A stretch of 64,000 nucleotides of DNA from a virus. The notes under the pieces were generated by a model, which was not told where the DNA came from, searched no databases, and was given only the letters and a program-made list of their open reading frames with translations. The stretch is taken from IMG/VR virus record IMGVR_UViG_3300047994_000617, positions 64,626 through 128,625 of that record. One strand, written 5' to 3'. The translations under genes and the position numbers were made by a program. Positions 1 through 64,000 of the stretch are shown one piece after another (the stretch's first letter is position 1; every line of letters starts with the position of its first letter).

Positions 1-1
1 G

Positions 2-1264
2 CGCCTCCCCGGCACCGCGCTGCCCTTGCCGCGCCCCCTGGGGCCGGGCGAGGGCCGGGCGACCGCTGACCCGTCCTTGCTGCTCGGCGAGCGCGCGGCG
101 GACTTCGCGCTCGACGAGCAGCGTTCCAGGCCGACCGCGGCGCGGATCGAGAGCTACCGGCGGGGGACCAGCAAAGCCGGGGAGCCGTGGGATGCCGCCG
201 CGTTCGCGTTCAGCGCGGCGTCCGTGCTCCAGCCCGGCGAGCGCCTTCCGCACCCGGGCACGTCCCGTGTGAGCGTCCTCGTCGGCGGCGGGGGCTTCCG
301 GCCCCGAGGAGCCGGGTACACGCCCCGGGCCGGCGACGGCGCCATCTTCGCCTACCGCGGCGACCCTCGCGCTGGCGGCCAGGGCCGCGTGGGGCGGGTG
401 ACGGTGCCCCCCGGTGAAGACGGGCGCTTCGAGACGATCGAGGGCGACGTCAACGGGGCCTGGGGCCAGCGCGAGCACCGCCTCGACGAGCCGGCCTTGC
501 TGGGCTGGATCGCGTACCCGATCGCCGAAGCCGTCAAGCCCGCGGTCCTCCCGGACTCGATCGTCGTCGAGGACATGGGGCGCCTCCCCCTCGAGGAGTA
601 CGTCGCCCGCGTGGTCACGGGGGAGCTCGGGGAGAGCTGGCGCCAGCCCCAGGCCCTGGCGGCGCTGGCGATGGCCGCGCGCACCTACGCGGTCTACATG
701 ATGCGGCACGGGGGCTGGGGCACTGAGCAGAAGCCGATCCCCAATTCGACCAACTTCCAGGTCGTCCAGGGCGCGCCGACGGCGCTCGCGACCCAGGCCG
801 CGCAGGCGACCCGCGGCGGGCTGATCTACTACAAGCACCAGCCCATCCTCGCTTTCCACAACGCGGGCGCGATCTGGCCGAGGAACGCGCGCACCGGCGC
901 TGGCGGGCGCGACGACTCCCGCACCGAGAAGAACATCACCTACAACGGTGGGCGCTCGGGCCGAAACGTGAAGCCCGCGCCCATCGGGACGCACGCCGTC
1001 GAGGGCAACCGCGGGTGCCTCTCCCAGAACGGTGCCGACGAGCTCGCCCGCCAGGGTCTCACGTGGCCCGAGATCCTCCGGTACTTCTACGGCGAGGACG
1101 TCGAGTTTTCGATCCCCGAGCCGGCGGGCCGGCGGGCGCCTCGACCAGGCCCTCGTCCTCGTCCCGCCCCAAGACCCTCCGACGAGGGATCGGGCGCGGG
1201 CGCGGGCGCGCTGATCGCTGGGCTCGGCGCCGCCGCCGTGATCGCCGCCATCGCGAGAGGATGA
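2..1264 (+). CDS. Cell-wall hydrolase: degenerate CHAP-like domain + SpoIID/LytB lytic transglycosylase domain + C-terminal hydrophobic anchor (5' end probably outside the window)
   Basis: SpoIID motifs LPLEEYVARVVTGE, ALAALAMAARTYA, NFQV and CLSQNGADELARQGLTWPEILRYFY. CHAP-like PWDAAAF..GDGAIF..GRVGRV..TIEGD. The frame is open to the window edge. Confidence 0.8.
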   Translation, partial: RLPGTALPLPRPLGPGEGRATADPSLLLGERAADFALDEQRSRPTAARIESYRRGTSKAGEPWDAAAFAFSAASVLQPGERLPHPGTSRVSVLVGGGGFRPRGAGYTPRAGDGAIFAYRGDPRAGGQGRVGRVTVPPGEDGRFETIEGDVNGAWGQREHRLDEPALLGWIAYPIAEAVKPAVLPDSIVVEDMGRLPLEEYVARVVTGELGESWRQPQALAALAMAARTYAVYMMRHGGWGTEQKPIPNSTNFQVVQGAPTALATQAAQATRGGLIYYKHQPILAFHNAGAIWPRNARTGAGGRDDSRTEKNITYNGGRSGRNVKPAPIGTHAVEGNRGCLSQNGADELARQGLTWPEILRYFYGEDVEFSIPEPAGRRAPRPGPRPRPAPRPSDEGSGAGAGALIAGLGAAAVIAAIARG

Positions 1265-1932
1265 CCATGACGAAGAGAGCCGCTTCTGCCGCCACCTCCA
1301 AGCCCCTGCATGCCGAGCTCGCGAAGCTTTGGGCGAGGCGGGATGGATCCGTCGTCCTCTGGCAGGCGACGGCACCAGCCGGCCCCGAGGCCCTGATCTA
1401 TCCCGACGAGATCCTGGCGGTCGCCGCGCCGGGCTGCGCGGTCCGCCGCGGCCCGGCGTCGCTCGTGGCGAACGGGGCACCTATCGCGGCGGCCGTGGCG
1501 ACGATCTTGGGCACCGGAGGGACGTTGCCCACGAGGCAGACTCTCCCGCGCCACTACCGCGAGCTTCGGAGCGGCCCCGGCATGGACTACCCGGCCGAGA
1601 TCGTGGTGGGCGAGAAAGCGTACGTCCCCGGGCGCGCGTGGAACGTGCGCGTGCACGGGACGTTCGAGAAGTTCGTGAAACAGGCGTCGCCGGCCGATCT
1701 GATCGCGGACCTGGCAGGGATGGGCGTCGAGCTTCACTCGTTGATGACCGCGCACAGCGGGGGCGTGCCCCTGGTGGTCGCCAACGCGGACGCGCGCCGA
1801 CGGGTCGTCAACGTCGGCAAGGCCATCGAGCAGATCGGACGCGCGCTGCCAGCAGCCGTCTCTCGGGCAGCGAAGGCGGACGCCATGGCGCTCTCGTCGC
1901 GGACGAAGCGCAAGAAGGGGTCGGGACGATGA
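1261..1932 (+). CDS. Hypothetical protein
   Basis: ATGA overlap with the upstream gene, GC-rich third codon positions, coupled to the next gene. Confidence 0.65.
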   Translation: MTMTKRAASAATSKPLHAELAKLWARRDGSVVLWQATAPAGPEALIYPDEILAVAAPGCAVRRGPASLVANGAPIAAAVATILGTGGTLPTRQTLPRHYRELRSGPGMDYPAEIVVGEKAYVPGRAWNVRVHGTFEKFVKQASPADLIADLAGMGVELHSLMTAHSGGVPLVVANADARRRVVNVGKAIEQIGRALPAAVSRAAKADAMALSSRTKRKKGSGR

Positions 1933-3173
1933 CCACGACGAGCAGCTCCGCCTCCATCGCCAAGCCCCGGCGCCCGGAGCTCGTTGCCCGCTACGAGAGA
2001 GGCGGCCGCAAGGCGGTCTACTACCGCAGCAATGACGGGATCGAGGCCGTGGTGGCGGGCGGGACCATCACCGCCTGCAAGGGGCGCGGGAAGGTCAAGG
2101 AAGGGCCCGCGAGCGTCCTCCGCGGCAAGAGTGCCGTCGGCCTGGGCGACGCCGCGCGGATGCTGCTTGAGGGCCCAGGCGGCACGCCGATCGGGACCAA
2201 GGGCCTGGTCACGGTCTTCGTCGCCTACACCCACGCCGGCGGCGTCTGCTGCTGGTCCCGGGAGCGAGACGTTGCGGCGGCGTCGGCGAAGAGGCGCCAG
2301 GGGTTCGTCAGGGCCTTCATGGTGCCGGCGTTCCGCGACACCGACGGTCCCCAGGGGATCCCCGAGCACGTCGCGCCGCCGTGGCGAACGTCGGATCATC
2401 CGCGCGGAGGCACGACCGAGATCCAGAGCGTCCTCCTGCCCAAGGCGAAGTTCCCGACCCAGGCGGACGCCGCGCTCTGGCTCGTCGCGCAGAAGAAGCC
2501 CTTCCGCGCGGACCGCATCGAGGACTCGGGGAGGGTCAAGGCCGGCAACTACTGGAGCGCGCGACAGCACGATCCTCGCCGGGGCGTGCGCTACGCGACG
2601 ATCCCCTTCGGTCAGTCGGGGATCCTGGCGCGGATCGAGGCGAAGGGAACGCCGAAGCAGGCGGCGGACGGCGACCGCGAGGCCATGCTGGCCCGCCCGC
2701 GCGCCAGCAAGGGGACCTCCAAGGCCAGGCCGGGCCCCGTGGTCCTGGTGGGCAGCTCCAAGACCCAGCTTGACACCGGCGCCCCCGTGCCGGCCTCCAA
2801 GCGCTACACGTCGGCGCTCTTCGTCGATTCGCTCGCCTACGCCAGGAAGCTCACGCTGGGGGGTGGCACCGTCCGGATCCTCTCCGGCAAGCACGGGCTC
2901 CTGAAGCCCACCACGAAGGTCAAGCCCCACGACGAGACGCTGGCGGAGATGTCCGCCGCCGAGCGCCGGGCCTGGGGGCGGCGGGTGCTCCGCCAGCTCC
3001 TCGCCGAGTTCGGCTCGGGGCCGCGGACGTTCATCTGCCTCGCCGGCGATACCTACGCCAAGACCATCTACGCCGCGGGACCTCCCGCTACGTGGGACTG
3101 CAAGGAACCCCTCAAGGGCGAGGCCAATGGCGTGCGGTTGACGCACGTCCGGCGGCTCCTCGCCGCACGCTGA
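1929..3173 (+). CDS. Multidomain protein with C-terminal DUF6884-like domain
   Basis: VVLVGSSKTQ..PASKRYTSALF..RILSGKHGLL..FICLAGDTY..PLKG, paralogous to the domain at ~56160-56580. ATGA overlap start. Confidence 0.65.
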   Translation: MTTTSSSASIAKPRRPELVARYERGGRKAVYYRSNDGIEAVVAGGTITACKGRGKVKEGPASVLRGKSAVGLGDAARMLLEGPGGTPIGTKGLVTVFVAYTHAGGVCCWSRERDVAAASAKRRQGFVRAFMVPAFRDTDGPQGIPEHVAPPWRTSDHPRGGTTEIQSVLLPKAKFPTQADAALWLVAQKKPFRADRIEDSGRVKAGNYWSARQHDPRRGVRYATIPFGQSGILARIEAKGTPKQAADGDREAMLARPRASKGTSKARPGPVVLVGSSKTQLDTGAPVPASKRYTSALFVDSLAYARKLTLGGGTVRILSGKHGLLKPTTKVKPHDETLAEMSAAERRAWGRRVLRQLLAEFGSGPRTFICLAGDTYAKTIYAAGPPATWDCKEPLKGEANGVRLTHVRRLLAAR

Positions 3174-3196
3174 TCGCAGAGAAAAAGGAGACCCCC

Positions 3197-4768
3197 ATGG
3201 CTGCTGTGACCGTCGCCGTTCCCGATCCTCCTGGCCCCGATCCGTACCCCCCGCAGTACGGAGCGTGGCAGGACTGCTCTGGGGTCGGCCCGAACCCCCT
3301 GGCCGAGCTCGCCGAGGCGGCCGCCGCCGGAGACCAGGTGCGCCTCGAGACGGCAGCGACTGCGGCGATCACCGGGGCCGGCGCTCGCGTGACCTACGTC
3401 TGCAACGTCGCTGGGGCCGACACGGCGCCGGCGTCCATCTCCATTCCGATCGCTCAGGTCCGCGCCGTGCGCCTCAAGGGGCAGACGACGGGCCTCCAGG
3501 CGACGGTGGCTCCCACCAATGCCGCCGGGGGCTCCGGGTCGGGGAGCCCCGCGAACGCCTGGGCACGGGGGGGCAACGCCTTCGGCACGGGCACCAGCTA
3601 CTTCGGCACCACCGATGGCGGCGACGTCCTGGTGGGCGTGGCGGCGGGCCTCGCCAACGTCTGGCTCACCGCGGACGGGGTAAACCTCACCCTCACGGCG
3701 CCGTCGGGCGCCCTCACGCTGACCGCGCCCGACGGCGCAATCGCGCTGCGCGCCGGTGGGCTCTCGGTGATCGCTGCCACATCATCCGGGATCACCGTCG
3801 GCAACTTCGGGACGTCGACGACGACGCTATCGGGCGGGACGGGCGGGCTCACGGCCGATACCACGGGCCCCCTCACCCTCGGCGCCACGCTCGCGCCGAG
3901 CTTCCAACTCGGCAACCTGTCGATCGGCCTCGCGAGTTCGATCGAGGTCGGCGACGCGATCCTGTCGATCGTGGACAATTCCGGCGGCCAGATCCACGAA
4001 GGCGGAGCCGGCGCCGCGTTCGCGAACATCGCCGATTCGCTGCAACTTCGGACCGTCAACAACGGGCCTGTTGTCCTCGCTGCCGCCGGCTCGGGCTCCG
4101 TCGAAGTCGCTGGGCCTGGGGGCATCAGCCTTAGTCCCTCGGTGGCTGCACCGAACGCTTCCGCCGGCGTCGACATGAGCGGCTGGACGACCCTGGGGCT
4201 CGGCCTGCCTCAGATCCCGGCCGCGACACTCCTCGCCATCGCGACCCCGCTCGCGGGCCTGACCGCGTTCGACAGCACCAACTCGATCGTCCGGGTGAAC
4301 GTCGGGAGCCCGGGCACCCCGAACTACCGCAAGGCCGCGGGCGGGCCGCTGGTCCGCGCCACCAACACGAGCGGGCAGTCGATCCCCGCCACCACCAGCA
4401 CGACGATCACCGGCTGGACCGCGGTCACCAACGTCGGCGCTGCGTTCGTCCCGGCGACCGGCATCTTCACGGCCCCCGTCCTCGGCGACTACTTCGTGTC
4501 CGCCGGCAGCCAGTACGTCGCCGGGACCACGATCCTGAACGGCGCCTACCGCGAGTCGGCCCTCCAGAACGCGAGCGTCGTCGAGACGCGCGAGGTCACC
4601 GCGCAGGTGGCCTCGATCAGCGCGGTCTTCTCGCCCTCGTTCTCTACGAAGCTGCCGCTCAGCGCCGGCGACACGCTGGCCATCCAGACCTACCAGGGAA
4701 CCGCTGGGGCCCTCGCGCTCTCGGCCAACGCCCCCAACAACAGCCTGGCGATCTCGCTGGACTCCTGA
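3197..4768 (+). CDS. Fibre/spike-like protein 1: shared N-terminal domain, beta-rich shaft, C1q-like C-terminal domain
   Basis: RBS AAGGAG. C-terminal QSIP..AFVPATGIFTAPVLGDYFVSA..LSAGDTLAIQ resembles C1q/TNF. N-terminus shared with 5471 and 6248. Confidence 0.65.
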   Translation: MAAVTVAVPDPPGPDPYPPQYGAWQDCSGVGPNPLAELAEAAAAGDQVRLETAATAAITGAGARVTYVCNVAGADTAPASISIPIAQVRAVRLKGQTTGLQATVAPTNAAGGSGSGSPANAWARGGNAFGTGTSYFGTTDGGDVLVGVAAGLANVWLTADGVNLTLTAPSGALTLTAPDGAIALRAGGLSVIAATSSGITVGNFGTSTTTLSGGTGGLTADTTGPLTLGATLAPSFQLGNLSIGLASSIEVGDAILSIVDNSGGQIHEGGAGAAFANIADSLQLRTVNNGPVVLAAAGSGSVEVAGPGGISLSPSVAAPNASAGVDMSGWTTLGLGLPQIPAATLLAIATPLAGLTAFDSTNSIVRVNVGSPGTPNYRKAAGGPLVRATNTSGQSIPATTSTTITGWTAVTNVGAAFVPATGIFTAPVLGDYFVSAGSQYVAGTTILNGAYRESALQNASVVETREVTAQVASISAVFSPSFSTKLPLSAGDTLAIQTYQGTAGALALSANAPNNSLAISLDS

Positions 4769-4783
4769 GCGAACGGACGACCC

Positions 4784-5401
4784 ATGAACCCCACGAACCT
4801 GCCCATCCACATCTTCGTCGACAACATCCCGCTCGTTCGCGCGCTCGCGTTCGGCGTGGGGGACGGCTACCCGCGCGGCCACTACCCTGCGATGGAGCAG
4901 ACGGCCACCGACCACCCGCTCTTCGGGGCCCGGAAGACGCCGCACGACGTGTTCCTTCATCCTCGCTACAGCGCAACTGCGGCGCACGAGACCGCGCGGC
5001 AGAAGCAGGAAACGCCGACGGAGCATTTTGCTCGCGACGCCGAGCACCGCGCGGCCGCGCTCGAGGCCATCTCGCCCGACGTCGCAGCATCTTTCTCGGC
5101 GCTGTCCGCGTCGGACGCCGAGTCCGCCGGGCTCTGCCCCGCTCACTTGTGGGAGGACCAGCAGATCCCGGCCGTCGAAGCAGTGGCGCAGACCCTTCGG
5201 CGCTCGGTGCCGAAGGTCGACGAGGAGGGCGCCCAGGGGCCCAGTCGCGGGGGCCCGGTGCTCGAGCAGCGCCCCGTCGTCGAGGTCCTCCGGCCCGCCA
5301 TCCCGCCCGGCGTACGCCTCGGCGTTCGCTCCCAGCTCGCAGCCCGGGCCGCCGCGGCCCACGCGCCGACGCCGGCGGCAGACGGCGCGACCGATTCCTG
5401 A
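4784..5401 (+). CDS. Hypothetical protein
   Basis: ATG start in an operon position with typical codon bias. Confidence 0.55.
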   Translation: MNPTNLPIHIFVDNIPLVRALAFGVGDGYPRGHYPAMEQTATDHPLFGARKTPHDVFLHPRYSATAAHETARQKQETPTEHFARDAEHRAAALEAISPDVAASFSALSASDAESAGLCPAHLWEDQQIPAVEAVAQTLRRSVPKVDEEGAQGPSRGGPVLEQRPVVEVLRPAIPPGVRLGVRSQLAARAAAAHAPTPAADGATDS

Positions 5402-5470
5402 GGCCGTCCCGGCTGCTGGCCGCGCCGACCTTCCGGCTCCCTTTGCTGACCGTCTTGGAGAAGCCCGAAC

Positions 5471-6238
5471 ATGACTGCCGTCACCCTCACCGTCCCCGAT
5501 CCCCCCGGTCTCGATCCTTACCCCGCGCTATACGGGCCGTGGGTGGACTGCTCCGCGCTCGGCCAGAGCCCCCTGGCGGAGCTCGCCGAGGCGGCGGCCG
5601 CCGGCGACCTCGTTCGCCTGGAGACGGCGGCGACCCAGGCGCTCACCGGCGCCGCCGCCCGGGTGAACATCGCCGGGAGCGTGGCAGGCTCTGACACGGC
5701 GCCCCTGACGATCACCACTCCGATCTCCCAGGTCCGCGCCGTGCGTCTCAAGGGGCAGACGACGGGGCTCACTGTGGCGGTCGCGTCGACCAACGCCGGA
5801 GGGCCGCAAGGCCAGACGGGACCGGCGGGACCGGCGGGACCGGCAGGGCAGGTGCCTCGCGTGTTCCTCGCCAACGTCGCCCACGCGCGGGCGTTCGAGG
5901 CGATCCTCTTCCAGAACGCGACGGACGCCGACCCGTACGTGATCACCAACCCCAACGCCTTCCAGGCGGCAGGGCAAGGAAACATTGCCTACCCGGGAGG
6001 AACGACCTGGGACCTGACCCTGGCGCTCTACGACAACACGGGGACGTTCGTGGAGAACGTTCCTCTGGCCTCGGGCGCGTTCGCGATCACCACCGGCTTC
6101 TCGCCCGCCTTCACCGAGCTCGGCGGGGTGATCGCGACGCCCTTCACCGTGCCCCCTGGCTACTCCATCTTCGTTCTGATGACGCCCACGGGCACCTTCG
6201 ACCTCACCGGCGTGACCTTTGTTCTTCTGAACCCCTGA
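5471..6238 (+). CDS. Fibre/spike-like protein 2 with short collagen-like segment
   Basis: Shared ~110-aa N-terminal domain, then GPQGQTGPAGPAGPAG and a beta-rich C-terminus. Confidence 0.7.
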   Translation: MTAVTLTVPDPPGLDPYPALYGPWVDCSALGQSPLAELAEAAAAGDLVRLETAATQALTGAAARVNIAGSVAGSDTAPLTITTPISQVRAVRLKGQTTGLTVAVASTNAGGPQGQTGPAGPAGPAGQVPRVFLANVAHARAFEAILFQNATDADPYVITNPNAFQAAGQGNIAYPGGTTWDLTLALYDNTGTFVENVPLASGAFAITTGFSPAFTELGGVIATPFTVPPGYSIFVLMTPTGTFDLTGVTFVLLNP

Positions 6239-6247
6239 GGCGCTCCG

Positions 6248-7417
6248 ATGACCACCACCGTCTCCCTTACCGTCCCTGATCCTCCCGCGTCTGCCGCCGC
6301 CCCCGCCTACGGCCCGTGGCAAGACTGCTCGGGCCTCGGTCAGAGCCCGATGGCGGAGATCGCCGCGGCCGCGACCGCGGGGGACCTCGTGCGCCTGGAG
6401 ACCGCCGCGACGGCGGCGATCACCGGCGCCGCCGCCCGCGTGAACATCGTCGGCCGCGTCGCGGGCTCCGACGCCGCGCCACTGACGATCGAGGTCCCCA
6501 TCTCCCAGGTGCGCGCCGTGCGCCTCGGGGGCTCCACGACGGGCCTCACGGTCGCCGTGAGCTCCAGCAACGCGGGAGGGCCCCAGGGGGCGCCTGGGCC
6601 GGCTGGGCCTGGCGGGGTCGGCAACCCATGGGGCCCGGGGACGCTCGGCGGGCTGCACGTCACGGTGGCGATGTCGCCCTACGAGGCGACAGGACCTCTC
6701 TACTTCACGACGCTCGTCGTGGACGCGGGGGCGGTGCTCGACCTCTCGGCGCCGCTCGCGGGGCTCCTCCTGGGGACCGTCTCCGCGGACATTGCCGGCA
6801 CCCTCCGGATCAACGGAGGCAACGGTCAGCCAGGCGCCGCTGGCGGCGCCGGCGGCGTCGGGGGCGGCTACGGGGCCCAGGCCGCCAACGGCAACGACGG
6901 CTCGACCGAGGGCGGCGACAGCCCCACGGGCTACCAGTTCGGCGGGGGCCAGGGAGGCAACGGAGGCGCCGGAACCGTGCCCGGCGGGACGACCAGCACC
7001 GAGGGCCCGGCGAACGTGCCCCGGGACCTCTGCGGCGCCCTGGCGATGGCCTCCACGCCGTCGTTCGTGGCCGCGGGGATCCCCGGGGCCGGGGGCTCCG
7101 GAGATGGAACCTACAGCGGCGGAGGCGGGGGCGGGATCGGGGGCATGGGCTGGCTGGGCGCGCCCACCGTGACGCTCCGCTCCACGGCCGTGCTCCAGAG
7201 CCGCGGAGGCAACGGGGGCATCGGCGACCCAGCAGGGACGACGGGCGGAGGCGGAGGGGGCCCCGGTGGTATCTGGACGGTGATCGCGACGACGCTGATC
7301 AACGACGGGGTGACCGTGGACGTCGCCGGAGGCCTCGGGGGCACGGGGCCGGGCGGAGGCAGCCACAACGGGCAACCGGGAACGGCGGGATCGGCTCTGA
7401 ACGTGGTCCCTGCGTAG
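6248..7417 (+). CDS. Fibre/spike-like protein 3, glycine-rich
   Basis: Shared N-terminal domain, GPQGAPGPAGP and a Gly-rich GGxGG C-terminal region. Confidence 0.7.
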   Translation: MTTTVSLTVPDPPASAAAPAYGPWQDCSGLGQSPMAEIAAAATAGDLVRLETAATAAITGAAARVNIVGRVAGSDAAPLTIEVPISQVRAVRLGGSTTGLTVAVSSSNAGGPQGAPGPAGPGGVGNPWGPGTLGGLHVTVAMSPYEATGPLYFTTLVVDAGAVLDLSAPLAGLLLGTVSADIAGTLRINGGNGQPGAAGGAGGVGGGYGAQAANGNDGSTEGGDSPTGYQFGGGQGGNGGAGTVPGGTTSTEGPANVPRDLCGALAMASTPSFVAAGIPGAGGSGDGTYSGGGGGGIGGMGWLGAPTVTLRSTAVLQSRGGNGGIGDPAGTTGGGGGGPGGIWTVIATTLINDGVTVDVAGGLGGTGPGGGSHNGQPGTAGSALNVVPA

Positions 7418-7631
7418 GCGGCCTCTCGACGTCCACCGCCAGGCCGGCGCCGAAGAGCTGGCGGCCGTGGAGCCTACTACGTCGAGGAAGAGCACGGCGA
7501 GGAAGAGGAGCGCGGCGAGGAGCTGGAAGGCGTCGAGCGCCGCGCCGATCTGGCCACCACGGGCTCGACCCGCGCGAGCGAACGGCTTGAAGTGAGACGG
7601 CCTCCTTCGTAGCATCCGTCGTCCTCGAACC

Positions 7632-8075
7632 ATGCACGTCTCCGACTTCCTGTCGAACCGCTACGCCATAGCCGTCGCCGTCCCTCTGGCGCTGCTGGTC
7701 GTGTCGGCGTGCGCGAAGAAGTTGGTGAGGGGCCCAGGAGGCTGGAAGCAGTCGGATTGGCACTACGGGCTGGAGACCTCCCTGGCATCGCTCTCCGCGA
7801 CCCTGATCTACCTGGGGGACATTTCCATCGCGCAGCGCGGACCCGCCGCCGTGCGTTCCGAGCTGTTCACGTCCCGCGTCGAATGCGCGCTGGGGTTCGC
7901 GGTCCTCTCGCTGGCGTTCGTTTTCGTGACACTTACGCTCCACCAGGACCACCAGATCCCAGCGGCCGCGAGCCCGCCCCGCCTGCTCCGGGACCCTGCG
8001 TTCTGGAAGCTCTGCGTGCTTGGAAATTTTCTAGGTGCGGGCGTGATGTTCGGGTTCATACTCTGGAAGGTGTAG
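7632..8075 (+). CDS. Membrane protein (about 4 TM segments)
   Basis: Four hydrophobic stretches; locally lower GC. Confidence 0.6.
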   Translation: MHVSDFLSNRYAIAVAVPLALLVVSACAKKLVRGPGGWKQSDWHYGLETSLASLSATLIYLGDISIAQRGPAAVRSELFTSRVECALGFAVLSLAFVFVTLTLHQDHQIPAAASPPRLLRDPAFWKLCVLGNFLGAGVMFGFILWKV

Positions 8076-8077
8076 TC

Positions 8078-8845
8078 ATGGCCGACGCGCAGCCGAACAG
8101 CATACGGTCTCGGGCGGCCGAGACTCAGGGGATCTTCTTGGCGCTTCTGGCCGTTGGCTTCGGCGCCGCTGGTGGTGCGTTGCACGCGGAGATCTACATT
8201 CTCTGTGGCGCGCTGGCTGGGGTCATGGCCGCCACGCGGATCGTGGCGGCCTCCGGGCGGCGGCGACCCAGCGCGACGATCCCACCTTGGGCGGGGGTTA
8301 ACGCGTCTAGCGACGCATTGAGAGAGTTGCACCTCGCCCGCGCCATGCGCGATCTTGCGGTGAATCGCAGCGAGTTGGTGAGCGAGCGCTCACGTGCCGC
8401 CGCGTTGCTCGCCGTGCGCGCGGCCAGACGGCCGGGCCCGGGGTCGTCCCTGGATTTTGCGCCGCGGTCGCACGAGGAAGTGCTGCTCTTCAAGCTTGCC
8501 CACGCGACGCGCCGGTCCGGGTCCAGCAAGCTGGAGCTGTATCGGGCGGGATACGATATGCGCCAGGCAGCGGCTCGCTACAGGATCGCGGTCGACGTGC
8601 TCACCCAGGCCCTTCAAGAGCCCGAGGTCGCTGGTTCCGAGGTCGCTGGTTCCGAGGTCGCTGGCTCCGAGGTCGCTGGCTCCGAGGTCGCTGGCTCCGA
8701 GGTCGCTGGCTCCGAGGTCGCTGGCTCCGAGGGCGCTGGCTCCGAGGGCGCTGGCTCCGAGGGCGCTGGGCCGGAGAGGGACACGAAGGACGCGGCACGG
8801 GCGGAGACTCGACGGGAAAGGACGCGGGAGTCGGGGCACGGTTGA
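8078..8845 (+). CDS. Membrane protein with EVAGS pentapeptide repeats
   Basis: Two N-terminal TM segments; ATG lies 2 nt after the previous stop. Confidence 0.5.
   Translation: MADAQPNSIRSRAAETQGIFLALLAVGFGAAGGALHAEIYILCGALAGVMAATRIVAASGRRRPSATIPPWAGVNASSDALRELHLARAMRDLAVNRSELVSERSRAAALLAVRAARRPGPGSSLDFAPRSHEEVLLFKLAHATRRSGSSKLELYRAGYDMRQAAARYRIAVDVLTQALQEPEVAGSEVAGSEVAGSEVAGSEVAGSEVAGSEVAGSEGAGSEGAGSEGAGPERDTKDAARAETRRERTRESGHG
8624..8773 (+). repeat. 15-bp tandem repeat (GAGGTCGCTGGYTCC), about 10 units
   Basis: Directly visible: EVAGS x7, then EGAGS x2 and EGAGP. Confidence 0.95.
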
Positions 8846-9134
8846 CGGACCTCCCCGCGTGAAGCAGCTTCGGCACCGTCGCGGCCTACTGGCCCCTGCT
8901 ACTCCCGTCCGTTGTCCCTGCGGCGGACGCACTGGACCCGTCGAGCGTCGGTGCGTCCGGCCAGCTCGACCTGCTCTCCTGGCGGCTCCGCCCGGGCAAG
9001 CCGTTGCCCCTTCATCTCCACCGGGCGCACCCCGGTTCTCGAAGTCGACAGGATCGACTCGGTGCGAGCCGACGGCCGCCGGCCCGTGGCGCCAGGCGAT
9101 GATGCGCCGGGCGCGCCGGGGTATGCTGGCGGTG

Positions 9135-9416
9135 ATGAACGCGCTTCGCCTTGCCGGTGCTGCCATGGTCGCCATGCTCACGGCGGCCACCTTGCTCGGC
9201 TCTTCCTGCTCCTCGCCGAATCCTCCCGCTTGTGGGTTCCCCACGCCGGGCGAGACGGCCGCGGACGGTGGCCCGGACCCCTGCCACTGCGATCCGCCTC
9301 CCGCGCTCGACCTCGGGGCCTGCGCCTGCCTGTCTGGAACGCCGCAGGACATCGCCGTGTACAACGGGTGCATCGCGCTCTATCGGCTGGAGATGATGGA
9401 CGCCGGCGCAGATTGA
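9135..9416 (+). CDS. Small Cys-rich lipoprotein (myxobacterial type)
   Basis: Signal peptide ending LLGSSC followed by several cysteines; start codon uncertain (9099 also possible). Confidence 0.55.
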   Translation: MNALRLAGAAMVAMLTAATLLGSSCSSPNPPACGFPTPGETAADGGPDPCHCDPPPALDLGACACLSGTPQDIAVYNGCIALYRLEMMDAGAD

Positions 9417-9449
9417 CGTCGGCACTCGCGCCTGGCCCCTGCTCGCCTT

Positions 9450-10577
9450 TCAGAACGACGCACCTACGCCGGCGCCGAGCCTGCCGGCGGCGCCCCCGAA
9501 CCTGCGTGCCGTGACGTTGTTCCACTCGTTCGTGCCGCCCGCGAGCTTTGCGACCCCGACCACGTCCGTCGCCACGTCGACGTAGAACCGCCCGACGAGC
9601 GGAGCGTCAACGTGGACAGCCCCACCCCCACCGCCAAAGAGCACCGTTTGGTGCAGCGATGGAAACGCGGGCGTTCCCGCGGACTGCTGGGCCGCTCCCA
9701 GATCGGCGACGACGCAGCCGGCGAGCGAGACGGTCCACGCCCGATGGACGCATCCGGTGAGGCTCCCCGCGACGAGCGAGGTCGTGACGTTGACGGTGGG
9801 GCCTGGGCTTGGCAGTCCGATCCCTGGCTGCTGAGGATCCCAACGGAACCCTCCCATCAGCGACCATCCGCCCCGGCGCCACTCCTGCCGCTGCACCCCC
9901 CCTTCCAGGGCTACCCCGAAGAGCGCGCCCCACGTGCCCCCGAAGTCCGCCTGGGCCCCGACGACCACCCGCGGCACGAAACGGGGGCCCGCGAGCGCAC
10001 CTGGCGACGCGGCCGAGGCGACCACGGGCGCTGGCGGCGACGGCTTCGGCGACTCGGCGGGCGCCTGCGGCTCCACGGGCCGCGGCGACGGAGCGGGCGG
10101 AGCTGGCGCTGGGGGCGGAGCACCGGCTGGCTCGTGTGCGGGTCCCACGATGGGGATGAGCCAGGAGGCGACCCTGCGGCCTGCGCTCTCGACGACGCCC
10201 TGGCACGTCGGCTCAACGAGCTCGTCGCCGCCCATGCGCTTGCCGTTCTCGTCGTACATCGCAAGGGTGGCGACGAAGGCTGGCTTCCCCCGGTGGATCT
10301 TCACCGTGATGCGCCTCGGCGCGGTCGGGGTGAACGGATCGATGCCCGCGAAGCGCACGGCGACGAAGTGGTGGAAGTAGACTTCTTCTGGGCACGACGC
10401 GAGGCCCGCCGGGCGCTCGTACTCGAGCCGGGCTTCATCTGGCGGGGGGCCGTCTGCGAGCGCTGGCGAGGCCGCGAGCAGGAGCAGCAAGCCAAGCGCG
10501 ACGGCGCCGCCCGTCAGCCGGTGGGCGTCGACGTGATGCACGCGCCTCCGGGGGGTCTGACGGCCAAGGGTGAACAT
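9450..10577 (-). CDS. Secreted/outer-membrane protein of Polyangiaceae type
   Basis: Signal peptide (LLLLAASPALAD), CP..C N-terminal domain, Pro-rich linker and beta-strand C-terminus ending GVGASF. Confidence 0.6.
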   Translation of the reverse strand: MFTLGRQTPRRRVHHVDAHRLTGGAVALGLLLLLAASPALADGPPPDEARLEYERPAGLASCPEEVYFHHFVAVRFAGIDPFTPTAPRRITVKIHRGKPAFVATLAMYDENGKRMGGDELVEPTCQGVVESAGRRVASWLIPIVGPAHEPAGAPPPAPAPPAPSPRPVEPQAPAESPKPSPPAPVVASAASPGALAGPRFVPRVVVGAQADFGGTWGALFGVALEGGVQRQEWRRGGWSLMGGFRWDPQQPGIGLPSPGPTVNVTTSLVAGSLTGCVHRAWTVSLAGCVVADLGAAQQSAGTPAFPSLHQTVLFGGGGGAVHVDAPLVGRFYVDVATDVVGVAKLAGGTNEWNNVTARRFGGAAGRLGAGVGASF

Positions 10578-10951
10578 GCGCGCGTAGCCCCGCTCGACTG
10601 GTACAGGGAGGCGGTCCGGGATGCTACCAGCGCGAGCGCGAGGGGGACATCGTCGAGCGAGGGGTGAGGGCCTGCGCGAGGCCATGGACTTCGTCGGGTT
10701 CGTCGAAGACGACCACGAGCTGCCGATGACGGAAGAGGCCGACGGCGCCGACTGCGGCACCCGGGAGGAGTTGGAGAAGGACAGCGGTCCAGCCGCGGCC
10801 GAGGTCGACGGCGCGCCGGCCAGGGGCGGGGGCGAGGGGATCGTCAGGAGCCATGCCTCTACATCGACACGACCGGGGGAGGAGTTGCTTCGGCGCGGTC
10901 GATTTTCCCGCAGGAGGGGCTCCGGCTTGGTCTCGACGGCCGGGGCGAGGC

Positions 10952-12850
10952 TCAGGGGCCGACGGGAGAGCGGCGCGTCGCCTGGGCATGCGCGCGAGGC
11001 GTGAGCGGGCTGCGTGGGGCACGCGGCACGGGGCGATGCCCCAGCCGAGGCCCACGACGGCGCGGGCTCTCCGTCGCTGCCGGCGGCGAGACCGCTCCGT
11101 TGCCGGAGGAGGCGGGCGGCGCGGGCGGCGCACCGGGCACGGGAGGCGCCAGCGCGCGAGAGAGGAGGCGCTTGTAGCTCGCGGAGGCCCGTTGCCAGCG
11201 CTCAAGGGCTTCGTCGAGCTTCTCCCGCAAGGGATCGTCCTCGGGGAGCCCAGAGAGCGCCTCGCAGAGCGACATGGCGGAGCTCAGGGCCATGTTGAGG
11301 GAGGTGACGTCCTGCGGCGCCACGCGGGCGTCGGGGCCCTTGCCGACGAAGTCCATGAGGAGCTGCTCCGTCGCCTTCAGGAACATCGTCGCCCCCTCCA
11401 AGCGCTCGGCGGGCGCGGAGGCGTGAAGGACGCCGGGCATGACCGAGATCGCCTCGGTCAGCATGGCTGCGAGCTGGAGATAGTGCTCCACCGTGGGCCG
11501 GGCGGGAGGCGTGGACCCCAGGAGGGCCAGCCGGATCCGGGGATCGAGCGAGGAGCCCAGGAGGCGGAGGGCGGTCGTTACGTGGCGCTCGGCGGCGGCC
11601 GGTGCGGGTGGCAGCGCGGGGCGCCCCGTGGGCCTGGCGGCGACAGGGGCCCGCTGGGGACGAGCGGGCCTGGCCGGGGGCGGCTCCAACGCAGCCAGCG
11701 CGACCAGGGCCCGCTCGATGGTGTCGAGCCGCTGCTCTACCGCCACCGGGTGCCTGGGGACGTCCGCCGGTCCCGCCTCCGCTTCGGGCGTAGACGACGA
11801 AACCGGCAGCACCGGCTCGCCACGTCGGAGGTTCGGGAGAACCTTGTCCTGGAGGTAGTCTCGGAGGAGCACGCCGCGGGGCTTGCGCGTGAGAAGGAGA
11901 ACCCGGTCCTGACCCGCCTGGGTGAGGATCGTAAGATGGTTCACGTTTGCACGAACCAGATTCGTTCTGGTTCGTGCTGCGTTCGCCTTGAATTCGCGCA
12001 GATCGTTGCCCCTGAGCACCAAGAAGTGCTCGCCCTCGTGTACCTCGTTCGACCAGACCGACGTGAGTTGCTGCGCGATGACGCCGGCCTCGTAGTCGAG
12101 CGGTGCGTCCAGATCGCCGGCCACCATGACCATCTCGCCGCGGAAGGGGTGAAGGGGGATCGTGTGGCCGCCGAGGACGACCGCGTTGCCCTCGGTGTTC
12201 ATTGCGATCGGGGGCATCGCCGCAGTTTCGGGAGCCTGCGCCGCCCGCGCCGAGCTCCGCACGGGCTGCGGACCAAGACCAGCGAGGGCCGCGCGGATCA
12301 GATCGGCGAGCGGCTCGACGTTCACCCGCTCCCCGAGCGCCGCGATGGCGCGGTTGGCCTCCGCCGGGCGGTATCCCAGGCGGGTCAGCCCGCCGCGGAG
12401 CAGATCCGCGGGATCCGGCTCGCCGGAAGGAGTCCGTGTCGCGGGAGCGGAGACAGCCGTGGCAGTCGGCGTGGCCAGGGCTGCGGTCGGGAGGATGGGG
12501 GCGCGCGGATCGTGGACTTCCACCGGGCGCTCGGGGCGAGGCGGGGCCACCATCGGCTTCGGTTCCCCCGCAAACCGCATCCACTTCCGTCGACCAGGGA
12601 AGTGTCGGATGACCTGATGCTGCGCGTCCTTGGCGATGGCCTGGTACTCGCCGCCACCCCAGAGGGCCACGGCTTGATCCCAGGTCTGGATCTCGTCGAC
12701 GTCGAAGTCGCGGGGCGCGTACTCGGCAGGTGCGCCCGCCCGCCGCCGGCGGACGAAGCAGACGAAGCGGACCGCGAGGTCCGCGGGCACCGTCCGGGCG
12801 GGTGAGCCGGCAACTTTGGGCGGGCCGAAGCGCCTCTTGGGCGCGCTCAA
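10952..12850 (-). CDS. Antirepressor-like protein: RuvA C-terminal-like helical domain + ORF6N/Bro-like DNA-binding domain
   Basis: GLTRLGYRPAEANRAIAAL..LADLIRAAL (RuvA_C-like). FRGEMVMVAGDL..EGEHFLVLRGNDLREFK..LTILTQAG..LRDYLQDKVLPNLRRG. TTG start overlaps the upstream TGA. Confidence 0.55.
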   Translation of the reverse strand: MSAPKRRFGPPKVAGSPARTVPADLAVRFVCFVRRRRAGAPAEYAPRDFDVDEIQTWDQAVALWGGGEYQAIAKDAQHQVIRHFPGRRKWMRFAGEPKPMVAPPRPERPVEVHDPRAPILPTAALATPTATAVSAPATRTPSGEPDPADLLRGGLTRLGYRPAEANRAIAALGERVNVEPLADLIRAALAGLGPQPVRSSARAAQAPETAAMPPIAMNTEGNAVVLGGHTIPLHPFRGEMVMVAGDLDAPLDYEAGVIAQQLTSVWSNEVHEGEHFLVLRGNDLREFKANAARTRTNLVRANVNHLTILTQAGQDRVLLLTRKPRGVLLRDYLQDKVLPNLRRGEPVLPVSSSTPEAEAGPADVPRHPVAVEQRLDTIERALVALAALEPPPARPARPQRAPVAARPTGRPALPPAPAAAERHVTTALRLLGSSLDPRIRLALLGSTPPARPTVEHYLQLAAMLTEAISVMPGVLHASAPAERLEGATMFLKATEQLLMDFVGKGPDARVAPQDVTSLNMALSSAMSLCEALSGLPEDDPLREKLDEALERWQRASASYKRLLSRALAPPVPGAPPAPPASSGNGAVSPPAATESPRRRGPRLGHRPVPRAPRSPLTPRAHAQATRRSPVGP

Positions 12851-13551
12851 GCTGCCCTCCGAGCCGCGATCAGCGCGGCGAAGCGATCGAGCTGGTCCGC
12901 GCCGGCGTCGGCGATGGCCGCCTCGATCATCTCGGCATCCGCGGGCCAGCCCAGGAGGCAGCCCTCGCACGGCACGCGGTCCGGCTTCACCTTCGCCAGC
13001 GAGGTGACGGCGTGGCCGCAGCCGAGCCCGATCCGGTTCCTGGAGAGGTACGGCCGCGTCACCGCCACCATGGGAATGTCGATGCCCGCTGCGCTGGCGG
13101 AGGTCGCCATGGCCTCCCGCTGGGCCGCGCGGAGCAGGCACAGCGCGAAGGGAGGCAGCGGCTCGGCCCCCTGGTTGTCGTGGGCGGGGACGATCGGCCG
13201 GGGGCGGCCGGTCCCGCAGGACCAGAGCCCGAATCCCTGGGGGAGCCGGTCCTTCGACGGGACCACGCGCTGCCAGGGGCTCGACACCGCGATGTACCGA
13301 CGGGTCGCATACCGCGCGAAGGGCGCGCTCTTCTCCGGGCCCTCCCGGTCGAGGTCTTGGGTCGAGTCCTTGATCTCGATGAACTCGACCCTCGGCCCCA
13401 TCGAGGGCCACAGGGCGACGGCGATCACGTCGGCGACGCGCACGCCCTCGACGCGAGCGCCGGGGGCGCTCTGCACCTGCCGGAGGAAGGCCCAGCGGTC
13501 CGCGGGGTACTGCCGGCGGAGCCTCTCGGCGATGGTTGCCTCACGCGACAT
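12847..13551 (-). CDS. PD-(D/E)XK nuclease-like (MmcB-like) protein with C-terminal Cys/His cluster
   Basis: RVADVIAVALWPS..FIEIKDS..DL..E..PEKS; C-terminal GCGH..CEGC. Confidence 0.65.
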   Translation of the reverse strand: MSREATIAERLRRQYPADRWAFLRQVQSAPGARVEGVRVADVIAVALWPSMGPRVEFIEIKDSTQDLDREGPEKSAPFARYATRRYIAVSSPWQRVVPSKDRLPQGFGLWSCGTGRPRPIVPAHDNQGAEPLPPFALCLLRAAQREAMATSASAAGIDIPMVAVTRPYLSRNRIGLGCGHAVTSLAKVKPDRVPCEGCLLGWPADAEMIEAAIADAGADQLDRFAALIAARRAA

Positions 13552-14101
13552 GGCCAGCCTCCTTCCGGGGGAGCAGCGGGCAGCCCTCGGGCAGGGCCGG
13601 GGGCACGGCGCAGCGGTCCGGCGGCGGCGGGGCCCGGGGGTCGACGCGCTCGACCGCAGGCGGGGGCGGCAAGGAGGCCGGGCTCGCCCGGCGTGGCGCG
13701 TCGACCTCCCACTCGGCCTCGGCGTCGTCGAGCCGGTCGAGGATGGTGGTCGAGGCGTCGAGGTAGCCTCGGATGTTGAGCTCGAGGTGGCGAAGGTCCG
13801 CGGGGATCGCGGACGTGGGGGCCTCAAGCTCCTTCTGGAGGTCCACCAACCCGGTGCGGGCCATCTCCAGAGAGCGCCGCACGTCGGCGATCCCGGGGAC
13901 GTGGAGCCCGCCTGCAACGCCCGCCGCCGCGAAGACCTGGACGGCGGCCTCGCTGCCGTGCCGCAGGGCGTCCATGGCCTGGGCCTTGGGGGTCATCACG
14001 GAGTCGCGACGGAGCATGTCGTCGACGACGAGGTGGAGATCGTCCAGCGCGCGATGCGCGGCGACGATGCAGGAACGGATGGGATCGATGGCGGTTGTCA
14101 C
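13541..14101 (-). CDS. Hypothetical protein
   Basis: GTGA overlap with the upstream gene; AGGAGG near its end serves as the RBS for the next gene. Confidence 0.55.
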   Translation of the reverse strand: MTTAIDPIRSCIVAAHRALDDLHLVVDDMLRRDSVMTPKAQAMDALRHGSEAAVQVFAAAGVAGGLHVPGIADVRRSLEMARTGLVDLQKELEAPTSAIPADLRHLELNIRGYLDASTTILDRLDDAEAEWEVDAPRRASPASLPPPPAVERVDPRAPPPPDRCAVPPALPEGCPLLPRKEAGHVA

Positions 14102-14550
14102 GTTGCCCTCGCGGGCGCGGAAGCCTCGATCGCCGCGTCGAGCGCCGAGAGCACCTCGGCGTGGGTGCGCCCGGGCGCGTCGTGCCAGTCCATCGCGGCG
14201 AGGAAGCTCGCGCCCTGGCCCGCGCACCGCGCGAACAGCAGGAGCGCCTCATCCGTCCCCTGCTGGGTCCCCTTCGCCGCGCGGAGGGCGCCGTAGACGT
14301 CCCAGCAGACGGCAGCGTCGCTCCAGGCCGGGCAGCCGTGCCCGTTGGCATCGACCGCCTCGTGGTCGGCGTCGCCGTGCAGCCAGCGGGCCTCGTCGTC
14401 GAGCCGGGCGCGGGCGGAGCGGAGCAGGACGTGGGGGTCCCGAATCTTCAGCGGGATGGGCGGCGGGGGCTCGACGGGGAACGGAGCCGGGGCGCTCGGG
14501 TTGACGGACGGATCTCGGCGTACTACGGCGCGCGCAGCGCTGCTGTGCAT
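14098..14550 (-). CDS. DUF6197-like phage protein (copy 1)
   Basis: RWLHGD..CWDVYGAL..WHDAPGRTHAEVLSALDAAI; RBS GGAGG; paralog at 26338-26853. Confidence 0.65.
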   Translation of the reverse strand: MHSSAARAVVRRDPSVNPSAPAPFPVEPPPPIPLKIRDPHVLLRSARARLDDEARWLHGDADHEAVDANGHGCPAWSDAAVCWDVYGALRAAKGTQQGTDEALLLFARCAGQGASFLAAMDWHDAPGRTHAEVLSALDAAIEASAPARAT

Positions 14551-14653
14551 GGGAACCTCCATGTTCTCGGCGTTAGGGCTCCCCTCGCGGCTGCAATCCG
14601 CTTTGGGGGCCCGATCTACTGACGGACGAGCATGACCCTTTGCTCGACGAATT

Positions 14654-14678
14654 GCAAGAATTAAAATCGAATCCTTGC
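14654..14678. promoter_or_regulatory. AT-rich divergent promoter/operator, GCAAG-N15-CTTGC
   Basis: Inverted repeat in the AT-rich gap between divergent genes; equivalent site at 26949-26974. Confidence 0.5.
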
Positions 14679-14711
14679 TACGAAGCGGGTGCCCGGGTTA
14701 GGGTGCGCGCG

Positions 14712-14990
14712 ATGGCTGGCAAGGCAGGGAGAAGCGGGCGCCCAGCGGGGGCCACCGAGAAGAGGGCCTACCAGGTCCGCCTTGAGATCGTTGAAGCGGA
14801 TGCGTTCGACGTGCTCGTCCAGCGACGCGACGCCGAGGCGACGCAGGCAGGTGCGACAGCGAACGCGTCCCGTGTTCTGCGCGCGCTTGTCCGTAAGGCT
14901 CTGATCGAAGAGGGTCTGCTCCCAGAGTCAGGGTCGGGGCCGCTCGCCGAGCCCTCGCCGCCGAAGGGAAAGGCGAAGCGCCGACACTGA
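14712..14990 (+). CDS. Small ribbon-helix-helix-like regulator (copy 1)
   Basis: GRP..TEK..QVRL..E...ASRVLRALVRKAL; paralog at 27006-27296. Confidence 0.6.
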   Translation: MAGKAGRSGRPAGATEKRAYQVRLEIVEADAFDVLVQRRDAEATQAGATANASRVLRALVRKALIEEGLLPESGSGPLAEPSPPKGKAKRRH

Positions 14991-15066
14991 ACGCGCGCGG
15001 ATAGCGTTTCCGCTCGTCGCCCCGAGCCAGCCCGCACGGTGATAGGCTTCGCAGCCGGGAGGCAAC

Positions 15067-16665
15067 GTGGACCTTCAGCCCGGCCAAGAGATCGACCACT
15101 ACACCCTGATCGAGCTGCTCGGCGAGGGCGGCCAGGGGGCCGTCTGGAAGGTCCGGGACCCGCGCGGCGGAGGAGTCATACGCGCGCTCAAGCTGGTGTC
15201 GCTCGCCGATGCGGGGCCCGACGGCTTCGAGCGCGCGCGCCGCGAGGGGCGCATCCTGGCTGGCGCTGAGCATCCAGCGCTTGTGGCTTGTCACGGGCTC
15301 TTCGAGGATCTGCGCGGCGGCTTGCTCGGCTTGGTCATGGACTTCGTCGAGGGCTCATCGCTCGCCTCGGCGCTCGACGCACAGCGTCTCGATCGCGACC
15401 GCGCCGAGGCAGTGATCGAACAGATCGCGGAGGCGCTCGCGTACATCCACAACGCCGGCCTCGTGCATCGCGATCTGAAGCCCGAAAACGTGCTCCTTCC
15501 AGCGGCGTTCTGGGAGGACCCGCGCCGGCCCGGGGCCGTCAAGCTCATCGACTTCGGCATCGCCATGACCTCGAAGAGGAAGACCCGCGTGACCGCCGCG
15601 GGCCTGGTCATCGGCACCCCGCCGTATCTCGCCCCCGAACTCATGGTTGCCGGCTCTTGGGGACGCTCGGAGGGGCCCGCGCGCGACGTCTTCGCGTTCG
15701 GCGTCCTCGCCTACGTGCTCCGCTTCGGAGCCCACCCGTCGGGCCTCGGGCTGGACGCTCCCATGGTCGAGTACGCGCGTGCGTACCGGGCGGCGAGCTG
15801 GCCGCCGCCCGCCGCTGCCGGTACCTACTTGGTGGCCTGCTTGGCACTTCTTCCCGAGGATCGGCCCCGAGATGGGGCGGCGGTTCTCTCGCTTGTTCAC
15901 GGACTCGCTACCACGCCGGGGACGGTAACAAGACGCGAGGGGCCGCCCGGTGCCGATGCGCCGGTGCCCGCGCCGCCCGTTCGGTCCGGGAGTCGTCCCG
16001 GTACGGTCCTCGCGGAGCAGATCGCTGTCGAGCCGCTTCCTCCGGGTGCCTCGGGCACGGAGGGTCCGCCACGACCGAGGGTCCCGGTTGTGGGAGCCGC
16101 ACCGCCGTGGGCAAGGACGAGAGAACTGGCGGACGCGCCGCCGCCGGCGCTCGCCCCCCGTCGAGCGGTCCTGGTGGCCACCTTGGCTCTGGTGGTTCTC
16201 GCGCTCGCGTTCGGCGCCGTGGCCCGTTGGCCATCACGAGAGACAGACGAACCGGGCGCGCCGACCAGCGAGCCGTCCGCCGATCCCGTGCCGATGCAGC
16301 CCGAGTCCCCGCGCTCGGGCGCAGCGCTGTCGCGCACACGCCCACCACGCACATTGCCCAGCCATCAGCCTGCGGCGTGCGACAAGCGATGCAACGGGGC
16401 CTGCGTGCCGCTCGACGATCCGCGGTACGGGTGTAGCGGGCCCAATTGCGCGCCAACAGACGTGTCGAGCGACCCCCGAAACTGCGGCATGTGCGGCGTC
16501 GGGTGCACGCCGCTAGCAGACGGGGCGCCACCGACCTGCCAGAACGGTGCGTGCGACGCTCGGTGCTACCCCGGCTTTCACTCCGACAACCGACGGAGGT
16601 GCATCCCCGACGCGCCCCCGTCGCTCACGTCTCCGTCCGCGGCGCCAGCCGGGTCGGCGCCGTAA
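15067..16665 (+). CDS. Hanks-type Ser/Thr protein kinase with TM segment and Cys-rich extracellular domain
   Basis: LGEGGQGAV, ALK, HRDLKPENVL, DFG, GTPPYLAPE and DVFAFG; TM segment; SDPRNCGMCG repeat. Confidence 0.92.
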   Translation: MDLQPGQEIDHYTLIELLGEGGQGAVWKVRDPRGGGVIRALKLVSLADAGPDGFERARREGRILAGAEHPALVACHGLFEDLRGGLLGLVMDFVEGSSLASALDAQRLDRDRAEAVIEQIAEALAYIHNAGLVHRDLKPENVLLPAAFWEDPRRPGAVKLIDFGIAMTSKRKTRVTAAGLVIGTPPYLAPELMVAGSWGRSEGPARDVFAFGVLAYVLRFGAHPSGLGLDAPMVEYARAYRAASWPPPAAAGTYLVACLALLPEDRPRDGAAVLSLVHGLATTPGTVTRREGPPGADAPVPAPPVRSGSRPGTVLAEQIAVEPLPPGASGTEGPPRPRVPVVGAAPPWARTRELADAPPPALAPRRAVLVATLALVVLALAFGAVARWPSRETDEPGAPTSEPSADPVPMQPESPRSGAALSRTRPPRTLPSHQPAACDKRCNGACVPLDDPRYGCSGPNCAPTDVSSDPRNCGMCGVGCTPLADGAPPTCQNGACDARCYPGFHSDNRRRCIPDAPPSLTSPSAAPAGSAP

Positions 16666-16920
16666 GATCAGCTACTTCGCCAGCATCACGATCGCGCCGT
16701 CGTTCGCGGCCGTCCCGCCAACCGTGGCCTTTAAGGCTACGGTTGGTTCAGACGGGAAACGGTGAAGCTCGCCTCGCCCCGCCGCGCGCGTCCGTGCCAT
16801 CGAGCGGGCGGTAACAGGCGAGGCGGGCATGTCTCGCGCCGCCGCCGACGACGCGACGCCCGGCGTCGAGGGCGCGCGGTCCTCTCCCCTGGGCGCCACG
16901 CGCCCTGGCAGCCACGCACC

Positions 16921-16995
16921 ACTTATCAGGTCACGAGGCCGTAATAAGGCGAATCGGGTCACGCCGAAGAGGTTGGGGGGATCTTGTTGCCGCCC
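16921..16995 (+). promoter_or_regulatory. Conserved intergenic element, copy 1
   Basis: ACTTATCAGGTCACG..CCGTAATAAGGCGAATCGGGTCACGCCGA..CTTGTTGCCGC, nearly identical to 27376-27447. Confidence 0.7.
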
Positions 16996-17045
16996 GATGT
17001 TCCGGCGCAGGCTAGAGGCCCAACAGGCCCCACAGGAGAGCGCCC

Positions 17046-17465
17046 ATGCAGAGCCAGAGGATCCCCATTTCCGGTATCGCGACCACGACGACCAGTAGTG
17101 CAGCGGCGCGCAAGTTCGTCATGCCGCTCCCGTTCGACGGCTCATGGGCCATCAACGGGCAGATCATCGCCACCAACCCGGCCTCGGGCCGGCAGACTTG
17201 CGTCTACAACGTCACCGCATCGGGCAACTGCGTCGCCGGCGCCGTGACCGAGACCGATGGCGTGGGCCCCTCGGCCTGGCCGACCCAGCCGTCCCCGACC
17301 CCGCTGGCGGGCGCCTTGGTCACGGTGGTCTTCAACAACGGCTCTGCCGCCGCGCCCCCCGTGGCCCAGATCAACCCGACCGCCGAGATCGAGCTCACCG
17401 GGTCCAGCGTCGGCGCCCTCGACTGGAGCTGCGAGCTGACCGTCACGCTGACCACGGTACCCTGA
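17046..17465 (+). CDS. Hypothetical beta-rich protein (possibly virion-associated)
   Basis: RBS AGGAG; strong codon bias; follows the conserved element. Confidence 0.65.
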   Translation: MQSQRIPISGIATTTTSSAAARKFVMPLPFDGSWAINGQIIATNPASGRQTCVYNVTASGNCVAGAVTETDGVGPSAWPTQPSPTPLAGALVTVVFNNGSAAAPPVAQINPTAEIELTGSSVGALDWSCELTVTLTTVP

Positions 17466-17537
17466 TCGGGCGGGGGCTAGTTCGCCACCGTCCGGCCTCG
17501 GAAGCTCGGCCGTCGCGCGTCGCCGGCCCGCCGCACG

Positions 17538-18878
17538 CTACTTCGCCACCCGCACGAGGTTGCCGTCTCCCTGGTTGGCCCAATAGACCGCCGTCGCGTC
17601 GAGCGCGAGCGCGACCGGCTGGCCCTGCCCCGACGCGAGCACGGTGATGCTTCCCCCGCCGATAGGCGCCCGCGCGATCGTTCCGCCCGTCAGGTTCGTC
17701 CAGTACACGTTGCTGTTGTCGACGGCGATGCCGTTGGGGCCATCCTGCCCGAACGCGAGCATCATGGGCGTTCCACCACCGATCGGAGCCTTCATCACGG
17801 TCCCGTCGCCGCTGTTCGTCCAGTACACGCTCAGCGCGTCGACCACGACCCCAGCCGGCATGTTCTGGTCCGTTGCGATGGGGGTTGGTCCGCCCACGCC
17901 GAGCTGGGTCGGGATCTTGGTAACCGTCCCAGCCGTGGCCAAGTAGGTCCAGTAGATGCTTGTGGCGTCGATTACCATGGCGGAGGGCATCGGCGCCGAG
18001 CTGAGCTGCGCCCGTGGACCGCCACCGATAGGTGCGCTGAAAATTCCAACACCAGCCGTCCAATAGACGCTGGTTCCGTCGACCGCCACGGCCAGGGGCG
18101 CGTTCTCGCCGGAGGCCAGCGGTACCGACGTCCCCCCTCCCTTCGGCACGCTCATCACGGAGCCGTTGTTGGAACCCGCGCTCCCGCCGTTCGCCCAGTA
18201 GACGCTCGTGGCGTCGACGACGATGCCCGCAGGGTTGATCTGCCCGCTCGCGATGGTCGCGGGCGTTCCACCGCCCTTGGCCACGCTCCTCACCGTCCCG
18301 TCGGCCTTGGCGGTCCAGTAGACGTTGGTCGCGTCGACCGCGATCCCGGCCGGGCTCCCCTCGCCCGGGACGAGCAGTACCGGCAGACACATCGACCCAG
18401 CGCACCCTGCCCCCAGGCACCCGTGCCCACAGGCCCCGCAGTTGTCGGGGTCCGTCGCGAGATCCTTGCAGACCCCCGAGCACGAGGTCTCCGTCCCGCA
18501 CCCTCCGCTCGAGCTGGTCGAGGACGAGCTGCTCGACGAGGCCCCCGAGGACGTCGAGCTGGAGGAAGAGGTCATCCCCGAGGACGTCGAGCTGGAGGAA
18601 GAGGTCATCCCCGAGGACGTCGAGCTGGAGGAAGAGGTCATCCCCGAGGACGTCGAGCTGGAGGAGCTGCTGGTCATCCCGGTGGAGGACGTGGACGAGC
18701 TCGCCGAGGTGGACCCGGTGCTCCCCGTCGAGCTGGAGCTGGCGGTGGTCGTAGTGGTCGTGCCTGCCCCCGTGCCGGACGCCAAGGGCCAATCCTCGAA
18801 CGAAACGGCGCAGGCCCCCAACCCCGCCACCATCGCCAAGAACCCTAGGAACGCCCACCTGTAGCTGTAGATCATCAT
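17538..18878 (-). CDS. Lipoprotein with Ser-rich linker, Cys-rich repeat and YW(T/A) beta-propeller
   Basis: Lipobox LGAC; DLATDPDNCGACGHGC; about six IAVD..VYWT blades. Confidence 0.85.
   Translation of the reverse strand: MMIYSYRWAFLGFLAMVAGLGACAVSFEDWPLASGTGAGTTTTTTASSSSTGSTGSTSASSSTSSTGMTSSSSSSTSSGMTSSSSSTSSGMTSSSSSTSSGMTSSSSSTSSGASSSSSSSTSSSGGCGTETSCSGVCKDLATDPDNCGACGHGCLGAGCAGSMCLPVLLVPGEGSPAGIAVDATNVYWTAKADGTVRSVAKGGGTPATIASGQINPAGIVVDATSVYWANGGSAGSNNGSVMSVPKGGGTSVPLASGENAPLAVAVDGTSVYWTAGVGIFSAPIGGGPRAQLSSAPMPSAMVIDATSIYWTYLATAGTVTKIPTQLGVGGPTPIATDQNMPAGVVVDALSVYWTNSGDGTVMKAPIGGGTPMMLAFGQDGPNGIAVDNSNVYWTNLTGGTIARAPIGGGSITVLASGQGQPVALALDATAVYWANQGDGNLVRVAK
18545..18665 (-). repeat. 30-bp tandem repeat encoding SSSSSTSSGMT-type linker
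   Basis: CCCGAGGACGTCGAGCTGGAGGAAGAGGTCATC-like unit repeated about 4 times. Confidence 0.85.
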
Positions 18879-19990
18879 GTCTGAACCTCCCTCGGTGCTC
18901 CCGGCGCCGTCGCCGCCGGGATCGCCAACTGGACGCCGCCAGCGGGCAGTGGTCGCAGCCACCCCTCCGTCCGGAGGCGCTCGCAGTTCTTCCGGAACGT
19001 GGCCTCTGCGATGTCCTCGTCCATGATCATGCACTGGGCATAGGTCATGCGGGCGTAGTCGATTCGCAGCGCGCCAGCTTCGTCGCACTGGGTAGCCAGG
19101 AAGCGGAGCGTCCTGCCGGCGGAGCTACGCCACCGGACCCTCTCGGCCGCTGCGACGATCGCCTTGCCGACGGGTGTCGTGGGGCTCTTCGCCGCTTCGC
19201 GCGCTTCTTCGGCCCGCTCCGCTGCTTCGCGCTTTGCCCGTTCCTGGAGGGCGCGGGCTTCCAGCGCCGCGGCGGCGTCGCGCACGGCGCGCTCCCCGTT
19301 CTCCCCCCGCACCTCGTGCTCCAAGAAGATGTGGTAGTCCTCGGCAATCTCGCGGGCGGCCCGGTAGTACCTCTCCCAACCCACGTACTGAGAGCCGTTG
19401 CCGCCCTCGGCGAGCGCCGCGATTTCGTCGTCCAATTCCTGCGAGGTCTCCATCGTCCGAGCCCGCGCCTCCGCCGTGAACCGGAGCCAGCGCTTGAGCC
19501 TCGCCAGTTCGGTGGACTCGGCCTCGAGGGCAGCGAGACGCGCGGCGGCCAGCGCAGGGGCTTCGGGGGCGGGGCGGGCGATCTTTCCGTCCACCGCCAT
19601 CAGGAAGACCCGTACGACGGCGACCTGGAGCTGGACCGCCTTCTTGGTCTTCAGCCGCATCGTGATGAGCACGGCGGCCTCGCGGTTCAGGTAGTAGACC
19701 CTGACCGGCTGCGAGCGACCCTTCCCGGAGCTGACCACTTCCGTAACCGTTCGGAAATAGGCGCCATTATTGGCGTCGCCGCCGGCGACGCCAATCTCGG
19801 CGAGCAGGCCCTCCTCGTTGGCCTTCTTGATGTGCGTCCGGATGTCGCGCTCGTTGGCCAACTCGGCGCGCGCCGCGAGGTCTACGTCCTTGATCCAGTA
19901 GTCGGTCCCGTCGCCGAAGAGCATCCATCCATCGACCTGAATGGGAACGAGCGCGGTCGCGAGTGCGGCTCCATCTACGCCCATGGTCAT
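18875..19990 (-). CDS. Antirepressor-like protein (Rha/AntA-like N-terminal domain) with C-terminal HTH-like region
   Basis: IKDVDLA..L...RDIR..I..GKGRSQPVRVYYLNREAAVLITMRLKTKKA; middle region shared with 20212-21084. Confidence 0.6.
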   Translation of the reverse strand: MTMGVDGAALATALVPIQVDGWMLFGDGTDYWIKDVDLAARAELANERDIRTHIKKANEEGLLAEIGVAGGDANNGAYFRTVTEVVSSGKGRSQPVRVYYLNREAAVLITMRLKTKKAVQLQVAVVRVFLMAVDGKIARPAPEAPALAAARLAALEAESTELARLKRWLRFTAEARARTMETSQELDDEIAALAEGGNGSQYVGWERYYRAAREIAEDYHIFLEHEVRGENGERAVRDAAAALEARALQERAKREAAERAEEAREAAKSPTTPVGKAIVAAAERVRWRSSAGRTLRFLATQCDEAGALRIDYARMTYAQCMIMDEDIAEATFRKNCERLRTEGWLRPLPAGGVQLAIPAATAPGAPREVQT

Positions 19991-20092
19991 CTCAGTCCTA
20001 CCTTTCCCTACCCAGCCAACGCGCTCCGGGCTATGGGGCTCCCGCCTACGCCTCGGGCTCGGGAAGCCGTTCCGCGCGCCGCGCGTCCTCGC

Positions 20093-20215
20093 TCATGATG
20101 TCGGGCCCTTCTGGGGCTTGCGCGGCCCGTCGCCCTCTTCGAGCGCGTCGAGGGCACGCTGGGCGCGGAGCCCTAGGAACGCCCACCTGTAGCTGAAGCT
20201 GGTCACGATCGTCAT
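20093..20215 (-). CDS. 40-aa ORF (MTIVTSFSYRWAFLGL...)
   Basis: ATGA overlap, RBS AAGGA; shares 25 bp with the start of the lipoprotein gene. Confidence 0.4.
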   Translation of the reverse strand: MTIVTSFSYRWAFLGLRAQRALDALEEGDGPRKPQKGPTS

Positions 20216-21084
20216 CCTTCCTTGGGCGCCGCTGCAGGTTCCGCTCCGTCACCCGCGCGTCGCACCCAGTGGAAATAGCCGCGGCGTGCAGCGCGACGCC
20301 GGAGAAGTTCCGCATCCAGGTCGTTGACGGCCGCGAGGCCGTCGAGCCCCTGCATCTCCTGCTCGAGGAAGAGGATGCAGTCCTCCACGATCAGGGTCGT
20401 AGCAACGAGGTGGCGCTCCCAGCCCACGACCGGCCCCACCACCTGCGCGCGAGAGGCTGCGTGTTCGTCCTGGATCTGGTCGTTGACCTGAAGCACCCGG
20501 GCGCGCAAACCGGCGATGAAGCGCGTCCATCGCCGGTACTTGGCCAGCTCCGCGGCGTCAGCCTCCACCTGAGCGGCTCGTGCTTCCAGCTCAGCGATCC
20601 GACTGGAAACCGGCGGTGGCAGTGGCGTCGCAAAGTGCGGGTTCACGGCGGCGCCCTCAAACGTGTAGGCCGCGAGAGCCTCGTACATCTCCTCCTGGAT
20701 CCCGTCCAGCCGCGCCCGGACCTCATCACGGACGCGGGTACGATCGAACCCGAGCAGGAAGGCCGGTAGGTATTTCAGGTCGAGCGCTAGGCCGTCCTGT
20801 TCGCCGCTCGGGGAGGGGTATCGCATCATGCGACACCCCCCACGGTAGGCTCGTTTTGCCCGCGCCTTCGCTGCGTTCACGGCCGCGCCGAGGCGCTCCG
20901 CGATTTCGGCCGGCAGCACGTACCGATGCCTATCCTCGCCGAGCAGCAGGCGCACCGCGAAGAGGCCGGACACGCTCACCTCGGCGACCGCCTTCAGGCC
21001 GACCCGAGGGATCTCCTGCTTCGGTCGCGCGGCGCTCGCGGTGAGTCTCGCCTGTTTCGCCTTGGTCGTGGTCATCCTGGTCAT
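20212..21084 (-). CDS. P22_AR N-terminal-like antirepressor
   Basis: YVLPAEIAERLG..LALDLKYLPAFLLGFDRTRVRDEVRARLDGIQEEMYEALAAY. Confidence 0.7.
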   Translation of the reverse strand: MTRMTTTKAKQARLTASAARPKQEIPRVGLKAVAEVSVSGLFAVRLLLGEDRHRYVLPAEIAERLGAAVNAAKARAKRAYRGGCRMMRYPSPSGEQDGLALDLKYLPAFLLGFDRTRVRDEVRARLDGIQEEMYEALAAYTFEGAAVNPHFATPLPPPVSSRIAELEARAAQVEADAAELAKYRRWTRFIAGLRARVLQVNDQIQDEHAASRAQVVGPVVGWERHLVATTLIVEDCILFLEQEMQGLDGLAAVNDLDAELLRRRAARRGYFHWVRRAGDGAEPAAAPKEG

Positions 21085-21247
21085 AGTGGTCCCACCTTTC
21101 CCTACCTGACCAACGCGCGGCGCGCCCAACGGCTTCCCGAGACCCGCGGCCCGGGCGGCGCCGGCGGGAGCCCCGGCAACAGCTTCCTCTCCTGCGGGAG
21201 AGGGTGGCAGGCGGGTATGAGGAGTGCGGCGGCGGACCGGGCGGCCA

Positions 21248-22030
21248 TCAGTGGAGGCTCCCACCGTCGCCATCGGACACGGCAGACGCGGCTTCCGACG
21301 CGTCGGTGCCGTACGCTTCCAGCCCGAGAGCCCGGCGACTCGGGCGCTCGTACTCGAGGTTCATCGCCATCATCGGCTCCCTCGCCCCGTCCCAGTGGTT
21401 CTTGGGGAGGAGACTGAAACCGAGCCGACCCCAGTGCTTGACGAGCTTCGCGATGGCAGCGGCCTGCTCCGCGAGCGCCGCCTCCGTGCGCTCGGCCTGC
21501 GGATCCTCGAATTGGAGGGGGAACGGCTTGCAGACGGCGATCCCGCAGCCGTGGTGGAACGCGTCGAGGAACCGTGTCGCGGCGGCGAGCCCGAGATCCT
21601 GGCCGCGGTGAGCCGGGTCGACCTCCAGGCGGCGCAACAGCAAGAGGCCCTCCGTGCAGACGTCGTGAAGATCCGGGATGTCCTTGTGGGGCTCCTCGGT
21701 CGACGCATCGTAGACCGCTTCGTAGGCCCGCAGGAGCTCGTGGCTGTGGCAGTCGCAGGCTTCCGAGAAGTCCCACGTGTCGCACGGGTGCGCGATGGTG
21801 CCCTCGACGATCCCGACCTCCACGGCCTCTCCCCGTTCCTCCTCCTCGCGGAGCACATGGAGGATGTGGCCGTCCACATCGAGCACGCCCTCCGGCTCCT
21901 GCTCGCCGAAGAGGCACTGACGGATGCTGAATCGGACCTCGTAGTGGCCCTCATGCGTGCCGCGGTTCGCGAGAACGCGCGCGAGCCGTCGGCCGCCCTT
22001 GGTCTTCTTCCCCTTGCGCTCTCTGGTCAT
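21248..22030 (-). CDS. GNAT-fold-like protein
   Basis: LLRRLEVDPAHRGQDLG (motif A) ... KLVKHWGRLGF. Confidence 0.55.
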   Translation of the reverse strand: MTRERKGKKTKGGRRLARVLANRGTHEGHYEVRFSIRQCLFGEQEPEGVLDVDGHILHVLREEEERGEAVEVGIVEGTIAHPCDTWDFSEACDCHSHELLRAYEAVYDASTEEPHKDIPDLHDVCTEGLLLLRRLEVDPAHRGQDLGLAAATRFLDAFHHGCGIAVCKPFPLQFEDPQAERTEAALAEQAAAIAKLVKHWGRLGFSLLPKNHWDGAREPMMAMNLEYERPSRRALGLEAYGTDASEAASAVSDGDGGSLH

Positions 22031-22192
22031 CGGTCCCCCTTCGCTCGCCCCTCGGGCCCTTTCGCGATCTCCGCCTCCGTCTCAGCGGCGGTCACCACGA
22101 CCCCTCCAACCGCACGCTCCCCGCCCCGATCCCCACCCTTGGTCGCCCCGGCGCCGGATCCCGGCGCCATGCTCTCGGAGAAGGCGTGCCCA

Positions 22193-22441
22193 TCAGACCG
22201 ATCCCTCCTCGTCCTCGTGTCCGGGCTCTCGGGTCGTGCCTACGACGGTCAGCTTGCCGTCGCCCATGAGGCACCAGATGAACCCGGCGGAGACATCTTC
22301 CGGCGGGAGCGGGGCGAGCGCGTTGACCTCGACCATGAGCGCGTCCATCTCCGCGACGAGCGCGCTCGTCCGGGCCTCGATGGCTTCGAGGCGCGCGGCC
22401 TTCGCCGGGTCCGACGGCCAGTGGTGACGGGGCTTGACCAT
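22193..22441 (-). CDS. Hypothetical protein
   Basis: RBS GAGG, plausible composition. Confidence 0.4.
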   Translation of the reverse strand: MVKPRHHWPSDPAKAARLEAIEARTSALVAEMDALMVEVNALAPLPPEDVSAGFIWCLMGDGKLTVVGTTREPGHEDEEGSV

Positions 22442-22487
22442 CAGCGCACCTCGCGGTCAGGGGCCCGCCCCGGCGCTTTGGGCTTCG

Positions 22488-23924
22488 TCACCACGATCCC
22501 TCCACCCTCACGTTCCCGGCCCCGATCCCCACCCTCGGCCTCGTCGGCGCCGGATCTCGAAGCCCCAGCCACAAGGCTCCCCCCGCCACGCCAGCCGCCC
22601 CCGCGATCAGGGTGACCGTGGTGGCCGCCCCCGTCGCGCCCCCGAGGCTTGCCGCGTTCCGCGCGGCCTGGGAGCACGTCATCGTGAACCCGTCGCACCC
22701 GCCCTTGTTGACGTTCGATTCGTGGAGGGTGATGCCCCCCAAGACCGCCGCGGCGGCCAGGGAGGCCACCCCGATCCCCCCGACCACCCAGGGGCCGACG
22801 CTGGTCCGCCCCTCGCCTGGCAAGGGCCCCCTGGGCGCCACGGGGCCCACCGCGGAGGGGAGCGCGCCCGACGCCGCCACGGGCCCAGCGGGCGCCACCA
22901 CCGGCGGAGCCTCGGCGCCCACCACTACCGGCTTCGTCTTCCCCTCGACGAGCTGGACCTCCAGCGTCCACGGGGCATGCCCGGGCGCCCTCACCACCAG
23001 CGTGTGGACGCCCGGATCGAACGGGAGCGCGATCCCCCAGGTCCCCGAGGCGCCAACTGTGGAGCTGCCCTCGGTCACCACCAGCTCCGCTGGCGCCCCG
23101 GGGGCGAGCTGGAGCTCCAGCCGCGGGAGGCGGGCCGCCACGGCGTCGATCCGCGCCTGGACCTTGGCGATCCGAGGATCGCCCGGGAGGAGCTTCTTCA
23201 ACGCCGACCTGTAGGCTTCCCAGGCCGCAGCGACCCGGCCCCGCCGCTCCTCGCAATCGCCGAGGTTGGCCCGGGCGCCGGCGGCGGCCTCAAGCTGGTC
23301 CGAGGCCCGGAACCGGGCGCAGGCTGTCGGCAGGTCGCCGGCGGTCAGCGCGGTCCTGCCTTGCTCGTAGAGCTCCAGGGCAGCGGCGGAAGAGGGCTGG
23401 TCCTGGGGCGGCTGGGCCTGGGCGAGGGAGGGGGAGAGGCCGAGGAGCAGGAAGAGCGCGAGGAGCAGCGGAGCCCAGAGGTCCGAGATCCCCAGCACGG
23501 CGGCGCTCTTGGCGAACGCGGCCTTGCGCTTCTCGTTCAGCCCGTCCTTCGCCGTCGAGACCAGGCAGTCTCCGATCCGGCCCCAGCGCCATCCCCACGA
23601 GAGCGGGGTCCCGAACGCAGACGGGTTCCGCTCGCTCGCGAAGTGCCCCCACGGGTTCGTGCGGTCGTGGCCGCACACGATGAGCCGCGCGAGGAGCGCG
23701 CCGCGGGGCTCTCGCGCCGCGCGGGCGGCGAGCCTCGCGACCCACACCGGCGGCACGTAGCTGAACGCCTCCTTGGAATGAAGAGTACGGGCCTTCCGGA
23801 CGTCTTCGTCTGTCGGGTCGAAGGCCGGGCACGGCTCCCCGGCGTACGAACCGTGCTCGGCCCATCCATCGGAGCGCGCGGTGCGCGGATCCTCGGCCTG
23901 AACTTCGCGGGTCTCGGTGCTCAT
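22488..23924 (-). CDS. TPR/PEGA-type myxobacterial membrane protein with an extra N-terminal domain
   Basis: LYEQGRTALTAGD..ACARFRAS..NLGDCEERRGRVAAAWEAY; two TM segments flanking a C-x5-C loop; internal signal-peptide-like stretch. Confidence 0.7.
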   Translation of the reverse strand: MSTETREVQAEDPRTARSDGWAEHGSYAGEPCPAFDPTDEDVRKARTLHSKEAFSYVPPVWVARLAARAAREPRGALLARLIVCGHDRTNPWGHFASERNPSAFGTPLSWGWRWGRIGDCLVSTAKDGLNEKRKAAFAKSAAVLGISDLWAPLLLALFLLLGLSPSLAQAQPPQDQPSSAAALELYEQGRTALTAGDLPTACARFRASDQLEAAAGARANLGDCEERRGRVAAAWEAYRSALKKLLPGDPRIAKVQARIDAVAARLPRLELQLAPGAPAELVVTEGSSTVGASGTWGIALPFDPGVHTLVVRAPGHAPWTLEVQLVEGKTKPVVVGAEAPPVVAPAGPVAASGALPSAVGPVAPRGPLPGEGRTSVGPWVVGGIGVASLAAAAVLGGITLHESNVNKGGCDGFTMTCSQAARNAASLGGATGAATTVTLIAGAAGVAGGALWLGLRDPAPTRPRVGIGAGNVRVEGSW

Positions 23925-24526
23925 GATGCAGACGCTCCCATGGGCGCTGGCGTGGCGGCGAAGTCGCGCACCTCAACGTCGCGCTGCGCCTCCAGCGCGG
24001 CGGCGCACTCGGGGGCGCGTCCGCTCACCGCCAGCGCGCTGGCGAGAGCATCCGCGAGCGCCTCTGCGCCGCGGGCAACGATCGCCCGAGCGCGGCCTTG
24101 ATAGACCCAGCTATCCCGATCCCACGTATGCGGTCGCGCAAGCCACTGCGCGGCACGGTTGATGTACAGAGGTTCGTAGCAAGTAAAGCCGGGTCCCGAA
24201 CTCGGCCGACGGAACCAGAGTCCGTCGAGGTCTCGGAGGGCTACGATCGCCGAGGGGAATTTGGGCGGCGTCTCAAGGTCGTACGCGAGGATCAGATCCT
24301 CACGCGCAAGGAGCGCCTCGTAGGCCCACCCACCCAGAGAAATGGCGTGCGTCGGGCCGCGAAGCACGGTCGTGACAGGCCGCGCGCACGACGCGGCGAA
24401 GTCCTCGACGCGCCACGAGACTGAGTTCCACGTCGGACCCTCCTCGCGGACGAACGCTGCCTCTGCGGTCGTCGCCGCGGCCTTGAAGTCGAAGCCATCG
24501 ACCCATCGGTTCTTGTGCAGGTACAT
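23921..24526 (-). CDS. Hypothetical protein
   Basis: Stop overlaps the next start; start codon uncertain. Confidence 0.5.
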   Translation of the reverse strand: MYLHKNRWVDGFDFKAAATTAEAAFVREEGPTWNSVSWRVEDFAASCARPVTTVLRGPTHAISLGGWAYEALLAREDLILAYDLETPPKFPSAIVALRDLDGLWFRRPSSGPGFTCYEPLYINRAAQWLARPHTWDRDSWVYQGRARAIVARGAEALADALASALAVSGRAPECAAALEAQRDVEVRDFAATPAPMGASAS

Positions 24527-24608
24527 GATCCGGTGCCTCCCTACAGGTTGCGCTCCCGGGTCGAGCGACCCGCGAGCAGTTCGGCTGCCGCGCGCTCCGC
24601 CGCAGTGC

Positions 24609-25154
24609 TCACGCCGCGCCGCCCGCCAGAGAGGCCGCGAGCGCGCGCACCTCATCGTCGCGCTTCGCATCGAGCGCAGCGGTGCGCGACATCATGCCGC
24701 CCACCTCCGCGACCCACCCCTCGGGGTGGGCCGTGCCGCGGCGGTTGGCGTCGCCGAGCGCTGCCGCCCGGGTCAGCCCCTCGTAGGCGAAACTCGGGCG
24801 CCAGAGCGTCGCCGCCGCGATCTCGAACGGCGTCAGCCCCTCCTCCGGATTGGGCCCCGTGGTGGAGACCGCCGCCCCGTCCCACTCGTCGAGGTCCTTC
24901 GCCTCGGCCTTGTATACGGCCACGATCGCGATGGCGTAGAGCCGCGCCTTGCGCGATCGTGCTCCGATGTAGCGCCAGGGCTCCATGGTCCCGGGCGCCT
25001 TCCCCTCGGCCAGGAGCACCTCGGGGTCGAGCGGTCGCGTGGTCCCGACGCGGTAGTGCAACGAATCAAGTTCGTCCCAGATTTGCTGGCGCTCGCTCCG
25101 AGGGAGCCGCGCCGCCGCCATCTCGCCCATGCCGCGCCCGCTAAAATCTTGCAT
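24609..25154 (-). CDS. Hypothetical protein
   Basis: AGGAGG RBS before ATG at 25154. Confidence 0.55.
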   Translation of the reverse strand: MQDFSGRGMGEMAAARLPRSERQQIWDELDSLHYRVGTTRPLDPEVLLAEGKAPGTMEPWRYIGARSRKARLYAIAIVAVYKAEAKDLDEWDGAAVSTTGPNPEEGLTPFEIAAATLWRPSFAYEGLTRAAALGDANRRGTAHPEGWVAEVGGMMSRTAALDAKRDDEVRALAASLAGGAA

Positions 25155-25226
25155 CGAGAGCCTCCTAACGCCGCGAGCCGCCCCCAGCGTGACCTGGGTG
25201 GCGGCTTGTACTCGCGGCGTTGCCAT

Positions 25227-25955
25227 CTACCCCGCGGGCGCCGTCGAGACGGCCGAGGCGGCAAGCGCGGCCGCAACGACCGACCAGGGGATCTCGCGCC
25301 GCACGATGCTGGCTGCAACGAGGGCCTCGTCGTCGGTTAGTTCATGTTGAAAATGGTTGTACCCGAAGGCGGGACCGACGAAAGCACCGAGCGCCCGGAT
25401 CGCCCGGAGTCGGTGCTCAAGGTCGACGTCCGCCTGATCCGCCGCCCATAGGAGCCAGTTCGGGCGGGGGCATTGTTCCCATGCCTCCTGCGGGCTCACG
25501 TCGCCGAGGCCCAGAAGCCAGGCTTTCCCGTTTGCGCAGAGGGTCTTCTTGGCGACACGGACGAGGGTCTCAAGGGCGTCCACGGGTCCTCCGACGCCGC
25601 AGGCCGCCCCCAGCGTGACCTGGGTGGCGGCGGTGCGCGCGGCGTTCCTTGCGTCATGCGGCGGGCTCTCGGGCGCGGTCGGGCCTGGGTTCGCCTCGTC
25701 CGTGATGACATCCGCGCGCGGACCGGCCTCGCCGGCCTCATCTTGGACGCTCCGCAGCAGATCAAAGCCGGCTTGTACGCGCCAGGCAGCGACACCCGGA
25801 TCGGTCGGCCCCCTCCGCGCTCCGAACCGCTCCTCGGGCGCCGGGAAGTGCCCCACGTGGACGCGTCCCTTCTGGCCGCAGACGTTGCACGGGCGCTGGG
25901 GATCCTCGATGGTCATGTCGACCGAGGCGACCGCGACGCTGGCGCGAGCGCTCAC
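25227..25955 (-). CDS. Hypothetical phage protein(s); possible internal start at 25583
   Basis: CNVC N-terminal part; C-terminal C..G..W..AWEQCPRPNWLLW module; internal GGAGG+GTG. Confidence 0.45.
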   Translation of the reverse strand: MSARASVAVASVDMTIEDPQRPCNVCGQKGRVHVGHFPAPEERFGARRGPTDPGVAAWRVQAGFDLLRSVQDEAGEAGPRADVITDEANPGPTAPESPPHDARNAARTAATQVTLGAACGVGGPVDALETLVRVAKKTLCANGKAWLLGLGDVSPQEAWEQCPRPNWLLWAADQADVDLEHRLRAIRALGAFVGPAFGYNHFQHELTDDEALVAASIVRREIPWSVVAAALAASAVSTAPAG

Positions 25956-26337
25956 GACGGCCCCCACGCTTCCCGCGCCTCCGCGTCCATCCGCTCCGCC
26001 AAGCCCCTCTCCGGGACCCCAGTGTCCAGGAGGGCGTACAGGGCCCGCGCCCGCTCGCGCTCGGGGCGCGGGTCGCAGCTCCCCCCGTGCTCGGGGTCGC
26101 CGAGCTCCCGCCCGATCGGGTTGCCGATCCGGCAGCGGGGAGAGCAGGGGCGGCGGGCGGTTACGTTCACGCCCTGTAGCCCTCTCGGGCCCGTCGCCGC
26201 GCCTCCCGGTACTCCTCGGGCACCGGGAGGCCGATGGTTTCCTCGACGTCCCGCCGCTGCGCCTCCTGCTCCTCACGCTGCCGGTTCTGATACTCGGGCG
26301 GGATCGTGTCGTCGATCGGGTCGTCGTAGCCCATGGT

Positions 26338-26853
26338 CTACCTCACCCCCGCGCGCGAACGTACCACACCCGCATCAGCCGAGAGCGGTCGCGGGGCGAG
26401 GGCGATGGAGTCGTCGAGCGCGGCGAGGACCTCGGCGTGGGTCCGCTCGGGGGCGTCGTTCCAGGTGGCGAGGGCCAGGAAGTCGTGCCCGGGATCGCTG
26501 CTGTTGTGGAGCCCGAGCGCGCGGGCCACAAGGTGGAGGGCCTGGTCCGTCGCCTGGTCGGTCCCGTGGGCGGCCGCGAGCGCCCCCCACACGTCCCAGC
26601 GGCTCGCGGCCTCGTCCCAGGGCGCGCAGCCGGCCCCGTGACCATCGACGCTGCTGTGGTCCCTGTCCCCGTGGAGCCAGCGCTGGGGGACGCCGAGCAG
26701 CTCTCGGGCGAAGCTCAGAACGGCCAACGGGTCACGCGTCTTGGGCTCGGACGGCGGCGGAGCGGGCTCCGTTGGGACGATGACGACGAGCGACGGTGCG
26801 GCGTCGTGGTTGGCGGACGCAGAACGAGCTACGTTGCGCGCAGCGCTGGACAT
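26338..26853 (-). CDS. DUF6197-like phage protein (copy 2)
   Basis: RWLHGD..WDVWGAL..WNDAPERTHAEVLAALD. Confidence 0.65.
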   Translation of the reverse strand: MSSAARNVARSASANHDAAPSLVVIVPTEPAPPPSEPKTRDPLAVLSFARELLGVPQRWLHGDRDHSSVDGHGAGCAPWDEAASRWDVWGALAAAHGTDQATDQALHLVARALGLHNSSDPGHDFLALATWNDAPERTHAEVLAALDDSIALAPRPLSADAGVVRSRAGVR

Positions 26854-26948
26854 GGGGAACCTCCATCTTCGGCGTGAGGGCTCCCGGGCGGCTGTTATCC
26901 GCACGGGAGCCCGACTGTGGGTGCACAATAGCCAGCCTTGACTTTCTT

Positions 26949-26974
26949 GCAAGACGTAAATCGTAACGACTTGC
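26949..26974. promoter_or_regulatory. Divergent promoter/operator, GCAAG-N16-CTTGC
   Basis: Same position and arms as 14654-14678. Confidence 0.5.
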
Positions 26975-27005
26975 GGACGGTCTCCATTCCACCTAGGTTT
27001 GCGGC

Positions 27006-27296
27006 ATGGCGGTGCGCAGGGCGCCCAGGAAGAAGATGGGGCGGCCCCCGTCGGCGACGGAGAAGGTCGCCGTTCAGATCCGGCTCGAGCTGGACGAAGC
27101 GGAGGCACTTGAGGCGCTGGTAGAGCGTCGTCGCCGAGCCGCAGCAGATGTTGGCGCAACGGTGAGCGCTGCAGCGGTGCTGCGGGCCATCGTGCGCCAT
27201 GCGCTCATCGCCGAGGGGCTACTCCCGACAACGCCCGGGGCCGATGCGTCGCCGCCAGCCACCTCGCCTCCCACCGGGAAACGCGTGCGCGGCTAA
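27006..27296 (+). CDS. Small ribbon-helix-helix-like regulator (copy 2)
   Basis: GRPPSATEKVAVQIRLELDE..AAAVLRAIVRHALIAEGLL. Confidence 0.65.
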   Translation: MAVRRAPRKKMGRPPSATEKVAVQIRLELDEAEALEALVERRRRAAADVGATVSAAAVLRAIVRHALIAEGLLPTTPGADASPPATSPPTGKRVRG

Positions 27297-27375
27297 GGCC
27301 GCTGGGGGCCGGCGCTGCCCGACGTGCGCGTCGAGCAGCGCTCCCTCCCTCCGCTTCGCCGGGGCGAAGGCCCCT

Positions 27376-27447
27376 ACTTATCGGGTCGCGCCGCCGTAAT
27401 AAGGCAAATCGGGTCACGCCGAGGCTCGGTTCGAGCCTTGTTGCCGC
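27376..27447 (+). promoter_or_regulatory. Conserved intergenic element, copy 2, heading the ~33-kb plus-strand operon
   Basis: ACTTATCGGGTCGCG..CCGTAATAAGGCAAATCGGGTCACGCCGA, then hairpin AGGCTCG-GTT-CGAGCCT and TTGTTGCCGC. Confidence 0.7.
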
Positions 27448-27659
27448 TCGGTGCTCGGGCGCACGCTGGACGCTGGCCCGGCCCCGGGCGGAGCATCCAT
27501 GAGCGCCATCATCCAGCCCCCCAGTTCCACGCGGCGGCGCCAAGGCGTCCATGCGCGGTGGCGGGCGTTGCGGCTCGCGCTCTGGAACTCCCTCCGCCTC
27601 GAGGGCGGGCGGATCGTCATCGTCGTCCCCGGCGCGAGGCCGGTCCCCCGAGGTAGCGC

Positions 27660-29384
27660 ATGAGAAACGACAAGAGGGTGCAGCAAAACGTCGTCGTCTA
27701 CATCGGCAACCCGCCCCCTGGGGGCCAGACGGTGATCAAGCACGGCACCAACGGCACGCACAGCGTCCAGTCCCACCCCACGGCGGACGCCGCCCTCACG
27801 GGTGCCGGCCGCGCGGGCAACGCGGCCGTGCGGCGCTGGAAGATCGCCCACGGGGGCGTCCCCTTCGAGGTCGTCGACTACGGCAACGGCAAGGTGGAGC
27901 TGCTGCGGGACAACTCGATGGTCGCGACCTGTCGCCCCACGGCGGAGGGCTTCGCCCTCACCAGCTCGCCGGGGATCTCGGCGGGGGAGTTCGCGCACCT
28001 CGAGCGCCTGGTCGTCCGCGGGGAGCACGACGTCTTCGGTGGTCACCGCGTCCCCGGCACCACCAAGAGCGCGGAGCCGAAGAGCAGCGGCAAGCCGGCG
28101 AAGAAGACCACCGCGAAGAAGACCACCGCGAAGAAGACCGCCGCGAAGAAGACGGCCCGCAAGGCGAACAAGGCTGCGAAGACGTCCAAGGCCAGTCAGA
28201 AGGCCGAGAAGGGCGTCAGGTACTTCGTCAAGGTCACCGCCGGTGGCCAGCTCCTCGACGTCTTCGGGCCGTTCTCTGCCAAGCAGGCGGAGAAGAAGGC
28301 CGCCGAGCTTGGCGCGGTGGGCGCAGAGGTCGTCTCCGCGAAGGGCGCCGACGTGGAGACCCTGACGCAGGCCGCGCAGGCCACCAAGGCGAGGGCGAAG
28401 AAGCCGAGGAAGGCGGCCGCCAAGAAGACGGCCGCGAAGAAGACGGCCAAGAAGAACCCCGAGGGGACGGCGACCTTCAAGGCCGGCGCCCACCACGTCC
28501 GCGTTCACTACCCCGAGGGCGTCAGCCAGAAGCGCGTCCAGGGGGTCCTGAACCGTCACCCGCCCGAGAAGACGAAGCTCGCGACGATCACGAAGGCCCT
28601 GAAGCGGATCGGGGCGTCGTTCGTGCCGTGGGAGGGCGCCGAGGCGAAGACCATGACGGCCGCGAGCGGGCTCTACCAGCAGAAGGGGGGCAAGCCCGCC
28701 TCGAAGAAGCCCGCCTCGAAGAAGCCCGCCTCGAAGAAGCCCGCCTCGAAGAAGCCCGCCTCGAAGAAGCCGGCCTCGAAGAAGCCCGCCTCGAAGAAGC
28801 CGGCCTCGAAGAAGCCGGCCTCGAAGAAGCCGGCCTCGAAGAAGCCCGCCTCGAAGAAGCCCGCCTCGAAGAAGCCCGCCTCGAAGAAGCCCGCCTCGAA
28901 GAAGCCGCCCTCGGAGGCCCAGCTCGCCGCGCTCGCCGAGGGGCGCGCGAAGCGCACCGGGAGCACGGTCAAGCCGGCCCCCAGGCCGCCCACGGCCAAG
29001 AGGCCGGCGAAGGCTCCGAGGGCGAAGAAGCCCCCGAAGATCCCGGTGCCGAGCAAGCCGCACGTCCCGCCCAGCGCGCCCGCGAGCGGCCCCCGGGCCT
29101 CGCAGCACAGCCCGGACATCGGGCCGCGCACCACGCGATCCCCGGGAAGCCTCTCCGACGAGCGGTTCCTGCACGAGCTCCGGACCACGCTGCAGAACGA
29201 CGGCCTCGGCGAGCACTACGAACCGGCCAAGCACGTGTGGCTCGCCGGCGGCAAGGCCCTGGTCCTCGCGTTCATGGCCGAGCGCGGCATCACGGACCCG
29301 GTGGCGGGCTTCTCGCAGTGGATCGCTGAGAACCCCGCCGAGCGAGACGCCCTCCTCCAGAAGCCCATCCACGCCGCGGCCTGA
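27660..29384 (+). CDS. Lys/Ala/Pro-rich histone-H1-like protein with small globular domains
   Basis: AKKTT/AKKTA repeats and 14x KPASK. Confidence 0.75.
   Translation: MRNDKRVQQNVVVYIGNPPPGGQTVIKHGTNGTHSVQSHPTADAALTGAGRAGNAAVRRWKIAHGGVPFEVVDYGNGKVELLRDNSMVATCRPTAEGFALTSSPGISAGEFAHLERLVVRGEHDVFGGHRVPGTTKSAEPKSSGKPAKKTTAKKTTAKKTAAKKTARKANKAAKTSKASQKAEKGVRYFVKVTAGGQLLDVFGPFSAKQAEKKAAELGAVGAEVVSAKGADVETLTQAAQATKARAKKPRKAAAKKTAAKKTAKKNPEGTATFKAGAHHVRVHYPEGVSQKRVQGVLNRHPPEKTKLATITKALKRIGASFVPWEGAEAKTMTAASGLYQQKGGKPASKKPASKKPASKKPASKKPASKKPASKKPASKKPASKKPASKKPASKKPASKKPASKKPASKKPASKKPPSEAQLAALAEGRAKRTGSTVKPAPRPPTAKRPAKAPRAKKPPKIPVPSKPHVPPSAPASGPRASQHSPDIGPRTTRSPGSLSDERFLHELRTTLQNDGLGEHYEPAKHVWLAGGKALVLAFMAERGITDPVAGFSQWIAENPAERDALLQKPIHAAA
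28692..28901 (+). repeat. 15-bp tandem repeat x14 (AAGCCSGCCTCGAAG, KPASK)
   Basis: Directly visible. Confidence 0.97.
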
Positions 29385-29390
29385 TCGACC

Positions 29391-32300
29391 ATGGGCGGCG
29401 AGAGCGGCAACGGGCAACCGCGGGGCGCTGGTGGCGCACCTGCACCGGCAGCGCCGACCCGCACCGGCGGGTTCGCGTCGTTGGGGCTCGCCCCGCGTCC
29501 GCCCGTGCCAGCCCCCGCTCCAGCCCCGTCGCCCGCGCCGCCCCCGCCGACCCGCACCAGCGGGTTCGCGTCGCTCGCCGGCCGCGCGCCGCCGGCTGCT
29601 CCGGGCGTTCGGGTGGCTTCTCCGGCGCCGGCGACTCCGCAGGCCCGCACCAGCGGGTTCGCGTCGCTCGCCGGCCGCGCGCCCGCTCCCCGCCCCCCGC
29701 CGCCGGCGCATCCCCCTGCTCATCCCCTGGTCCCGCCGATCACCGGGACCCCGATCGTCCGCTACGTCGGCGCCCTGCATCCCCACCTGACGGGCCTCGA
29801 AGGCCGCGTCATCACGTCGGCGAGCGGGAAAGCGACCGTGCAGTGGCGGCGCCCCGGCGGTGGCGTTCGCCTGGGGGATCGCCAAGACCCGGCGAGCTAC
29901 GCGTTCGCCGAGCTCGTCGTGCTGCCGGAAGGTTACTCCGAGGGCTTCAAGAACGCCGCGGAGCGCGAGCGGGCCACCGCGCCGGCGCCATCGGTGCGCC
30001 CCCCGTCGGCCCGTCCGGCCTCGTCGCGTGGCCCGTCGTCGCGCGAGGCGCGCGATCCGTTCGCGGAAGAGAACCCCCGCGAAGCGATCGTCCGGTACAT
30101 GGGGGCCGAGCCTTACCTCCGCCAGCTCGAGGGGCGCGTGGCCCAGCGCATCGGGCACGAGATCCTCGTGCTCTGGCGGCAACGCGGCGGAGCCAGGTAC
30201 GCGCTGCGCGCTGGGGAGCCGCGCTACGTGCCGTTCAAGGCGCTGCGCGTCCTCCACGGCTACAGCCCTGACTTCCGGCGCCCCGGCGAGACTTGGCCGG
30301 ACAGCCAGAGCGCTCGCGGCGACATCCCTTACCTGACCGCCCTGTTCGCGGCGCTCGGGGACGAGCGCCTGGCCGAGGACGCCTACACCGCCTTCCTGGG
30401 GGCGCGCCAGTGGGGGTGGCTCGACAACAAGATCAAGATCCGCCGGGTCAAGCTCGCGCTGGACAACTCCATCGGCGAGGGAGAGCGAAGCGACAGGGCG
30501 CTTCAGGCTCTGGCCGGCGTCGACGCGGAGGGGATGAAGTGGAAGGTCGGCGCCCGGGTCACCCTCGGCGCCCGTGGCGCCTACAGGGGGCGCAGCGGGA
30601 CCGTCATCGCCATCTCGCCCTTCCCCCGCTACGACAGCCGCGAGGTCGAGATCGATCCGGAGCCGGGGGACCCGGGGAAGATCGTCGAGGAGGTGCGCGT
30701 CGAGGACCTCGTGAACGGGCCCCTGGCGCCCGCGACGGGTCGCGCACAGTCCGCCGTGGGGGGCGTCGCCGCCGTCGCGCCGCCGGCCGCGGCGCCCGAG
30801 CCACCGGTCGTCCCGCCGCCCTCCCTCCATGAGGAGCCGGCCCCCGTGGCCGCGGCGCCGACGCCCGTCGTGGGTTCGATCCAGGCGCTCCGGGCGCTCC
30901 CCGTCGGCACGAGGCTCCGCCAGGTCAAGAACGTGCTGGGGACCGTCGAGCGCGGTGGCGGACGTCGGATCGAGGCGCAGAAGCCCAAGGGGATCGTCCT
31001 CAGGGTCGACGCACCGGGCACGAAGCACCACGGGGCGACGTCGGACATCACGTTCAGCAACCTGGGCAGCGTGGAGCCGCGCCCCCACGGCTTCGCGCTC
31101 TTGGACCGGAGCAAGCGGTTCCTCGCCGAGTACGTCGTGGAGGAGATCCCCCACGGGGCAGCCTCCCCCGCGCCGGCGGACGACCTGCGCGCCCGGATCG
31201 TGGCCTTCCTCCAAGGCAACCCCGAGTCCCAGATGGCCGTGATCGCCCGCGCCGTGGGAGGCCCGGACAAGCCTGGCCAGGACGCCGTGTTCGCCGAGCT
31301 CCGTGCGATGCGGGGCGAGGACGTCATCTGCCACGAGCCCAAGGACGGCCGCGGAAAGGTGTGCAGCCTGAAGGCAGCGCCCGCGGCAACCGCCCCGGCC
31401 GCGCCTCCCACACCCACGATGCCCGGCCAACCGCGCGCACACCACGTCGCGATCTACGGCGGCAAGGAAGTCGTCGTCGACTACGTGCCGGACCCCAGGC
31501 GCGAGTTCAGCGTCGCCGCGATGCGCGTCAACGACAATTTGCCCACGGGGAAAACCGGGCTCGTCGTCACGCCGAAGGGACAATACTTCCTCATCACGGA
31601 GGGTAAGCGGACCTCCCAGCTCATCGCGCCGGGAGATGTCCCCACCGCGCTCGCGAAGCACCTTCCGGGGACGACCATGCTGCCGGCGAAAGCTGCCGAG
31701 GCGCGCGCCGACCAGGAGACGCCCGGCGCGGCGGCCGTCTCGACGCCCCAGAGGGCCGCCGAGGTGCTGCGGGCGAACCTCGCGCCGAGGTTCGCCGGGC
31801 ACTACCTCGACATCACGGCCGAGCGAGGCGTCGGCATCACCGTCGCCAAGACGGCCCCGCACGAGAGGCTGGGGATCCCCTCGTCGAGCCTGCCCTACTC
31901 GATGAGCATCGCGCCCTCGCAGTACGCCACCAACGTCCAGTGGCGCGACCTGACCGTCAAGTTCACGGGGGGCGACGACCAAAAGGAAGCCCTAGAGGCC
32001 GCCGGCCTGACGGTGATCCGCCGGTCGAGCGACATGACGCCGGAGGCGGCCGTCGCCAAGGTGCTCGCCTGGCCCGGGTGGGAGACCCTGGTGGGGATCT
32101 ACAGCGCTGGCAACCAGGCTCCCGAGCCCGCGCACACGGCACCGGCCGCACCGTTCAACCCCCTCGTCGTCGTCCACGTCGGCGACACCCCCAAGCACCC
32201 GAAGTGGGCCGCGATCCGCGAAGCGCTCCGCGATCCGGGACCCGAGAATCGGGCGCTCGCCGCGACGCTGATCGAGGAGGTCAACAAGGATCGCCAGGCC

Positions 32301-35300
32301 GCGATCCGCCGGCAGATGGCCCGCGCCGCCATGGAGCACAACCGGGCCCGGCTCGAAGTCGCGGGACTCACCGTCGGCGAGCCGCTCGCCAGGGTGATGG
32401 CGAAGTGGATCGGCGAAGGCGTGCCGACGCCGCAGGACCTCGACGCGTGGATCGCCGAGGCGGGTCCGTGGACGCCCGAGCCGCCCCTCCCGAAGCCCGC
32501 GGCGCCCGCCTGGGATCCGGCGCGCAAGGAAAAGAACCTCCGCCCGGGGATGCGCCTCGTCCTTGAGCGCGGGGTCCACGAAAACAAGCGGACCTTTCTG
32601 TCGATGGAGCCGCACGTCCCGCGCGCAGCCGCGCCGCAGAAGAAGCGGAAGAAGGGCGACGCGCCCCCTCCTCCCTCGCAGCACGCGGCCCGCTGGAACT
32701 TCGTGTTCCGGATCGACGACATCGGCCCGAAGTACGGAGCGCTGGAGCGGATCGACGACGTGACCGTCGTCTGGGGCCCCAGGGGGTTCAAGCTGGTGAA
32801 CGCCGCCGAGGTCTACGTCTTCGGGGTCGACGCGACCGAAGCCGCGCCCCCGTCGGTCGGCACCTTGCGCGCCACGCTGACCGAAGAGCACCGGAAGGCC
32901 CGTGTCGCCTCTGAGGTCTACCACAAGGACCAAGCCGGCGACTGGCTCCACCATGTGCGGAGCATCCTCCGCACGGCGGAGGCAGGCCGCGCGGAAGACA
33001 AGGCACTCCGCGACGTCGAGGACGCGCTGGCGCTGCAGCAGGCCCCCTCGCCCAGGACGCTCGATCCGCTGCGCCTCGGGCGCCTGATCGAGGCCATGGA
33101 GGACGCCCAAGACTACGAGGGGCTCCGCGAGACCCTGATCGAAGCCCGCGAGCTGGGGGCCCACGGCGCCCCCTCCGGCCAAGCCGCCCTCTTCGTCGAG
33201 GCGAGCGCCATCGGCGACGAGCTCGGGCGGCTCAACAGGATCAAGTTCGATCCGCTGCGCGAGAAGGTCCGCAAGGCGGTGGCCCTGGCCCGCGCGCACG
33301 TCGACCGGAAGGGCCCGGCCTACGCGCAGGCACGGGATGCCCTGAAGGCCGCCATCGCCGCCTACCGGGCACGCCGCCCGGCCCAGGCGCCCGCGCTTCC
33401 CCCGGCCGAGCAGCACGCGGCCGCGCTGGTCGAGCACCAGGCCGAGGCGCTCTCCCGGAAGTTCGAGGAGAAGCCCCCCTGCGCAACCGAGGAGGGCGTG
33501 CTCGCTGCCACCGCCGGGGAGTACCGGACCGTCGAGGAGGTCTCGGGGCTGCTCGGGGGGTGCGATCCCGATCTCGTCCAGAAGGTACTCACCAAGCTCG
33601 CCGACGAGTTCAAGCTGCGGAAGACCTTCACCAAGGACAAGCCCACGCGCTGGGGGCACGACGTGCCGCCCCACCGCGAGGACTGGGCCGTCTACCGCCG
33701 CGGGGCCGACATCTACGGCGACACCTCCTTCCTGACGGCCTCGGGACAGCTCCCTGGCTTCTCCGTGAAGCACCTCGGCATGGGGGAGTTCGTGCTCAAC
33801 ACCCCCAGGGGCGAGGTCGAGTTCGACCGGATGCGCGGGGTCGACTTCCCGGGGCAGACGGGGCGCTCCCACCTGCTCTACGCCACCCAGAACCCCGAGG
33901 CGCTCGCGCTCCTGCTGAAGGAGATGCGCGTCGACGAGCGGCTGGCAGAGGAGGCAGCCCAGCAGCCTGCCGCGACGGCAGCCCAGCAGCCTGCTACGCT
34001 TACAGCCCAGCAGCCTGCTACGCCGGCAGCTCAGCAGCCTGCTGCCGGCGCGCCGGCCTCCGAACAAGCGGGGAGGCCGGGCTCTGCGCGGGAGGCCGCG
34101 GCTGCGCCGCACCGGCTCACCATGGCCGAGAAGGCCGCGGATCTCTGGGCAGCGTTCACGCCCAGCGAGCGCGCCGCGGTGGCGGCGGGGGGGATCTTCC
34201 CCGCCAAGCCGATGGAGCAGGCGGCGCGGGAGGGCTACGCCGGCCGGGAGCTGACCGTGGCCCTCATGGACCACGCCAAGCAGCAGAAGAGCGCCGAGCG
34301 GCAGGCACCCCACGGCAAGCCCGAGGGGAGGCCCGATCGGGTCCGCGCCGCGCTTCAGGAGACCTCCCAGCGCGTGGAGGCGGCCCGGAAGCCGACCACC
34401 GAGGCCGTGTCCTCCGCCGCCGGCGAGGCACGCGCCATCCAAGCCGCCGAGGACGCCGGCACCGTCTCGCCCGCCGCCATGGCCGGCGTGAAGCTCTCGT
34501 CCCCGCCCAACCCGGACGACGAGGCCGTCTCCGACATCTACGCGCCGGTCGAGCACCGGACGGCCGCTGCCCGCCGCGACGCGAACATCAAGGCCATGTG
34601 GCTCGCCTCGGACCTCGAGGCGCGCCCCCGGCCGCTCACCAACGACGACCGCCTGGTGCTCGCCGCCTACTCGGACTGGGGCGGCCTCGGGATCGAGAAG
34701 GCGGCGAGGAAGTTCCCGCCGGGCTTCCCGGTGCCGGAGAAGCGCCAGCTCATCCACGCCTACTTCACGCCGCCCTTCGTGTGCTCGGAGATCGCGCGCG
34801 TCACGCGGCCGTTGATCGCCGGCCTCGACGGGAAAGAGGAGGGGCGCATCCACGCCCTGGAGCCGTCCCTTGGCATCGGTCGCTTCCCCCTCGCCTTCTC
34901 GGGCCCGGGCTTCGAGGCCCTGTCCTGGCATGGGGTCGAATACTCCAAGCTCAGCTTCAAGATGGTCCGCGCCCTGCGGCCGGACATGGACCTCTACCAG
35001 GGTCCCTTCGAGAGCTGGGTCACCGAGAAGGGGCCCGAGTTCCAGGGGCGGCTGCGCCTTGTGGTGAGCAACCCGCCCTACGGCGAGCGCGGCCCTGCCT
35101 ACACCAAGGATCCGGATCGGAGCTACCGCGAGATTCGCGCGGACAACTACTTCCTCCGCCGTGGGCTCGATCTCCTCGGCGCCGGCGGGCTCGGGATCTA
35201 CATCATCCCATCGGGCTTCCTCACCGGCAAGACCGCCGACGCCCGCAAGATCCGCGAGCAGGTGCTGCGCCGCCACCATCTGTCGGCGGCCTTCCGGCTC

Positions 35301-38300
35301 CCCAACGAGGTGTTCAGCCTCGCCAATGTCGTCACCGACATCCTCTTCTTCCGCGCCCGCGGCGGCATCCTGGAGAAGGTCGACGAGGCGGACCAGTTCA
35401 TCCTCGACGGCAAATACTACGAGGCGTTCACGGACCACATCCTCGGTACGGTGGTCCCGAACCCGCCCCCCGAACCTGGGCAAGAGGGCAAGCGGCAGTG
35501 GCACACGAGCGCCGAGGGCTACACGGTCGTCGGCGAGTTCAAGGGGCTGCCTCCCGAACTCGAGGAGCGGCCGATGTGCGCCGCATGCGTGCACATGACG
35601 CCGGCGCCGGCGGCGGCCAAGCCGCGCAAGGCCGACAAGCCCCTCGGGCCCCCGCCGACGGCGGCGGAGGCGATGGTCGAGAACGATGAGCGCATGGCGG
35701 CCGCCGTCGGCCTCGGGCGCCGCGTCGAGAAGTTCCTGGCAACCGTTGCCAACCCCGACGTCGAGCCCGTGGGCTGGGAGGAGCTCCACGACGACCTGAC
35801 CCAGTGGGGCGCCAAGCATGGTCCGCCTGCGGCCGACAAGCCCGTCCTGGCGCTGGCCAAGGCCGAGCGCGGGCCGCTCGGCCAGGGGGCCCCTGGGGGC
35901 GCAGGCTGGCTCCTCAAGGCGTTCCTCGGCAAGTCGGCGACCCTGATCGAGCCCCTGGCTGAGAAGCCCTCGTGGATGCCCCGGTACACCGGCAACCCCC
36001 ACGACCCGCTTCAGGTGGGGGAGTACCTCTTCCGGAACAAGAAGGCGCTCACCATCGGCGAGCTGCCCGGCAAGGACGCCGCTCCGCTCTTCGCCGCCGG
36101 GTGGTGCGAGGACTCGACGGCGCCGGCGTGGGTCGAGCGCCTGGACTTCCGCGGGAACCTCTACCCGCCGGACGATTACATGTTCGGGGAGCTGTGGCCG
36201 CGGCTCGACCGGGCGAGGGCCCGCGCCGCTCTCGGCGACACTCAGGCCGCCGCCCAGGCGACGCGGCTCCTGGAGGCGATCCAGCCGGCAACCTTCGACG
36301 AGATCGAGGTGAGCCCCCAGGACGGCTTCGTGCCGCTCGACGTGCTCGGGGAGTGGCTGGACACGATCAACCACGGACACGACGCGCTCACCCTCGTCCG
36401 CGCGGACGGCATCGTCCACATGGCCGGCGTCCCTTACGACGAGCACCTCCCGGGCATCTCGGGGCTCTCGGACGTTGCGCTGATGTGCCTCGGCTGGATC
36501 AACCACGACTACGTGGTCTTCAAGCCGTCTGCCAAGGACGATGACGCTCAGCAGATCGACGCGGATCGACTCATGTACGCGCGCGAATGGACCGAGAAGT
36601 TCCGGGCCTGGCTTGACGCGCGCCCGAAGCCCCAGCGCGCCGTCGAGAATGCCTACCAGCGGGCCCGGCAGGGCTACCGGCAACACGCCTACGGAAGCGC
36701 GCCCCTCCGGCTCGCCCGCTGGAACCCGGCCGTCGTTCTGAACCCCCACCAGATCGCCGGGGCTCGCCGGGTCAACGCAAACAGGGCCGGCGGTCTTGGC
36801 TTCCAGGTCGGCGTCGGCAAGACCTACACGATCCTGGCCGCCCTGGCGCTCGCACGACAGGAAGGGCGGGCGCGCCGGCCCGTCATCTGCGCGCCCCAGA
36901 AGATCGCCTTCCAGTGGATGGCGAACATCAAGAAGGCGCTCCCCGACTTCCGCGTCGTCGTCATCGGCATCAACAAGACGAAGAAAAAGACCGGGGAGGA
37001 CTCCAGCGACACGGACTCCCCGGAGGAGCGCAGCCGCAAGTGGGCCCGCTTCATGGGCGGGGAGTTCGACGTCGCCGTCGTCACCTACGATTCGTTGCCT
37101 CGCACACTGATGGACGAGGAGTCCACCCTCAAGTTCGTGGAGGGCGTGACCGCCATCGAGCGCGAGGTCGCGCTCCGCGCGCGGAACGCCAAGAAATCGG
37201 TAAAGGGCGAGCTGAAGAGGTACGCGGAGGAGAAGGGCGTCATCGATCGGAGGATCAAAAAGCTCGAGGCCACGATTGAGAACCTCACGGACGCCACATG
37301 GCCATCGGCGAGGCCGAAGCTCGCGAAGGCTCGCCAGGACCTCGCGGTGGCCCAGGCGAAGCTGGAGGTCCTCGACAAGAAACACCTCGGGTCGCTGACC
37401 GAGCGCCAGGACGCGATCCTGGAAGAGACCGTCGGCAGGTTCATCGCGGAGATGACCGAGCTCCCGGGCACATGGAAGCCGGACCCCGACATCATCTGGA
37501 ACAAGATCGGCGTCGATTGGATCGCCTTCGACGAGGCGCACAACGGCAAGAACCTGCACATGCCGGCCGACCGCGAGGGCGGCAGCGTGCCCAAGTACAT
37601 GGGCAACGCGGGCGACGGATCGAAGCGCGCATGGCACTGGTTCTTCCGGTGCTGCGACGTCCAGTCCCGCGGCGGCGAGGTCGTGCTGGCGACCGCGACG
37701 CCGGCCTCCAACAGCCCATTGGAGTTCTACAACCTCGTCAAGCTGATGGACAAGGACGCCTGGACCCGGATCGGGATCTACGATCCAGAGGCGTTCATCG
37801 ACAGGTTCTGCATCCTCCAGATCGAGGAGGTCATGAACGCCGAGATGGAGGTCGAGCAGCGCTTGGCCTGTGTCGGCTTCAAGAACGCGGACGAGCTCCG
37901 CTCGGTCATCTACCGGCTCTGGGAGTTCAAGACGGCCAAGCAGGCAGGTCTCAAGCTCCCCGCGGTGACGCAGGAGCGCGTCTTCGTCGACATGGATGCC
38001 GCCCAGGAGCAGAAGTACGTCGATTACGTCAAGGCCATCGAGGACGAGCTCTCCAAACCCAAGATCCCGGGCCAGAAGAGCGGCAAGATCCTCGGCCTGC
38101 TCGCCCGCATGGCGATGGTGTCCATGCACAGCCAGCTCGACGAGGGCTTCAAGTGGAAGACCGCGGGCGCCGTCGACAACCCGCACTCGCCGAAGTTCGA
38201 CGCGCTCGCCAACAACATCCTCAAGATGCCCCACTGCGGGCACATCGTCTTCGCCGACTACATCGCGGCCCACGCATGGATCCGCGACGTGCTCGTCGAG

Positions 38301-39674
38301 GCCGGCATCCCCGCCGATCGCATCGGCATCCTGAACGCCGTGGTTGCGCCGAAGGCGGCCGACCGCCTGCGCATCGCCCGGGAGTTCAACGGCGATGCGG
38401 CCGCGGGGATCCCGCCGAAGTACGACGTCCTCATCTCCAACGAGATCGGCGAGGAGGGCGTGGACCTCCAGGATCGCACCTGCGCGATCCACCAGCTCGA
38501 CGTGGGCTGGACGCCGAAGAAGAACGACCAGCGCATCGGACGCGGGGTGCGCCAGGGCAACACGCTCAGCAACATCCACCTCTACTACTACCTCGCCAAC
38601 CGCAGCCAGGACGGCGTGCGGCTCGACATGGTGCAGGGGAAGCAGAACTGGATCGACAGCCTGCTCGAGGGGAACGCCAGCGTGGTCGCCAACACGGCCG
38701 CCCAGTCGACCCTCTCCCGCAAGGACCTCCTGGTGCTCATCTCCCGCGACCCGGAGGCCACCAGGAAAGCCTTCGAGGCGGCCGAGGCCGAGGCCGAGGA
38801 GAAGCGCAAGGTCAAGGTCGCCAAGGTGGCCACGGACACGCTGCGGGCCGCCGCCAGCCGCTTCGAGCGCGCACGCACCGAGACGGACCAGGCCACCGCC
38901 ACGGAGCTCCTCTCCGCCGCCCGGCAGAAGCTCGCGGGCCTCGCCAAGGTCCCGCCGGACGTCTGGCCCTGGGCAGGCTGGGCGCAGGCTGCGGAGCAGG
39001 CCCCGATGCTGGTCCCGAAGGAGCCGGGCGCCCCCGTCTACGAGGGCCTCCAGGTCGCCATGCCCAAGATGCTCGACCGGAGCGTGATCGAGTGCTCCGA
39101 GTTCGGGCGAATCGACGGCTCCGACATCGGCAGCCGCTTCGCCGGCGCCGCGCACTGGGAGAAGGTCTCGGCCGAAAAGGTCTCCCACCTCCATCTTGAG
39201 CCCCCGATGCGGATCGCCGAGGGCAGCGGCACGCCCTGGCCGGCGGACGACCAGGCCGGCATCGACAAGGCCATGCAGGACCGATGGCTCGACCGGCTCC
39301 GCCACGGCGCCGGCGCGGCCGACGCCTGGCGTGCCCTCGGCTGGGTGTACGGGCCCTCCCGCTGGGTCGAGGCGCAGTGGTCGCGATGGGGACGCGACGT
39401 CGTGGCCGCGCTGGCGAGCACCGGCGGCTGGGCCCAGAACCTCCAGATCCCGGCGCTGCGGAGAGGGCTGCTCGTCCAGGGCCTCACGCCGCCGTTCAGC
39501 GACGTGCTCCCGCCGACCGATGCCGGGTACGAGGAGTTCCTGCGGATCGCGCCGATGGCGGGGCTCAAGTTCACGGAGCTGGAGAACATCGCCGTGTTCT
39601 GGTGGAACCGCGGGATCCCCCGGACCCTGCTCTCGGCGGGCCGCGACGCACAGCCACAGTCGAGGGCCGCATGA
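29391..39674 (+). CDS. 3427-aa DarB-like polyvalent protein: N6-adenine DNA methyltransferase + SNF2/SF2 helicase
   Basis: MTase motif I ALEPSLGIGRF and motif IV NPPY (~34560-35360). Helicase VGVGKT, DEAH, TATPASNS and QRIGRGVRQGN (~36740-38560). The long N-terminal region has SH3/KOW-like and wHTH-like modules. Confidence 0.9.
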   Translation: MGGESGNGQPRGAGGAPAPAAPTRTGGFASLGLAPRPPVPAPAPAPSPAPPPPTRTSGFASLAGRAPPAAPGVRVASPAPATPQARTSGFASLAGRAPAPRPPPPAHPPAHPLVPPITGTPIVRYVGALHPHLTGLEGRVITSASGKATVQWRRPGGGVRLGDRQDPASYAFAELVVLPEGYSEGFKNAAERERATAPAPSVRPPSARPASSRGPSSREARDPFAEENPREAIVRYMGAEPYLRQLEGRVAQRIGHEILVLWRQRGGARYALRAGEPRYVPFKALRVLHGYSPDFRRPGETWPDSQSARGDIPYLTALFAALGDERLAEDAYTAFLGARQWGWLDNKIKIRRVKLALDNSIGEGERSDRALQALAGVDAEGMKWKVGARVTLGARGAYRGRSGTVIAISPFPRYDSREVEIDPEPGDPGKIVEEVRVEDLVNGPLAPATGRAQSAVGGVAAVAPPAAAPEPPVVPPPSLHEEPAPVAAAPTPVVGSIQALRALPVGTRLRQVKNVLGTVERGGGRRIEAQKPKGIVLRVDAPGTKHHGATSDITFSNLGSVEPRPHGFALLDRSKRFLAEYVVEEIPHGAASPAPADDLRARIVAFLQGNPESQMAVIARAVGGPDKPGQDAVFAELRAMRGEDVICHEPKDGRGKVCSLKAAPAATAPAAPPTPTMPGQPRAHHVAIYGGKEVVVDYVPDPRREFSVAAMRVNDNLPTGKTGLVVTPKGQYFLITEGKRTSQLIAPGDVPTALAKHLPGTTMLPAKAAEARADQETPGAAAVSTPQRAAEVLRANLAPRFAGHYLDITAERGVGITVAKTAPHERLGIPSSSLPYSMSIAPSQYATNVQWRDLTVKFTGGDDQKEALEAAGLTVIRRSSDMTPEAAVAKVLAWPGWETLVGIYSAGNQAPEPAHTAPAAPFNPLVVVHVGDTPKHPKWAAIREALRDPGPENRALAATLIEEVNKDRQAAIRRQMARAAMEHNRARLEVAGLTVGEPLARVMAKWIGEGVPTPQDLDAWIAEAGPWTPEPPLPKPAAPAWDPARKEKNLRPGMRLVLERGVHENKRTFLSMEPHVPRAAAPQKKRKKGDAPPPPSQHAARWNFVFRIDDIGPKYGALERIDDVTVVWGPRGFKLVNAAEVYVFGVDATEAAPPSVGTLRATLTEEHRKARVASEVYHKDQAGDWLHHVRSILRTAEAGRAEDKALRDVEDALALQQAPSPRTLDPLRLGRLIEAMEDAQDYEGLRETLIEARELGAHGAPSGQAALFVEASAIGDELGRLNRIKFDPLREKVRKAVALARAHVDRKGPAYAQARDALKAAIAAYRARRPAQAPALPPAEQHAAALVEHQAEALSRKFEEKPPCATEEGVLAATAGEYRTVEEVSGLLGGCDPDLVQKVLTKLADEFKLRKTFTKDKPTRWGHDVPPHREDWAVYRRGADIYGDTSFLTASGQLPGFSVKHLGMGEFVLNTPRGEVEFDRMRGVDFPGQTGRSHLLYATQNPEALALLLKEMRVDERLAEEAAQQPAATAAQQPATLTAQQPATPAAQQPAAGAPASEQAGRPGSAREAAAAPHRLTMAEKAADLWAAFTPSERAAVAAGGIFPAKPMEQAAREGYAGRELTVALMDHAKQQKSAERQAPHGKPEGRPDRVRAALQETSQRVEAARKPTTEAVSSAAGEARAIQAAEDAGTVSPAAMAGVKLSSPPNPDDEAVSDIYAPVEHRTAAARRDANIKAMWLASDLEARPRPLTNDDRLVLAAYSDWGGLGIEKAARKFPPGFPVPEKRQLIHAYFTPPFVCSEIARVTRPLIAGLDGKEEGRIHALEPSLGIGRFPLAFSGPGFEALSWHGVEYSKLSFKMVRALRPDMDLYQGPFESWVTEKGPEFQGRLRLVVSNPPYGERGPAYTKDPDRSYREIRADNYFLRRGLDLLGAGGLGIYIIPSGFLTGKTADARKIREQVLRRHHLSAAFRLPNEVFSLANVVTDILFFRARGGILEKVDEADQFILDGKYYEAFTDHILGTVVPNPPPEPGQEGKRQWHTSAEGYTVVGEFKGLPPELEERPMCAACVHMTPAPAAAKPRKADKPLGPPPTAAEAMVENDERMAAAVGLGRRVEKFLATVANPDVEPVGWEELHDDLTQWGAKHGPPAADKPVLALAKAERGPLGQGAPGGAGWLLKAFLGKSATLIEPLAEKPSWMPRYTGNPHDPLQVGEYLFRNKKALTIGELPGKDAAPLFAAGWCEDSTAPAWVERLDFRGNLYPPDDYMFGELWPRLDRARARAALGDTQAAAQATRLLEAIQPATFDEIEVSPQDGFVPLDVLGEWLDTINHGHDALTLVRADGIVHMAGVPYDEHLPGISGLSDVALMCLGWINHDYVVFKPSAKDDDAQQIDADRLMYAREWTEKFRAWLDARPKPQRAVENAYQRARQGYRQHAYGSAPLRLARWNPAVVLNPHQIAGARRVNANRAGGLGFQVGVGKTYTILAALALARQEGRARRPVICAPQKIAFQWMANIKKALPDFRVVVIGINKTKKKTGEDSSDTDSPEERSRKWARFMGGEFDVAVVTYDSLPRTLMDEESTLKFVEGVTAIEREVALRARNAKKSVKGELKRYAEEKGVIDRRIKKLEATIENLTDATWPSARPKLAKARQDLAVAQAKLEVLDKKHLGSLTERQDAILEETVGRFIAEMTELPGTWKPDPDIIWNKIGVDWIAFDEAHNGKNLHMPADREGGSVPKYMGNAGDGSKRAWHWFFRCCDVQSRGGEVVLATATPASNSPLEFYNLVKLMDKDAWTRIGIYDPEAFIDRFCILQIEEVMNAEMEVEQRLACVGFKNADELRSVIYRLWEFKTAKQAGLKLPAVTQERVFVDMDAAQEQKYVDYVKAIEDELSKPKIPGQKSGKILGLLARMAMVSMHSQLDEGFKWKTAGAVDNPHSPKFDALANNILKMPHCGHIVFADYIAAHAWIRDVLVEAGIPADRIGILNAVVAPKAADRLRIAREFNGDAAAGIPPKYDVLISNEIGEEGVDLQDRTCAIHQLDVGWTPKKNDQRIGRGVRQGNTLSNIHLYYYLANRSQDGVRLDMVQGKQNWIDSLLEGNASVVANTAAQSTLSRKDLLVLISRDPEATRKAFEAAEAEAEEKRKVKVAKVATDTLRAAASRFERARTETDQATATELLSAARQKLAGLAKVPPDVWPWAGWAQAAEQAPMLVPKEPGAPVYEGLQVAMPKMLDRSVIECSEFGRIDGSDIGSRFAGAAHWEKVSAEKVSHLHLEPPMRIAEGSGTPWPADDQAGIDKAMQDRWLDRLRHGAGAADAWRALGWVYGPSRWVEAQWSRWGRDVVAALASTGGWAQNLQIPALRRGLLVQGLTPPFSDVLPPTDAGYEEFLRIAPMAGLKFTELENIAVFWWNRGIPRTLLSAGRDAQPQSRAA

Positions 39675-40597
39675 CGAAGCGCGCACTGCCGTTGACCGCG
39701 AGCGTCGTGATCCAGCGGGTGAAGCAGGGGGGCGACCTCCGCGGCCACCGCATCCTGGAGTTCGAGAGGTACTATGTGCGCGCCGTACCCGGCGGCCGGT
39801 GGGAAGCCTGTCGCTACGCGGCGATCGAGACCCCCCTGCGGCTCACCACAGGGGAGGCGGCCATCGTCCAAAACCTCGGCCAGCCCGGGAAGACGCCGCA
39901 GGACGCGGCGCGCCGCATGTGGAAGTTCGCCACGGAGCGCGCAGCGGCCGAAGGCGTGTGGCTGGTGGATGACGACCTCCCCGAGGCGCTGCGGGCCGGC
40001 GTCAACCTGATGCCGCTGGAGAAGGCCTTCGCCATCCACGACGCGATCGCGATGAGCCGGTCGGCGGGGATCGACGCGGGGACCTTCATGGAGCGGCACG
40101 CAACGCGCGAGCGCGCAGCGAGCGAGCCGGACATCTGGCGCATCTTCCGGGGCCGCGTGTGCGTCGGCGACTTCGGCGGCGGCAACGAAGACGAGGCGGT
40201 CGACGTGGCCGTGCGCGCGGGTGCGACGAAGCGGGGCGAGCGGGGGCTCAGGGTGGTTCGGCGCGACCTGGCTCGGCTCTTCGCCGCGGCCGAGGCGCAC
40301 GGCGAACAGTCGGAGCCCGAACACGAGATCGGCGACCTCCAGGGCTACGTGCAGAGCGCGTGGGACGTCCTCACATCAAGCCAACGGCGCGAGGTGTACG
40401 GCGCTCACGGCCCGGAGACGTCCGACCTCGCGTCCTTCGGGACACTGATGTCGCACGCATCCGGCTCTCGGCACGAGGCGGCGACGCTGCGCGCCATCCT
40501 GATCACCTGTTGGGCCCTCCTGCCGCGTGCGCAGCGCCGGGCCGTCTATGAGAGGCACGCCGCTGACGTCGCCGAGTGGCTTCCGGAGGGCGCATGA
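39671..40597 (+). CDS. Hypothetical protein with RIFRGR..GxFGG module
   Basis: ATGA coupling; module shared with the next gene. Confidence 0.65.
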   Translation: MTKRALPLTASVVIQRVKQGGDLRGHRILEFERYYVRAVPGGRWEACRYAAIETPLRLTTGEAAIVQNLGQPGKTPQDAARRMWKFATERAAAEGVWLVDDDLPEALRAGVNLMPLEKAFAIHDAIAMSRSAGIDAGTFMERHATRERAASEPDIWRIFRGRVCVGDFGGGNEDEAVDVAVRAGATKRGERGLRVVRRDLARLFAAAEAHGEQSEPEHEIGDLQGYVQSAWDVLTSSQRREVYGAHGPETSDLASFGTLMSHASGSRHEAATLRAILITCWALLPRAQRRAVYERHAADVAEWLPEGA

Positions 40598-41328
40598 AGG
40601 GCCCCCGGTTCGCGATCCACACCCGCGACGGTGAGGCCGTCTCGGTCGTCACGGCCCGGAACGAGACGGCGGCTTGGAATAAGCTCGCCCACCAACAAGG
40701 CCTCGGCGACGCCAGGCGCGCCGACGCCATGGCACCAGGCTGGCGGGACCGCTTTGTCGTGACGGACACGCGGGACCTACACACATGGAGGATCGTCACG
40801 ACGAAGGGCGCGCAGAACATGGGGGCGTTCCTGGCGCGCACGGCGGCGAGCGCGCTGGACGTGCTGGCCCACAAGCAGCGCTTCCGGAGCGCCAAGCATG
40901 CGGAGGCCCACGAGGCCGGCTGGGCCAAGCGCTACCGGGTTGCGCTTGAGACCGTAGCCGGTGGCCAGGGGGCCGCGAACGACAGTCGCGTATCGGCAGC
41001 AGACTCCGACGTCGAGGACTTCGCCGTGTTCAAGGATGTCGCGACGGGCTGGGGTCCTCCCAAATGGGAGCGCGTCGGCACGGTGTCAGCCGCCACCCCC
41101 GACGATGCCGCGATCGCTGCCAGGTCCCGCTGGTCGGCGGAGGATTCGCTGATGCTTCGGCCGCTCGGGAAGCCTCAATACGGCACCTTCCGCATCTTCC
41201 GGGGTCGCGCGGACCTCGGAGTTTTCGGAGGACGCGACGAGGCCGGGGCGCTCGACGTCGCAGTGCGGGCGGGGACGATCAAGCGGGGCGAGCGCGGGCT
41301 CCGGGTGGTGCAGGAGCGGACCAGATGA
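40594..41328 (+). CDS. Hypothetical protein with RIFRGR..GxFGG module
   Basis: ATGA coupling at both ends. Confidence 0.65.
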   Translation: MKGPRFAIHTRDGEAVSVVTARNETAAWNKLAHQQGLGDARRADAMAPGWRDRFVVTDTRDLHTWRIVTTKGAQNMGAFLARTAASALDVLAHKQRFRSAKHAEAHEAGWAKRYRVALETVAGGQGAANDSRVSAADSDVEDFAVFKDVATGWGPPKWERVGTVSAATPDDAAIAARSRWSAEDSLMLRPLGKPQYGTFRIFRGRADLGVFGGRDEAGALDVAVRAGTIKRGERGLRVVQERTR

Positions 41329-44300
41329 CGAGCGCCAGACAGATCCGAGGCTCCGCCTTCATGGCCTCCCTCCCCCCGGGAGGGGATCCCACCTCCATCC
41401 GGGAGCGGGAGGCCCTCGTCCTCGATGCCGTCCGCCGGGGGATCGCCCAACCCATCACCTGGGCGCCGGTGAAGACCCAGATCCCCGGCCATACGGGGGT
41501 CGTCTACGTCGCCACCGACACCCTCCGCTTCGGGGTGCCCGGGCCCACGAGCACGAGTCTCGTCGCGCCAGCGGACCGCCGCGAATGGGCAGGCGAGCCC
41601 GGTGACTGGAACTGGGTACGGATCGCCGTCACCGCCGACACGGCCCAGAAGATCGCCGACCAACTCGGCGTGCTCCTGCCCACGGACAAGATCCTCGACT
41701 TGGCGCACGCCCAGGCGGACGTCCACCTCACCCCCCACGTCCAGATGAACGTCACCGCCACCACGGAGGGGATGCTTCAGCACCACGTTGCCATCGAGGC
41801 CGAGCGGGCCGGACGCGAGGGGTTGATCTCGACGATCGGCAAGGACTGGATCCTCGGCAACGAACTCTGCCCGCCGCCCTGGGGCGGGCCTCCGGCGCAC
41901 CCGCTGGGTTACGACGGGGCGATCAACTACGGCTGGCACACCGACCAGGCCCCGACCCGGAACGGCCCCTACGTGGCCCAGCCGGGCATCGTGGTGTGGC
42001 AGAGCCGGGGCCTCCGGCACAACCGCGGGCACGTCGACTACAGCCAGTGGGTCCCGCGGTTCGTGGCGCCGTGGATGGAGGTCGACGGCCAGCGGGTGAG
42101 TACCGCGGACGTGATGCAGTCCAAGGAGCTGGCGGGCCTCGTGAGCTACGAGGGGCCGCTGCGGTCGGTCCGGCTGCCGGACGCCCCCTCCCGCAAGCTC
42201 CAGAACCGGACAGCGCGCCCGGGAGCGGGGGAGCGGCCGGCGCCCGAGGCGGCGGACCCCTTCGACGCCCTGGAAGCGGGCGCCCCAAGCCCCACGCCCG
42301 ACACGTTCTACAGGAGCGCCAACGGCGACGTATGGATCGGCACGATCGAAGACGGCATGTTCCGCTGGAACGCGGCCGCGGTCTTCAAGCCGCCGCGCGA
42401 GAAGACGCTGCCGGGGCATGCTTACCGCATCGGGCCGCTCCGCGACTGCGGCGAGGGCGAATGCACTTTCGATCTGCTCGAGGACCTGGAGCTGGTGCCC
42501 GTCCACGGAACCGACATCGACACCAGCGGGGCGTCCCAGGAAGCCCCTTCGCCACCAACCGGCTCTGGTCTCTGTGACCCCTTCGCCGATTACCGCGCCG
42601 AGCACCCCGAAAGCGGCGTCAACGCCTTCGGTCTCGCCTTGTTCGCCAGGATCCGGAGGGCGCCCGGCAATCTCGCGTTCTCGCCGGCCTCGATCTGGAC
42701 GGCCCTCGCGATGCCCTTTGCCGGCGCGCGCGGTGAGACCGCGGAGCAGATGGCGCGGACGCTCGACGACCATCGGACGAGCCGCGAGATCGTGCCCGCC
42801 GCCGGCGTGGTCGTCTCCCGCATCAACGAGCCCCGCCCCGGCACGACAATCCGCCTCGCCAGCCGCCTCTTCGGCGCCCAGGGCTACCCCTTCCAGCCCG
42901 CCTACCTGAGGCTCACCCGGGAGACCTTCGGGGCCCCGCTCGAGCCCGTCGACTTCGGAGCCGCCGAAGCGGCCCGCGCGCGCATCAACGGGTGGGTCGC
43001 CGAGCAGACCGAGGACCGGATCAAGGACCTCCTGCCCGAAGGCAGCGTCGACAGCCTCACGCGCCTCGTGCTCGTCAACGCGATCTACTTCCTCGGCAAG
43101 TGGGCGGCGCCCTTCGAGGCCACCGGGACCCGCCCCGCGCCCTTCCACGCCAGCCCCACGGACGTCCGCCAGGTGCCGACGATGGCGCAGACCCTCCACT
43201 GCCGCTTCGCCGACGTCGCCGGCGTGAAGCTGGCGGAGCTGCCCTACCGCAACAACGACCTCGCCATGCTCCTCGTCCTCCCCGCGGAGGTGGACGGCCT
43301 CGCCGCCCTCGAGGCCCGGCTCTCCCCAGCGGTCCTCGCCGACTGGGTAGGCGCGCTCTCCGAGGCCCGCGTCCGCGTCCGGCTGCCGAAGTTCGAGATC
43401 GCCCCCGAGGGCTTCTCCCTCGGCGCCGCGCTCAAGGCCCTGGGGATGCCGCTCGCGTTCGACCCGGCCCGGGCCGACTTCACAGGCATCGCCGAACCCA
43501 CGAGCTCCACCGAGCGGCTCTTCCTGTCCGACGTCTTCCACAAGGCGTTCGTCAAGGTGGACGAGGAGGGGACAGAGGCCGCGGCGGCGACGGCGATCGT
43601 GGCGAAGGCGGTGTCGATGGATCCGCGGCCCGAGGCGGACTTCAACGCCGACCACCCCTTCCTGTTCTTCCTGAGGGACACGAATACGGGGATGGTGCTC
43701 TTCATGGGCCGCGTCAGCGACCCGGCCGCCAGCGCCCCCGGCACGCGCGATGCCGGCGAGCCGCTTTTGCTGGGTCCCACCGATCCCTCTTTCGACTTGG
43801 CGGAGACCGGCGCGCCCGAGGCCGGGTCCAAGGTGATCGACCTCGGCGACCACATCCTCCGGTTCGTCAATTCGTTCCGCGATGCGAAGTTCCTGGGGAT
43901 CACTTTCCCCGGCCAGTGCGGCGGGATGGCCTCCACCGTCCTCGACTACTTCTTCGCCGACCGCCCAGCGCCGACCGGCAGGACGACGCCTCCCGTGAGC
44001 GATCCGCTCGGCGCCTACATCCAGGGCCGCCAGCAAGACTCTCTCCTCTTCGGCGGGAACATCGCGCACTTCGCCAAGATGCTCGTCAACCCCGACGACG
44101 CGGACATCGCGCGGCAGTCGGCAGCCTCTTTCGCCGAGGTCCGGCGCGCCATCGACGCGGGGAAGCCCGTGCTCCTCGGGCTCATCCCCCATCCGTGGTC
44201 GCTCGACCCAAGGAAAGTCACGCGCGCACACCAGGTCGTGGCGCACGGGTACATGGTCGGCGACGACGGGGGCCGCTCGGTACTCATCTGGGACCCGAAC

Positions 44301-47300
44301 CGGCCGCTCGTGAGCGGCAACTACCTCTACCAGGCCGCAGGCACGCTGCACTGGATCGAGCCCGCGACGCCCACGCTCCGCTCGGTGGAGTGGCGGGGGT
44401 TCTTCGTCGAAGCGGGCTACGTGCCCAGGGATCCACCGAAAGTCGAGGAGATGATGGCCACGAACGATGCCGGTGCGCCCGCGGACCCCTTCACGGCGCT
44501 CGACGCGGCCGACCCACTCGACGTGCTCCAGGAGAAGGTGCTCGACCCGCTCCACGAGGCCGCGAAGGGGACGTGGTTGGAGAACGTGCGGACGGCCCAA
44601 CGCGACTACCTGAAGAGCACCTGGGTCGCCGACACGAAGCTCGGCGACTTCCTCCGCCTCAACGATCCGCCTCCGCCGGCGCCCCCGGCGATCCCCGCCG
44701 AGGGCGCGACGTTCGAGCTCTACCCGAAGCCCCTGAAGCTCAGCCCCGAGGCCGGCGATCCCGCAGCGGAGCCCGAGCCGAGCCGCACCGACGTGCTCCT
44801 CGAGGTCCTCCGGATGCGCCGAGAGCGGCACGTCGCGCCCTTCTCCAGTTGCAACATCACCGGCGCCGAGTGGAGCGAGGCGGAGGCCCGGGCGCGCGCC
44901 GCAGCGGCGAGGGCGCGGAGCAACCTCGACGCTGGCAACCTCGACCTCGACGCCGGCGACGCCCAGGGGGACCAGGCGCTCGCCGCGGCGGGCAAGGGGG
45001 CGGGGATCGGCGCGGCGGTGGGGACGGTGCTCGAAGCCGTGCCGGTCGTCGGCCCTCTGCTCCACGTCGTCGCAGTCGTCGTCGGGGCCATCGCCGGGGC
45101 CATCGCGGGCGCCACGATGGACACCTTCCATCTGGAGACGCCGGTCGTCGCCGCCGGCCTCGTGGTCGCGATGCACGTCCTGCCGAACCTGCTTTTCAGC
45201 GGGATCGACACGGTGACCGTCGACAACGGCACCAACAAGCATCCGCCCGAGGAGCACGCGGCGCGCCTGGCCCGATACCTCCTGCTCTGCATGGGCGCCG
45301 TCCCGAACTCCTGGAAGCTCTACAACCCGAACGACTTCCACAGCCACGACAACCCGTACATGGAAGCGGTCGATCCCCGCTTCCCCCTCACCGATCCCCG
45401 CTACGACGCGCGGATCAAGGCGGCCGTGTCCCGGGGCATCCTCCTGCCGCCGGACGTGTCGACGCCAGCCCAGGCGCAGGCGCTGCTCCTCGCGTTCCGC
45501 GCGATCCTGGCACCCTCCAAGCTCCTCCAGTGGAGCCAGGTGCAGGCCCACCTCCCCCAGCTCCGCCGCAACATCCAGCACCTCCGCGCCCTCGCCGGCG
45601 AGACGGGCGACGACCCGGAGCTCCGCATCGCGCTCGGGGGCGACGTCCAGCCGCACTTCTTCTACCCGCACGGGACCCACGTGGCTCCGCGGCACGTCCA
45701 GGCGCCTCGGCCCGCGCCGGCGGCACCGCGCCCGATCCTTCGTCTTCCGGCCCCCCGGCGCCCCCTCGCGCCGGCGCCGCCCGATCCCTTCAGGGATCTC
45801 CGACCCCAGCCAGAGACCAGGAGCCCCACGATGACCACGGACGCACCGGAGGACCCCTTCCAGACGCTCACCGACGCGGGCGCACCCGCGGATGCCGGTG
45901 AAGCAGGCGCTCCTCCCGAACCGTGGAGACTAAAGGACCCGACGTGGCGTCCCGTCGTGGTGCGCGAGGCGACCGCGGCGGACCTGCACCAACAGGGCTG
46001 GCTCCCCGCGTATTCAAAGGGCGCCAAGGTCTTCGCCGTGCCTCCTGGGGTGGGCGGCGGATGGGTCGACCTGGGGGGTCGAACCGCGGTCGGGTACTAT
46101 TTCTCGCCGCAAGAACCGTGGCGCGGCGCCTCCGTGGGGGACAGCCCGCCCGGTGAGATCCTCCCGGCGATCACCAACGGATCGGTCTCCGGGTACCCCG
46201 TCGACTCGCGCGACTGGAGTCAGGGGATCCTCGGAGAAGCCGGCACCTGGACCTACTTCCGGTTCAAGGAAAACCGCCGCATTCCTCTCGCCTCCGGGAT
46301 CCGAGACGTGGCGCGCGCCGACGCGACGACGCGCGAGAACTACGGCAGCTTCACCGAGCCGATCACGATCTACCGCGTGCCAGCCGACGGCACCGGGGAG
46401 TGGGTCGTGGTCTTCACGAACCGGAACTGGAAGTACGACCGCTACCGCTACGACCGCGACGCGTGGATGCACTTCGACAGGACGCTCGCCAGCGGCGTGC
46501 CCGAGGGCGAGGCGGAGGCGCGCGACCGCCAGATCCAGGGCGACGAGCGCCGAATGGGGGAGCCCAACGTCGTCGTCCTGCGCACGCCGAGCGACGACTG
46601 GATGGAGCACCGCTTCGTGTGGGACACGAAGCAGGGCGGCGTGCCGGAGCCGGGGAGCGGCGCGTACGGCATGGCGCCGGGCGCGCCGAAGCGGAGCGAG
46701 ACCGCAGGCGCCGAGGGCGGGGGCGAGCCTAGCTCCTTCGCCGGCGGCTCTCTGGTGTCGATCTGGCACCCCACCGATCAGCGCTGGCAGGACGTCGCCC
46801 GCACCCAGCCCGGCCCGCGGGGCGCAGACCTCGCCACCGACGTCGGCACCCTCTGCGCCAAGGCGCTCTCCGTCCGGTTCCCGGGCCCCCTCTTCGTCCA
46901 GGTGATCCGCCGCACGCCGGGCTCCCGGGGCGTCACCCTGCTCGTCGCGCGCGACGGGCAGGCCACGGCGCAGGAGTTCCCCGCCGGGGGCGTGGAGCCC
47001 TCCTGGCCGGGCTGGACGCGGGCCTCCGGCGTGGCGCCCACCCGTCCACGCCCCGGCCGCTACGACGGCGACGGGGACACGTTCGCCTCGAGCTCGACCG
47101 TCTCGATGTGGATCGCCCGAGGTGGCACCTGGGAGGACCTCGCCGAGGCGCTCCCGCACCGAGACGTCGACATCGGCAGCCTCCTCGCCAAGCACGTCGT
47201 CCATTCGACCGCGCAGAAGTCGACCCGCACCGCCCGCGCCCGCTGCGTGCGGCGAGGCGCCGATGGGGCGCCGATGGAGACGACCCTCTTCGCCTGCCGG

Positions 47301-50300
47301 CCCGGCGGCGACGTCCACGCGGAGCGGTTCTCCGCCGGCGAGGCGCCGAGCTGGGCGCGGCTCCCCGAAGGCGACACGGGCGGACCAGAGGCCGAGGGCA
47401 CTCCCGGCAACCCGGCGGACTTCATCGGCGGCGGGATCGTATCGCTCTGGATCCCCCAGGCGGGGCGCTGGGAAGACGTCGCTCGCACCAAGCCTGGAGC
47501 TCGGGGCGCCGGCCTCGCCCAGGAGCTCGGCGCCCACCTGCTCGGCGTGCTCGCGCAGACCGTGCCCGGTGAGCCCGTGTTCGGGGTGGTCGTCCAACGC
47601 GACGCCGCCCAGAAGGGCATGCTGCTCTTCGCCAAGGCCCGCGGCGGCGCGATCGCGGGCGAGTGGTTCCCCGCCGGGAGCGCACCGCACTGGCCGTGGT
47701 GGGCGCAGGAAGCCCGTCTCGCGCCCCCGCCGCGATCGGCCGCCTACCAGGGCGACGCCGACATCTTCGAGCACGGCTCGCTCGTCTCGCTCTTCAACCG
47801 CGCGGCGGGCGCGTGGGAGGACCTCGCCGAGTCCCGTCGCACGGGGCCGTTCGACCTGAGCCCGGAGATCGCCGGGTTCATGGCCCGCGACTTCGCGGAC
47901 CGGGCGCAGCTCGCCGGCCTCGCCCGCTACGTGAAGCGCGACCCGCGCACATGGACGGGGACCGTCCTCGTGGCCTGCGGTCCCGGCGGCAAGCCCCGGG
48001 AGGAGCACTTCCCGACGGGGACGACGCCCACCTGGGGGAAGCTGCTCTCGGCGGGGGAGACCGGAAAGGCGGCCGAGGCCGGCGGCCCGGCCGAACCGAG
48101 CGCCGGGCCGAACCTCTACGTCCGGCCCACGCGGGGTCTCGATCGCGCGCAGCGACGGCGCGGGGCCCGCGCGGCATGGACGCTCTCCGAGTACGTGCGC
48201 TCGCTTCCAGGTGCTGCGGAGTGGTTCAACAACGTCTTTCCCGTCGTGATGCCACGCAGGCCCGAGAGCGATCAGGAGAGCATCGTCCTGGAAGCGCTCG
48301 CCTACGAGGGCAAGCCCATCGGCAGCGCGGTACCTGAGCAGTGGATGGGCTTCAAGGTCGTGCCGAAGAACTGGACGATCGACGCTGTGCGCCAGTTGGG
48401 CCGGGGCGTTGACCTCGGCATGATGAACGCGAACGGCACGTTCCAGGCCATCCGGGGCAGTGATGTGAAGGGCTACATGGACGTGCCGCGCGGCATGGTG
48501 TCGGGGCACGCCTACCGCATCCGTCCGCTGTCCGTTGAGTGGCAGCCTGGGGAGCGCATCGAGATCGTCGAAGACCTCGGGATTAGGCCGATCCATGCCG
48601 GGAACGAGTTCGACGACTGGGACGTCATCATCGGCACCGACCCCGATGCGGACGCGGGCGCTCCCCCTGGCGCCATCGAGCGCGAGCTCACCCGAGAGAT
48701 CGCCGCCAACCTCGCCCTCTGGTGCCGCGCCTGGCCGGTGGCCTGCGACCCCGAGGACTTCGGCACGCCGGCCGACCTGCGGGGCCTGTGGACGATCCGC
48801 GGTGCGAAGGCGCTCCGGAGCTTCCAGGAGTGGTTCAACGATCGCGCGCGCGCCTCGGTGCTGCCGGTCGACGGCATCCGGTGGCCCGGCACGACCAGGG
48901 CGCTCGCGGCCTGGGCGTCGGGCGCGAGCGGCGAGGCTGGCGATCCGCTCGACACGCTGCAAGCTGGGCTGCTCGATCCTCTGCACAAGTTCGCCGAGGA
49001 AGCCGCCCCGGAGATCGAGCAGGCGCGGCAGGCCCAACGGAACTACCTGAAGGGCACCTGGGTCAGGGACTCGGCGCTCGGGAGGTTCCTGCGCCTCGAC
49101 GTCCCCGATCCCGTGACACCCGTCACGCTGACCCCGGAGCCTCCGCCGTCCTACCCGGTCGTGCCGGTGCCGTCGCGAGCGAAGCCCCCGCGCCGGGCGC
49201 CGAGCGGATCGCCACCCCTGCGCGCGCCGCAGACCATCCTGACCCCGGAAGCCAGCAAGCGGAACGCCTTCCTCGCGGACGTGGGCGCGCTCCCGGCAGA
49301 CCCCTTCGAGGACATCCTCGACGTCGGCGACATCGATCCAGCCCAGTGCGCCGCGCTGGCGACCCTGCTCGCCCAGCTCGATCGCCGGTTCCCGTTCCGG
49401 GGAAAGGGCCCGCTCGACGGGCTCGCGGAGACCGATCAGGGCGTGCCCTACCTCCGAGTGACCGGCGATCCCGGTCGCACCGTCGGCGGGACGCGCACCG
49501 GGCCCGACCTCCGGGCGCTGAAGCGCGCGGTGATGGGCGATCCCCGTGCGGAGCAAGCCTACGAGGCGGTCGAGGACGGCGCCCGCTACCTGGTCGTCGT
49601 CGCCAAGCCGCTCCCGGCTCGCCGCCAGGACCCTTCCGCCTGGGATCTGGGCGCGCTCGCTCCGCGCGGCGAGGCATCCGGCGCGGGCAGTGGTGAGACG
49701 GGCGACGAGGCGGGCTTCCCCTGGGTAGCGGTCGGTGTTCTCGCGCTGATCGGACATTTCATCGCGCGATCCTTCCCTCCCACGGACGACAAGGCCGAGG
49801 CGATCAACGCGTACCGGGCTGCCGTCGCGAAGGGGCTCACGGACCAGCAACTCGGCGAGGCAACGCCCAAGCTCCTCGCCAACCTGGGTGGCCGGGCAGG
49901 GTGCGAGAACATTCTCGACGCCATCGAAGGGACGCGAACGCCGGACAGCCTTACGGACCAGAACCAGCGCTCGACCTACAACATCCTGAGCGGAGCGTTT
50001 CGTGGGGGCGAACCGGGCGATCTGATGCGCTCGATCTTCCGGGACCTCGGCGGCGCGCCCGGGGCGCGCAAGCTCCTCGCGGCGCTCTACAGCGGTGGCC
50101 CGACGGCCGATCTCACGCCCCTTGGCCAGCGGGTCGCCCGCACGGTCGGCAGCAAGATGCGCGCGGAGCACGGCGACGCGAGCGGTCCCCTCGAACCCTG
50201 GGGAGCAGCGTTCGAGCTCGTCCATCAGGTGGACCGTCTCTGGCCGAACAGGTCGCGGATCCACGACGGCGTGTGGGAGGGCAAAGAGCCGCACGCGGAG

Positions 50301-50921
50301 ACCGGGACGGGCCGAGCGCTCTTCGTGGGCTTCACCTACGACCCGGACAAGGGCCTCACCCGCGCCGACTTCGAGCGGATCCTGGGCGGACTCGCCCGCG
50401 ATCCACGCTACCTCGCGCACTATACGGGAAACGCCCGGGAGCCGTGGCGCATCGTGCTCGCTCTCGAGACCGCGGCTGACTGCAGCCCGTGGAACTTCTC
50501 GGGAGGGCAGACGGGAGGGCCCAGTCCGGAGACCGCCGGCGCCGGCGAGCCCTTTGCGGCCCTGACCACGCTGCTCAACCAGATCAACGCGCGCTACCCC
50601 AACCGGGACACCGGCCGCCAGGACGGGATCCAGACCGAGGGAGGCCGCTTCGCGCTGGCGATCACCGAGGACAAGGCCGCGCACATCGGCGCGCGCCTCC
50701 CGTCCCTCGCACAGCTCGCCGCCGCGGTCCGGGCCGATCCGCGCTGTGAGCGGGCGGAGTTGCTCGAGCCGCACTTCTGGAACTCGACCGAGGTCCCCTA
50801 CCTGCGGATCTTCACCCGAGCGGGATCGGCCTCCGAGGACGACCGGCGCTGGAACCTCTCCGCGCTCGGCGGGAGCGACACCGGCGAGGCCACCCAGCCG
50901 AGGACGAGCGCCCGGTGCTGA
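41325..50921 (+). CDS. ~3198-aa mosaic protein: unknown N-terminal domain, serpin, papain-like (C39-like) protease, hydrophobic hairpin, PG-binding-like domain, internal repeats
   Basis: Serpin ~42615-43724 (FSPASI..VNAIYFLGKW..VDEEGTEAAAAT..FNADHPFLF..LFMGRV). Protease GQCGGM/HQV/WDPN ~43830-44440. ALRSFQ..LPVDGI..T..AL ~48750-48920. Confidence 0.85.
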   Translation: MTSARQIRGSAFMASLPPGGDPTSIREREALVLDAVRRGIAQPITWAPVKTQIPGHTGVVYVATDTLRFGVPGPTSTSLVAPADRREWAGEPGDWNWVRIAVTADTAQKIADQLGVLLPTDKILDLAHAQADVHLTPHVQMNVTATTEGMLQHHVAIEAERAGREGLISTIGKDWILGNELCPPPWGGPPAHPLGYDGAINYGWHTDQAPTRNGPYVAQPGIVVWQSRGLRHNRGHVDYSQWVPRFVAPWMEVDGQRVSTADVMQSKELAGLVSYEGPLRSVRLPDAPSRKLQNRTARPGAGERPAPEAADPFDALEAGAPSPTPDTFYRSANGDVWIGTIEDGMFRWNAAAVFKPPREKTLPGHAYRIGPLRDCGEGECTFDLLEDLELVPVHGTDIDTSGASQEAPSPPTGSGLCDPFADYRAEHPESGVNAFGLALFARIRRAPGNLAFSPASIWTALAMPFAGARGETAEQMARTLDDHRTSREIVPAAGVVVSRINEPRPGTTIRLASRLFGAQGYPFQPAYLRLTRETFGAPLEPVDFGAAEAARARINGWVAEQTEDRIKDLLPEGSVDSLTRLVLVNAIYFLGKWAAPFEATGTRPAPFHASPTDVRQVPTMAQTLHCRFADVAGVKLAELPYRNNDLAMLLVLPAEVDGLAALEARLSPAVLADWVGALSEARVRVRLPKFEIAPEGFSLGAALKALGMPLAFDPARADFTGIAEPTSSTERLFLSDVFHKAFVKVDEEGTEAAAATAIVAKAVSMDPRPEADFNADHPFLFFLRDTNTGMVLFMGRVSDPAASAPGTRDAGEPLLLGPTDPSFDLAETGAPEAGSKVIDLGDHILRFVNSFRDAKFLGITFPGQCGGMASTVLDYFFADRPAPTGRTTPPVSDPLGAYIQGRQQDSLLFGGNIAHFAKMLVNPDDADIARQSAASFAEVRRAIDAGKPVLLGLIPHPWSLDPRKVTRAHQVVAHGYMVGDDGGRSVLIWDPNRPLVSGNYLYQAAGTLHWIEPATPTLRSVEWRGFFVEAGYVPRDPPKVEEMMATNDAGAPADPFTALDAADPLDVLQEKVLDPLHEAAKGTWLENVRTAQRDYLKSTWVADTKLGDFLRLNDPPPPAPPAIPAEGATFELYPKPLKLSPEAGDPAAEPEPSRTDVLLEVLRMRRERHVAPFSSCNITGAEWSEAEARARAAAARARSNLDAGNLDLDAGDAQGDQALAAAGKGAGIGAAVGTVLEAVPVVGPLLHVVAVVVGAIAGAIAGATMDTFHLETPVVAAGLVVAMHVLPNLLFSGIDTVTVDNGTNKHPPEEHAARLARYLLLCMGAVPNSWKLYNPNDFHSHDNPYMEAVDPRFPLTDPRYDARIKAAVSRGILLPPDVSTPAQAQALLLAFRAILAPSKLLQWSQVQAHLPQLRRNIQHLRALAGETGDDPELRIALGGDVQPHFFYPHGTHVAPRHVQAPRPAPAAPRPILRLPAPRRPLAPAPPDPFRDLRPQPETRSPTMTTDAPEDPFQTLTDAGAPADAGEAGAPPEPWRLKDPTWRPVVVREATAADLHQQGWLPAYSKGAKVFAVPPGVGGGWVDLGGRTAVGYYFSPQEPWRGASVGDSPPGEILPAITNGSVSGYPVDSRDWSQGILGEAGTWTYFRFKENRRIPLASGIRDVARADATTRENYGSFTEPITIYRVPADGTGEWVVVFTNRNWKYDRYRYDRDAWMHFDRTLASGVPEGEAEARDRQIQGDERRMGEPNVVVLRTPSDDWMEHRFVWDTKQGGVPEPGSGAYGMAPGAPKRSETAGAEGGGEPSSFAGGSLVSIWHPTDQRWQDVARTQPGPRGADLATDVGTLCAKALSVRFPGPLFVQVIRRTPGSRGVTLLVARDGQATAQEFPAGGVEPSWPGWTRASGVAPTRPRPGRYDGDGDTFASSSTVSMWIARGGTWEDLAEALPHRDVDIGSLLAKHVVHSTAQKSTRTARARCVRRGADGAPMETTLFACRPGGDVHAERFSAGEAPSWARLPEGDTGGPEAEGTPGNPADFIGGGIVSLWIPQAGRWEDVARTKPGARGAGLAQELGAHLLGVLAQTVPGEPVFGVVVQRDAAQKGMLLFAKARGGAIAGEWFPAGSAPHWPWWAQEARLAPPPRSAAYQGDADIFEHGSLVSLFNRAAGAWEDLAESRRTGPFDLSPEIAGFMARDFADRAQLAGLARYVKRDPRTWTGTVLVACGPGGKPREEHFPTGTTPTWGKLLSAGETGKAAEAGGPAEPSAGPNLYVRPTRGLDRAQRRRGARAAWTLSEYVRSLPGAAEWFNNVFPVVMPRRPESDQESIVLEALAYEGKPIGSAVPEQWMGFKVVPKNWTIDAVRQLGRGVDLGMMNANGTFQAIRGSDVKGYMDVPRGMVSGHAYRIRPLSVEWQPGERIEIVEDLGIRPIHAGNEFDDWDVIIGTDPDADAGAPPGAIERELTREIAANLALWCRAWPVACDPEDFGTPADLRGLWTIRGAKALRSFQEWFNDRARASVLPVDGIRWPGTTRALAAWASGASGEAGDPLDTLQAGLLDPLHKFAEEAAPEIEQARQAQRNYLKGTWVRDSALGRFLRLDVPDPVTPVTLTPEPPPSYPVVPVPSRAKPPRRAPSGSPPLRAPQTILTPEASKRNAFLADVGALPADPFEDILDVGDIDPAQCAALATLLAQLDRRFPFRGKGPLDGLAETDQGVPYLRVTGDPGRTVGGTRTGPDLRALKRAVMGDPRAEQAYEAVEDGARYLVVVAKPLPARRQDPSAWDLGALAPRGEASGAGSGETGDEAGFPWVAVGVLALIGHFIARSFPPTDDKAEAINAYRAAVAKGLTDQQLGEATPKLLANLGGRAGCENILDAIEGTRTPDSLTDQNQRSTYNILSGAFRGGEPGDLMRSIFRDLGGAPGARKLLAALYSGGPTADLTPLGQRVARTVGSKMRAEHGDASGPLEPWGAAFELVHQVDRLWPNRSRIHDGVWEGKEPHAETGTGRALFVGFTYDPDKGLTRADFERILGGLARDPRYLAHYTGNAREPWRIVLALETAADCSPWNFSGGQTGGPSPETAGAGEPFAALTTLLNQINARYPNRDTGRQDGIQTEGGRFALAITEDKAAHIGARLPSLAQLAAAVRADPRCERAELLEPHFWNSTEVPYLRIFTRAGSASEDDRRWNLSALGGSDTGEATQPRTSARC

Positions 50922-50982
50922 CCTCCGGTGTCCAGCGTTCGATGGGCGATCCGCGCGGCACGCGCCGAGGGAGGGTCCCGTC

Positions 50983-51513
50983 GTGAGTCCCGAGGTGTGG
51001 GCCCTGGTCATCGGCTCGACGATCGCGCTGGGGATGTTCGCGCAGAAGGCTCTCGACAAGTGGGCGCGTCCGCCTGCCCCGCCCACCCCCCCGGTGCCCC
51101 AGACCCCGCCGCCGCCCGCCCTCGATCCGCGGCTCACGACGCTTCCCCAGCCTCCGCCGATGGTGGTGGCGTCCCCCACGTACCTCACGCCGGCGCCAGC
51201 CACCTTCCGGAATCCGCAGGAGAGCGGCGGTGAGTGCATGGGCTGCGCCGCTCACGGGAGAGATATTGCGGACCTGCGCAAGCTCGTGGAGCGCCTCCAG
51301 AGCGAGACGGTGAAGCTCGGAGATTTCACCCTGCTCAAAGAAGAGTTCGTCGAGGAGCGCAAAGAGGACCGGGCGACGCGCGCGCGGATCCAGACCTACT
51401 TCGACAAGAAGGCGGGCGCCAAGGAAGCGCTCGCGCATCTCGGACGACAACACCAACTGCCGCGGGGCGGCGGAGACTTCGGCAATGGTAACGGAAGCGA
51501 CAGCATCCCCTGA
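50983..51513 (+). CDS. Single-TM coiled-coil protein (holin/lysis-accessory-like)
   Basis: N-terminal TM segment, Pro-rich linker, CxxC and coiled coil. Confidence 0.5.
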   Translation: MSPEVWALVIGSTIALGMFAQKALDKWARPPAPPTPPVPQTPPPPALDPRLTTLPQPPPMVVASPTYLTPAPATFRNPQESGGECMGCAAHGRDIADLRKLVERLQSETVKLGDFTLLKEEFVEERKEDRATRARIQTYFDKKAGAKEALAHLGRQHQLPRGGGDFGNGNGSDSIP

Positions 51514-51706
51514 TACGGAGCCCCCGACCTGGGCCCGGATCTACGAGCTCTGCCTCGAAGGTCTGGATGACACGACGGACGACGGACCGCCGCTCACCGC
51601 GGAAGAGCGGGAGACCGTCCTGGCGAACCACCGCGGGCACGCCGGCGCCGTCGGCCCCGCCAGCGGACAGGCGGGCCCCGTCCTCGCGCTTCCGCCGAAC
51701 CACTGA
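51485..51706 (+). CDS. Small acidic hypothetical protein
   Basis: Fills the gap in the operon. Confidence 0.35.
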   Translation: MVTEATASPDTEPPTWARIYELCLEGLDDTTDDGPPLTAEERETVLANHRGHAGAVGPASGQAGPVLALPPNH

Positions 51707-51723
51707 CCGATACCGGAGGAATC

Positions 51724-52197
51724 ATGGAGACGACCGTCATCGCCCAACAGGCCCGAATGCTGCTCATCGCCCTGTGGGCGAGGCTCAACTGGAAGACCAC
51801 CCTTCTCGGGGTGCTCTCCGCGACCGCGGTCGTCCTTCAACGCATCCCGGACGCTTCGCCGCACTGGCAGGACGTCGTGGCGGCGGTCGCCCTGACCGTG
51901 CTCGGCGCGCTCGGGGTCGACCCAAACCGGTTGCCCGCGGGCGAAACCACGGCGTCGGCGCTGCTCTCGTGGGCGCAGATCAACTGGCAGACCACGCTGG
52001 CCGGCGTGGTCACCGCCGGCGTGGTGGTGCTCCAGCGCGACGGGATGCTGCACTGGCAAGACGGGGTGGCCGCCCTGCTGCTCACAGCGCTCGGTGCGCT
52101 CGCTGTGGATCCCCACCGCGTGCCGGTGCCGTCCGTCGCCCCCCGGCCCGCCACGCCCGCCGATCCCCCTGCCCCCTCCCCCTCGACCCCGCAGTGA
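51724..52197 (+). CDS. Holin-like membrane protein with internal duplication
   Basis: Two copies of NW[KQ]TTLxG..HWQD.VAA..LT.LGAL.VDP; strong RBS GGAGG. Confidence 0.6.
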   Translation: METTVIAQQARMLLIALWARLNWKTTLLGVLSATAVVLQRIPDASPHWQDVVAAVALTVLGALGVDPNRLPAGETTASALLSWAQINWQTTLAGVVTAGVVVLQRDGMLHWQDGVAALLLTALGALAVDPHRVPVPSVAPRPATPADPPAPSPSTPQ

Positions 52198-52211
52198 TCG
52201 GAGCACCGTCG

Positions 52212-53117
52212 ATGGAGCCCTCGTCCAAGCTCGCGGGCTTCGCGCTCCTCGGCCAATCGCTCCCGGTGGCGCGGATCTTCGTGGCGATCCCCGTCCCGGC
52301 CGATCTGGGCGCATCTCTGGGCCGGGCGACCGCCCGCACCCGGAGCTCCGCGCCCGCCGCCCGGTGGACGGCGCCGGCGGCGCTGCACATCACCCTCGCC
52401 TTCCTCGGCGACGTCCCCTTCGCGCGCCTGCCGGAGGTCCTCGGCGCTTGCTTCGAGGTCACCCTGCAGCACGCCCCGATCGATCTCGTGTGCGTCGGCG
52501 CTGGCGTCTTCAAGGGTAAGCGCCCCAAGGTCCTCTGGGCCGGCCTGATCGGCGCCACGGCCGCGCTCGAGGCGGTCCACCGGGATCTCCTCGCCAGCCT
52601 CCAGCCCCTCGGCGTCCCGCCCGCGCAGCACCCCTTCGCGGCGCACATCACCCTGGCGAGGGCCGAGGACCCCAACGGCGACCCGGCGCTCGTCCGGTGC
52701 GCCTCGGCCCTCCAGGACAGCGACTTCGGCGCCATGCGCGCCGCCGAGATGGTGCTCTACCGGAGCGACGGTCCGCCGCGGCACCACGCCTACACGCCGA
52801 TCGCGCGGCTCCCATTCCGGGGGCGCGATGGGGCGTCGGCGAAGCCAGCGTTGGAGGAGTTGGAGGAGCGCATCCGGGCGGCCTACCTCCGGGTGACCGG
52901 CGGGAAGCTGAACGAGAGCGTGACCCTGGCCAAGCTCCGCGCCGAGCTCCCCGGCGCGCCCAGGGAGGCCGTGGACGAAGAGCTCCGCCGGATGCAGCAG
53001 GAGCACGTCGCGGTGCTCTACCCGATCGATGACCCGCGGCGGCTCCGGCCCGAGGACCACGCCGCGGCGATGAGGGTCGCCGGAGAGCGGCGCGACATCG
53101 TGGCCCTGACGAGGTGA
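52212..53117 (+). CDS. 2H phosphoesterase (ThpR/2'-5' RNA ligase family) + C-terminal helical domain
   Basis: RIFVAI..LHITLAFLG..VLWAG..FAAHITLAR..LYRS; both HxT motifs intact. Confidence 0.85.
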   Translation: MEPSSKLAGFALLGQSLPVARIFVAIPVPADLGASLGRATARTRSSAPAARWTAPAALHITLAFLGDVPFARLPEVLGACFEVTLQHAPIDLVCVGAGVFKGKRPKVLWAGLIGATAALEAVHRDLLASLQPLGVPPAQHPFAAHITLARAEDPNGDPALVRCASALQDSDFGAMRAAEMVLYRSDGPPRHHAYTPIARLPFRGRDGASAKPALEELEERIRAAYLRVTGGKLNESVTLAKLRAELPGAPREAVDEELRRMQQEHVAVLYPIDDPRRLRPEDHAAAMRVAGERRDIVALTR

Positions 53118-53120
53118 TGG

Positions 53121-54296
53121 GTGGCCGTCTCGCGCAGGCTGGAGGGGTTCGCGCTTCTCGGGGTCGCTGCCGCGCCCGCGCCGGAGAGTGCGCGCCTCGC
53201 CGGCTTCGCCCTTCTGCGGCCAGCGCCGGCGCCGGCACCCGAGAGCGCGCGCTTCCGCGGCTTCGCCGCGCTCGCCGCCGTCCCCGGGCCGATGACGCTG
53301 CAGCGCTTCGTCTCCCTGCCCCCGTCTCAGCGGCCCCTCCTGGTGGTGGCCGACGGAATGGGCCTCGATTCCTCCGGGGTGCTGGAGGGTCTTCGTCGGC
53401 TCGGTGTCCGCCCCGACGTCATCCAGCACGCCGACACCGGCGACGAAGGAAAGAAGACCGTCGCCTTCCGCGAGGTCCGCCAGGCCTGGCTCCGAAGGAT
53501 CGGCTTCCCCGAGTTCGTGCTGGTGAAGCGACCGCCGGGCATCTCGGGCAAGACGGGCATGTTCTTCGAGACGCTCGGCGAGAAGTGCATCGCCTACGAC
53601 ACCCTCCCCGGCCACGCCTTCGGGAAGAAGAGCTGCTCGAAGGAGTGGAAGATCGAGCCCCAGGAGACGTGGCTGGCGAAGTACCCGCCCGCCAAGGCGC
53701 TCTGGGACCGCGGCGACAAGGTGGTGAAGGCGATCGGGTACGACGCGGGGCCGCTCGACTCCCGCCGGGCCCACAAGCTCACCAACGACGACCGCTACGA
53801 ATACATCTACCCCCTCCGCGAGTGGGGTTGGGACCGGGCCCGCATCCGCGCCGAGCTCGCGGCGGTGGGGGCGCCCATCCCGCCCAAGAGCGCCTGCACC
53901 TTCTGCCCGGCGGCGAAGCCCTGGGAGATCGCGGAGCTCGTACGCGACGAGCCTGAGAAGGCCGATCAGATCGTCGCAATGGAGGATGCCGCCCGGCCGG
54001 GCCTCCGGGGCATCGAGGGGCTCTGGGGCGAGGGACGCAAGGGCTTCCGGATGGTCAAGGGCGTCCCCAAGCCCACAGGCGCCATCGCGCGCCCTGGGTC
54101 GATGGCGCTCTTCATCCGCCAGCTCCGCGCCGACCCCGCCCTGCTCGAGCACTACCTCGCCATGCGGCCCCCGGAGCCCGTCTACCTCGGTCCGGTGGGC
54201 GGCATCCCGCGGTTCCGGGGACCCACCAACGACGCGCCCCCTTCGCGCCGGCGCCTGCCACTCGTCGAGCATGAGCCGCTCTCGGAGGCTGGATGA
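53121..54296 (+). CDS. PP-loop (PAPS-reductase/DndC-like superfamily) protein
   Basis: GMGLDS, HADTGDE, CSKEWKIEP, IGYDA, YPLREWGWDR and KSACTFCP. Confidence 0.7.
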   Translation: MAVSRRLEGFALLGVAAAPAPESARLAGFALLRPAPAPAPESARFRGFAALAAVPGPMTLQRFVSLPPSQRPLLVVADGMGLDSSGVLEGLRRLGVRPDVIQHADTGDEGKKTVAFREVRQAWLRRIGFPEFVLVKRPPGISGKTGMFFETLGEKCIAYDTLPGHAFGKKSCSKEWKIEPQETWLAKYPPAKALWDRGDKVVKAIGYDAGPLDSRRAHKLTNDDRYEYIYPLREWGWDRARIRAELAAVGAPIPPKSACTFCPAAKPWEIAELVRDEPEKADQIVAMEDAARPGLRGIEGLWGEGRKGFRMVKGVPKPTGAIARPGSMALFIRQLRADPALLEHYLAMRPPEPVYLGPVGGIPRFRGPTNDAPPSRRRLPLVEHEPLSEAG

Positions 54297-55168
54297 CCTC
54301 CGCGCGCCTCGCCGGCTTCGCCCTGCTCGGGACCCGTCCGCCTGCGCCCGCGACCGACTGGAGGGCGTTCTCGCGGGCCCTGAAGAAGCTGCTCTGGGGG
54401 CCGCTGTTGTCCATGCTCCACCCGCTGGGCGATGCCGGATGGAACGACGGCGGCTGCAGAGTGCTCGCAGACGCCAATCTCCTCTGGCTCCCCCGAGCGA
54501 CGCGGTACGTGGTCACCGGCACGCACGACCACGGGCCTGGCGGCCCCGCCAAGGTGCAGCACGTGCTCGTGCGGGTCGGGGATCGTTACCTCGACGGCGA
54601 CGGGGCCTCGACAGAGGCCACGCTGCTGAAGCGCTGGCGCACCCAGGAGGACGTGGCGAACGCGCGGCTCGCGCCCGATCCTGCTGGGCTCTTCGCCGAT
54701 AGCGCCGAGGAGATCCCCCAGGACCGCGAGATGTCCGAGGAGATTGCTGCGGTGCTCCGCAACAAGCTCTCGGCCCTGATGCCCGCGGACGCGCGGCCCG
54801 CCGCCGCGCTGGTGATCGCCCAGACCGCCGAGGGCCTCTTCGCCGCGATCCGCAGCCACAAGCACGGGGGCAGGGTCTGCTTCCCCGGCGGCACGATCGA
54901 GCCGCGCGAGACGCCCGCCCAGGCGGCCGCCCGCGAACTGGGGGAGGAGACCGGCCTCGAGGCTGGCCCGATGAAGCACCTCGGGACGCGGGACGACAGC
55001 GAGCACGTCTGCGCCCTCTTCCTGGCCCCCGCCTGGCACGGGGCGCTCCGTTCCTCCCGGGAGGGCGAAGCCTTCTGGGCAACCGAACGAGACCTGACGG
55101 GGGCCTCGTCGGCCTTCCCCGAGTTCAACCGCTGGGCCTTCGAGCGCCTGGCTGCAAAGGCGACATGA
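54293..55168 (+). CDS. Unknown N-terminal domain + Nudix hydrolase
   Basis: Nudix box GTIEPRETPAQAAARELGEETGL. The N-terminal domain has GGC..LA / HVLV / YLDGDG (Cys-His-Asp spacing). Confidence 0.8.
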   Translation: MTSARLAGFALLGTRPPAPATDWRAFSRALKKLLWGPLLSMLHPLGDAGWNDGGCRVLADANLLWLPRATRYVVTGTHDHGPGGPAKVQHVLVRVGDRYLDGDGASTEATLLKRWRTQEDVANARLAPDPAGLFADSAEEIPQDREMSEEIAAVLRNKLSALMPADARPAAALVIAQTAEGLFAAIRSHKHGGRVCFPGGTIEPRETPAQAAARELGEETGLEAGPMKHLGTRDDSEHVCALFLAPAWHGALRSSREGEAFWATERDLTGASSAFPEFNRWAFERLAAKAT

Positions 55169-55470
55169 AGGACGTCGACCGAGAGGCACCGACCCCGCGA
55201 GAGAGCGCGACGTGGGAGTTCCAGAGGGGGGTCGCCAAGGGGCTTTCCCAGCAACTGCAGGACGAAGAGATCCGGCTCGGGAAGGTGTCCCCGTCGCTCG
55301 ATACCGGCCGGGCCAACATGCTGCGCTACCAGCGCATGGTGGTCGACCACTATGCCGCGCTCTTCGAGCGCGAGGTGCGCCCGGGCGCGCCCGGGATGGG
55401 CGCGCGAGACCGCAGCGAGTTCTCCGCGCTCGTCCGCCTGGTGCAGGCGTTGCTGGAGCCGCGCGCGTGA
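55165..55470 (+). CDS. Hypothetical protein
   Basis: Coupled at both ends (ATGA and GTGA). Confidence 0.55.
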   Translation: MKDVDREAPTPRESATWEFQRGVAKGLSQQLQDEEIRLGKVSPSLDTGRANMLRYQRMVVDHYAALFEREVRPGAPGMGARDRSEFSALVRLVQALLEPRA

Positions 55471-57161
55471 GCCGCCCAGCGAAGCCCAAGGCGCAGAACG
55501 CGGAGGTCGTGCGTCCCAAGCGCGGAGCGCCGGCGGGCACCGTCGCCGCAGATGCGGCGAAGGACGGGAAGTGGCCGGAGGACACCCTCGGGATCCTGAC
55601 CCTGATCCAGGAGCACCAGGGATCCGGCGCGAAGAAGTGGGGCGCCAACCACGAGGGCTTGCCCCGGGCAACGATCGACCGCCTCGTGCGTGAGCAGCTC
55701 GTCCAAGAAGTCTTCATGAGCGGGCTGCCCGTGACGACGAAACATCCCCGCAAGCACTTCCCCACGCTGCTCATCACGACCGACGCCGGGGACGCGCTCG
55801 TCGCCACCGGGAACGACGGGGCCGCGGCGGTCGGGACCGCGCCAGCGCCGCCCGACGCCGATGTCCAAGAGGAGCAGCCTCCTTTGAGGGCCGCGCGCCC
55901 CGCCGGCTCTCTGGCCGCGGACGCAATCCGCTGGGCGAACCGCACCCGCGAGCAGGTGGCCCGGCTCACCGCGACCGAGCGCGAGACGTTCTACGAGATT
56001 CACGCGGCGGAGACCCTCCGTATCGCCATCCAGGCGGCCAAGAAGGCCAAGATCCCCGAGCCCGAGCGGGAACTCGTCGCGCGCGCAGCGCTGGCCTCGC
56101 ACCCCGAGCTCCGCCCCTTCCTCGAGGTCCTCCCGGCGGAGGGCAGCACGCTGCCGGGCGCGCCGGTGGTGCTCGTCGCCTGCGCCGCCCAGAAGGTCGA
56201 TACGCACGGGCAGCGCGTACCCGCGGCCGATCTCTACTCGTCCCCCCTCTTCCGCAAGAGCCTCGCCTACGCCCGCGCGATCACCTCCGAGGACAACATC
56301 CGGATCCTCTCTGCGCGGCACGGAGTGATGCGCCTCGACGACCGCATCGGGACCTACGAGACCCCGATGAGCAAGCTCAGCAAGCGCGAGAGCAGTGCGT
56401 GGGCAGAGCGGGCGCGCAACACGATCATGTCGGAGTTTGGGCACGAGCGGTCGCGTCAGGTCGTCTTCCTCGCCGGCGACGACTACGAGATCGGCCTGCC
56501 CGGGCAGTGGCTGGTGGCGCGCCCCCTGGCGGGCAAGTCGATCGGCCAGCGCCTCCACTGGCTCAACGACCAGCTCCGTGCTCTCGGGGCCTCCGAGACG
56601 CCCGCTCCCAAGGTCGCGCCGCCGCGGCGCGCACAGATCCGCCTGAATACGAAGGGACGGCCGTGGCGCGACGTCGAGGCCCTCGCCTGGAACGGCGACC
56701 TCTTCATCCACGAGGACAACGAGGACCCGGACATCCTCCGGGTGACGCACGCGCCGACCGGCCGGATGATGCCGGATCCCTTCTCGGATCTCGTATCCGC
56801 CCTGTCGTTCGCCGTAGAGCTGAACGATCCCGCCGTCCGCCCAGCGCTCGACGCGCTCATCCAGGCCACCGCGAAGCGAGGAAAGGACGCGATCACCGTT
56901 GCCGGGAGACGTCTGCGGCAGGTGCTGGACGCGAGGGAGGCTGCGCGTGGTCGCGCGGCGGCGCCGGCGCCGCTGGACGAGGCTCCGCCATCGTCCCAGC
57001 TCGCCCTCGCTCCTGATGCGCCGCCTGCACCGGCGCGGGCTCGCACGGCTGGCTTCGCCCTGCTCCGGGCCATCCCCCGTCCACCCGCCACGCCGCCGGC
57101 GCGTCTCGCCGGGTTCGCCCTACTCGCTTCCCTCCCGGCGGGGAGGTCGGCCGCCGGATGA
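55467..57161 (+). CDS. Multidomain protein with DUF6884-like domain
   Basis: VVLVACAAQK..PAADLYSSPLFRKSLAYA..ILSARHG..FLAGDDY..PLAGKSIGQRLHWL. Confidence 0.7.
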   Translation: MSRPAKPKAQNAEVVRPKRGAPAGTVAADAAKDGKWPEDTLGILTLIQEHQGSGAKKWGANHEGLPRATIDRLVREQLVQEVFMSGLPVTTKHPRKHFPTLLITTDAGDALVATGNDGAAAVGTAPAPPDADVQEEQPPLRAARPAGSLAADAIRWANRTREQVARLTATERETFYEIHAAETLRIAIQAAKKAKIPEPERELVARAALASHPELRPFLEVLPAEGSTLPGAPVVLVACAAQKVDTHGQRVPAADLYSSPLFRKSLAYARAITSEDNIRILSARHGVMRLDDRIGTYETPMSKLSKRESSAWAERARNTIMSEFGHERSRQVVFLAGDDYEIGLPGQWLVARPLAGKSIGQRLHWLNDQLRALGASETPAPKVAPPRRAQIRLNTKGRPWRDVEALAWNGDLFIHEDNEDPDILRVTHAPTGRMMPDPFSDLVSALSFAVELNDPAVRPALDALIQATAKRGKDAITVAGRRLRQVLDAREAARGRAAAPAPLDEAPPSSQLALAPDAPPAPARARTAGFALLRAIPRPPATPPARLAGFALLASLPAGRSAAG

Positions 57162-58357
57162 CCTCGGCGCGCACCGCAGGCTTCGCCCTGCTCGGGCAGC
57201 TCCCCTTTCCCGGGACGACGCCGGCGCCGACGCCTGCCCGGGCGCGGCGGGGGACGACGGGACTGCCCCAGGCCCCGACGAAGCGCCAGTTCCTGGCGCG
57301 GATGCTGATCGAGCAGTTCCCGACCCTCCGCTACGACTTCGCGCCGAGCGCGGACTTCGACACGCCCCCTGTGGACCCCCTCTCGTACGACCACATAATC
57401 GTGGCGTTCAGCGGGGGGAAGGACTCCCTCGCTCTGGTGCTGCTCCTCCTGCTCCTCGGCGTCCCCAAGGACCGGATCGAGCTCTGGCACCACGAGGTCG
57501 ACGGTGGAGAGGGCGAGGGGCCCGGCGGTCGGACCTCGACCCTCATGGACTGGCCTTGCACGCCGGCCTACTGCGCAGCCGTCGCCCAGGCCCTCGGGCT
57601 CAAGCTCTACCGCTCTTGGAAAATCGGCGGTTTCGAGATGGAGATGCGCAAGGAGAACGCGCCCACCGCGGGCTACCTCTTCGAGCGCCCGGACCGGAGC
57701 TTCGAGCGCGGGGGAGGTCCGAGCGACGACGGGACCCGACGCATGTTCCCGGCGAAGGTCGGGGACCTCGGCAAGCGCTGGTGCAGCGCCTACCTGAAGA
57801 TCATGGTCGCGGACATCATCCTCCGCAACGAGCCACGCTTCCACGGCGCGCGCACGCTGGTGCTCACCGGCGAGCGGGGCGAGGAGTCCTCGAAGCGCGA
57901 CACCTACAAGGTCTTCCAGAAGCACCGGGCCGACCTCCGTGACGGCCGGGTCCCACGTCTGATCGACCAGTGGCGCCCGGTGCTGCGCTGGCCCGAGCCC
58001 GAGGTCTGGAAGCTGATCGAGCGCTTCAAGATCAACCCGCACCCCGCGTACCACCTCGGCTGGGGGCGCGTCTCGTGCGCCGCGTGCATCTTCGGCAGCC
58101 CCAACCAGTGGGCTTCGATCCAAGCGATCAACCCGGCGCAGTTCGACCTGATCGCGGCCTACGAGGACGACTTCGGCCACACGATCGACAACCACCGAAG
58201 CGTGCGGGAGATGGCGGCGCTCGGCACCCCCTTCCCCGGGATGCAGGCCCGGCACATCCGTGCCGCACTCTCCCGCACCTACGACGAGCCCGTGTTCGTC
58301 GACCCCTGGACCCTGCCTCGAGGTGCGCTGCTCGGCGACGCATCCGGGCCCATCTGA
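57158..58357 (+). CDS. PAPS-reductase-family (PP-loop) protein of the phage/mobile DNA-modification type
   Basis: AFSGGKDS, RWCSAYLK, GERGEES..R, RPVLRW and HPAY..G.GRVSCAACIF. Confidence 0.85.
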   Translation: MTSARTAGFALLGQLPFPGTTPAPTPARARRGTTGLPQAPTKRQFLARMLIEQFPTLRYDFAPSADFDTPPVDPLSYDHIIVAFSGGKDSLALVLLLLLLGVPKDRIELWHHEVDGGEGEGPGGRTSTLMDWPCTPAYCAAVAQALGLKLYRSWKIGGFEMEMRKENAPTAGYLFERPDRSFERGGGPSDDGTRRMFPAKVGDLGKRWCSAYLKIMVADIILRNEPRFHGARTLVLTGERGEESSKRDTYKVFQKHRADLRDGRVPRLIDQWRPVLRWPEPEVWKLIERFKINPHPAYHLGWGRVSCAACIFGSPNQWASIQAINPAQFDLIAAYEDDFGHTIDNHRSVREMAALGTPFPGMQARHIRAALSRTYDEPVFVDPWTLPRGALLGDASGPI

Positions 58358-58368
58358 AGGAGCTCATC

Positions 58369-59208
58369 ATGGCCACGTTCTGGATCTACAAACGCGACGA
58401 CGACGGGCGGTGGCGCCGCTGGCCGTCCGCGACCTTCCCTGATGCGAAGGGAGCGCCCCAACACTGGAAGACCCAGGCGGCGGCGGTGACCTACGCCAAG
58501 AAGGAGATCGGCATCGACTGGAACGTGCGGCCCGCGAAGGCGCGCTACGCGAAGTCCCAGCCCCAGGATCCCAGGCCCTCGACCAGGGCGCAGAAGAAGA
58601 CCGCTTCCGCGAAGATGCGCACGAACAAGGCCCGGCAGGGCTACGTGGCCGACGGCCGGCTCGAGGGCGGCGGCGAGTACCGCTGGACGGTGAAGTTCCC
58701 GAACGCCGAGAACGCCCAAGACTTCGCCCTCGCCATCGCTCCCGAGGTCCGCAGCTTCACGGCGAAGGGCACCTCCGTCACCTTCGCGTCGAGCCCCAAC
58801 CACTGGCCCGGGACCCTCTTCGCCGCCGAGATCGAGAGATTCGGAGGGACGCACCCCTACACGCGAGACGCGGATCCCCAGCCGTCGCTGACGTTCCCCC
58901 ACGCCCGGGTCTTCTGGATCTACGTCGACGGCAAGAAGGACACGAAGGCCGGGAGGTTCGGGGCCAAGTCCTCCGACAAGGCCATCGACCTCTGGCGGAG
59001 GAAGACGGGCCGGCACGACGTCGCTGCCCACCGCCTCTCGGCGTCGCCGCTCCCGACCACCCAGGAAGAGGCGGACTGGAGGGGAGAGACCGAGCTCTCG
59101 GACGAGGCTGTCAGCGAGGAGGATCGGGCCGACTACGAGGCCGAGCTGAAGGCGAAGCGGAGCCGGGCGGCGAAGAAGACCGCCAAGGCTCCGAAGAAGC
59201 GCAGATGA
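58369..59208 (+). CDS. Basic hypothetical protein
   Basis: RBS AAGGAG; two FWIY modules. Confidence 0.65.
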   Translation: MATFWIYKRDDDGRWRRWPSATFPDAKGAPQHWKTQAAAVTYAKKEIGIDWNVRPAKARYAKSQPQDPRPSTRAQKKTASAKMRTNKARQGYVADGRLEGGGEYRWTVKFPNAENAQDFALAIAPEVRSFTAKGTSVTFASSPNHWPGTLFAAEIERFGGTHPYTRDADPQPSLTFPHARVFWIYVDGKKDTKAGRFGAKSSDKAIDLWRRKTGRHDVAAHRLSASPLPTTQEEADWRGETELSDEAVSEEDRADYEAELKAKRSRAAKKTAKAPKKRR

Positions 59209-59702
59209 TCGTCTGGCGCATCCTCGCCGACGGCGTGGACCTCGGGCTCTTCGGAGGCCGGACGGCCGCCGCCGCTCGCCAGGTGGCCGAGCGCGCCGGC
59301 AAGGTCCACCCCGGCCAGGCCGGCGTCGAGGTGCGCCCGTCGGCGATTTCGCTGGAGCTCACCCCGACCCACGACGCCGCCCTCCGCGCGATCGTCGCCC
59401 TCTACCAGGCCGCCGTGGAGAAGGAGCGCGAGCACTGGGGCGAGGCAAGCGCTGAGCGGCGCGCCGCCAAGGGGGTCGATCCCGTCCTGGTGGTGAAGAG
59501 CTACCACCGCACCCTCCACGCCCTCGCCGCGCTCGGCCTCATCACCGACCAGGCGCACCCGAAGGTCTTCGGCGAGCGTCTCCGGAAGGGCCACTGGGGC
59601 CACCGGCTCGGGGGCACGCGCACCGATCGCTACGTCCAACACATCGTGCGGCCGACGCCGCTCGGGCTCGAGTACGTCGCCCAGGAGAACCCCAAACCAT
59701 GA
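59205..59702 (+). CDS. Hypothetical protein
   Basis: ATGA coupling; N-terminal WRI..G.DLGLFGG module. Confidence 0.6.
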   Translation: MIVWRILADGVDLGLFGGRTAAAARQVAERAGKVHPGQAGVEVRPSAISLELTPTHDAALRAIVALYQAAVEKEREHWGEASAERRAAKGVDPVLVVKSYHRTLHALAALGLITDQAHPKVFGERLRKGHWGHRLGGTRTDRYVQHIVRPTPLGLEYVAQENPKP

Positions 59703-60451
59703 TCCCTCGCGGTCTTCCCACCCCTCCCCCCGGTTCGATCCTGATCGTCGACGCCTGGGCCGGGCAAGGCCAGCTCGACGTCCCCGCCCTCGTCCGCGCC
59801 GGCGCCGCGGCGATCATCGCCAAATGCACCGACGGGCTGCACCTGGACAACCCGCCGAAGGCGCTCGACGCCGAGTGGCTCCGCACCTCCCAGGCCTGCC
59901 TCGCCACGGACACGCCCCTGGCGCCCTACTGCGTGATCGAGCCCAACACCGACCCCGTCGCCCAGGTCCAGCGCGCCCTGGAGTACCTCCAGAGCCTCTA
60001 CGGCACTTGCGGGGCCCGTCTCGGACCGGTCTTCTGCGACTTCGAGCTCGCCGCGCGCGAGACCGGCGCGGCCGCCCTCCACGCAGCTCGCGTCTGGACC
60101 GACACCATGACCTCGGCCCTCGGGCGCCCCTGCGGGCTCTACACCATGCCGGCGTTCCGGGACGAGCTGGTGAAGCTCGCCGGGGGGATCAGCGGCCCCG
60201 CGGCGAACGACATCGCCGCCCTCGGCGCGCTCCCGCTCTGGCTCGCCGAGTACGGGGTGGCCGCCCCCAGGGTGCCCCGCCCGTGGTCCCGGGCGGCCTT
60301 CTGGCAGCGTTCCGGCGGTCGGGTCGCCTCTCCCCACGACTACGCCACCCTCCCCTGGCCCAACGCCCACGGGGCGGAGGTTGACGTCGACGTGAGCGTC
60401 CTCGAGGGGACCGTCGAGGACTTCCTGGCGCTCGGCCTGGAGGCTGCCTGA
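59699..60451 (+). CDS. GH25 muramidase (endolysin)
   Basis: IVDAW..Q, IAKCTDG, catalytic DFE, GLYT, LWLAEY, FWQ and VDVD. Confidence 0.8.
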   Translation: MIPRGLPTPPPGSILIVDAWAGQGQLDVPALVRAGAAAIIAKCTDGLHLDNPPKALDAEWLRTSQACLATDTPLAPYCVIEPNTDPVAQVQRALEYLQSLYGTCGARLGPVFCDFELAARETGAAALHAARVWTDTMTSALGRPCGLYTMPAFRDELVKLAGGISGPAANDIAALGALPLWLAEYGVAAPRVPRPWSRAAFWQRSGGRVASPHDYATLPWPNAHGAEVDVDVSVLEGTVEDFLALGLEAA

Positions 60452-60760
60452 GCACGAGCGACCCGATCGCCGTCGCGGCCTGCCCGGCCGGCGTAGGCGC
60501 AACGCGCGCCTCCGCTTGCGGGTCGGGCCGCTCGGGGCCGCTCTCGTCCCAGCCGCGCCGAGCCATCTCGCGGCCGTCGCAGAGCGCGCAGCGACGGACG
60601 GCCGCTGGCCGTCTGATGGCCTGCCCGCCGACCTTGGCGATCTTGTTCCTCCGACACAGCGACGTGTAGCCATCGCGCGCGCGGGCCTCGCGAACAAAGC
60701 AGCACCAGGTCCAACCGCCCGTGCTCGGCCGCCAATAGAGCTTGTCGGTGAGGCCCGTGC

Positions 60761-61081
60761 TCACGGGCCCTTCGTGGCCAGGTCGCGCAACGCGGCCACG
60801 ACGCTGAACGCGGGCCCGCCGACATCGGCCCGGCTCGCCTGATCGCGCTCCCAGCGGAGCAAGGCGAACGGCTCCGTCGGCGCCTCGGTCGTGGCGCGCG
60901 CCGCCGGCGCCGCATCTGGGGCGGCGACTGGCGCTGGCTCCGCTGGCGGCTGGCACGCCGGACAGTACCAGCGGCGGCACTGCTCCGGCCCGGTGCGCCG
61001 CCAGCCTCGCCGGCCAGCGACGCACCGGGCTGGCCCGTTGACGCCGCAGGTCGCGCACTTGGCCGGGGATACGGTGCTCAT
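60761..61081 (-). CDS. Small Zn-ribbon protein
   Basis: CATC..GW..WYCPAC; ATGA overlap. Confidence 0.5.
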   Translation of the reverse strand: MSTVSPAKCATCGVNGPARCVAGRRGWRRTGPEQCRRWYCPACQPPAEPAPVAAPDAAPAARATTEAPTEPFALLRWERDQASRADVGGPAFSVVAALRDLATKGP

Positions 61082-61758
61082 CTCTCGGGGGCGCTCCCAT
61101 CCTGTACGACCCCGAGCCTCCGGAGCACATCGGCGGCGGACCGCTGGAAGGGTTCCAGCTCGACGCCCCCGGGTAGGCTCCCAGCCCCTTCGAGCCGCCG
61201 GACGTCCGCGAGCACCCCTTGGAGCCGCCGGGCCCAGGCGTGGACGTCTGGCGCCAACGGGACGCCCGTGTCGACATCTCGCGGGTGGGTCACCCAGAGA
61301 TCGAGCCCTGCCTCCACGGCGTCGGACAGCTTGAGGTCCAACGTTGCGCACCGGACTTTCACTCTGCGGACCAGACCCTCGGAAACGTTGGCGCTGACGT
61401 GCTTCGTGCCAGCCGGCTGCTTGGTACGGGGCGCCGCCTCTGCCTCAGGCGCGGCGCGCCGCCTTGGGGCCTCGGGCAGGTCGCGAGGCTCGGGTGCCGG
61501 GCCGCGCGGGGGCGGGAGCAGAGCGACCGGCGCGGGATTCGCGGGCGGCCCCTGCTCCACCGCCGGCGCCGACGCCACGGGGGCGGGGTGGAGCTCCGCC
61601 GCGGGTTTGACCGGCTCCACCGCTGGCGGCGTCTCCGGCCCTCGCTCGGCCCGCTCGAACCTCTCCGCCGCCCGCTCCGGCACCACCGACGTCGCCGGCG
61701 GGCGCGGCAGCGTCCCGAACGAGTTCGCCAGCGTGACCTTCCTCTTCGTGCCTGCCAT
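61078..61758 (-). CDS. Partition partner (ParG-like ribbon-helix-helix)
   Basis: Downstream of parA; disordered N-terminus, then TKHVSANVSEGLVRRVKVRCATLDLKLSDAVEAGLDLW; RBS GGAGG. Confidence 0.7.
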   Translation of the reverse strand: MAGTKRKVTLANSFGTLPRPPATSVVPERAAERFERAERGPETPPAVEPVKPAAELHPAPVASAPAVEQGPPANPAPVALLPPPRGPAPEPRDLPEAPRRRAAPEAEAAPRTKQPAGTKHVSANVSEGLVRRVKVRCATLDLKLSDAVEAGLDLWVTHPRDVDTGVPLAPDVHAWARRLQGVLADVRRLEGAGSLPGGVELEPFQRSAADVLRRLGVVQDGSAPER

Positions 61759-62413
61759 CGCTTCCTCCGTCCACCGCGCGGAGCACCGCGCGGAGCAGCT
61801 TCTTCACCTCGGTCGCCGCGTCGCTCGCCGGCTCGCTGACGACCACCCCGAGGCCCGTCGCCATGGCCTCACCGAACGCGACACGGTCGCCCAGTTGCCC
61901 AAGCAACGGGGCGTCCGCCTTCTTCGACAGCTTCTGCAGCGCCACCCGCGTCTCGTGCGTCAAGCCCGTCCCCCTGGCGCGGTTCAGCACGAGGCCCGCC
62001 CGGATCTCCGGGCGGAGTCCGCGGGCCTCCTCCAGGGCCTGCAGCGTGGTCCGGAGGGCCCAGACGTCGGCGACGCCGGGCGTGACGGGGAGGATGACCA
62101 GGTGGGCGGCGAGCATCGCCCCCCGGCACTTCGCGCCGAGCCGCGCCGACGTATCCAGGATGGCGACGTCGAACGCCGAGGTCACCGCCGGGAGGTCTTT
62201 CCGGAGGTTCTCGCGCAACGCGACGACTGGAGGCCCGTCGACTTCGGCCTTGGCGGCGACGCCGGCCCACCGGCCGAGGGTGCGCTGGCCGTCCGTATCC
62301 ACGAGGACGACCTTGTGGCCCGCGGCGTGGAGCGCGGCGGCGAGGTTGAGGGCGATCGTCGACTTCCCGACGCCGCCTTTGAGGTTGGCGATCGCGATGA
62401 TGATGGTTGGCAC
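61445..62413 (-). CDS. parA: ParA family Walker-type partition ATPase
   Basis: NLKGGVGKST, VDTDGQ, ILDT, ILPVTP..D, VLNR and FGEAMATGLGV. The frame runs about 100 aa into the partner gene. Confidence 0.9.
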   Translation of the reverse strand: MPTIIIAIANLKGGVGKSTIALNLAAALHAAGHKVVLVDTDGQRTLGRWAGVAAKAEVDGPPVVALRENLRKDLPAVTSAFDVAILDTSARLGAKCRGAMLAAHLVILPVTPGVADVWALRTTLQALEEARGLRPEIRAGLVLNRARGTGLTHETRVALQKLSKKADAPLLGQLGDRVAFGEAMATGLGVVVSEPASDAATEVKKLLRAVLRAVDGGSDGRHEEEGHAGELVRDAAAPAGDVGGAGAGGGEVRAGRARAGDAASGGAGQTRGGAPPRPRGVGAGGGAGAARESRAGRSAPAPARPGTRASRPARGPKAARRA

Positions 62414-62434
62414 CGCCGACCACTACACCACCGC

Positions 62435-62546
62435 GTAGCAGCGCGCCAGCCCGGCAGCCTGCCGGCGCAACAGGCTAGCAGGCCGCTGCGCTTCTACGCT
62501 GCTAGCCCGGCAGGCTGCTTCGCTAGCAGCGTAGCAGCCGCACATC
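62435..62546. promoter_or_regulatory. Candidate centromere/operator (parH-like) with CAG[CG] boxes every 8 bp
   Basis: CAGC/CAGG at 62439, 62447, 62455, 62471, 62479, 62511, 62527 and 62535, immediately upstream of parA. Confidence 0.6.
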
Positions 62547-62754
62547 ACGCGGCGTCGCGCTACATATCAACGCCTAAAGCACAAGGACAAACACGCGATG
62601 CACGGGCCGAATCGACGGCCCGTAGCGCCCTGAACCGTCACTGACCGGACCTTCCATCACGCCCGACATATTCAAAAGGACCGATTTGTGTATGATCGGA
62701 CCATGACGCCGGGCGCCGTCTCAATGACGCACAGCGCCAGCCGGCGCTTGGTCG

Positions 62755-62791
62755 CGGGTGATAAGCAAATCGGGTCGCGCCGTTCTTGTTG
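62755..62791 (+). promoter_or_regulatory. Partial third copy of the conserved intergenic element
   Basis: ATAAGCAAATCGGGTCGCGCCG..CTTGTTG upstream of the recombinase. Confidence 0.5.
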
Positions 62792-62875
62792 ACGAAGGCA
62801 TTGGATCATGCTGGGTAGTGCCGCGTTGGGGCAATTTGCCATCCATGGATCGCTCTGGCTCGTGGAGCTTGCTCG

Positions 62876-63643
62876 GTGAGCGCCAGCCCCAATCGAACGC
62901 GCCTGGTCGGCTACATCCGGGTCTCCACGGAGCGCCAGGCCAGGCGCCGCAGCGCCGCCGACCGCCAGGCCGAGGATGGGGTTTCCCTCGAGGCCCAGCG
63001 GACCCGGCTTGTGGCCTACTCGGTCGCCATGGACGTCGAGCTCGTCACCATCATCGACGACCCCGGGAAGAGCGCCAAGTCGCTGAACCGGCCGGGGATG
63101 GTCCGAGCGCTGGCCATGCTCGAGGCGGGCGAGGCGGATGGGCTGCTCATCCCCAAGCTCGACCGGCTCACCCGGAGCGTGCGGGACCTGGGCGACCTCG
63201 TGGAGCGCTACTTCGCCAGCCGCTTCGCCCTCGTTTCGGTGGGGGACTCGATCGACACCCGGAGCGCCTCGGGGCGCCTCGTGCTCAACGTCCTGGTGTC
63301 CGTCGCCCAGTGGGAGCGCGAGGCCGGCGCCGAGCGTACCCGCGAGGCCCTGGCGCAGGTGAAGGCCGAGGGAGGGAGGATCGGGAGGCCTGGGCTCGGG
63401 TGGACACGGACCGAGGACCTCGACGAACACGGACGGCGCGCCGTGGTGGCCGATCCTGCGGAAGCCAAGACGGTCGCGCGCATCCAGGAGCTCCGCCACG
63501 AGAGGTTCTCGCTGATGCAGATCGCCACCACGCTCACGGACGAGGGACACCGGACGAAGCGGGGTGGAGAGTGGTACCCGTCGACGGTGCGGAGCGTGCT
63601 CGCCCGGGAGGGCGGAGTCCCGTCGCCGGTAGGCGTCCCTTGA
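62876..63643 (+). CDS. Serine recombinase (resolvase/invertase catalytic domain + short C-terminal DNA-binding domain)
   Basis: GYIRVST, SLEAQ, RPG, KLDRLTRS, IDT.SASGRL, AQWERE and W.PSTVRSVL. Confidence 0.92.
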   Translation: MSASPNRTRLVGYIRVSTERQARRRSAADRQAEDGVSLEAQRTRLVAYSVAMDVELVTIIDDPGKSAKSLNRPGMVRALAMLEAGEADGLLIPKLDRLTRSVRDLGDLVERYFASRFALVSVGDSIDTRSASGRLVLNVLVSVAQWEREAGAERTREALAQVKAEGGRIGRPGLGWTRTEDLDEHGRRAVVADPAEAKTVARIQELRHERFSLMQIATTLTDEGHRTKRGGEWYPSTVRSVLAREGGVPSPVGVP

Positions 63644-64000
63644 CGCCTCGGACCGCCTCGACGAACCTCTTCACGCCGCACCCTCCCGCCTCGAGTGGGC
63701 CCCATTGAAACGCGCTGACCATCGCGACCGAGAGCGCAAGCCCTCGACTCCCCGCCGGACATCCGCCCGGCGAGGCCCCGTTGCCCGATGAGACCCCAAC
63801 GCCACCCCGAGCCGCGTACGCCCTTCGTGCTGCAGGATGCGCAGGGCCGCACCTGGACCATCCTCCACACGGCGGAGCGCTCCTACCTCGCTGCGGCCTC
63901 CGCGTTCCACGTGGAGATCACCGCCGAGCACGCGCGCGCCAAGCGCGGCGCGGCGGCCGACGCGGAGAAAGCCGCCCGAGAGCGCCTTGCAGCGAAGTAG

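What the first reader, a model, noticed from the sequence alone, without database searches (positions are those of the whole stretch)
29460..57193. A shared terminal peptide tag (R-x-x-G-F-A-[LSA]-L) on six unrelated nucleotide/DNA enzymes: candidate packaging, delivery or assembly signal
Seen in sequence: 11 copies in Pro/Ala-rich, probably disordered termini. DarB-like giant, N-terminus: RTGGFASL 29460, RTSGFASL 29553 and 29646. 2H phosphoesterase: KLAGFALL 52227. PP-loop 1: RLEGFALL 53136, RLAGFALL 53193, RFRGFAAL ~53250. Nudix: RLAGFALL 54305. DUF6884 protein, at the C-terminus: RTAGFALL 57042, RLAGFALL 57102. PAPS-reductase-like: RTAGFALL 57170. Codons vary synonymously between copies (ggc/ggg, gcc/gcg, ctc/ctg/ctt/cta) and every copy is in frame, so the constraint is on the peptide. 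I did not see it in the lysins, fibres, holins, regulators or early genes. Established: P1 DarA/DarB are packaged in the head and injected, and T4 internal proteins use a short capsid-targeting sequence. Inference: this is a multivalent address tag that loads anti-defence/DNA-modifying enzymes into the virion or onto a common scaffold. I know of no described motif like it.
Basis: partly seen in the sequence, partly recalled or inferred. Interest (0 to 1): 0.92.

Follow-up and report, generated by a model that had tools for sequence, protein, structure and literature searches.

The report
Private docking tag on six enzymes
Six separately encoded DNA- and nucleotide-handling enzymes of a large integrated virus carry the same eight-residue peptide on floppy ends, most likely an address tag that gathers them on one viral partner that is still unidentified.

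Summary
All 11 copies of R-x-x-G-F-A-[LS]-L are at the stated places. The strict pattern gives 12 hits against 0.037 expected, and it is the top shared motif in the 128.6-kb provirus. A tag profile separates the 11 copies (14.7-24.6 bits) from everything else (2.5 bits or less).

New findings:
- Orthologues in related elements carry differently spelled tags at the same positions, and the spelling matches across two enzyme families.
- More distant homologues carry the canonical sliding-clamp motif there instead (14 of 70), or are fused into polyvalent giant proteins.
- This element puts canonical clamp motifs on three replication-module proteins. The tag is therefore a second, private code.

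Best reading: a multivalent docking tag for one element-encoded partner. I put about 0.8 on that. The destination is unresolved: about 0.4 for the particle or co-delivery, about 0.25 for a hub on replicating DNA. No receptor was found, and no capsid, portal or terminase family was detected.

The scan has noted similar private docking tags on phage enzymes in other genomes. This is a new variant of a known kind.

The parts
29391..39674 (+). Giant 1 (3427 aa): N6-adenine methylase plus SNF2 helicase. Three N-terminal tags spaced 31 aa apart.
   Evidence: Pfam N6_Mtase/Eco57I, SNF2-rel_dom, Helicase_C; tags at residues 24, 55, 86
29460..29483 (+). tag copy RTGGFASL
   Evidence: 14.7 bits
29553..29576 (+). 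tag copy RTSGFASL
   Evidence: 16.0 bits
29646..29669 (+). tag copy RTSGFASL
   Evidence: 15.9 bits
52194..53117 (+). 2H (LigT-like) phosphoesterase with one N-terminal tag. Start is GTG 52194 or ATG 52212.
   Evidence: Pfam LigT_PEase 1.3e-20
52227..52250 (+). tag copy KLAGFALL
   Evidence: 20.4 bits
53121..54296 (+). PP-loop / PAPS-reductase-like protein 1 with three N-terminal tags spaced 19 aa apart
   Evidence: phrog_424 7.2e-17; Atlas look-alikes named PAPS reductase; no Pfam hit
53136..53159 (+). tag copy RLEGFALL
   Evidence: 19.6 bits
53193..53216 (+). tag copy RLAGFALL
   Evidence: 21.4 bits
53250..53273 (+). tag copy RFRGFAAL
   Evidence: 19.1 bits
54293..55168 (+). Nudix hydrolase with an unknown N-terminal domain and one tag at residues 5-12
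   Evidence: Pfam NUDIX 2.5e-16; GGAGG upstream of the ATG
54305..54328 (+). tag copy RLAGFALL
   Evidence: 22.7 bits
55467..57161 (+). DUF6884 (YaaA-like) protein. The C-terminal tail holds a conserved clamp-like motif followed by two tags.
   Evidence: Pfam DUF6884 2.1e-31; tail aligned with orthologues
56997..57014 (+). QLALAP, within PPSSQLALAP: a second short motif, conserved in orthologues whose tags differ. Candidate host-clamp motif.
   Evidence: P0125 has PPPSQLSVSLP and P0126/P0127 have PPSEQLSVRAP at the same place
57042..57065 (+). tag copy RTAGFALL
   Evidence: 19.2 bits
57102..57125 (+). tag copy RLAGFALL
   Evidence: 18.7 bits
57158..58357 (+). PAPS-reductase-like protein 2 with one tag at residues 5-12
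   Evidence: Pfam PAPS_reduct 1.1e-9; phrog_424 5.5e-28; GGAGG upstream
57170..57193 (+). tag copy RTAGFALL
   Evidence: 24.6 bits

Best explanation
The peptide is a private docking ('address') tag. One to three copies sit on disordered Pro/Ala-rich ends of six enzymes that act on DNA or nucleotides: a methylase-helicase giant, a 2H phosphoesterase, two PAPS-reductase-like PP-loop enzymes, a Nudix hydrolase and a DUF6884 protein.

The copies most likely bind one partner encoded by the element itself. Separately encoded enzymes would then be gathered into one assembly. That would be the non-covalent counterpart of the giant 'polyvalent' fusion proteins in which the same enzyme domain occurs in other phages.

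I commit to the particle, or the DNA that goes into it, as the most likely destination, so that the enzymes travel with the genome. I put about 0.4 on this. The next most likely destination is a hub on replicating viral DNA.

The tag is not the host sliding-clamp motif. The element uses the canonical clamp motif on other proteins, and the DUF6884 protein has a conserved clamp-like motif beside its tags.

Shown: the motif, its excess over chance, its restriction to one gene block, its positional orthology with differently spelled tags, and the clamp motifs or fusions in homologues.

Inferred: that the tag binds anything, that the partner is element-encoded, and the destination. I put about 0.8 on 'docking tag for one shared partner' regardless of destination.
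For: 1. Real and non-random. 12 pattern hits against 0.037 expected. Top shared motif in the proteome. A profile gap of 14.7 bits for the weakest copy against 2.5 bits for the best non-copy. Synonymous codon variety between copies.

2. Positional orthology with a lineage-private spelling. Three DUF6884 tails align as [PPS-x-QL..], then a linker, then the tag or tags. The tag is RxxGFALL x2 here, WGSVLGRPL x2 in P0125 (58% identity), and PFAALAELL in P0126/P0127 (49% and 48% identity).

3. Co-variation across enzyme families. P0126/P0127 (DUF6884) start M-A-x-S-F-Q-x-L-V-E-Q-L-A-P followed by AFGALAELL x2. PAPS-reductase homologues P0003-P0005 start M-x-x-S-F-x-A-L...L-A-P-P followed by DF(T/M)(T/A)LAALL.

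4. The tag is a class apart from the clamp motif. 3 of 124 proteins of this element have Q..[LIM]F in their last 20 residues: g50 methyltransferase-like (QLDLF), g54 5'-3' exonuclease (QLAMF) and g55 (QPTLF). The expectation is 0.17, and 0 of 2000 random draws reach 3. All three are in the replication module and none carries the tag.

5. The fused state exists. In 7 of 7 long ORFs tested from low-GC phage contigs the PAPS_reduct domain is C-terminal. In L052 it follows ART-PolyVal and DUF3140, in L049 a ParB_N-like stretch, and in L051 topoisomerase IB and hemerythrin. The polyvalent-protein paper predicts that such proteins are packaged and injected, and it lists 2H phosphoesterase domains as constituents of polyvalent proteins. 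NUDIX appears in the passages I saw only as a neighbour or fusion partner of related InPase domains (PMC5512222, passages).

6. Precedent for an N-terminal signal on a methylase-helicase giant. The first 30 residues of P1 DarB suffice to send a reporter into the P1 capsid (PMC9024508, abstract and section 3.3 passages). T4 internal proteins share a capsid targeting sequence (PMC3012670, passages).

7. Module context. The tag occurs only between window 29.4 and 58.4 kb. This is a tightly spaced co-directional block that starts after a histone-H1-like protein, holds two giants and ends in a GH25 muramidase. An untagged DUF6884 paralogue sits in the structural module, and giant 2 shares a 130-aa stretch with a 2103-aa structural-module protein.
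Against: - No receptor was identified.
- No Phage_capsid, Terminase_6N, Phage_portal or Linocin_M18 family was found in six-frame searches of the record. None of the large structural-module proteins matched Pfam or PHROGs head families. That a particle of known type exists therefore rests only on the collection's 'provirus' label and a CheckV estimate of 81%.
- Homologues of the tagged PAPS-reductase carry the canonical clamp motif at the same N-terminus: 14 of 70 with an extension of 5 or more residues, 0 hits in 38,817 core residues, and 0 in reversed extensions. A distant DUF6884 protein ends in QMSLF. This argues for action on clamp-loaded DNA inside the cell.
- PAPS-reductase genes in other phage contigs lie near DnaB (5 loci).
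- A tag-like N-terminus on g15, the gene after DnaB, would put a client in the replication module.
- Known capsid-targeting sequences are single and N-terminal. Here copies are repeated, and two are C-terminal.
- Timing of expression is unknown. Promoter and terminator scans gave nothing usable.
- The host proteome could not be scanned, so a host partner is not excluded.
Confidence: 0.4

Rival explanations
1. Docking onto a hub on replicating viral DNA, for example the element's own DnaB helicase or another element-specific replisome or DNA-bound protein. The tag would be a private stand-in for, or adjunct to, the sliding-clamp motif. It would aim DNA-modifying and nucleotide-processing enzymes at viral forks rather than at all clamp-loaded DNA.
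For: - Canonical clamp motifs sit at the same termini in homologues: 14 of 70 PAPS-reductase homologues, further loci with QLSLDIF, QTELF or QTDLF, and DUF6884 P0128 ending in QMSLF.
- A conserved QL[AS][LV] motif lies beside the tags in three DUF6884 orthologues.
- All clients act on DNA or nucleotides. DUF6884 is described as YaaA-like and DNA-binding, with a predicted base-flipping mode (PMC11701544, passage).
- There is a tag-like N-terminus on g15, whose gene overlaps the end of DnaB.
- PAPS-reductase genes lie near DnaB in 5 fetched loci.
- Earlier notes of this scan read similar private tags in other phages as clamp docking. These are leads only.
Against: - None of the replication-module enzymes carries the tag. 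That set includes three methyltransferase-like proteins (g3, g22, g50), the exonuclease g54 and the helicases. g50, g54 and g55 use the canonical motif instead.
- The tag is confined to the giant and muramidase block.
- No clamp family was found in the record: PF00712 and PF02768 both gave 0 matches.
- No hub was identified.
- g15 scores only 2.0 bits.
Confidence: 0.25
2. The tags act as 'stickers' without a dedicated receptor. Arg plus Phe/Leu stickers in Pro/Ala spacers would make the six enzymes associate with each other or with a membrane, forming a co-assembly or condensate.
For: - The architecture is one of stickers and spacers, with 1-3 copies at regular spacings of 19-31 aa in Pro/Ala-rich linkers.
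- No receptor was found.
- The record encodes several membrane proteins next to the cluster.
Against: - Valency is low: three proteins have a single copy.
- G, F and A are invariant and the final L is invariant across 11 copies. That is tighter than expected for generic hydrophobic stickers or membrane helices.
- Eight residues are too short for a membrane-binding amphipathic helix.
Confidence: 0.1
3. A non-canonical host sliding-clamp motif: G-F-A-L-L would occupy the same hydrophobic cleft as QL(S/D)LF.
For: The tag is positionally equivalent to canonical motifs in homologues. A review notes that the bacterial consensus tolerates much variability (PMC9690074, passage).
Against: - The same element writes canonical motifs on g50, g54 and g55.
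- The DUF6884 tail holds a conserved QL-type motif and the tags side by side.
- The tag lacks Gln, and in the giant it has Ser where the motif needs Leu.
- Tag spelling changes completely between lineages with 49-58% identical enzymes, whereas the neighbouring QL motif is kept.
Confidence: 0.06
4. A peptide that binds a ParA-type ATPase, like the N-terminal tails of ParB or ParG partners. The tagged enzymes would ride on the element's own ParA-like protein bound to DNA.
For: - The record encodes a ParA-like ATPase (AAA_31 1.4e-19, CbiA 1.3e-18) at window 61769-62413(-) but no ParB_N.
- Next to it is a ribbon-helix-helix-like partner with a basic N-terminal tail followed by S-F-G-T-L.
- 10 of 11 tags begin with Arg and one with Lys.
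- Four of the six proteins carry a tag within their first 15 residues.
Against: - The tag profile does not pick up the partner's tail among its 40 best sites in the proteome.
- No rationale links six enzymes to a partition ATPase.
- The cassette looks like an ordinary partition module beside the serine recombinase.
Confidence: 0.05
5. A recognition signal for turnover or folding (a protease degron or a chaperone-binding site) that limits or assists these enzymes, rather than localising them.
For: The tags are terminal, exposed, hydrophobic and flanked by a basic residue. The element encodes protease-like domains: a weak C39-like match in giant 2 (0.0013) and a transglutaminase-fold protein.
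Against: - The copies are repeated and often tens of residues from the end.
- Spelling is lineage-private and co-varies, which would not be expected for conserved host proteases or chaperones.
- In homologues the tags are replaced by a localisation motif, the clamp motif.
Confidence: 0.05
6. No function: a linker segment spread among neighbouring genes by duplication or gene conversion.
For: Copies within one protein are near-identical at the DNA level. Copies 2 and 3 of the giant are identical over 24 nt.
Against: - Between proteins the codons differ synonymously while the peptide is kept.
- The flanks are not conserved.
- Related elements keep a tag at the same place with another spelling.
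Confidence: 0.04

Closest known systems
Bacterial beta-clamp-binding motif, QL(S/D)LF, and the clamp 'tool-belt' (PMC9690074, passage seen)
   Same: It is a short peptide on disordered termini shared by many otherwise unrelated DNA enzymes. Homologues of two tagged families carry the canonical motif at exactly these termini.
   Different: The tag has no Gln, is repeated up to three times, and is spelled differently in each lineage. It coexists in this element with canonical motifs on other proteins, and with a QL-type motif in the same tail.
[quoted passage not shown]
   Same: It is a short terminal signal that loads diverse anti-defence proteins into a particle. One client here is a methylase-helicase giant with N-terminal copies.
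   Different: Here the copies are multiple, and two are C-terminal. No head, portal, terminase or prohead protease family was detected. P1 Dar proteins share no consensus according to that paper, whereas here the consensus is strict.
Encapsulin cargo-loading peptides and microcompartment encapsulation peptides
   Same: Several different cargo enzymes share one short peptide, sometimes repeated, on Pro/Ala-rich disordered ends.
   Different: No encapsulin shell family (PF04454) and no HK97-type capsid family (PF05065) is present in the record.
Polyvalent proteins of phages and conjugative elements (PMC5512222, abstract and passages)
   Same: The enzyme repertoire overlaps. 2H phosphoesterase domains are listed in the paper as polyvalent-protein constituents, and NUDIX is named there as a neighbour or fusion partner of related InPase domains. 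PAPS_reduct is fused to ART-PolyVal, a ParB_N-like stretch or topoisomerase IB in fetched loci. Giant 1 itself joins a methylase and an SNF2 helicase.
   Different: Here the small enzymes are separate genes that share a tag instead of a polypeptide chain. 'PAPS reductase' has 0 occurrences in the paper's main text, and its supplements were not seen.
Earlier notes of this scan on private docking tags of large phages (AI notes, unchecked)
   Same: Unrelated DNA enzymes of one phage share a short terminal peptide that relatives spell differently at the same places.
   Different: Those notes mostly name a phage-encoded sliding clamp as receptor and describe one copy at the very end. Here no clamp is encoded, canonical host-clamp motifs are used in parallel, and copies are repeated.

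Membership tests
Beta-clamp-binding motif (QL(S/D)LF type) | Consensus Q-L-(S/D)-L-F, or a near variant Q-x-x-(L/I/M)-F | tested here: not met
   0 of 11 tags contain Gln or fit Q..[LIM]F. Three other proteins of the element do fit it at their C-termini.
Beta-clamp-binding motif (QL(S/D)LF type) | Lies on an exposed terminus or linker of a DNA-acting protein | tested here: met
   All 11 copies lie in Pro/Ala-rich terminal stretches of DNA or nucleotide enzymes.
Beta-clamp-binding motif (QL(S/D)LF type) | Binds the hydrophobic cleft of the host clamp | not testable with these tools
   The host genome was not available. The record holds no DnaN.
Capsid targeting sequence (T4 IP / P1 DarB type) | Single N-terminal signal of about 10-30 residues | tested here: inconclusive
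   Five of six proteins carry the tag N-terminally. However, two proteins have three copies each, and the DUF6884 protein has two C-terminal copies.
Capsid targeting sequence (T4 IP / P1 DarB type) | A head with scaffold or prohead machinery encoded by the same element | tested here: not met
   PF05065, PF03237 and PF04860 each gave 0 matches at E<=1 in six frames. There were no head families among the structural-module proteins tested. The record is estimated 81% complete, so absence is not proven.
Capsid targeting sequence (T4 IP / P1 DarB type) | Tagged proteins are found in purified particles | not testable with these tools
   This needs proteomics.
Encapsulin cargo-loading peptide | Shared short peptide on disordered ends of several cargo enzymes | tested here: met
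Encapsulin cargo-loading peptide | Encapsulin shell gene in the same locus | tested here: not met
   PF04454 gave 0 matches and PF05065 gave 0 matches.
ParA-activating N-terminal peptide (ParB/ParG type) | Cognate ParA-type ATPase encoded by the element | tested here: met
   AAA_31 and CbiA hits at window 61769-62413(-).
ParA-activating N-terminal peptide (ParB/ParG type) | Resembles the tail of the ATPase's own partner | tested here: inconclusive
   The partner tail has basic residues followed by S-F-G-T-L. The tag profile does not list it among its 40 best sites.
Polyvalent proteins | Several effector domains in one polypeptide | tested here: not met
   The five small enzymes are separate genes. 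Only giant 1 joins a methylase and a helicase.
Polyvalent proteins | Domain repertoire shared with known polyvalent proteins | tested here: met
   PAPS_reduct is fused to ART-PolyVal in L052. 2H phosphoesterase is named as a polyvalent-protein domain in PMC5512222 passages. NUDIX is named there only as a neighbour or fusion partner of related InPase domains.

The most novel reading that the evidence does not exclude
A 128-kb provirus of no recognisable head type uses two address codes on its enzymes. The canonical host-clamp motif serves replication-module proteins. A private, multivalent cargo tag assembles separately encoded anti-defence and DNA-modifying enzymes into a non-covalent 'polyvalent' complex. 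That complex is loaded with the DNA into the particle and delivered to the next host. Related elements rewrite the private code together with its unknown receptor.
Probability: 0.3. Interest if true: 0.85.

Novelty: new variant of a known kind. Interest (0 to 1): 0.6.

Why it matters
If the tag is a docking code, three things follow.

1. It gives a simple handle for finding what these poorly understood phage enzymes work with: PAPS-reductase-like PP-loop proteins, DUF6884, Nudix and 2H. Peptide pull-downs or tag-reporter fusions could be used.

2. It shows that one enzyme family can be deployed in three interchangeable ways: fused into polyvalent giants, hooked to the host sliding clamp, or hooked by a private tag.

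3. It offers a portable tag for loading foreign proteins onto the same partner.

A by-product may matter more widely. About a fifth of the extended N-termini in the phage PAPS-reductase-like family carry a canonical clamp motif. This suggests that this widespread family of unknown function works on clamp-loaded DNA.

Tried and rejected
Profile search for the tag. A tag profile (A1) was run over 1.84 billion representative proteins. Only 2 proteins had E<=0.001 (P0122 and P0123). Both are long proteins with many tandem units containing GFASL, unlike anything here, and I treat them as irrelevant. The window's own three-copy proteins were not returned, so the search has little power for 1-3 copies.

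Word search. Nudix residues 1-40 gave 47 candidates, of which only the protein itself passed E<=10.

Related loci in viral contigs.
- PAPS-reductase: 4 distant loci without tags.
- DUF6884: none.
- PP-loop 1: none.
- P0009: none.
- P0002: the same 4 distant contigs.
- P0126: none.
- Alignment A2: 80 loci, best 54% identity. I read the N-termini of only the first 33 of the 80, and none had a private repeated tag.

Genome and metagenome contigs gave 27 and 30 loci. Only L036 (62% identity) carries lineage-C tags, and its neighbours have no Pfam or PHROG hit.

Complex prediction. ParA-like dimer with ATP and Mg plus Nudix residues 1-30 scored 0.00 in two runs. The verdict was 'no answer' and the controls were not run. 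This counts neither for nor against binding.

Structure prediction. g118 (165 aa, single sequence) gave mean pLDDT 43, which is unusable. No fold search was made.

Atlas. PP-loop 1 looks like PAPS-reductase clusters. g15 gave no usable hit.

Other checks.
- Promoter and terminator scans were uninformative.
- The SH3-like stretch of P0125-P0127 has no counterpart in this proteome.
- PF00712, PF02768 and PF02195 gave no match in the record.
- PDB sequence searches with g16 and g50 gave no match.
- The host proteome could not be scanned. The record holds only the provirus. The 684,557-bp contig named could not be fetched.
- Supplements of the papers were not opened. Those of PMC5512222 may list PAPS-reductase-like domains.

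Full report
THE RECORD

The window is the second half (64626-128625) of a single 128,625-bp record with 72% G+C. The collection classes it as a provirus, and CheckV estimates it 81% complete. A GC3-based gene call gives 123 genes, almost all on the + strand.

- The first half holds a replication module: DnaB, three methyltransferase-like proteins, helicases and a 5'-3' exonuclease. It also holds an FtsK-type ATPase followed by large proteins with no family match.
- The window holds a SpoIID-domain protein, spike-like paralogues and a minus-strand block with Rha-like, TPR and kinase genes.
- From 27.4 kb a tight co-directional block follows: a histone-H1-like protein, giant 1, two small proteins, giant 2 (serpin plus a weak C39-like match), membrane proteins, the five small tagged enzymes, two small proteins and a GH25 muramidase.
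- A ParA-like ATPase with a ribbon-helix-helix-like partner and a serine recombinase close the record.

THE OBSERVATION

- The strict pattern occurs 12 times in 39,818 residues, against 0.037 in shuffles with a maximum of 1 in 2000.
- G-F-A-x-L occurs 13 times in all six frames of the 128.6 kb. All 13 are in the window on the + strand.
- A word count that knew nothing of the motif ranks it first.
- A profile of the tags scores the 11 copies at 14.7-24.6 bits and nothing else above 2.5 bits.
- That profile dismisses the internal RPHGFALL of giant 1 (-1.2 bits). It weakly flags the N-terminus of g15, the gene after DnaB (2.0 bits; R-L-D-G-F-R-T-L followed by a Pro/Ala stretch).
- Codons vary synonymously.
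- Ribosome-binding-like sequences precede three of the N-terminally tagged genes.
- Spacing between copies within a protein is 31, 31, 19, 19 and 20 residues.

THE CLIENTS

- Giant 1 has N6-methylase, SNF2 and helicase-C domains.
- The others are LigT-type 2H, NUDIX, DUF6884 and PAPS_reduct.
- PP-loop 1 matches phrog_424, as does the PAPS-reductase-like protein, so two of the six are related.
- DUF6884 is described as YaaA-like and DNA-binding, with a predicted base-flipping mode (PMC11701544, passage).

RELATIVES

The exact tag is rare elsewhere. A word search with the Nudix N-terminus found only itself. A profile search of 1.84 billion proteins found only two irrelevant repeat proteins, though it has low power for 1-3 copies.

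Orthologues were decisive. The three closest DUF6884 relatives align with this protein in the tail as a conserved P-P-S-x-Q-L-(S/A)-(V/L) motif, then a short linker, then one or two tags. The tag reads RxxGFALL here, WGSVLGRPL (twice) in P0125, and PFAALAELL in P0126/P0127.

P0126/P0127 also begin with M-A-x-S-F-Q-x-L-V-E-Q-L-A-P and two AFGALAELL copies. The PAPS-reductase homologues P0003-P0005 begin with almost the same first motif followed by D-F-x-x-L-A-A-L-L.

So the place of the tag is kept, its spelling is lineage-private, and within a lineage two different enzyme families share the spelling.

THE CLAMP CONNECTION

Among the 120 listed PAPS-reductase homologues, one lacked the core landmark and 49 had fewer than 5 residues before it. 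Of the 70 with a longer extension, 14 carry Q..[LIM]F in the extension, mostly within the first dozen residues. There were 0 hits in 38,817 core residues and 0 in reversed extensions.

More such N-termini appear in fetched loci. A distant DUF6884 protein ends in QMSLF. QL(S/D)LF is the bacterial clamp-binding consensus (PMC9690074, passage).

This element itself has Q..[LIM]F in the last 20 residues of 3 of 124 proteins: g50, g54 and g55, all in the replication module. The expectation is 0.17, and 0 of 2000 draws reach 3. No DnaN is encoded, so these motifs presumably address the host clamp.

The tag is therefore a second code. It is used on a different module, and in the DUF6884 tail it stands next to a conserved QL-type motif.

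THE FUSED STATE

In low-GC phage contigs the PAPS_reduct domain is the C-terminal part of long ORFs. All 7 of 7 tested have it. Partners are ART-PolyVal plus DUF3140 in L052, a ParB_N-like stretch in L049, and topoisomerase IB plus hemerythrin in L051.

These are polyvalent proteins in the sense of PMC5512222, which predicts packaging and injection for the phage-borne ones. That paper lists 2H phosphoesterase domains among their parts and names NUDIX as a neighbour or fusion partner of related InPase domains (passages).

INTERPRETATION

The data fit a docking peptide that binds a fast-evolving partner, hence probably one encoded by the element.

- The tag is restricted to the giant and muramidase block.
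- There is the polyvalent parallel.
- P1 DarB has a proven N-terminal capsid signal (PMC9024508), and T4 has a capsid targeting sequence (PMC3012670).
- An untagged DUF6884 paralogue sits in the structural module, and giant 2 shares a stretch with a structural-module giant.

For a hub on replicating DNA:
- Homologues carry clamp motifs at the same termini.
- All clients have DNA or nucleotide chemistry.
- g15 has a tag-like N-terminus.
- PAPS-reductase genes neighbour DnaB elsewhere.

Against the particle: no head, portal, terminase or encapsulin family is detectable.

Against the hub: the replication-module enzymes do not carry the tag.

I put 0.8 on a docking tag for one shared partner. Within that I put 0.4 on particle loading or co-delivery and 0.25 on a replication or DNA hub. 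The rest is split among the smaller rivals.

WHAT IS KNOWN

The principle is known from clamp motifs, capsid targeting sequences and cargo-loading peptides. This scan has also noted private tags in other large phages (unchecked notes).

New here:
- A canonical code and a private code coexist in one element, and in one tail.
- The tag is repeated.
- One enzyme family shows a three-way interchange between fusion, clamp motif and private tag.
- The virus shows no recognisable head genes.

My literature searches for the term pair 'clamp-binding motif' plus 'PAPS reductase' (0 papers) and for clamp-binding motif, phage and methyltransferase (4 papers, none on this) found no description.

Noticed in passing
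L006:17110-17124 (g50), L007:2522-2536 (g54), L007:3091-3105 (g55): Canonical clamp-binding-type motifs (QLDLF, QLAMF, QPTLF) lie at the C-terminal ends of a methyltransferase-like protein, a 5'-3' exonuclease and a 160-aa protein of the replication module. No DnaN is encoded, so the element probably recruits the host clamp.
   Followed up: partly
proteins P0008-P0110; loci L009, L037, L042, L064, L089, L092: The phage PAPS-reductase-like family (phrog_424) often starts with a canonical clamp motif: 14 of 70 extended N-termini. I found no paper describing this with the two searches made.
   Followed up: partly
L005:12171-12194 (g15, the gene after DnaB): The N-terminus reads R-L-D-G-F-R-T-L followed by a Pro/Ala stretch. 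It may be a degenerate extra copy of the tag on an acidic helical protein of unknown function.
   Followed up: partly
window 61078-62413 (-): A ParA-like ATPase sits next to a ribbon-helix-helix-like partner. The ParA frame stays open to 61445, but the coding signal (GC3) switches at about 61758 to the partner's frame. This is either a 314-nt overlap or a frameshift. No ParB_N was found in the record.
   Followed up: partly
window 27660-29384 (+): A 574-aa protein has about 15 tandem P-A-S-K-K units and A-K-K-T repeats, like histone H1 or HC2. It lies directly upstream of giant 1 and is a candidate DNA-condensing protein.
   Followed up: no
window 41325-50921 (+): Giant 2 (about 3200 aa) holds a full serpin domain (1.2e-104) and a weak C39-like peptidase match. 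It carries no tag. It shares a 130-aa stretch (32% identity) with the 2103-aa structural-module protein g64.
   Followed up: no
window 39671-41328, 58369-59702 (+): A small repeated domain (W/F-x-I-F/Y ... G-x-F-G-G ... A-x-x-V-A-x-R-A-G) occurs in g105, g106 and g118, and apparently twice in g117. These are all untagged proteins interleaved with the tagged genes. A single-sequence model of g118 was unusable (pLDDT 43).
   Followed up: partly
window 1929-3173 (+): An untagged DUF6884 paralogue (37% identical over 138 aa to the tagged one) lies among the spike-like and lytic genes of the structural module.
   Followed up: no
whole record G000 (L007:6838-8331 for the ATPase): No Phage_capsid, Terminase_6N, Phage_portal or encapsulin family was detected. 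An FtsK/SpoIIIE-type ATPase (3.7e-33) stands before the structural block. The particle type is unknown, and a conjugative-type element is not excluded.
   Followed up: partly
window 15067-16665 (+); L005:9818-10651: The element encodes a Ser/Thr protein kinase and a PP2C phosphatase.
   Followed up: no

Follow-up and report, generated by a model that had tools for sequence, protein, structure and literature searches.

Poxvirus CrmA, which targets caspases, is small, stands alone and has Asp at P1. Like CrmA/SPI-type proteins, the serpin described here is of the inhibitory type, sits on a mobile or viral genome and was presumably acquired from the host lineage, but it differs in its P1 Val, in its bacterial host and in being a cassette of a giant protein. 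Its best structure match (E 9.3e-76) is chloropin from Chlorobium limicola (PDB 8GXV), a proven inhibitor whose P1 Arg was established by mass spectrometry, according to its description (PMC10090351). The two share the same hinge and the same reactive-loop length. In contrast, chloropin stands alone, measures about 375-430 aa and has Arg at P1, whereas here the serpin is internal to a 3,198-aa protein. The closest sequences to the module, among which it is nested, are lipoprotein-like Myxococcota serpins; unlike it, these are stand-alone (about 440-450 aa) and most have a signal peptide, as judged by eye.

Two other described groups are relevant here. Polyvalent proteins, with P1 DarB as the archetype, were described by Iyer, Burroughs, Anand, de Souza and Aravind in 2017, and a methylase-SF2 helicase pair is given there as a hallmark of those delivered with DNA (PMC5512222). 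The serpin-bearing protein is likewise very large and multidomain, combines unrelated activities and is encoded on a mobile element beside a DarB-type methylase-SF2 helicase giant, and its relatives carry SpoIID, which is listed for polyvalent proteins (PMC5512222). However, none of their hub domains was detected in it, and its delivery with DNA is something we infer. The main text of Iyer et al. names four peptidase superfamilies (MPTase, assemblin-like, DD and LonC) and contains no occurrence of a serpin or protease inhibitor (PMC5512222). The second group, the C39 and C39-like peptidases (PF13529; the PCAT1 peptidase domain), is resembled by another domain of the same protein through a marginal Pfam match, invariant Cys, His and Asp residues and weak structural likeness, but this domain is not fused to an ABC transporter and lacks the context of a double-glycine leader.

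We analysed a 64,000-nt window of a 128.6-kb parent record, and all positions count from the window start (Table 1).

The serpin domain and its reactive loop

The serpin domain matched Pfam PF00079 over profile positions 3-370 of 370 (E 1.2e-104, 350.9 bits). A search of solved structures returned 202 distinct sequences at E <= 0.001, led by 8gxv_A (9.3e-76) and SERPINB1 4ga7_A (2.1e-72), both full length. Chance is excluded for the serpin identity. The hinge keeps the inhibitory consensus, with Gly at P15, Thr at P14 and Ala at P12-P9, and the conserved serpin positions are intact. Judged from its sequence, the domain is a complete, inhibitory-type serpin, as the earlier note had proposed from the EEGTEAAAAT hinge. 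The Val-Ser bond that it had predicted as P1-P1' also held up: the count from P17 agrees with a gap-free alignment in which Val763 sits opposite the P1 Arg of chloropin. The Val-Ser specificity is a prediction only. Since the other serpins of the mosaic family have Arg at the counted P1, the target class is not conserved, and P1 Val in place of Asp gives no indication of a CrmA-type specificity for caspases. The idea of a CrmA-like, stand-alone viral serpin had to be dropped, since the domain is a single cassette within a mosaic of 3,198 aa.

Identity to the module ranges from 52 to 59% among the 120 best stand-alone serpins, and seven of the eight named ones are Myxococcota. The close Myxococcota serpins (Byssovorax, Sorangium, Chondromyces, Pendulispora, Hyalangium, Polyangiaceae), with 53-59% identity over 92-96% of the domain, are stand-alone proteins, most with a signal peptide and a lipobox-like Cys as judged by eye; 10 of 13 inspected N-termini resemble lipoprotein signal peptides, again by eye. 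Among the best 120, only P0092 is fused to another module, a GNAT-type domain. Two checks had been suggested earlier, a phylogeny against host chromosomal serpins and a search for serpins in phage databases. The trees nest the window's module among the lipoprotein-like Myxococcota serpins. The search, run with two patterns on IMG/VR, did find 12 serpin loci; none of them exceeds 38% identity, and every one is in an open frame of 336-708 aa.

The mobile element and its operon

The record is catalogued as a virus, is 128.6 kb in size and has a GC content of 72%. Its 114 called genes form a dense, mostly co-directional array. Gene family searches revealed phage-type genes (DnaB, a DnaC-like loader, the DarB-like giant, Rha/Ant-like regulators and ParA); a serine recombinase lies at the record's end, and the record also carries an endolysin-like GH25 gene and several methylases. 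Family searches of the 128-kb record turned up neither a capsid, portal or terminase family nor a clear tail family, and no gene for virion parts or a conjugation pilus could be recognised in it. Consequently, the term virus rests on the source label and the phage-type accessory genes, and the virus-like element proposed earlier stands on these but not on virion genes. The element is mobile, spans at least 128 kb and comes from a myxobacterium-like bacterium.

The DarB-like giant carries the Pfam domains Eco57I/N6_Mtase, SNF2-rel_dom and Helicase_C. It matched phrog_11801 at 1e-144 and phrog_10089, 'DarB-like antirestriction', at 1.7e-55, and tblastn matched 67 phage records, some genes among them annotated as DarB-like. 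The two small ORFs behind it belong to no family in Pfam, PHROG or NCBIfam. Stop/start overlaps (ATGA) link the genes from the DarB-like giant through to the serpin-bearing giant, which suggests translational coupling of all four. The serpin-bearing giant follows the DarB-like giant within one tightly coupled operon.

A database protein identical to the giant begins at Met13 (3,186 aa) and lies on a 684,557-bp contig. Related elements are integrated in the genome of the MAG 'uncultured delta proteobacterium' (G001), on Mb-size contigs. This genome holds at least three DarB-like giants and further module-A genes, and genes of the element recur in it in several diverged copies; its 20.7-kb locus L005 contains homologues of six more genes from the window's element. 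An element-type copy of the serpin in G001 (C18:891 kb) has an in-frame TGA and matches the Pfam model only in part. No candidate target protease for the serpin is encoded in the element, and none was found beside the host-type serpins of G001.

The mosaic protein family and the C39-like domain

The serpin and the C39-like domain are both internal to one ORF, P0002, which the earlier note had missed.

Table 1. Features of the serpin-bearing region, in window positions
Feature	Position (nt)	Strand	Basis or remark
DarB-like giant gene, N6-adenine methylase and SNF2 helicase pair	29613..39674	+	3,353 aa if read from here; open frame begins at 29391
Two small ORFs, 308 and 244 aa, between both giants	39671..41328	+	gene calls
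Giant mosaic ORF P0002, 3,198 aa, with serpin and C39-like domain	41325..50921	+	gene call; GC3 0.89
Module A, aa 1-300	41325..42224	+	conserved GK.W, NY..H, H...H.DY.Q positions
Module B1, small domain, aa ~315-405	42267..42539	+	repeated at aa ~2340-2430
Serpin domain, aa 432-800	42618..43724	+	Pfam PF00079; PDB matches 8gxv, 4ga7
Hinge P17-P8, EEGTEAAAAT	43563..43592	+	
Predicted scissile bond, P1 Val763 - P1' Ser764	43611..43616	+	16 residues on from P17; Val763 codon 43611-43613
Degenerate junction motif DPSFDLAETGAP, between serpin and C39-like domain	43782..43817	+	resembles DPFDALEAGAP at aa 311
C39-like module, aa 836-1038	43830..44438	+	marginal Pfam C39_2 and ESM Atlas cluster
Peptidase motifs	GQCGGM 43911-43928; AHQVV from 44226; WDPN from 44289	+	
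Candidate catalytic residues	Cys865 43917-43919; His969 44229-44231; Asp990 44292-44294	+	
Junction motif ADPFTALDAADP	44481..44516	+	
Further junction motif copies	42252-42287, 42573-42593, 45780-45800, 45849-45869, 49296-49319		
Junction motif variants	48939-48962, 50544-50567		
Glycine-zipper hydrophobic (transmembrane-like) module and conserved domain, aa ~1215-1450	44967..45674	+	family signature module; alignment A1
Four tandem ~115-aa repeats, aa ~1790-2260	46692..48104	+	internal BLAST
Module G x3 region	49326..50879	+	copies 49326-49694, 50187-50510, 50547-50879
Hydrophobic segment, with a helical stretch, between module G copies	49716-49775		

PHROGs gives nothing for P0002, and it contains neither hallmark polyvalent domains (MPTase, MuF, ArdC-N) nor an N-terminal signal peptide. 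Module A (alignment A6) shares 60% identity with the P0073 N-terminus and 51-57% with the G001 copies; it has no match in Pfam or PDB, and its ESM look-alike clusters are hypothetical proteins, 86-90% of them viral (Uroviricota). Internal BLAST aligned the B1 repeat (362-399 vs 2392-2430, E 1e-4) and the tandem repeats (for example 1801-1920 vs 2029-2148, 41% identity, E 6e-25). The glycine-zipper module has weak glycine-zipper matches only in Pfam. Module G, which has no PDB match, is also present in P0005, P0073, P0015 and L005.

P0002 belongs to a rare family of shuffled-module proteins joined by a recurrent DPFxxL motif. DPF occurs six times in P0002, where 0.67 are expected from its own composition, and 28 times across 66 family proteins (4.5 expected). 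The family's module set comprises A, B, C, G, the glycine-zipper membrane module, the serpin and the C39-like peptidase; SpoIID, glutaredoxin, transglutaminase-like and SH3 modules are extras found in relatives. At E <= 0.001, a search of 1.84 billion proteins gave 58 representatives of the membrane module; two of the 58 carry a serpin, as does P0005. Serpin modules occur in five family members, with intact hinges wherever these are visible. P0005 combines the membrane module, the serpin and module G, and P0060 runs serpin, module C, membrane module. The 1,124-aa protein of L005, which adjoins a membrane-module gene, contains modules C, G, serpin, G and A, and the sequence of P0021 ends inside its serpin. 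P0073 (A, C39-like, membrane module, G, C, G) and P0074 have a C39-like domain and no serpin, and P0015 is composed of G, C, membrane module, SpoIID and glutaredoxin. What follows the serpin is visible in three relatives (P0005, P0060 and the L005 protein) and is C39-like in none.

In P0002, 35 residues of the same polypeptide separate the serpin's end from the peptidase motifs. Pfam Peptidase_C39_2 scored 19.7 bits in the whole protein, under the 24-bit cut-off, and 24.2 bits on a 256-aa segment alone, the match covering the His-Asp half. Among ESM Atlas clusters, 'Peptidase C39-like' ranks first for the module (score 0.97), and the module's structural likeness to papain-fold peptidases is weak (PCAT1, Z 3.8; C39-like entries, Z 3.5-3.6). 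With this query, three homologues only were found among 5.8 billion clusters; Cys, His and Asp are invariant in those that cover the positions. One query found no homologue in G001, a genome that does contain serpin-bearing modules. The module is probably a papain-fold cysteine peptidase, with marginal support. Of the papain-like domain claimed earlier, the motifs GQCGGM, HQV (within AHQVV) and WDPN are present as described, but the C39-like call is marginal.

Readings of the serpin's role

We consider the chances about evenly balanced that a host-clade serpin was captured as cargo on a polyvalent-type protein and shields the element from host envelope proteases. Protection against host proteases, which the earlier note had offered among its readings, fits best because the nearest serpins are apparent Myxococcota lipoproteins and the relatives' co-fused modules are membrane or cell-wall related; its target and delivery are conjectural. 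The missing hub domains, virion families and target protease (in the element and in G001) count against it, as does the absent signal peptide of P0002, which bears on the serpin's route to the envelope. The operon neighbours (DarB-like and DNA-modification genes) fit equally with a cytoplasmic anti-defence role, which also counts against the envelope. In such a role, which we regard as unlikely, the giant would be injected or made early with the DarB-like protein and its serpin would trap an immunity protease, as a bacterial counterpart of poxvirus CrmA. A trypsin- or subtilisin-like STAND/Avs-type effector, or a gasdermin-activating or CBASS/CRISPR-associated protease, are examples of targets, doubtful to a similar degree. 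In favour of this role, serpins are able to inhibit across protease classes, the operon is common to the serpin giant and the antirestriction giant, the region is rich in genes of DNA-modification or counter-defence type (two C5 methylases, PAPS-reductase-like genes with DUF6884, NUDIX, LigT), and the giant has no signal peptide. However, P1 Val provides no caspase-type signature, the closest homologues look like exported lipoproteins, the co-fused family modules (glycine-zipper; SpoIID and SH3 in relatives) point to membrane and cell wall, and no target was identified among defence proteases.

Some serpins, such as SERPINB3 and MENT, inhibit papain-like peptidases, and both are among the PDB matches of the serpin. 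With the C39-like domain 35 residues away in one polypeptide, the serpin might keep this cysteine peptidase inactive until delivery by cross-class inhibition, as had been suggested. We find this very unlikely: the reading is disfavoured because the serpin-C39 adjacency is not conserved, being absent from all three informative relatives; P0073 and P0074 have the peptidase without a serpin; the one G001 query found no C39-like homologue despite serpin-bearing modules there; and the two domains have separate flanking junction motifs. It is rather improbable that the serpin inhibits nothing and is a scaffold, a binding domain or a recently captured cassette. Non-inhibitory serpins exist (ovalbumin, maspin), cassette shuffling is rampant in the family, and the G001 copy at C18:891 kb has its in-frame TGA and partial Pfam match, but the inhibitory hinge consensus, the intact conserved positions, the full-length Pfam match and the intact hinges visible among five serpin-bearing members argue for inhibition. 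Finally, it is hardly credible that the giant is a host envelope protein encoded by an ordinary chromosomal gene, with no mobile element involved. The 684,557-bp contig, the Mb-size contigs of the G001 relatives and the lack of recognised virion or conjugation-pilus genes would suit this; the viral catalogue entry, the dense, mostly co-directional 114-gene array with its DnaB, DnaC-like, DarB-like, Rha/Ant-like and ParA genes, the terminal serine recombinase, the GH25 gene and the several methylases do not, nor do the several diverged copies in G001, as expected for mobile DNA.

The serpin probably disarms a host protease on the element's entry to or exit from the cell. Our preferred model of envelope shielding suggests that an envelope serpin of the host clade was taken up by the element and kept as cargo on a polyvalent-type protein, which may be delivered or exposed during entry or exit. 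The serpin would be a suicide substrate for a serine protease preferring a small aliphatic P1 (elastase-, alpha-lytic- or subtilisin-like), which would cut Val763-Ser764, stay as the acyl-enzyme and be inactivated upon loop insertion. As the serpin is internal, this cut would also sever the giant protein there. The C39-like module would be separate, independently shuffled cargo that processes the polyprotein or cuts host targets. A mosaic giant on a mobile element of a myxobacterium-like bacterium is a setting from which serpins are not known to have been described. There, the serpin would shield the proteins that the element delivers, or else a step that depends on a protease, from host envelope proteases.

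Serpin and peptidase-like domains

A single long plus-strand frame spans positions 41064-50921 in the ORF listing. Its most likely start is the ATG at 41325, which overlaps the preceding stop (ATGA) and gives a mosaic protein of 3,198 amino acids, P0002; the database copy starts at Met13 (3,186 aa) and is 100% identical. Pfam PF00079 (Serpin) matched this frame at E 1.2e-104 and 350.9 bits (cut-off 27), over profile positions 3-370 of 370. The earlier note had described a serpin with its hinge and a following C39-like domain with the motifs GQCGGM, HQV and WDPN, and all of these were found about where it placed them. It had missed that both domains are internal to one giant gene, and its interpretation is supported in part.

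P0002 carries the full-length fold signature of the serpin superfamily (PF00079, MEROPS I4), as seen in the Pfam match and in full-length matches to 8gxv and 4ga7. A sequence search of solved structures returned 202 distinct sequences at E <= 0.001; the top matches, 8gxv_A (9.3e-76) and human SERPINB1 4ga7_A (2.1e-72), aligned end to end. Inhibitory serpins share a hinge consensus with Glu at P17, Gly at P15, Thr or Ser at P14 and small uncharged residues at P12-P9, without Pro. The P0002 hinge follows this consensus (Gly at P15, Thr at P14, Ala at P12-P9), and its reactive loop matches inhibitory serpins in length, with P1 lying 16 residues after P17. The stretches NxxFSPxS, GKW..PF, FHKAF and DHPFLFF...GRV.DP, which we take to be conserved shutter and breach positions of serpins, are all present and are invariant or nearly so across a 31-row alignment. 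By its sequence, the P0002 serpin is of the inhibitory type.

8GXV is chloropin from Chlorobium limicola, an experimentally proven inhibitor whose P1 was mapped to Arg383 by mass spectrometry, according to the available text of its report (PMC10090351). The chloropin alignment is gapless through the reactive loop, and the mapped P1 Arg faces Val763. Because this alignment and the count from P17 agree, the predicted P1-P1' bond is Val763-Ser764, which upholds the Val-Ser prediction made earlier by counting. CrmA-type viral serpins, which inhibit caspases, require Asp at P1, whereas the P0002 serpin has Val763.

Just downstream of the serpin, Peptidase_C39_2 (PF13529) scored 19.7 bits on whole P0002, under the 24-bit cut-off, and 24.2 bits (E 5.4e-5), right at the cut-off, on the isolated 256-aa post-serpin segment. 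Among shorter proteins, the only homologues of this domain were P0073 (63% identity), P0074 (54%) and P0075 (58%), of which P0073 and P0074 scored 21.5 and 26.1 bits with the same profile. The candidate catalytic Cys865, within G[QL]CGGM, is kept in the three of three sequences that cover it, and His969, Asp990 and Asn992 are invariant in four of four; P0002 thus has the conserved Cys, His and Asp/Asn positions of C39-like peptidases (clan CA). The nearest ESM Atlas cluster, automatically named 'Peptidase C39-like domain-containing protein', scored 0.97 with 219 of 256 features shared. AlphaFold2 gave the segment a mean pLDDT of 33.1 without an alignment and 52.9 with a 4-row alignment, reaching 60-88 over residues ~98-208 only. 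With the latter model, Foldseek found no structure at E <= 0.001; its top weak rows were a type VI effector domain (9jdd_A, BtaeB CTD, 7.7e-3) and two staphopains. The best VIA-align Z was 6.4 (9jdd_A), below the tool's typical background of 7-8. Judged from titles, 22 of the 50 listed VIA-align rows were papain-type cysteine peptidases, including IdeS, interpain, streptopain, staphopain, calpains, cathepsins, the C39 domain of PCAT1 and two 'C39-like' entries. The domain after the serpin is probably a papain-fold cysteine peptidase, kin to C39-like families. Bacteriocin-processing C39 peptidases are fused to ABC transporters, whereas Pfam scans detected no ABC-transporter family in P0002 or its neighbouring genes, so the domain is not of that kind.

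Features of P0002, its element and related element copies, with the basis of each assignment
Feature	Residues of P0002	Nucleotides	Strand	Basis or remark
Module A	1-300		+	relatives
Module B1, repeated as B2	~315-405; ~2340-2430		+	internal comparison
Serpin	432-800	42618-43724	+	Pfam PF00079
Hinge EEGTEAAAAT	747-756		+	sequence, alignment
Predicted scissile bond P1-P1', Val763-Ser764	763-764	43611-43616	+	count from P17 and chloropin alignment
Motifs GQCGGM, AHQVV, WDPN	863-868, 968-972, 989-992		+	sequence
Module C1, repeated as C2 (54% identity)	~1060-1120; 2537-2599		+	internal comparison
Glycine-zipper hydrophobic module with conserved domain	~1215-1450		+	relatives
Four tandem repeats of ~115 aa (<= 41% mutual identity)	~1790-2260	46692-48104	+	internal comparison
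DPFxx[L/I] junctions		42252-42287, 42573-42593, 43782-43817, 44481-44516, 45780-45800, 45849-45869, 49296-49319	+	motif; also in P0005, P0073, P0017, P0020 and L005
FtsK/SpoIIIE-type ATPase		L003:9110-11131 (G000 45110-47131)		viral-class record
DarB-like giants or element copies in G001		C18:592521-597365 (L007); C18:1003423-1009211; C8:22386-27289		

Modules, relatives and origin

Internal comparison, relatives, and Pfam, NCBIfam and PHROGs scans gave the module order of P0002 as A, B1, serpin, C39-like domain, C1, glycine-zipper module, an unassigned region, four repeats, B2, C2 and three copies of G, the last separated by a hydrophobic segment and a helical stretch. Beyond the serpin and C39-like domains, Pfam, NCBIfam and PHROGs gave no curated family match to P0002. 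Modules A and G had no Pfam, NCBIfam or PDB sequence match, and their profiles retrieved no solved structure; ESM look-alikes of module A were hypothetical-protein clusters, 86-90% viral (Uroviricota), which serve as a lead only. The tandem repeats match no known family, and a conserved pattern, G.[LI]VS[IL]W....W[QE]D[VL]A, opens each of them. Two likenesses seen by eye only are not claimed here: that of module G (in P0015) to LAS/M15 zinc peptidases, dropped for want of computed support, and a peptidoglycan-binding-like stretch at residues ~2440-2535 of P0002.

Most module borders of P0002 carry the junction motif DPFxx[L/I], often followed by AGAP. DPF occurs six times in P0002 against 0.67 expected from its own composition, and 28 times against 4.5 expected across 66 collected family proteins. 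A degenerate junction, DPSFDLAETGAP, stands between the serpin and the C39-like domain, and one family protein from the relative locus L005 reaches a genuine stop codon 6 residues past a DPFxxL motif. Such junctions may be sites of cleavage, motifs for docking or no more than linker signatures. The DNA common to them is only 9 bases, GACCCCTTC, which is too little to make a case for recombination sites.

An exhaustive HMMER search of 1.84 billion proteins with the membrane module (E <= 0.001) yielded 58 representatives, many of them stand-alone proteins of ~300 aa with a C-terminal hydrophobic anchor. Pfam, applied to these and to P0005, detected a serpin in two of the 58 (P0021 and P0060) and in P0005, as well as SpoIID in one, glutaredoxin in two, a transglutaminase-like core in one and SH3 in one; P0067 and P0069, with scattered Pfam hits and no matched stretch, were disregarded. 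In pairwise alignments, P0005 (2,012 aa) comprises the membrane module, a serpin (48% identical), unrelated sequence, G and a helical module, and the fragment P0060 comprises a serpin (52%), module C and the membrane module, with no C39-like domain between. P0073 (1,275 aa) has A (60%), the C39-like domain (60%), the membrane module (46%), G, C and G, and P0074 has the C39-like domain at its C-terminus; neither has a serpin. P0015 combines G, C, the membrane module, SpoIID and glutaredoxin. The contig search found a sole relative locus from species-representative genomes, the 20.7-kb L005 in G001, a MAG titled 'uncultured delta proteobacterium'. The genes of L005 include one for a 1,124-aa protein with the module order C, G, serpin, G, A, followed by one for a 468-aa protein with the membrane module and G. 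Stop-codon read-through across three same-frame ORFs of this locus was considered and discarded: the first stop is a TGA that shares an ATGA with an ATG in another frame, and the second is TAA.

Serpin cassettes are present in five family members: the window protein, P0005, P0021, P0060 and L005. The counted P1 varies among them, being Arg in P0005, P0060 and L005 and Val in the window protein. Sequence after the serpin is visible in three of the four serpin-bearing relatives (P0021 ends inside the serpin), and in none of the three is it C39-like; a single query found no C39-like homologue in G001. On these architectures the adjacency of serpin and peptidase is peculiar to the window protein, which argues against an obligate inhibitor-enzyme pair. 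No relative of the non-serpin part of P0002 was found in phage or plasmid records, nor in the viral contigs searched with P0002 or with alignment A2, and a metagenome scan for such relatives gave one 1.9-kb contig. Contigs of public moss-metagenome runs contain the whole 4.5-kb stretch and may be the record's own source; no RNA run was among those listed for the stretch. Four more runs, X3 and X5 (moss), X7 (organism A) and X8 (peat), gave difference-free pieces on the gene; these pieces are short, and joints with sides of ~21 letters are unreliable.

The best 120 stand-alone serpins, drawn from 8,000 scored candidates (7,923 pass E <= 0.001), are 52-59% identical to the P0002 serpin. An organism is named for eight of the 120; seven of these belong to Myxococcota (Byssovorax twice, Pendulispora, Hyalangium, Polyangiaceae bacterium, Chondromyces and Sorangium, with taxonomy checked for two), and one is Nevskia. 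Hydrophobic leaders ending in Cys, lipoprotein-signal-like by eye, were seen at 10 of 13 inspected N-termini. In a FastTree phylogeny of 70 rows (4 family modules, 62 of the 120 stand-alone serpins and 4 outgroups), the serpins of P0005, P0021 and P0060 formed a clade (support 99), and the window serpin stood apart among stand-alone serpins (support 89-92); IQ-TREE on 37 rows, with 31 of the 120, placed the window serpin in the same way. One clade of all four family serpins is nevertheless compatible with the AU test (p 0.643), in which the constrained tree scored better by 6.17 log-likelihood units. The serpin cassette clearly derives from the Myxococcota serpin radiation, by one capture or several. 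Another locus of G001 (L029, G001:C1:486000-505900) contains a tandem pair of host-type serpin genes (583 and 440 aa) near type VI secretion genes (VgrG/DUF2169) and a gene for a patatin-like phospholipase; no protease lies in this 20-kb stretch that could hint at a target.

Serpins are among the best-studied protease inhibitors, and those of viruses are familiar chiefly from poxviruses, as free-standing proteins for immune evasion. The P0002 serpin domain matched only 2 of 50,697 phage records, both unannotated gut 'Bacteriophage sp.' at 26.5-30.7% identity. Two serpin patterns found 12 loci in IMG/VR, all <= 38% identical and in open frames of 336-708 aa; several are AT-rich and may come from eukaryotic viruses. 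In the search of long proteins, P0005 was the only serpin-bearing family relative, the other 10 matches being animal or unrelated large bacterial proteins. Literature searches found no co-mention of 'polyvalent proteins' and 'serpin' and no mention of 'phage-encoded serpin'; serpin, myxobacteria and prophage came together in one unrelated paper. 'Serpin' and 'protease inhibitor' have 0 occurrences in the main text, as available, of the polyvalent-protein survey (PMC5512222), and the same holds for 'phage', 'myxo', 'fusion' and 'multidomain' in the available main text of a 6,000-sequence serpin phylogeny (PMC8233489). Here a serpin that by sequence bears all the marks of an active inhibitor recurs as an interchangeable cassette in the giant mosaic proteins of Myxococcota mobile elements, and we found no description of this.

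The element and its setting

The window (72% G+C) is the second half of one 128,625-bp record that the genome database classes as a virus. Because an identical P0002 protein is recorded on a 684,557-bp contig, the record is probably a predicted provirus excised from a larger contig. Its 114 called genes are mostly co-directional, with overlapping stops and starts; 112 were scanned with Pfam and PHROGs, and two giants separately. The record encodes DnaB, a DnaC-like loader, a 5'-3' exonuclease and two C5 methylases, Rha- and Ant-like regulators, ParA and, at the record end, a serine recombinase; it also has an endolysin-like gene of the GH25 type and a gene whose product combines SGNH with SpoIID. 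Pfam and PHROGs detected no capsid, portal or terminase family and no clear tail family in the 128.6-kb record, with 24 unassigned proteins searched at E up to 0.5; PHROGs gave these 24 one weak 'tail protein' match (window 5471-6238, E 6.5e-5). The element may be a tailed prophage, another type of virus, or a conjugative or integrative element.

Immediately upstream of P0002, separated by two small coupled ORFs, lies a 3,353-aa methylase-SNF2 helicase giant, whose PHROGs matches include 'DNA methyltransferase' (1e-144) and 'DarB-like antirestriction' (1.7e-55) and which tblastn matched to genes annotated DarB-like in several phages. The two small ORFs (window 39671-41328) have a similar C-terminal stretch, FRIFRGR...G.FGG...A.DVAVRAG..KRGERGLRVV, and neither has a family match. 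In the available text of Iyer et al. 2017 (PMC5512222), polyvalent proteins are delivered with the DNA by phages and conjugative elements, and the methylase-helicase pair, with P1 DarB as archetype, is among their commonest parts. P0002 resembles these proteins in uniting at least two disparate domains in one mobile-element polypeptide (inhibitor, peptidase-like domain, membrane module, repeats). It differs in that none of the hub domains (zincin-like MPTase, MuF, ArdC-N, methylase-helicase pair) was detected in it; the methylase-helicase pair is located in the neighbouring gene.

Other genes of the element include a eukaryote-like Ser/Thr kinase, a PP2C and a dual-specificity phosphatase (window 15067-16665; L001:9818-10651; L002:13150-13611), and in L005, too, a PP2C homologue adjoins the serpin locus. 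The giant gene is followed directly, at 52194-58357, by a cluster of genes for a LigT-like phosphoesterase, a NUDIX hydrolase and two PAPS-reductase-like proteins, the last two each near a DUF6884 gene; this cluster may be a nucleic-acid modification or counter-defence island. A 342-aa protein with EF-hand motifs and a transglutaminase-like core (L003:13616-14644, G000 49616-50644) lies in a block of unassigned genes with a 2,095-aa ORF.

L005 carries homologues of six other genes of the window element: g10, g12 (PP2C), g15, g16, g33 and g57. The 11.2-Mb genome G001 contains no fewer than three DarB-like giants, one of them 66% identical to that of the window and set in a 4,547-aa open frame, along with three further module-A genes and a second element-type serpin broken by TGA. 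Several DarB-like giants and module-A genes in one genome point to multiple diverged element copies, and the window element is a member of an integrated mobile-element family of Myxococcota-like genomes. That P0002 is an ordinary chromosomal gene, a reading to which the larger contig is relevant, is very improbable beside this setting.

Possible roles of the cassette

An inhibitory-type serpin cassette, drawn from host-clade serpins, sits in a mosaic giant within a DarB-type mobile-element operon. We hypothesize, at about an even chance, that it traps an envelope or secreted serine protease on behalf of the element, guarding proteins delivered or exposed during entry or exit. The cassette would keep its ancestral job, and the trapped protease would be one that prefers small aliphatic P1 residues. 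As the serpin is internal, a cut at Val763-Ser764 would divide the giant as well: its N-terminal portion would remain attached to the protease, and only the two C-terminal serpin strands would hold on to its C-terminal portion. To our knowledge, such splitting of a larger protein has not been described for stand-alone serpins.

The position beside DarB also fits a cytoplasmic anti-defence role, which we consider unlikely; stand-alone kin of the serpin often have lipoprotein-like leaders. A bolder form of it, at slim chance, is an injected, CrmA-like counter-immunity serpin, delivered together with the DNA on a polyvalent giant, which would covalently trap a protease that carries out or activates abortive infection in the host. 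Since the serpin is internal, the cut would in addition sever the giant and release the downstream peptidase and membrane modules, so that the cassette would be both inhibitor and release latch; the P1 Val is not that of CrmA-type serpins. We give a similarly slim chance to an inert passenger or scaffold, a reading to be set beside the inhibitory hinge and loop length of the domain. The proposal that the serpin is a brake on the adjacent protease, put forward in the earlier note, takes its appeal from the tandem arrangement and is disfavoured by the lack of conservation of that arrangement: a C39-like domain follows the serpin in 0 of 3 relatives and occurs without one in P0073 and P0074. A predicted complex of the serpin (31-row alignment) with the C39-like domain (4 rows) scored 0.00, with controls not run, and is evidence neither way. 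We regard the brake as improbable.

Trapping of an envelope or secreted protease is a prediction directly testable on the ~380-aa soluble serpin domain. Should the module act in the predicted way, host proteolysis would prove to be an obstacle actively disarmed by bacterial mobile elements, and the cassette would be a clean case of a host inhibitor captured by a mobile element. Cassettes joined by DPFxxL would then be a natural system for the assembly, and perhaps the cutting, of very large delivered proteins.

Follow-up and report, generated by a model that had tools for sequence, protein, structure and literature searches.

Organization of the gene cluster

The window analyzed here is a stretch of 64,000 nt (positions 64,626 to 128,625 of the virus record IMGVR_UViG_3300047994_000617), and the element to which it belongs is a large provirus with a myxobacteria-like host. 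Six translationally coupled genes were found on the + strand at positions 52212-58357 of the window. They encode, in order, a 2H phosphoesterase of the ThpR/LigT type (52212-53117), a divergent PP-loop protein (PP1, 53121-54296), a protein in which a Cys-His-Asp domain is joined to a Nudix domain (54293-55168), a small helical protein of 101 residues (55165-55470), a DUF6884 (YaaA-like) protein of 564 residues (55467-57161), and a PP-loop protein of the PAPS-reductase family (PP2, 57158-58357). The third-position GC (GC3) was 0.88-0.95 in every gene; start and stop codons overlapped by 4 bases (ATGA or GTGA) at four of the five junctions, and a gap of 3 bases was left at the remaining one. A start at 55212 for the DUF6884 gene was rejected in favor of the GTG at 55467, given that the part of that frame upstream of 55467 had a GC3 of 0.45, against 0.91 for the small open reading frame.

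A reading of this DNA made from the sequence only had described six mostly coupled genes, five of them tagged, between holin-like genes and a GH25 lysin. The gene calls, GC3 values, junctions and tag count confirmed this arrangement, with a membrane-protein gene (51724-52197) on one flank and the GH25 gene (59699-60451; PF01183, 3.2e-09) on the other. The operon continues into the lysin gene, which fits late expression.

A peptide shared by the encoded proteins

The main finding is the tag itself, which the sequence-only reading had taken merely as a label. The products of five of the six genes carry the terminal peptide [R/K]-x-x-G-F-A-L-L, in eight copies. The cores are N-terminal in the 2H protein (52227-52250), in PP1 (53136-53159 and 53193-53216, with a degenerate copy at 53250-53273), in the Nudix protein (54305-54328) and in PP2 (57170-57193), and C-terminal in the DUF6884 protein (57042-57065 and 57102-57125). 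The five tagged cluster genes were thus as first described, but the tag extends beyond them to two giant proteins encoded upstream on the same strand.

The first of these, of 3427 residues (29391..39674), has a Pro/Ala-rich leader with three N-terminal tags, followed by an N6-methylase (Pfam Eco57I/N6_Mtase) and an SNF2/helicase region (SNF2-rel_dom, Helicase_C); by tblastn, it matched phage 'DarB-like anti-restriction protein' sequences and N6 methylases at 25-30% identity. The tag cores, R-T-(G/S)-G-F-A-S-L (29460-29483, 29553-29576 and 29646-29669), are separated by Pro/Ala linkers, and the P+A+G fraction of residues 1-125 is 0.61. The link between the cluster and this DarB-like methylase/helicase, which had been proposed earlier, is borne out by the three tags. 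An internal R-P-H-G-F-A-L-L at residue 567 (31080..31103) is of uncertain standing as a functional tag. The second giant protein, of 3198 residues (41325..50921, with ATG 41325 as the probable start), contains a serpin domain (PF00079, 1.2e-104). It begins with M-T-S-A-R, as do the Nudix protein and PP2, the three genes opening with the same five codons, and it carries a degenerate tag, G-S-A-F-M-A-S-L. D-P-F-x-x-L motifs, adjoined by acidic-Ala/Thr-Gly sites, were found at its module borders.

Over all carriers, the consensus comprises eight residues, [R/K]-x-x-G-F-A-(L/S)-L. The window holds 12 copies (eight in the five cluster genes and four in the DarB-like protein), confined to a single + strand block at 29.4-58.4 kb. 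When the whole 128,625-base record was searched in six frames, R..GFA[LSA]L gave 11 matches, against a mean of 0.18 and a maximum of 2 in 200 residue shuffles; this count is far above chance. The tag, spread over seven proteins, is N-terminal in five (and in one more in degenerate form) and C-terminal in one, and is often repeated (one to three copies) within leaders or tails rich in Pro, Ala and Gly. The stretches that bear it are disordered by AlphaFold prediction, with pLDDT below 50 for residues 1-54 of PP1. In the codons of the four invariant residues (G, F, A, L), pairwise differences were synonymous in 100 cases and non-synonymous in none, DNA identity among copies was just 60-72% outside the ∼20-nt core, and no hairpin or inverted repeat was found with the copies. 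Selection therefore acts on the peptide.

Domains of the cluster proteins

The 2H protein matched PF02834 (1.3e-20) and passed the curated equivalog model for the RNA 2′,3′-cyclic phosphodiesterase ThpR/LigT (TIGR02258; score 116.5 bits, cut-off 65.7), and its translation contains both H-x-T motifs. By that model it groups with housekeeping ThpR, although it differs from ThpR/LigT in its tag, right behind which the 2H domain begins without a linker, in a C-terminal extension of 100 residues with no assigned family, and in its location in a provirus effector operon. Its substrates could be cyclic-nucleotide signals, by analogy with viral 2H enzymes (PMC5512222).

In the third protein, the tag is followed by the Cys-His-Asp domain (residues about 20-165), which is papain/transglutaminase-like, and then by a Nudix domain (PF00293, 2.5e-16) with an intact Nudix box. 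Both domains recur inside proteins of 1131-1498 residues alongside ART-PolyVal (PF18760), GNAT and M14 domains. The DUF6884 protein (PF21818, 3.6e-31) contains the two motifs, CxxxK and LSAxxG, that PMC11701544 names for this family, proposing that it binds DNA and flips bases; DUF6884 relatives occur fused to other modules within proteins of 838-981 residues, with tag-like motifs where the modules meet. The occurrence of these relatives within larger multidomain proteins supports the earlier description of the cluster as a split polyvalent protein. The small protein, which is untagged, had no match in Pfam, PHROG, NCBIfam or PADLOC, and its structure-atlas rows were helical hairpins only.

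The two proteins had been called PP-loop/PAPS-reductase-like, and the PP-loop assignment held for both, their nearest named relatives being proteins that act on DNA. PP2, with the loop S-G-G-K-D-S, matched PF01507 (39 bits, with the cut-off at 22.5), BrxP (2.7e-12) and DndC (1.3e-06). Scores fell far short of the curated thresholds both for DndC (26.7 against 290.4 bits) and for CysH (23.7 against 154). PP2 has a leader of 70 residues, which ordinary family members (about 320-340 residues) lack. PP1 has a degenerate loop (D-G-M-G-x-D-S) and three invariant cysteines (C172, C259 and C262). It had no Pfam match, but matched phrog_424 (7.2e-17) and SspD (6.6e-06), and its AlphaFold model matched PP-loop enzymes, the best being the [4Fe-4S] sulfurtransferase TtuA (E 1.9e-05).

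Tag-like motifs in related proteins

Analogous tags are present in metagenomic relatives of PP1, PP2 and the DUF6884 protein, at terminal or inter-domain positions and with letters that differ between elements. The motif (S/N/A/D)-F-x-x-L-(A/V)-x-x-L followed by Pro was found in PP1 relatives (P0124, P0125, P0126 and P0129), DUF6884 relatives (P0204 and P0205) and PP2 relatives (P0003-P0006), and another pair of motifs is common to the PP2 relative P0015 and the PP1 relative P0138. In the DUF6884 relative P0203 (58% identical), two C-terminal copies of W-G-S-V-L-G occupy the places of the two tags. With a regular expression, tag-like motifs were detected in 9 of 20 PP2 sequences, that of this element included, and in 13 of the 18 PP1 sequences in which the PP-loop anchor was found (the anchor was missing from 2 of 20). 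The lengths of the longest contigs listed for the clusters of the motif-sharing relatives matched (78,649; 77,842; 174,839; 8,249; 3,804; 3,484), an indication that the relatives concerned are neighbors. Judged by the contig sizes and the likeness of the motifs, each motif thus appears to be common within one element.

Comparison with known systems and alternative explanations

The best explanation, which we advance tentatively as plausible rather than probable, is that the cluster is a polyvalent protein of a phage or mobile element split gene by gene, in which every effector module has its own docking or cargo-loading peptide for a putative receptor encoded by the element. The polyvalent proteins that phages and conjugative elements encode (Iyer et al. 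2017, PMC5512222) contain the same modules, namely DarB-type methylase/helicase, 2H, Nudix and peptidase-like domains, and are predicted to be delivered with DNA against host defenses; here, in contrast, most modules are encoded separately, by translationally coupled genes, and bear individual terminal tags. The passages of that work dealing with these proteins describe no shared short peptide and do not mention PAPS or YaaA. Against the explanation advanced here speak the presence of tag-like motifs in only part of the relatives examined, the clamp-like N-termini of several distant relatives, the lack of a linker between tag and domain in the 2H protein, and the scarcity of recognizable particle genes in the record.

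The closest parallels of the tag appear to be capsid-targeting signals and encapsulin cargo peptides. In phage P1, the first 30 residues of DarB are enough to direct a reporter into the capsid, and the internal proteins of T4 rely on a capsid-targeting sequence at the N-terminus (PMC9024508); as here, short N-terminal peptides mark a DarB-type giant and small enzymes, and in P1 and T4 they suffice for loading a foreign protein into the head. The authors reported no N-terminal consensus among the P1 Dar proteins (PMC9024508), whereas in this element a single consensus, a putative targeting peptide, occurs in seven proteins, also at a C-terminus and in up to three repeats. Unlike in P1 and T4, tailed-phage head genes were not recognized in the record by Pfam or PHROGs. 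No HK97 capsid or portal family was found in it by Pfam, and PHROGs gave, for the 42 open reading frames scanned, only a weak terminase match on an FtsK-like ATPase and a weak tail-protein match, so the element could be a virus of an unusual type or a mobile element of some other kind. Encapsulin cargo motifs may be N- or C-terminal and can be repeated. In Family 2A encapsulins, loading of the cargo proceeds by way of a disordered domain at its N-terminus (PMC8049743), which resembles the tag in that short conserved motifs in disordered termini address enzymes to a protein shell; in this provirus, no shell gene was recognized, and the cargo would be nucleic-acid and nucleotide enzymes, not metabolic ones. 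Separately, the encapsulin motif LARLANEFFS (PMC8049743) shares A-R-L-A with the tag, which may be chance.

It is unlikely that the six genes, together with the DarB-like protein, make up a single undescribed pathway of DNA modification or anti-restriction, as the sequence-only reading had inferred. In such a pathway the PP-loop pair would adenylate and sulfurate DNA, or modify it in another way, while the other enzymes process intermediates. PP1 and PP2 share with DndC, SspD and BrxP of DNA phosphorothioation the PAPS-reductase fold, conserved cysteines and weak but specific HMM matches, and the PP1 model resembles [4Fe-4S] sulfurtransferases; they differ from these systems in that the loop of PP1 is degenerate and that neither a cysteine desulfurase nor DndD/E or SspB/C partners were seen among the open reading frames scanned. 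One relative of PP1, along with a PP1-like paralogue, adjoins DpdA (2e-85), Mom and a C5 methylase, the proposed base flipping by DUF6884 would suit such a pathway, and a role of phage PAPS reductases in DNA modification or against Dnd has been discussed (PMC13551039). Against this, the scores are far under the family cut-offs, and DpdA is absent from the record. PP2-type genes mostly stand alone, with a PP1-type neighbor at only 5 of 136 loci, which speaks against a single pathway. The 2H, Nudix, Cys-His-Asp and serpin domains lie outside every known DNA-modification route and are elsewhere separate modules of polyvalent proteins, and the terminal peptide common to the members and the two giants would be left without a reason.

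Less probable again is binding of the tag to a conserved host hub, either the sliding clamp, which would tether DNA enzymes at forks, or an Hsp70-type chaperone, which would recognize a hydrophobic stretch flanked by Arg. Hub-binding motifs are short, hydrophobic and terminal, lie on flexible linkers and are sometimes repeated, and the tag is alike in all these respects. The majority of the tagged enzymes act on DNA, and no clamp gene was found in the record by Pfam, so the target would be the host clamp. The N-termini of several distant relatives resemble the clamp-binding consensus: Q-E-D-L-F-S-(L/F)-G in P0008 and P0020, and Q-P-L-L-F-D-L in a PP1-like gene of the locus L191. The tag itself, however, has no leading Gln, and the family-wide F-x-x-L spacing, with Ser or Glu where clamp motifs have Leu, does not match that consensus; the tagged proteins also include the 2H and Nudix proteins and, with a degenerate copy, the serpin-bearing giant. 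Moreover, the tag varies among related elements and is near-invariant within this one, which fits a co-evolving partner encoded by the element, not a conserved host pocket.

Quite improbably, the tag might be a short anchor (Arg plus a hydrophobic patch) for the cell membrane or an internal viral membrane. Hydrophobic, transmembrane-looking segments were noted by eye in a structural-looking module (P0357 and P0358); together with the FtsK-type ATPase and the lack of HK97 capsid or portal families in the record, these make a membrane-containing particle conceivable, and tandem copies would raise avidity. But the core has merely five or six hydrophobic residues and a low helical hydrophobic moment (0.2-0.6), the variant of the DarB-like protein has Ser within the patch, and G, F and A are strictly invariant in 12 copies, which goes beyond what generic membrane affinity needs. 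It is likewise very doubtful that the tag serves as a signal for processing or turnover, either as a propeptide for the element's own EF-hand/transglutaminase-like cysteine protease or as a degron timing the removal of the enzymes. A protein with EF-hand and Transglut_core domains is encoded beside the ATPase, the acidic-Ala/Thr-Gly sites of the serpin-bearing giant adjoin its D-P-F-x-x-L motifs, and T4 capsid-targeting peptides are removed by the prohead protease. The tag lacks an acidic-Ala-Gly site, and C-terminal and triple copies are unusual for a propeptide; processing is in any case compatible with a targeting role rather than opposed to it. That the repeat is a DNA element translated by chance, such as a site for recombination or regulation or a mobile repeat inserted in frame, is extremely improbable and already disfavored, since, even though copies lie at gene borders and three genes share their opening codons, the invariant codons vary only synonymously, the flanks are poorly alike, inverted repeats are absent and relatives retain the peptide pattern with different letters.

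On the favored reading of a split polyvalent protein, the DarB-like methylase/helicase, the serpin giant, the 2H phosphodiesterase, the DndC/SspD/BrxP-like PP-loop pair, the Cys-His-Asp hydrolase-Nudix fusion and the YaaA-like DNA-binding protein would be united by a common address, not by a metabolic pathway. The address peptide, presented in one to three copies on disordered Pro/Ala-rich leaders or tails, would dock on an element-encoded receptor, presumably a particle component. The tagged proteins would be gathered late in the cycle into the particle or a transfer complex and delivered with the DNA, and the delivered enzymes may then act early against host defenses, including restriction, nucleotide second messengers, damaged RNA ends and proteases.

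A shared peptide in the cluster and the giant proteins

The six plus-strand genes at 52212-58357 of the window encode a 2H protein, a divergent PP-loop protein (PP1), a protein with domain X followed by a Nudix domain, a small protein, a DUF6884 protein and a PAPS-reductase-like protein (PP2). A membrane-protein ("holin-like") gene at 51724-52197 flanks them on one side, and a GH25 gene at 59699-60451 on the other. Neighbouring genes overlap by a 4-base start/stop sequence at four junctions and are separated by 3 bases at the remaining one. Third-position GC was 0.88-0.95 in all six genes, including the small ORF at 55165-55470; because this ORF has coding-like third-position GC, the start of the DUF6884 gene was placed at GTG 55467. 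The membrane-protein gene is internally duplicated, with two 78-nt copies (51858-51935 and 52047-52124) that are 71% alike and 189 nt apart.

An eight-residue tag, [R/K]-x-x-G-F-A-L-L, was found in five of the six cluster proteins, in agreement with the sequence-only reading. The 2H, Nudix and PP2 proteins each carry a single N-terminal copy; PP1 has three N-terminal copies, the last of them degenerate, and the DUF6884 protein has two C-terminal ones. A looser pattern extended the tag beyond the cluster: the DarB-like protein (3427 aa, 29391..39674) has three copies of the form R-T-G/S-G-F-A-S-L within its N-terminal 100 residues, a Pro/Ala-rich stretch, and one internal match at residue 567. 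The serpin-bearing giant protein (3198 aa, 41325..50921), which probably starts at ATG 41325, opens with the same five residues as the Nudix protein and PP2, and next comes a degenerate tag. Seven proteins are thus joined by the tag, and have nothing else in common. A six-frame search of the 128-kb record gave 11 occurrences of the pattern R..GFA[LSA]L (mean 0.18, maximum 2 in 200 shuffles), and no tag copy was found outside 29.4-58.4 kb of the window.

At the codons for the four residues that never vary (G, F, A and the last L), 100 pairwise differences were counted among 12 copies, and all 100 were synonymous. Similarity between the copies is only 60-72% beyond a core of ~20 nt, and they are not accompanied by an inverted repeat. 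The tag-bearing leaders consist of 35-61% Pro+Ala+Gly, and that of PP1 is predicted to be disordered (residues 1-54 with pLDDT below 50). Given the synonymous-only variation, the divergent flanks, the lack of an inverted repeat and the disordered leaders, selection acts on the displayed peptide, not on a DNA site.

Families of the cluster proteins

The family assignments made in the sequence-only reading agreed with the Pfam, TIGR02258, phrog_424 and structure matches. The 2H protein is a ThpR/LigT member (TIGR02258 116.5 bits, cut-off 65.7; PF02834 73.8 bits) with two H-I-T-L motifs in its translation. The Nudix domain matched PF00293 (60.3 bits, cut-off 21.1), and its box G-x5-E-x7-R-E-x-x-E-E-x-G is intact in the translation. 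The DUF6884 (YaaA-like) protein matched PF21818 (108.5 bits, cut-off 30); it contains C-A-A-Q-K and L-S-A-R-H-G, which fit the motifs CxxxK and LSAxxG given by Pfam's authors (PMC11701544), and its PADLOC match to a candidate defence family lay far below family membership. For the small protein (55165-55470), a structure-atlas search returned helical-hairpin look-alikes only.

Membership of PF01507 was judged by the Pfam gathering score together with a PP-loop of the form S-G-G-x-D-S. PP2 scored 39 bits against a cut-off of 22.5 and carries S-G-G-K-D-S; PP1 gave no Pfam hit and has a degenerate loop, and therefore PP2 is the sole member of the two. PP1, in which three Cys are invariant, matched the phage PAPS-reductase family phrog_424 (7.2e-17). 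Its model (pLDDT 75.4, built on 19 relatives) has a predicted PP-loop (adenine nucleotide alpha-hydrolase) fold, with 18 Foldseek matches at E <= 0.001; the top match was the [4Fe-4S] sulfurtransferase TtuA (E 1.9e-05), followed by PAPS reductases, APS reductase and LarE. The profile-profile match between PP1 and PP2 was weak (probability 12%). The PP2 family is very large (2491 hits among 7999 candidates scored), and the PP1 family is small (79 hits).

PP2 was rejected as an assimilatory CysH (NF002537 23.7 bits vs 154; TIGR02055 16.2 vs 235.3). A grouping of these enzymes with housekeeping CysH or ThpR had been named in the sequence-only reading as telling against its proposal: PP2 does not group with CysH, both scores being far below cut-off, and the 2H protein does group with ThpR. 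PP1 and PP2 were also rejected as members of DndC, SspD or BrxP (TIGR03183 26.7 bits vs 290.4). Partial PADLOC matches were obtained for PP2 to BrxP (43.7 bits over 118/779 positions) and DndC (25.6), and for PP1 to SspD (24); the two proteins may work like DndC, SspD or BrxP despite failing membership. No cysteine desulfurase, DndD/E, SspB/C or BREX core partner was present among the ORFs scanned.

Domain X (54350-54790, about residues 20-165 of the Nudix protein) belongs to no Pfam family. Its relatives are widespread, as proteins of 130-180 aa or as segments of 1131-1498-aa proteins that also carry ART-PolyVal, GNAT or M14 domains, and Cys55, His90 and Asp101 are invariant in 37 sequences. 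The best match of the domain X model (pLDDT 90.1) was SseI (Z 6.8, rmsd 3.4, 108 aligned), with further matches to arylamine N-acetyltransferase (Z 5.6), protein-glutaminase (Z 5.2) and vasohibin; Foldseek gave 0 matches at E <= 0.001. The model points to a fold that is probably that of a papain/transglutaminase-like hydrolase or transferase, a fold call that is tentative because Z is below 8.

Giant proteins and the 575-aa protein

The DarB-like protein combines an N6-adenine methylase and a superfamily-2 helicase domain in one giant protein, and its C-terminal half is 25-30% identical to phage proteins annotated as DarB-like. Just 5' of its gene, an untagged protein of 575 aa is encoded (27657-29384; GC3 0.96), which is Lys/Ala/Thr-rich with a histone-H1-like stretch and weak HC2 and extensin Pfam rows. 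The other giant protein (41325-50921) contains a full serpin domain (1.2e-104). A motif (A/E/G)-(D/E)-P-(F/L)-x-x-(L/I) recurs at eight places within it, some of them adjoining acidic-Ala/Thr-Gly-Ala-Pro sites; in sequence, these motifs, D-P-F-x-x-L among them, look like polyprotein module borders and like the class of tag found in relatives.

Analogous motifs in relatives

Ordinary members of the PP2 family (about 320-340 aa) are without a leader. Of 19 PP2 homologues fetched, those at 54-68% identity mostly bear a leader, 23-65 residues long, that contains short hydrophobic motifs and spacers rich in Pro, and leaders of this type, often with two motifs, were also seen in PP1 relatives. Four relatives of the DUF6884 protein were found within the length window searched. 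Two of them are multi-module proteins of 898-981 aa in which the motif occurs three times at the N-terminus and again where internal modules meet; another, with 58% identity, has two terminal W-G-S-V-L-G motifs at the exact place of the two tags.

One flavour, (S/N/A/D)-F-x-x-L-(A/V)-x-x-L-x-P, is common to PP1 relatives (P0124, P0125, P0126 and P0129), DUF6884 relatives (P0204 and P0205) and PP2 relatives (P0003-P0006), and a different motif pair is common to PP2 relative P0015 and PP1 relative P0138. For several motif-bearing relatives the longest contigs listed per cluster coincide (78,649; 77,842; 174,839; 8,249; 3,804; 3,484), which suggests that they are neighbours. A loose regular expression, which can match by chance in Ala/Leu-rich leaders, detected the motif in 9/20 PP2 sequences and in 13 of 18 PP1 sequences with a located PP-loop anchor (20 were fetched, and 2 without the anchor were left out); some relatives are therefore untagged.

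When IMG/VR was scanned for DNA encoding L-A-G-F-A-L-L, at least 119 stretches were obtained, and no related tagged element was present among the 80 loci screened, which had single copies throughout, mostly in transmembrane segments or non-coding frames. Loci L075 and L108 were rejected as terminal tags, both copies being internal. The PP2 scans of genome contigs (27 loci, mostly Gluconobacter prophages), viral contigs (4, then 80) and metagenome contigs (30) yielded only one close tagged relative, on a 2.4-kb contig with an uninformative neighbourhood. An IMG/VR scan with the PP1 alignment gave 3 loci, 0 of them tagged, and one with the FtsK-like ATPase gave 0 loci.

Setting of the element and particle type

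The window is the final 64 kb of a 128,625-base IMG/VR provirus record with a GC content of ~72% and a completeness of 81% (CheckV). The left half of the record encodes DnaB, C5 methylases, a PolA-type exonuclease, an FtsK/SpoIIIE-type ATPase and a protein with EF-hand and transglutaminase-core domains; besides the giant methylase/helicase and serpin-domain proteins, the window encodes a protein kinase, a Rha-like regulator, ParA and a serine recombinase. The sequencing runs containing element DNA are moss metagenomes, with no RNA run listed, and four DNA runs compared with the element gave short fragments that carry no information on the tags. A Ser/Thr protein kinase, a PP2C phosphatase and a dual-specificity phosphatase occur in the record (window 15046-16665; record coordinates G000:C1:9509-10651 and 31024-31611), a set of signalling machinery that is uncommon in a provirus.

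No HK97 capsid or portal Pfam family was found in the record, and for the 42 ORFs scanned PHROGs gave only weak terminase and weak tail-protein matches. A PDB sequence search with two structural candidates returned nothing below E = 0.89; for the 440-aa candidate, the atlas rows were under 0.9 and the model was poor. A structural-looking module lies at G000:C1:45050-66000 (loci L003 and L004) and window 1-6238. It comprises the FtsK/SpoIIIE-type ATPase, an 826-aa protein, the EF-hand and transglutaminase-core protein, a 2129-aa protein, P0357 and P0358 (both with hydrophobic, transmembrane-looking segments), beta-rich proteins of 440 and 226 aa and a GDSL-lipase/SpoIID protein. The element may be an unusually large virus without a tail and with a membrane in its particle, or an element of some other type.

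Discussion

The tag is near-invariant within the element and its flavours differ between related elements, and on these grounds it is read as a putative docking or cargo-loading peptide, and the block at 29.4-58.4 kb as the set of effectors that the element would deliver; we regard this as plausible, at somewhat less than even confidence. The contrast between near-invariance here and other flavours elsewhere fits a co-evolving, element-encoded receptor. Such a putative receptor would gather the tagged enzymes as a set delivered with the DNA. Against this reading stand the lack of an HK97 capsid or portal match in the record, the transmembrane-looking proteins of the structural-looking module and the clamp-ligand-like starts of some distant relatives. 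From family knowledge, the DarB-like protein, PP1, PP2 and the DUF6884 protein would serve in DNA protection or modification, the 2H protein would remove cyclic-phosphate ends or cyclic-nucleotide signals, the Nudix protein would hydrolyse nucleotide-diphosphate compounds, domain X would act on amide or peptide bonds, and the serpin would inhibit proteases.

An alternative, proposed in the sequence-only reading, is that the enzymes form a single DNA-modification pathway. An IMG/VR contig of 155,559 bases holds a DNA-modification island (L261:5142-10912) in which an untagged PP1 relative, 50% identical, lies with a 319-aa PP1-like paralogue (hhalign 95%) next to DpdA (2e-85), a Mom-family protein and a C5 methylase; this gene content suggests DNA bases as the substrate of the PP1 family. 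DpdA is absent from the record studied here. We consider a single pathway unlikely. The enzymes have only the tag in common. Two other parts of the same proposal gained support: the modules of the 'split' polyvalent protein recur elsewhere inside polyvalent proteins, and the suggested link to DarB is matched by the same tag on the DarB-like protein.

The tag could also be a ligand for a host hub such as the sliding clamp. The clamp-binding consensus is a pentapeptide of Gln, a hydrophobic residue, a small or acidic residue, Leu and Phe, which docks in the clamp cleft. Among distant PP2/PP1 homologues, P0008 and P0020 start with Q-E-D-L-F-S-(L/F)-G, and Q-P-L-L-F-D-L is found in L191:1818-2927; the resemblance of these starts to the consensus hints that some family members are replisome-tethered. 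The record itself has no Pfam match to DnaN or PCNA, in keeping with a host clamp as partner. The tag has no Gln by eye, and the DarB-like copies have Ser where the clamp consensus expects Leu.

A membrane anchor and a processing signal are further, improbable rival readings. Twin-arginine and Sec signal peptides are N-terminal only, with an Arg-Arg pair and at least about 12 hydrophobic residues in a row; the tag was rejected as either, with Arg-Arg in 1 of 12 copies and a core of 5-6 residues, and the two C-terminal copies and several tandem copies also oppose this. A DNA repeat is very unlikely in view of the codon differences, the flanks and the lack of an inverted repeat.

Rather than the docking peptide alone, a wider and more doubtful proposition is that large proviruses of myxobacteria-like hosts, possibly non-tailed, load a counter-defence arsenal into the particle by an element-specific peptide 'postcode', which would vary from one element to another and, in fused forms, stand where modules meet. 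Elsewhere the enzymes of the cluster are found as parts of polyvalent proteins, for which joint transfer with the DNA has been proposed (PMC5512222). In P1, the first 30 residues of DarB suffice for capsid loading, and a published search for a common signal in the Dar proteins reached no consensus (PMC9024508), in contrast to the one consensus peptide on seven proteins here. The cargo of Family 2A encapsulins is loaded by short motifs in disordered N-terminal domains (PMC8049743), and the 'postcode' would be the viral counterpart. A consensus tag common to enzymes delivered by a phage was not described in the literature searched.

That the tag is shared, selected and element-specific is the surprising and testable part of the finding. 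Proteins delivered with viral or mobile-element DNA are usually learned from virion proteomics only. If the tag is a loading signal, co-delivered effectors of this lineage could be predicted by a sequence rule, the peptide could serve as bait for the receptor, and foreign proteins could be packaged with a simple tag. PP1, domain X and DUF6884 would be three poorly known families that are probable counter-defence factors, and polyvalent proteins would be splittable into separate genes with their common fate kept. If the 'postcode' is real, an eight-residue tag could address any protein to the particle, and injected effectors could be read directly from sequence.
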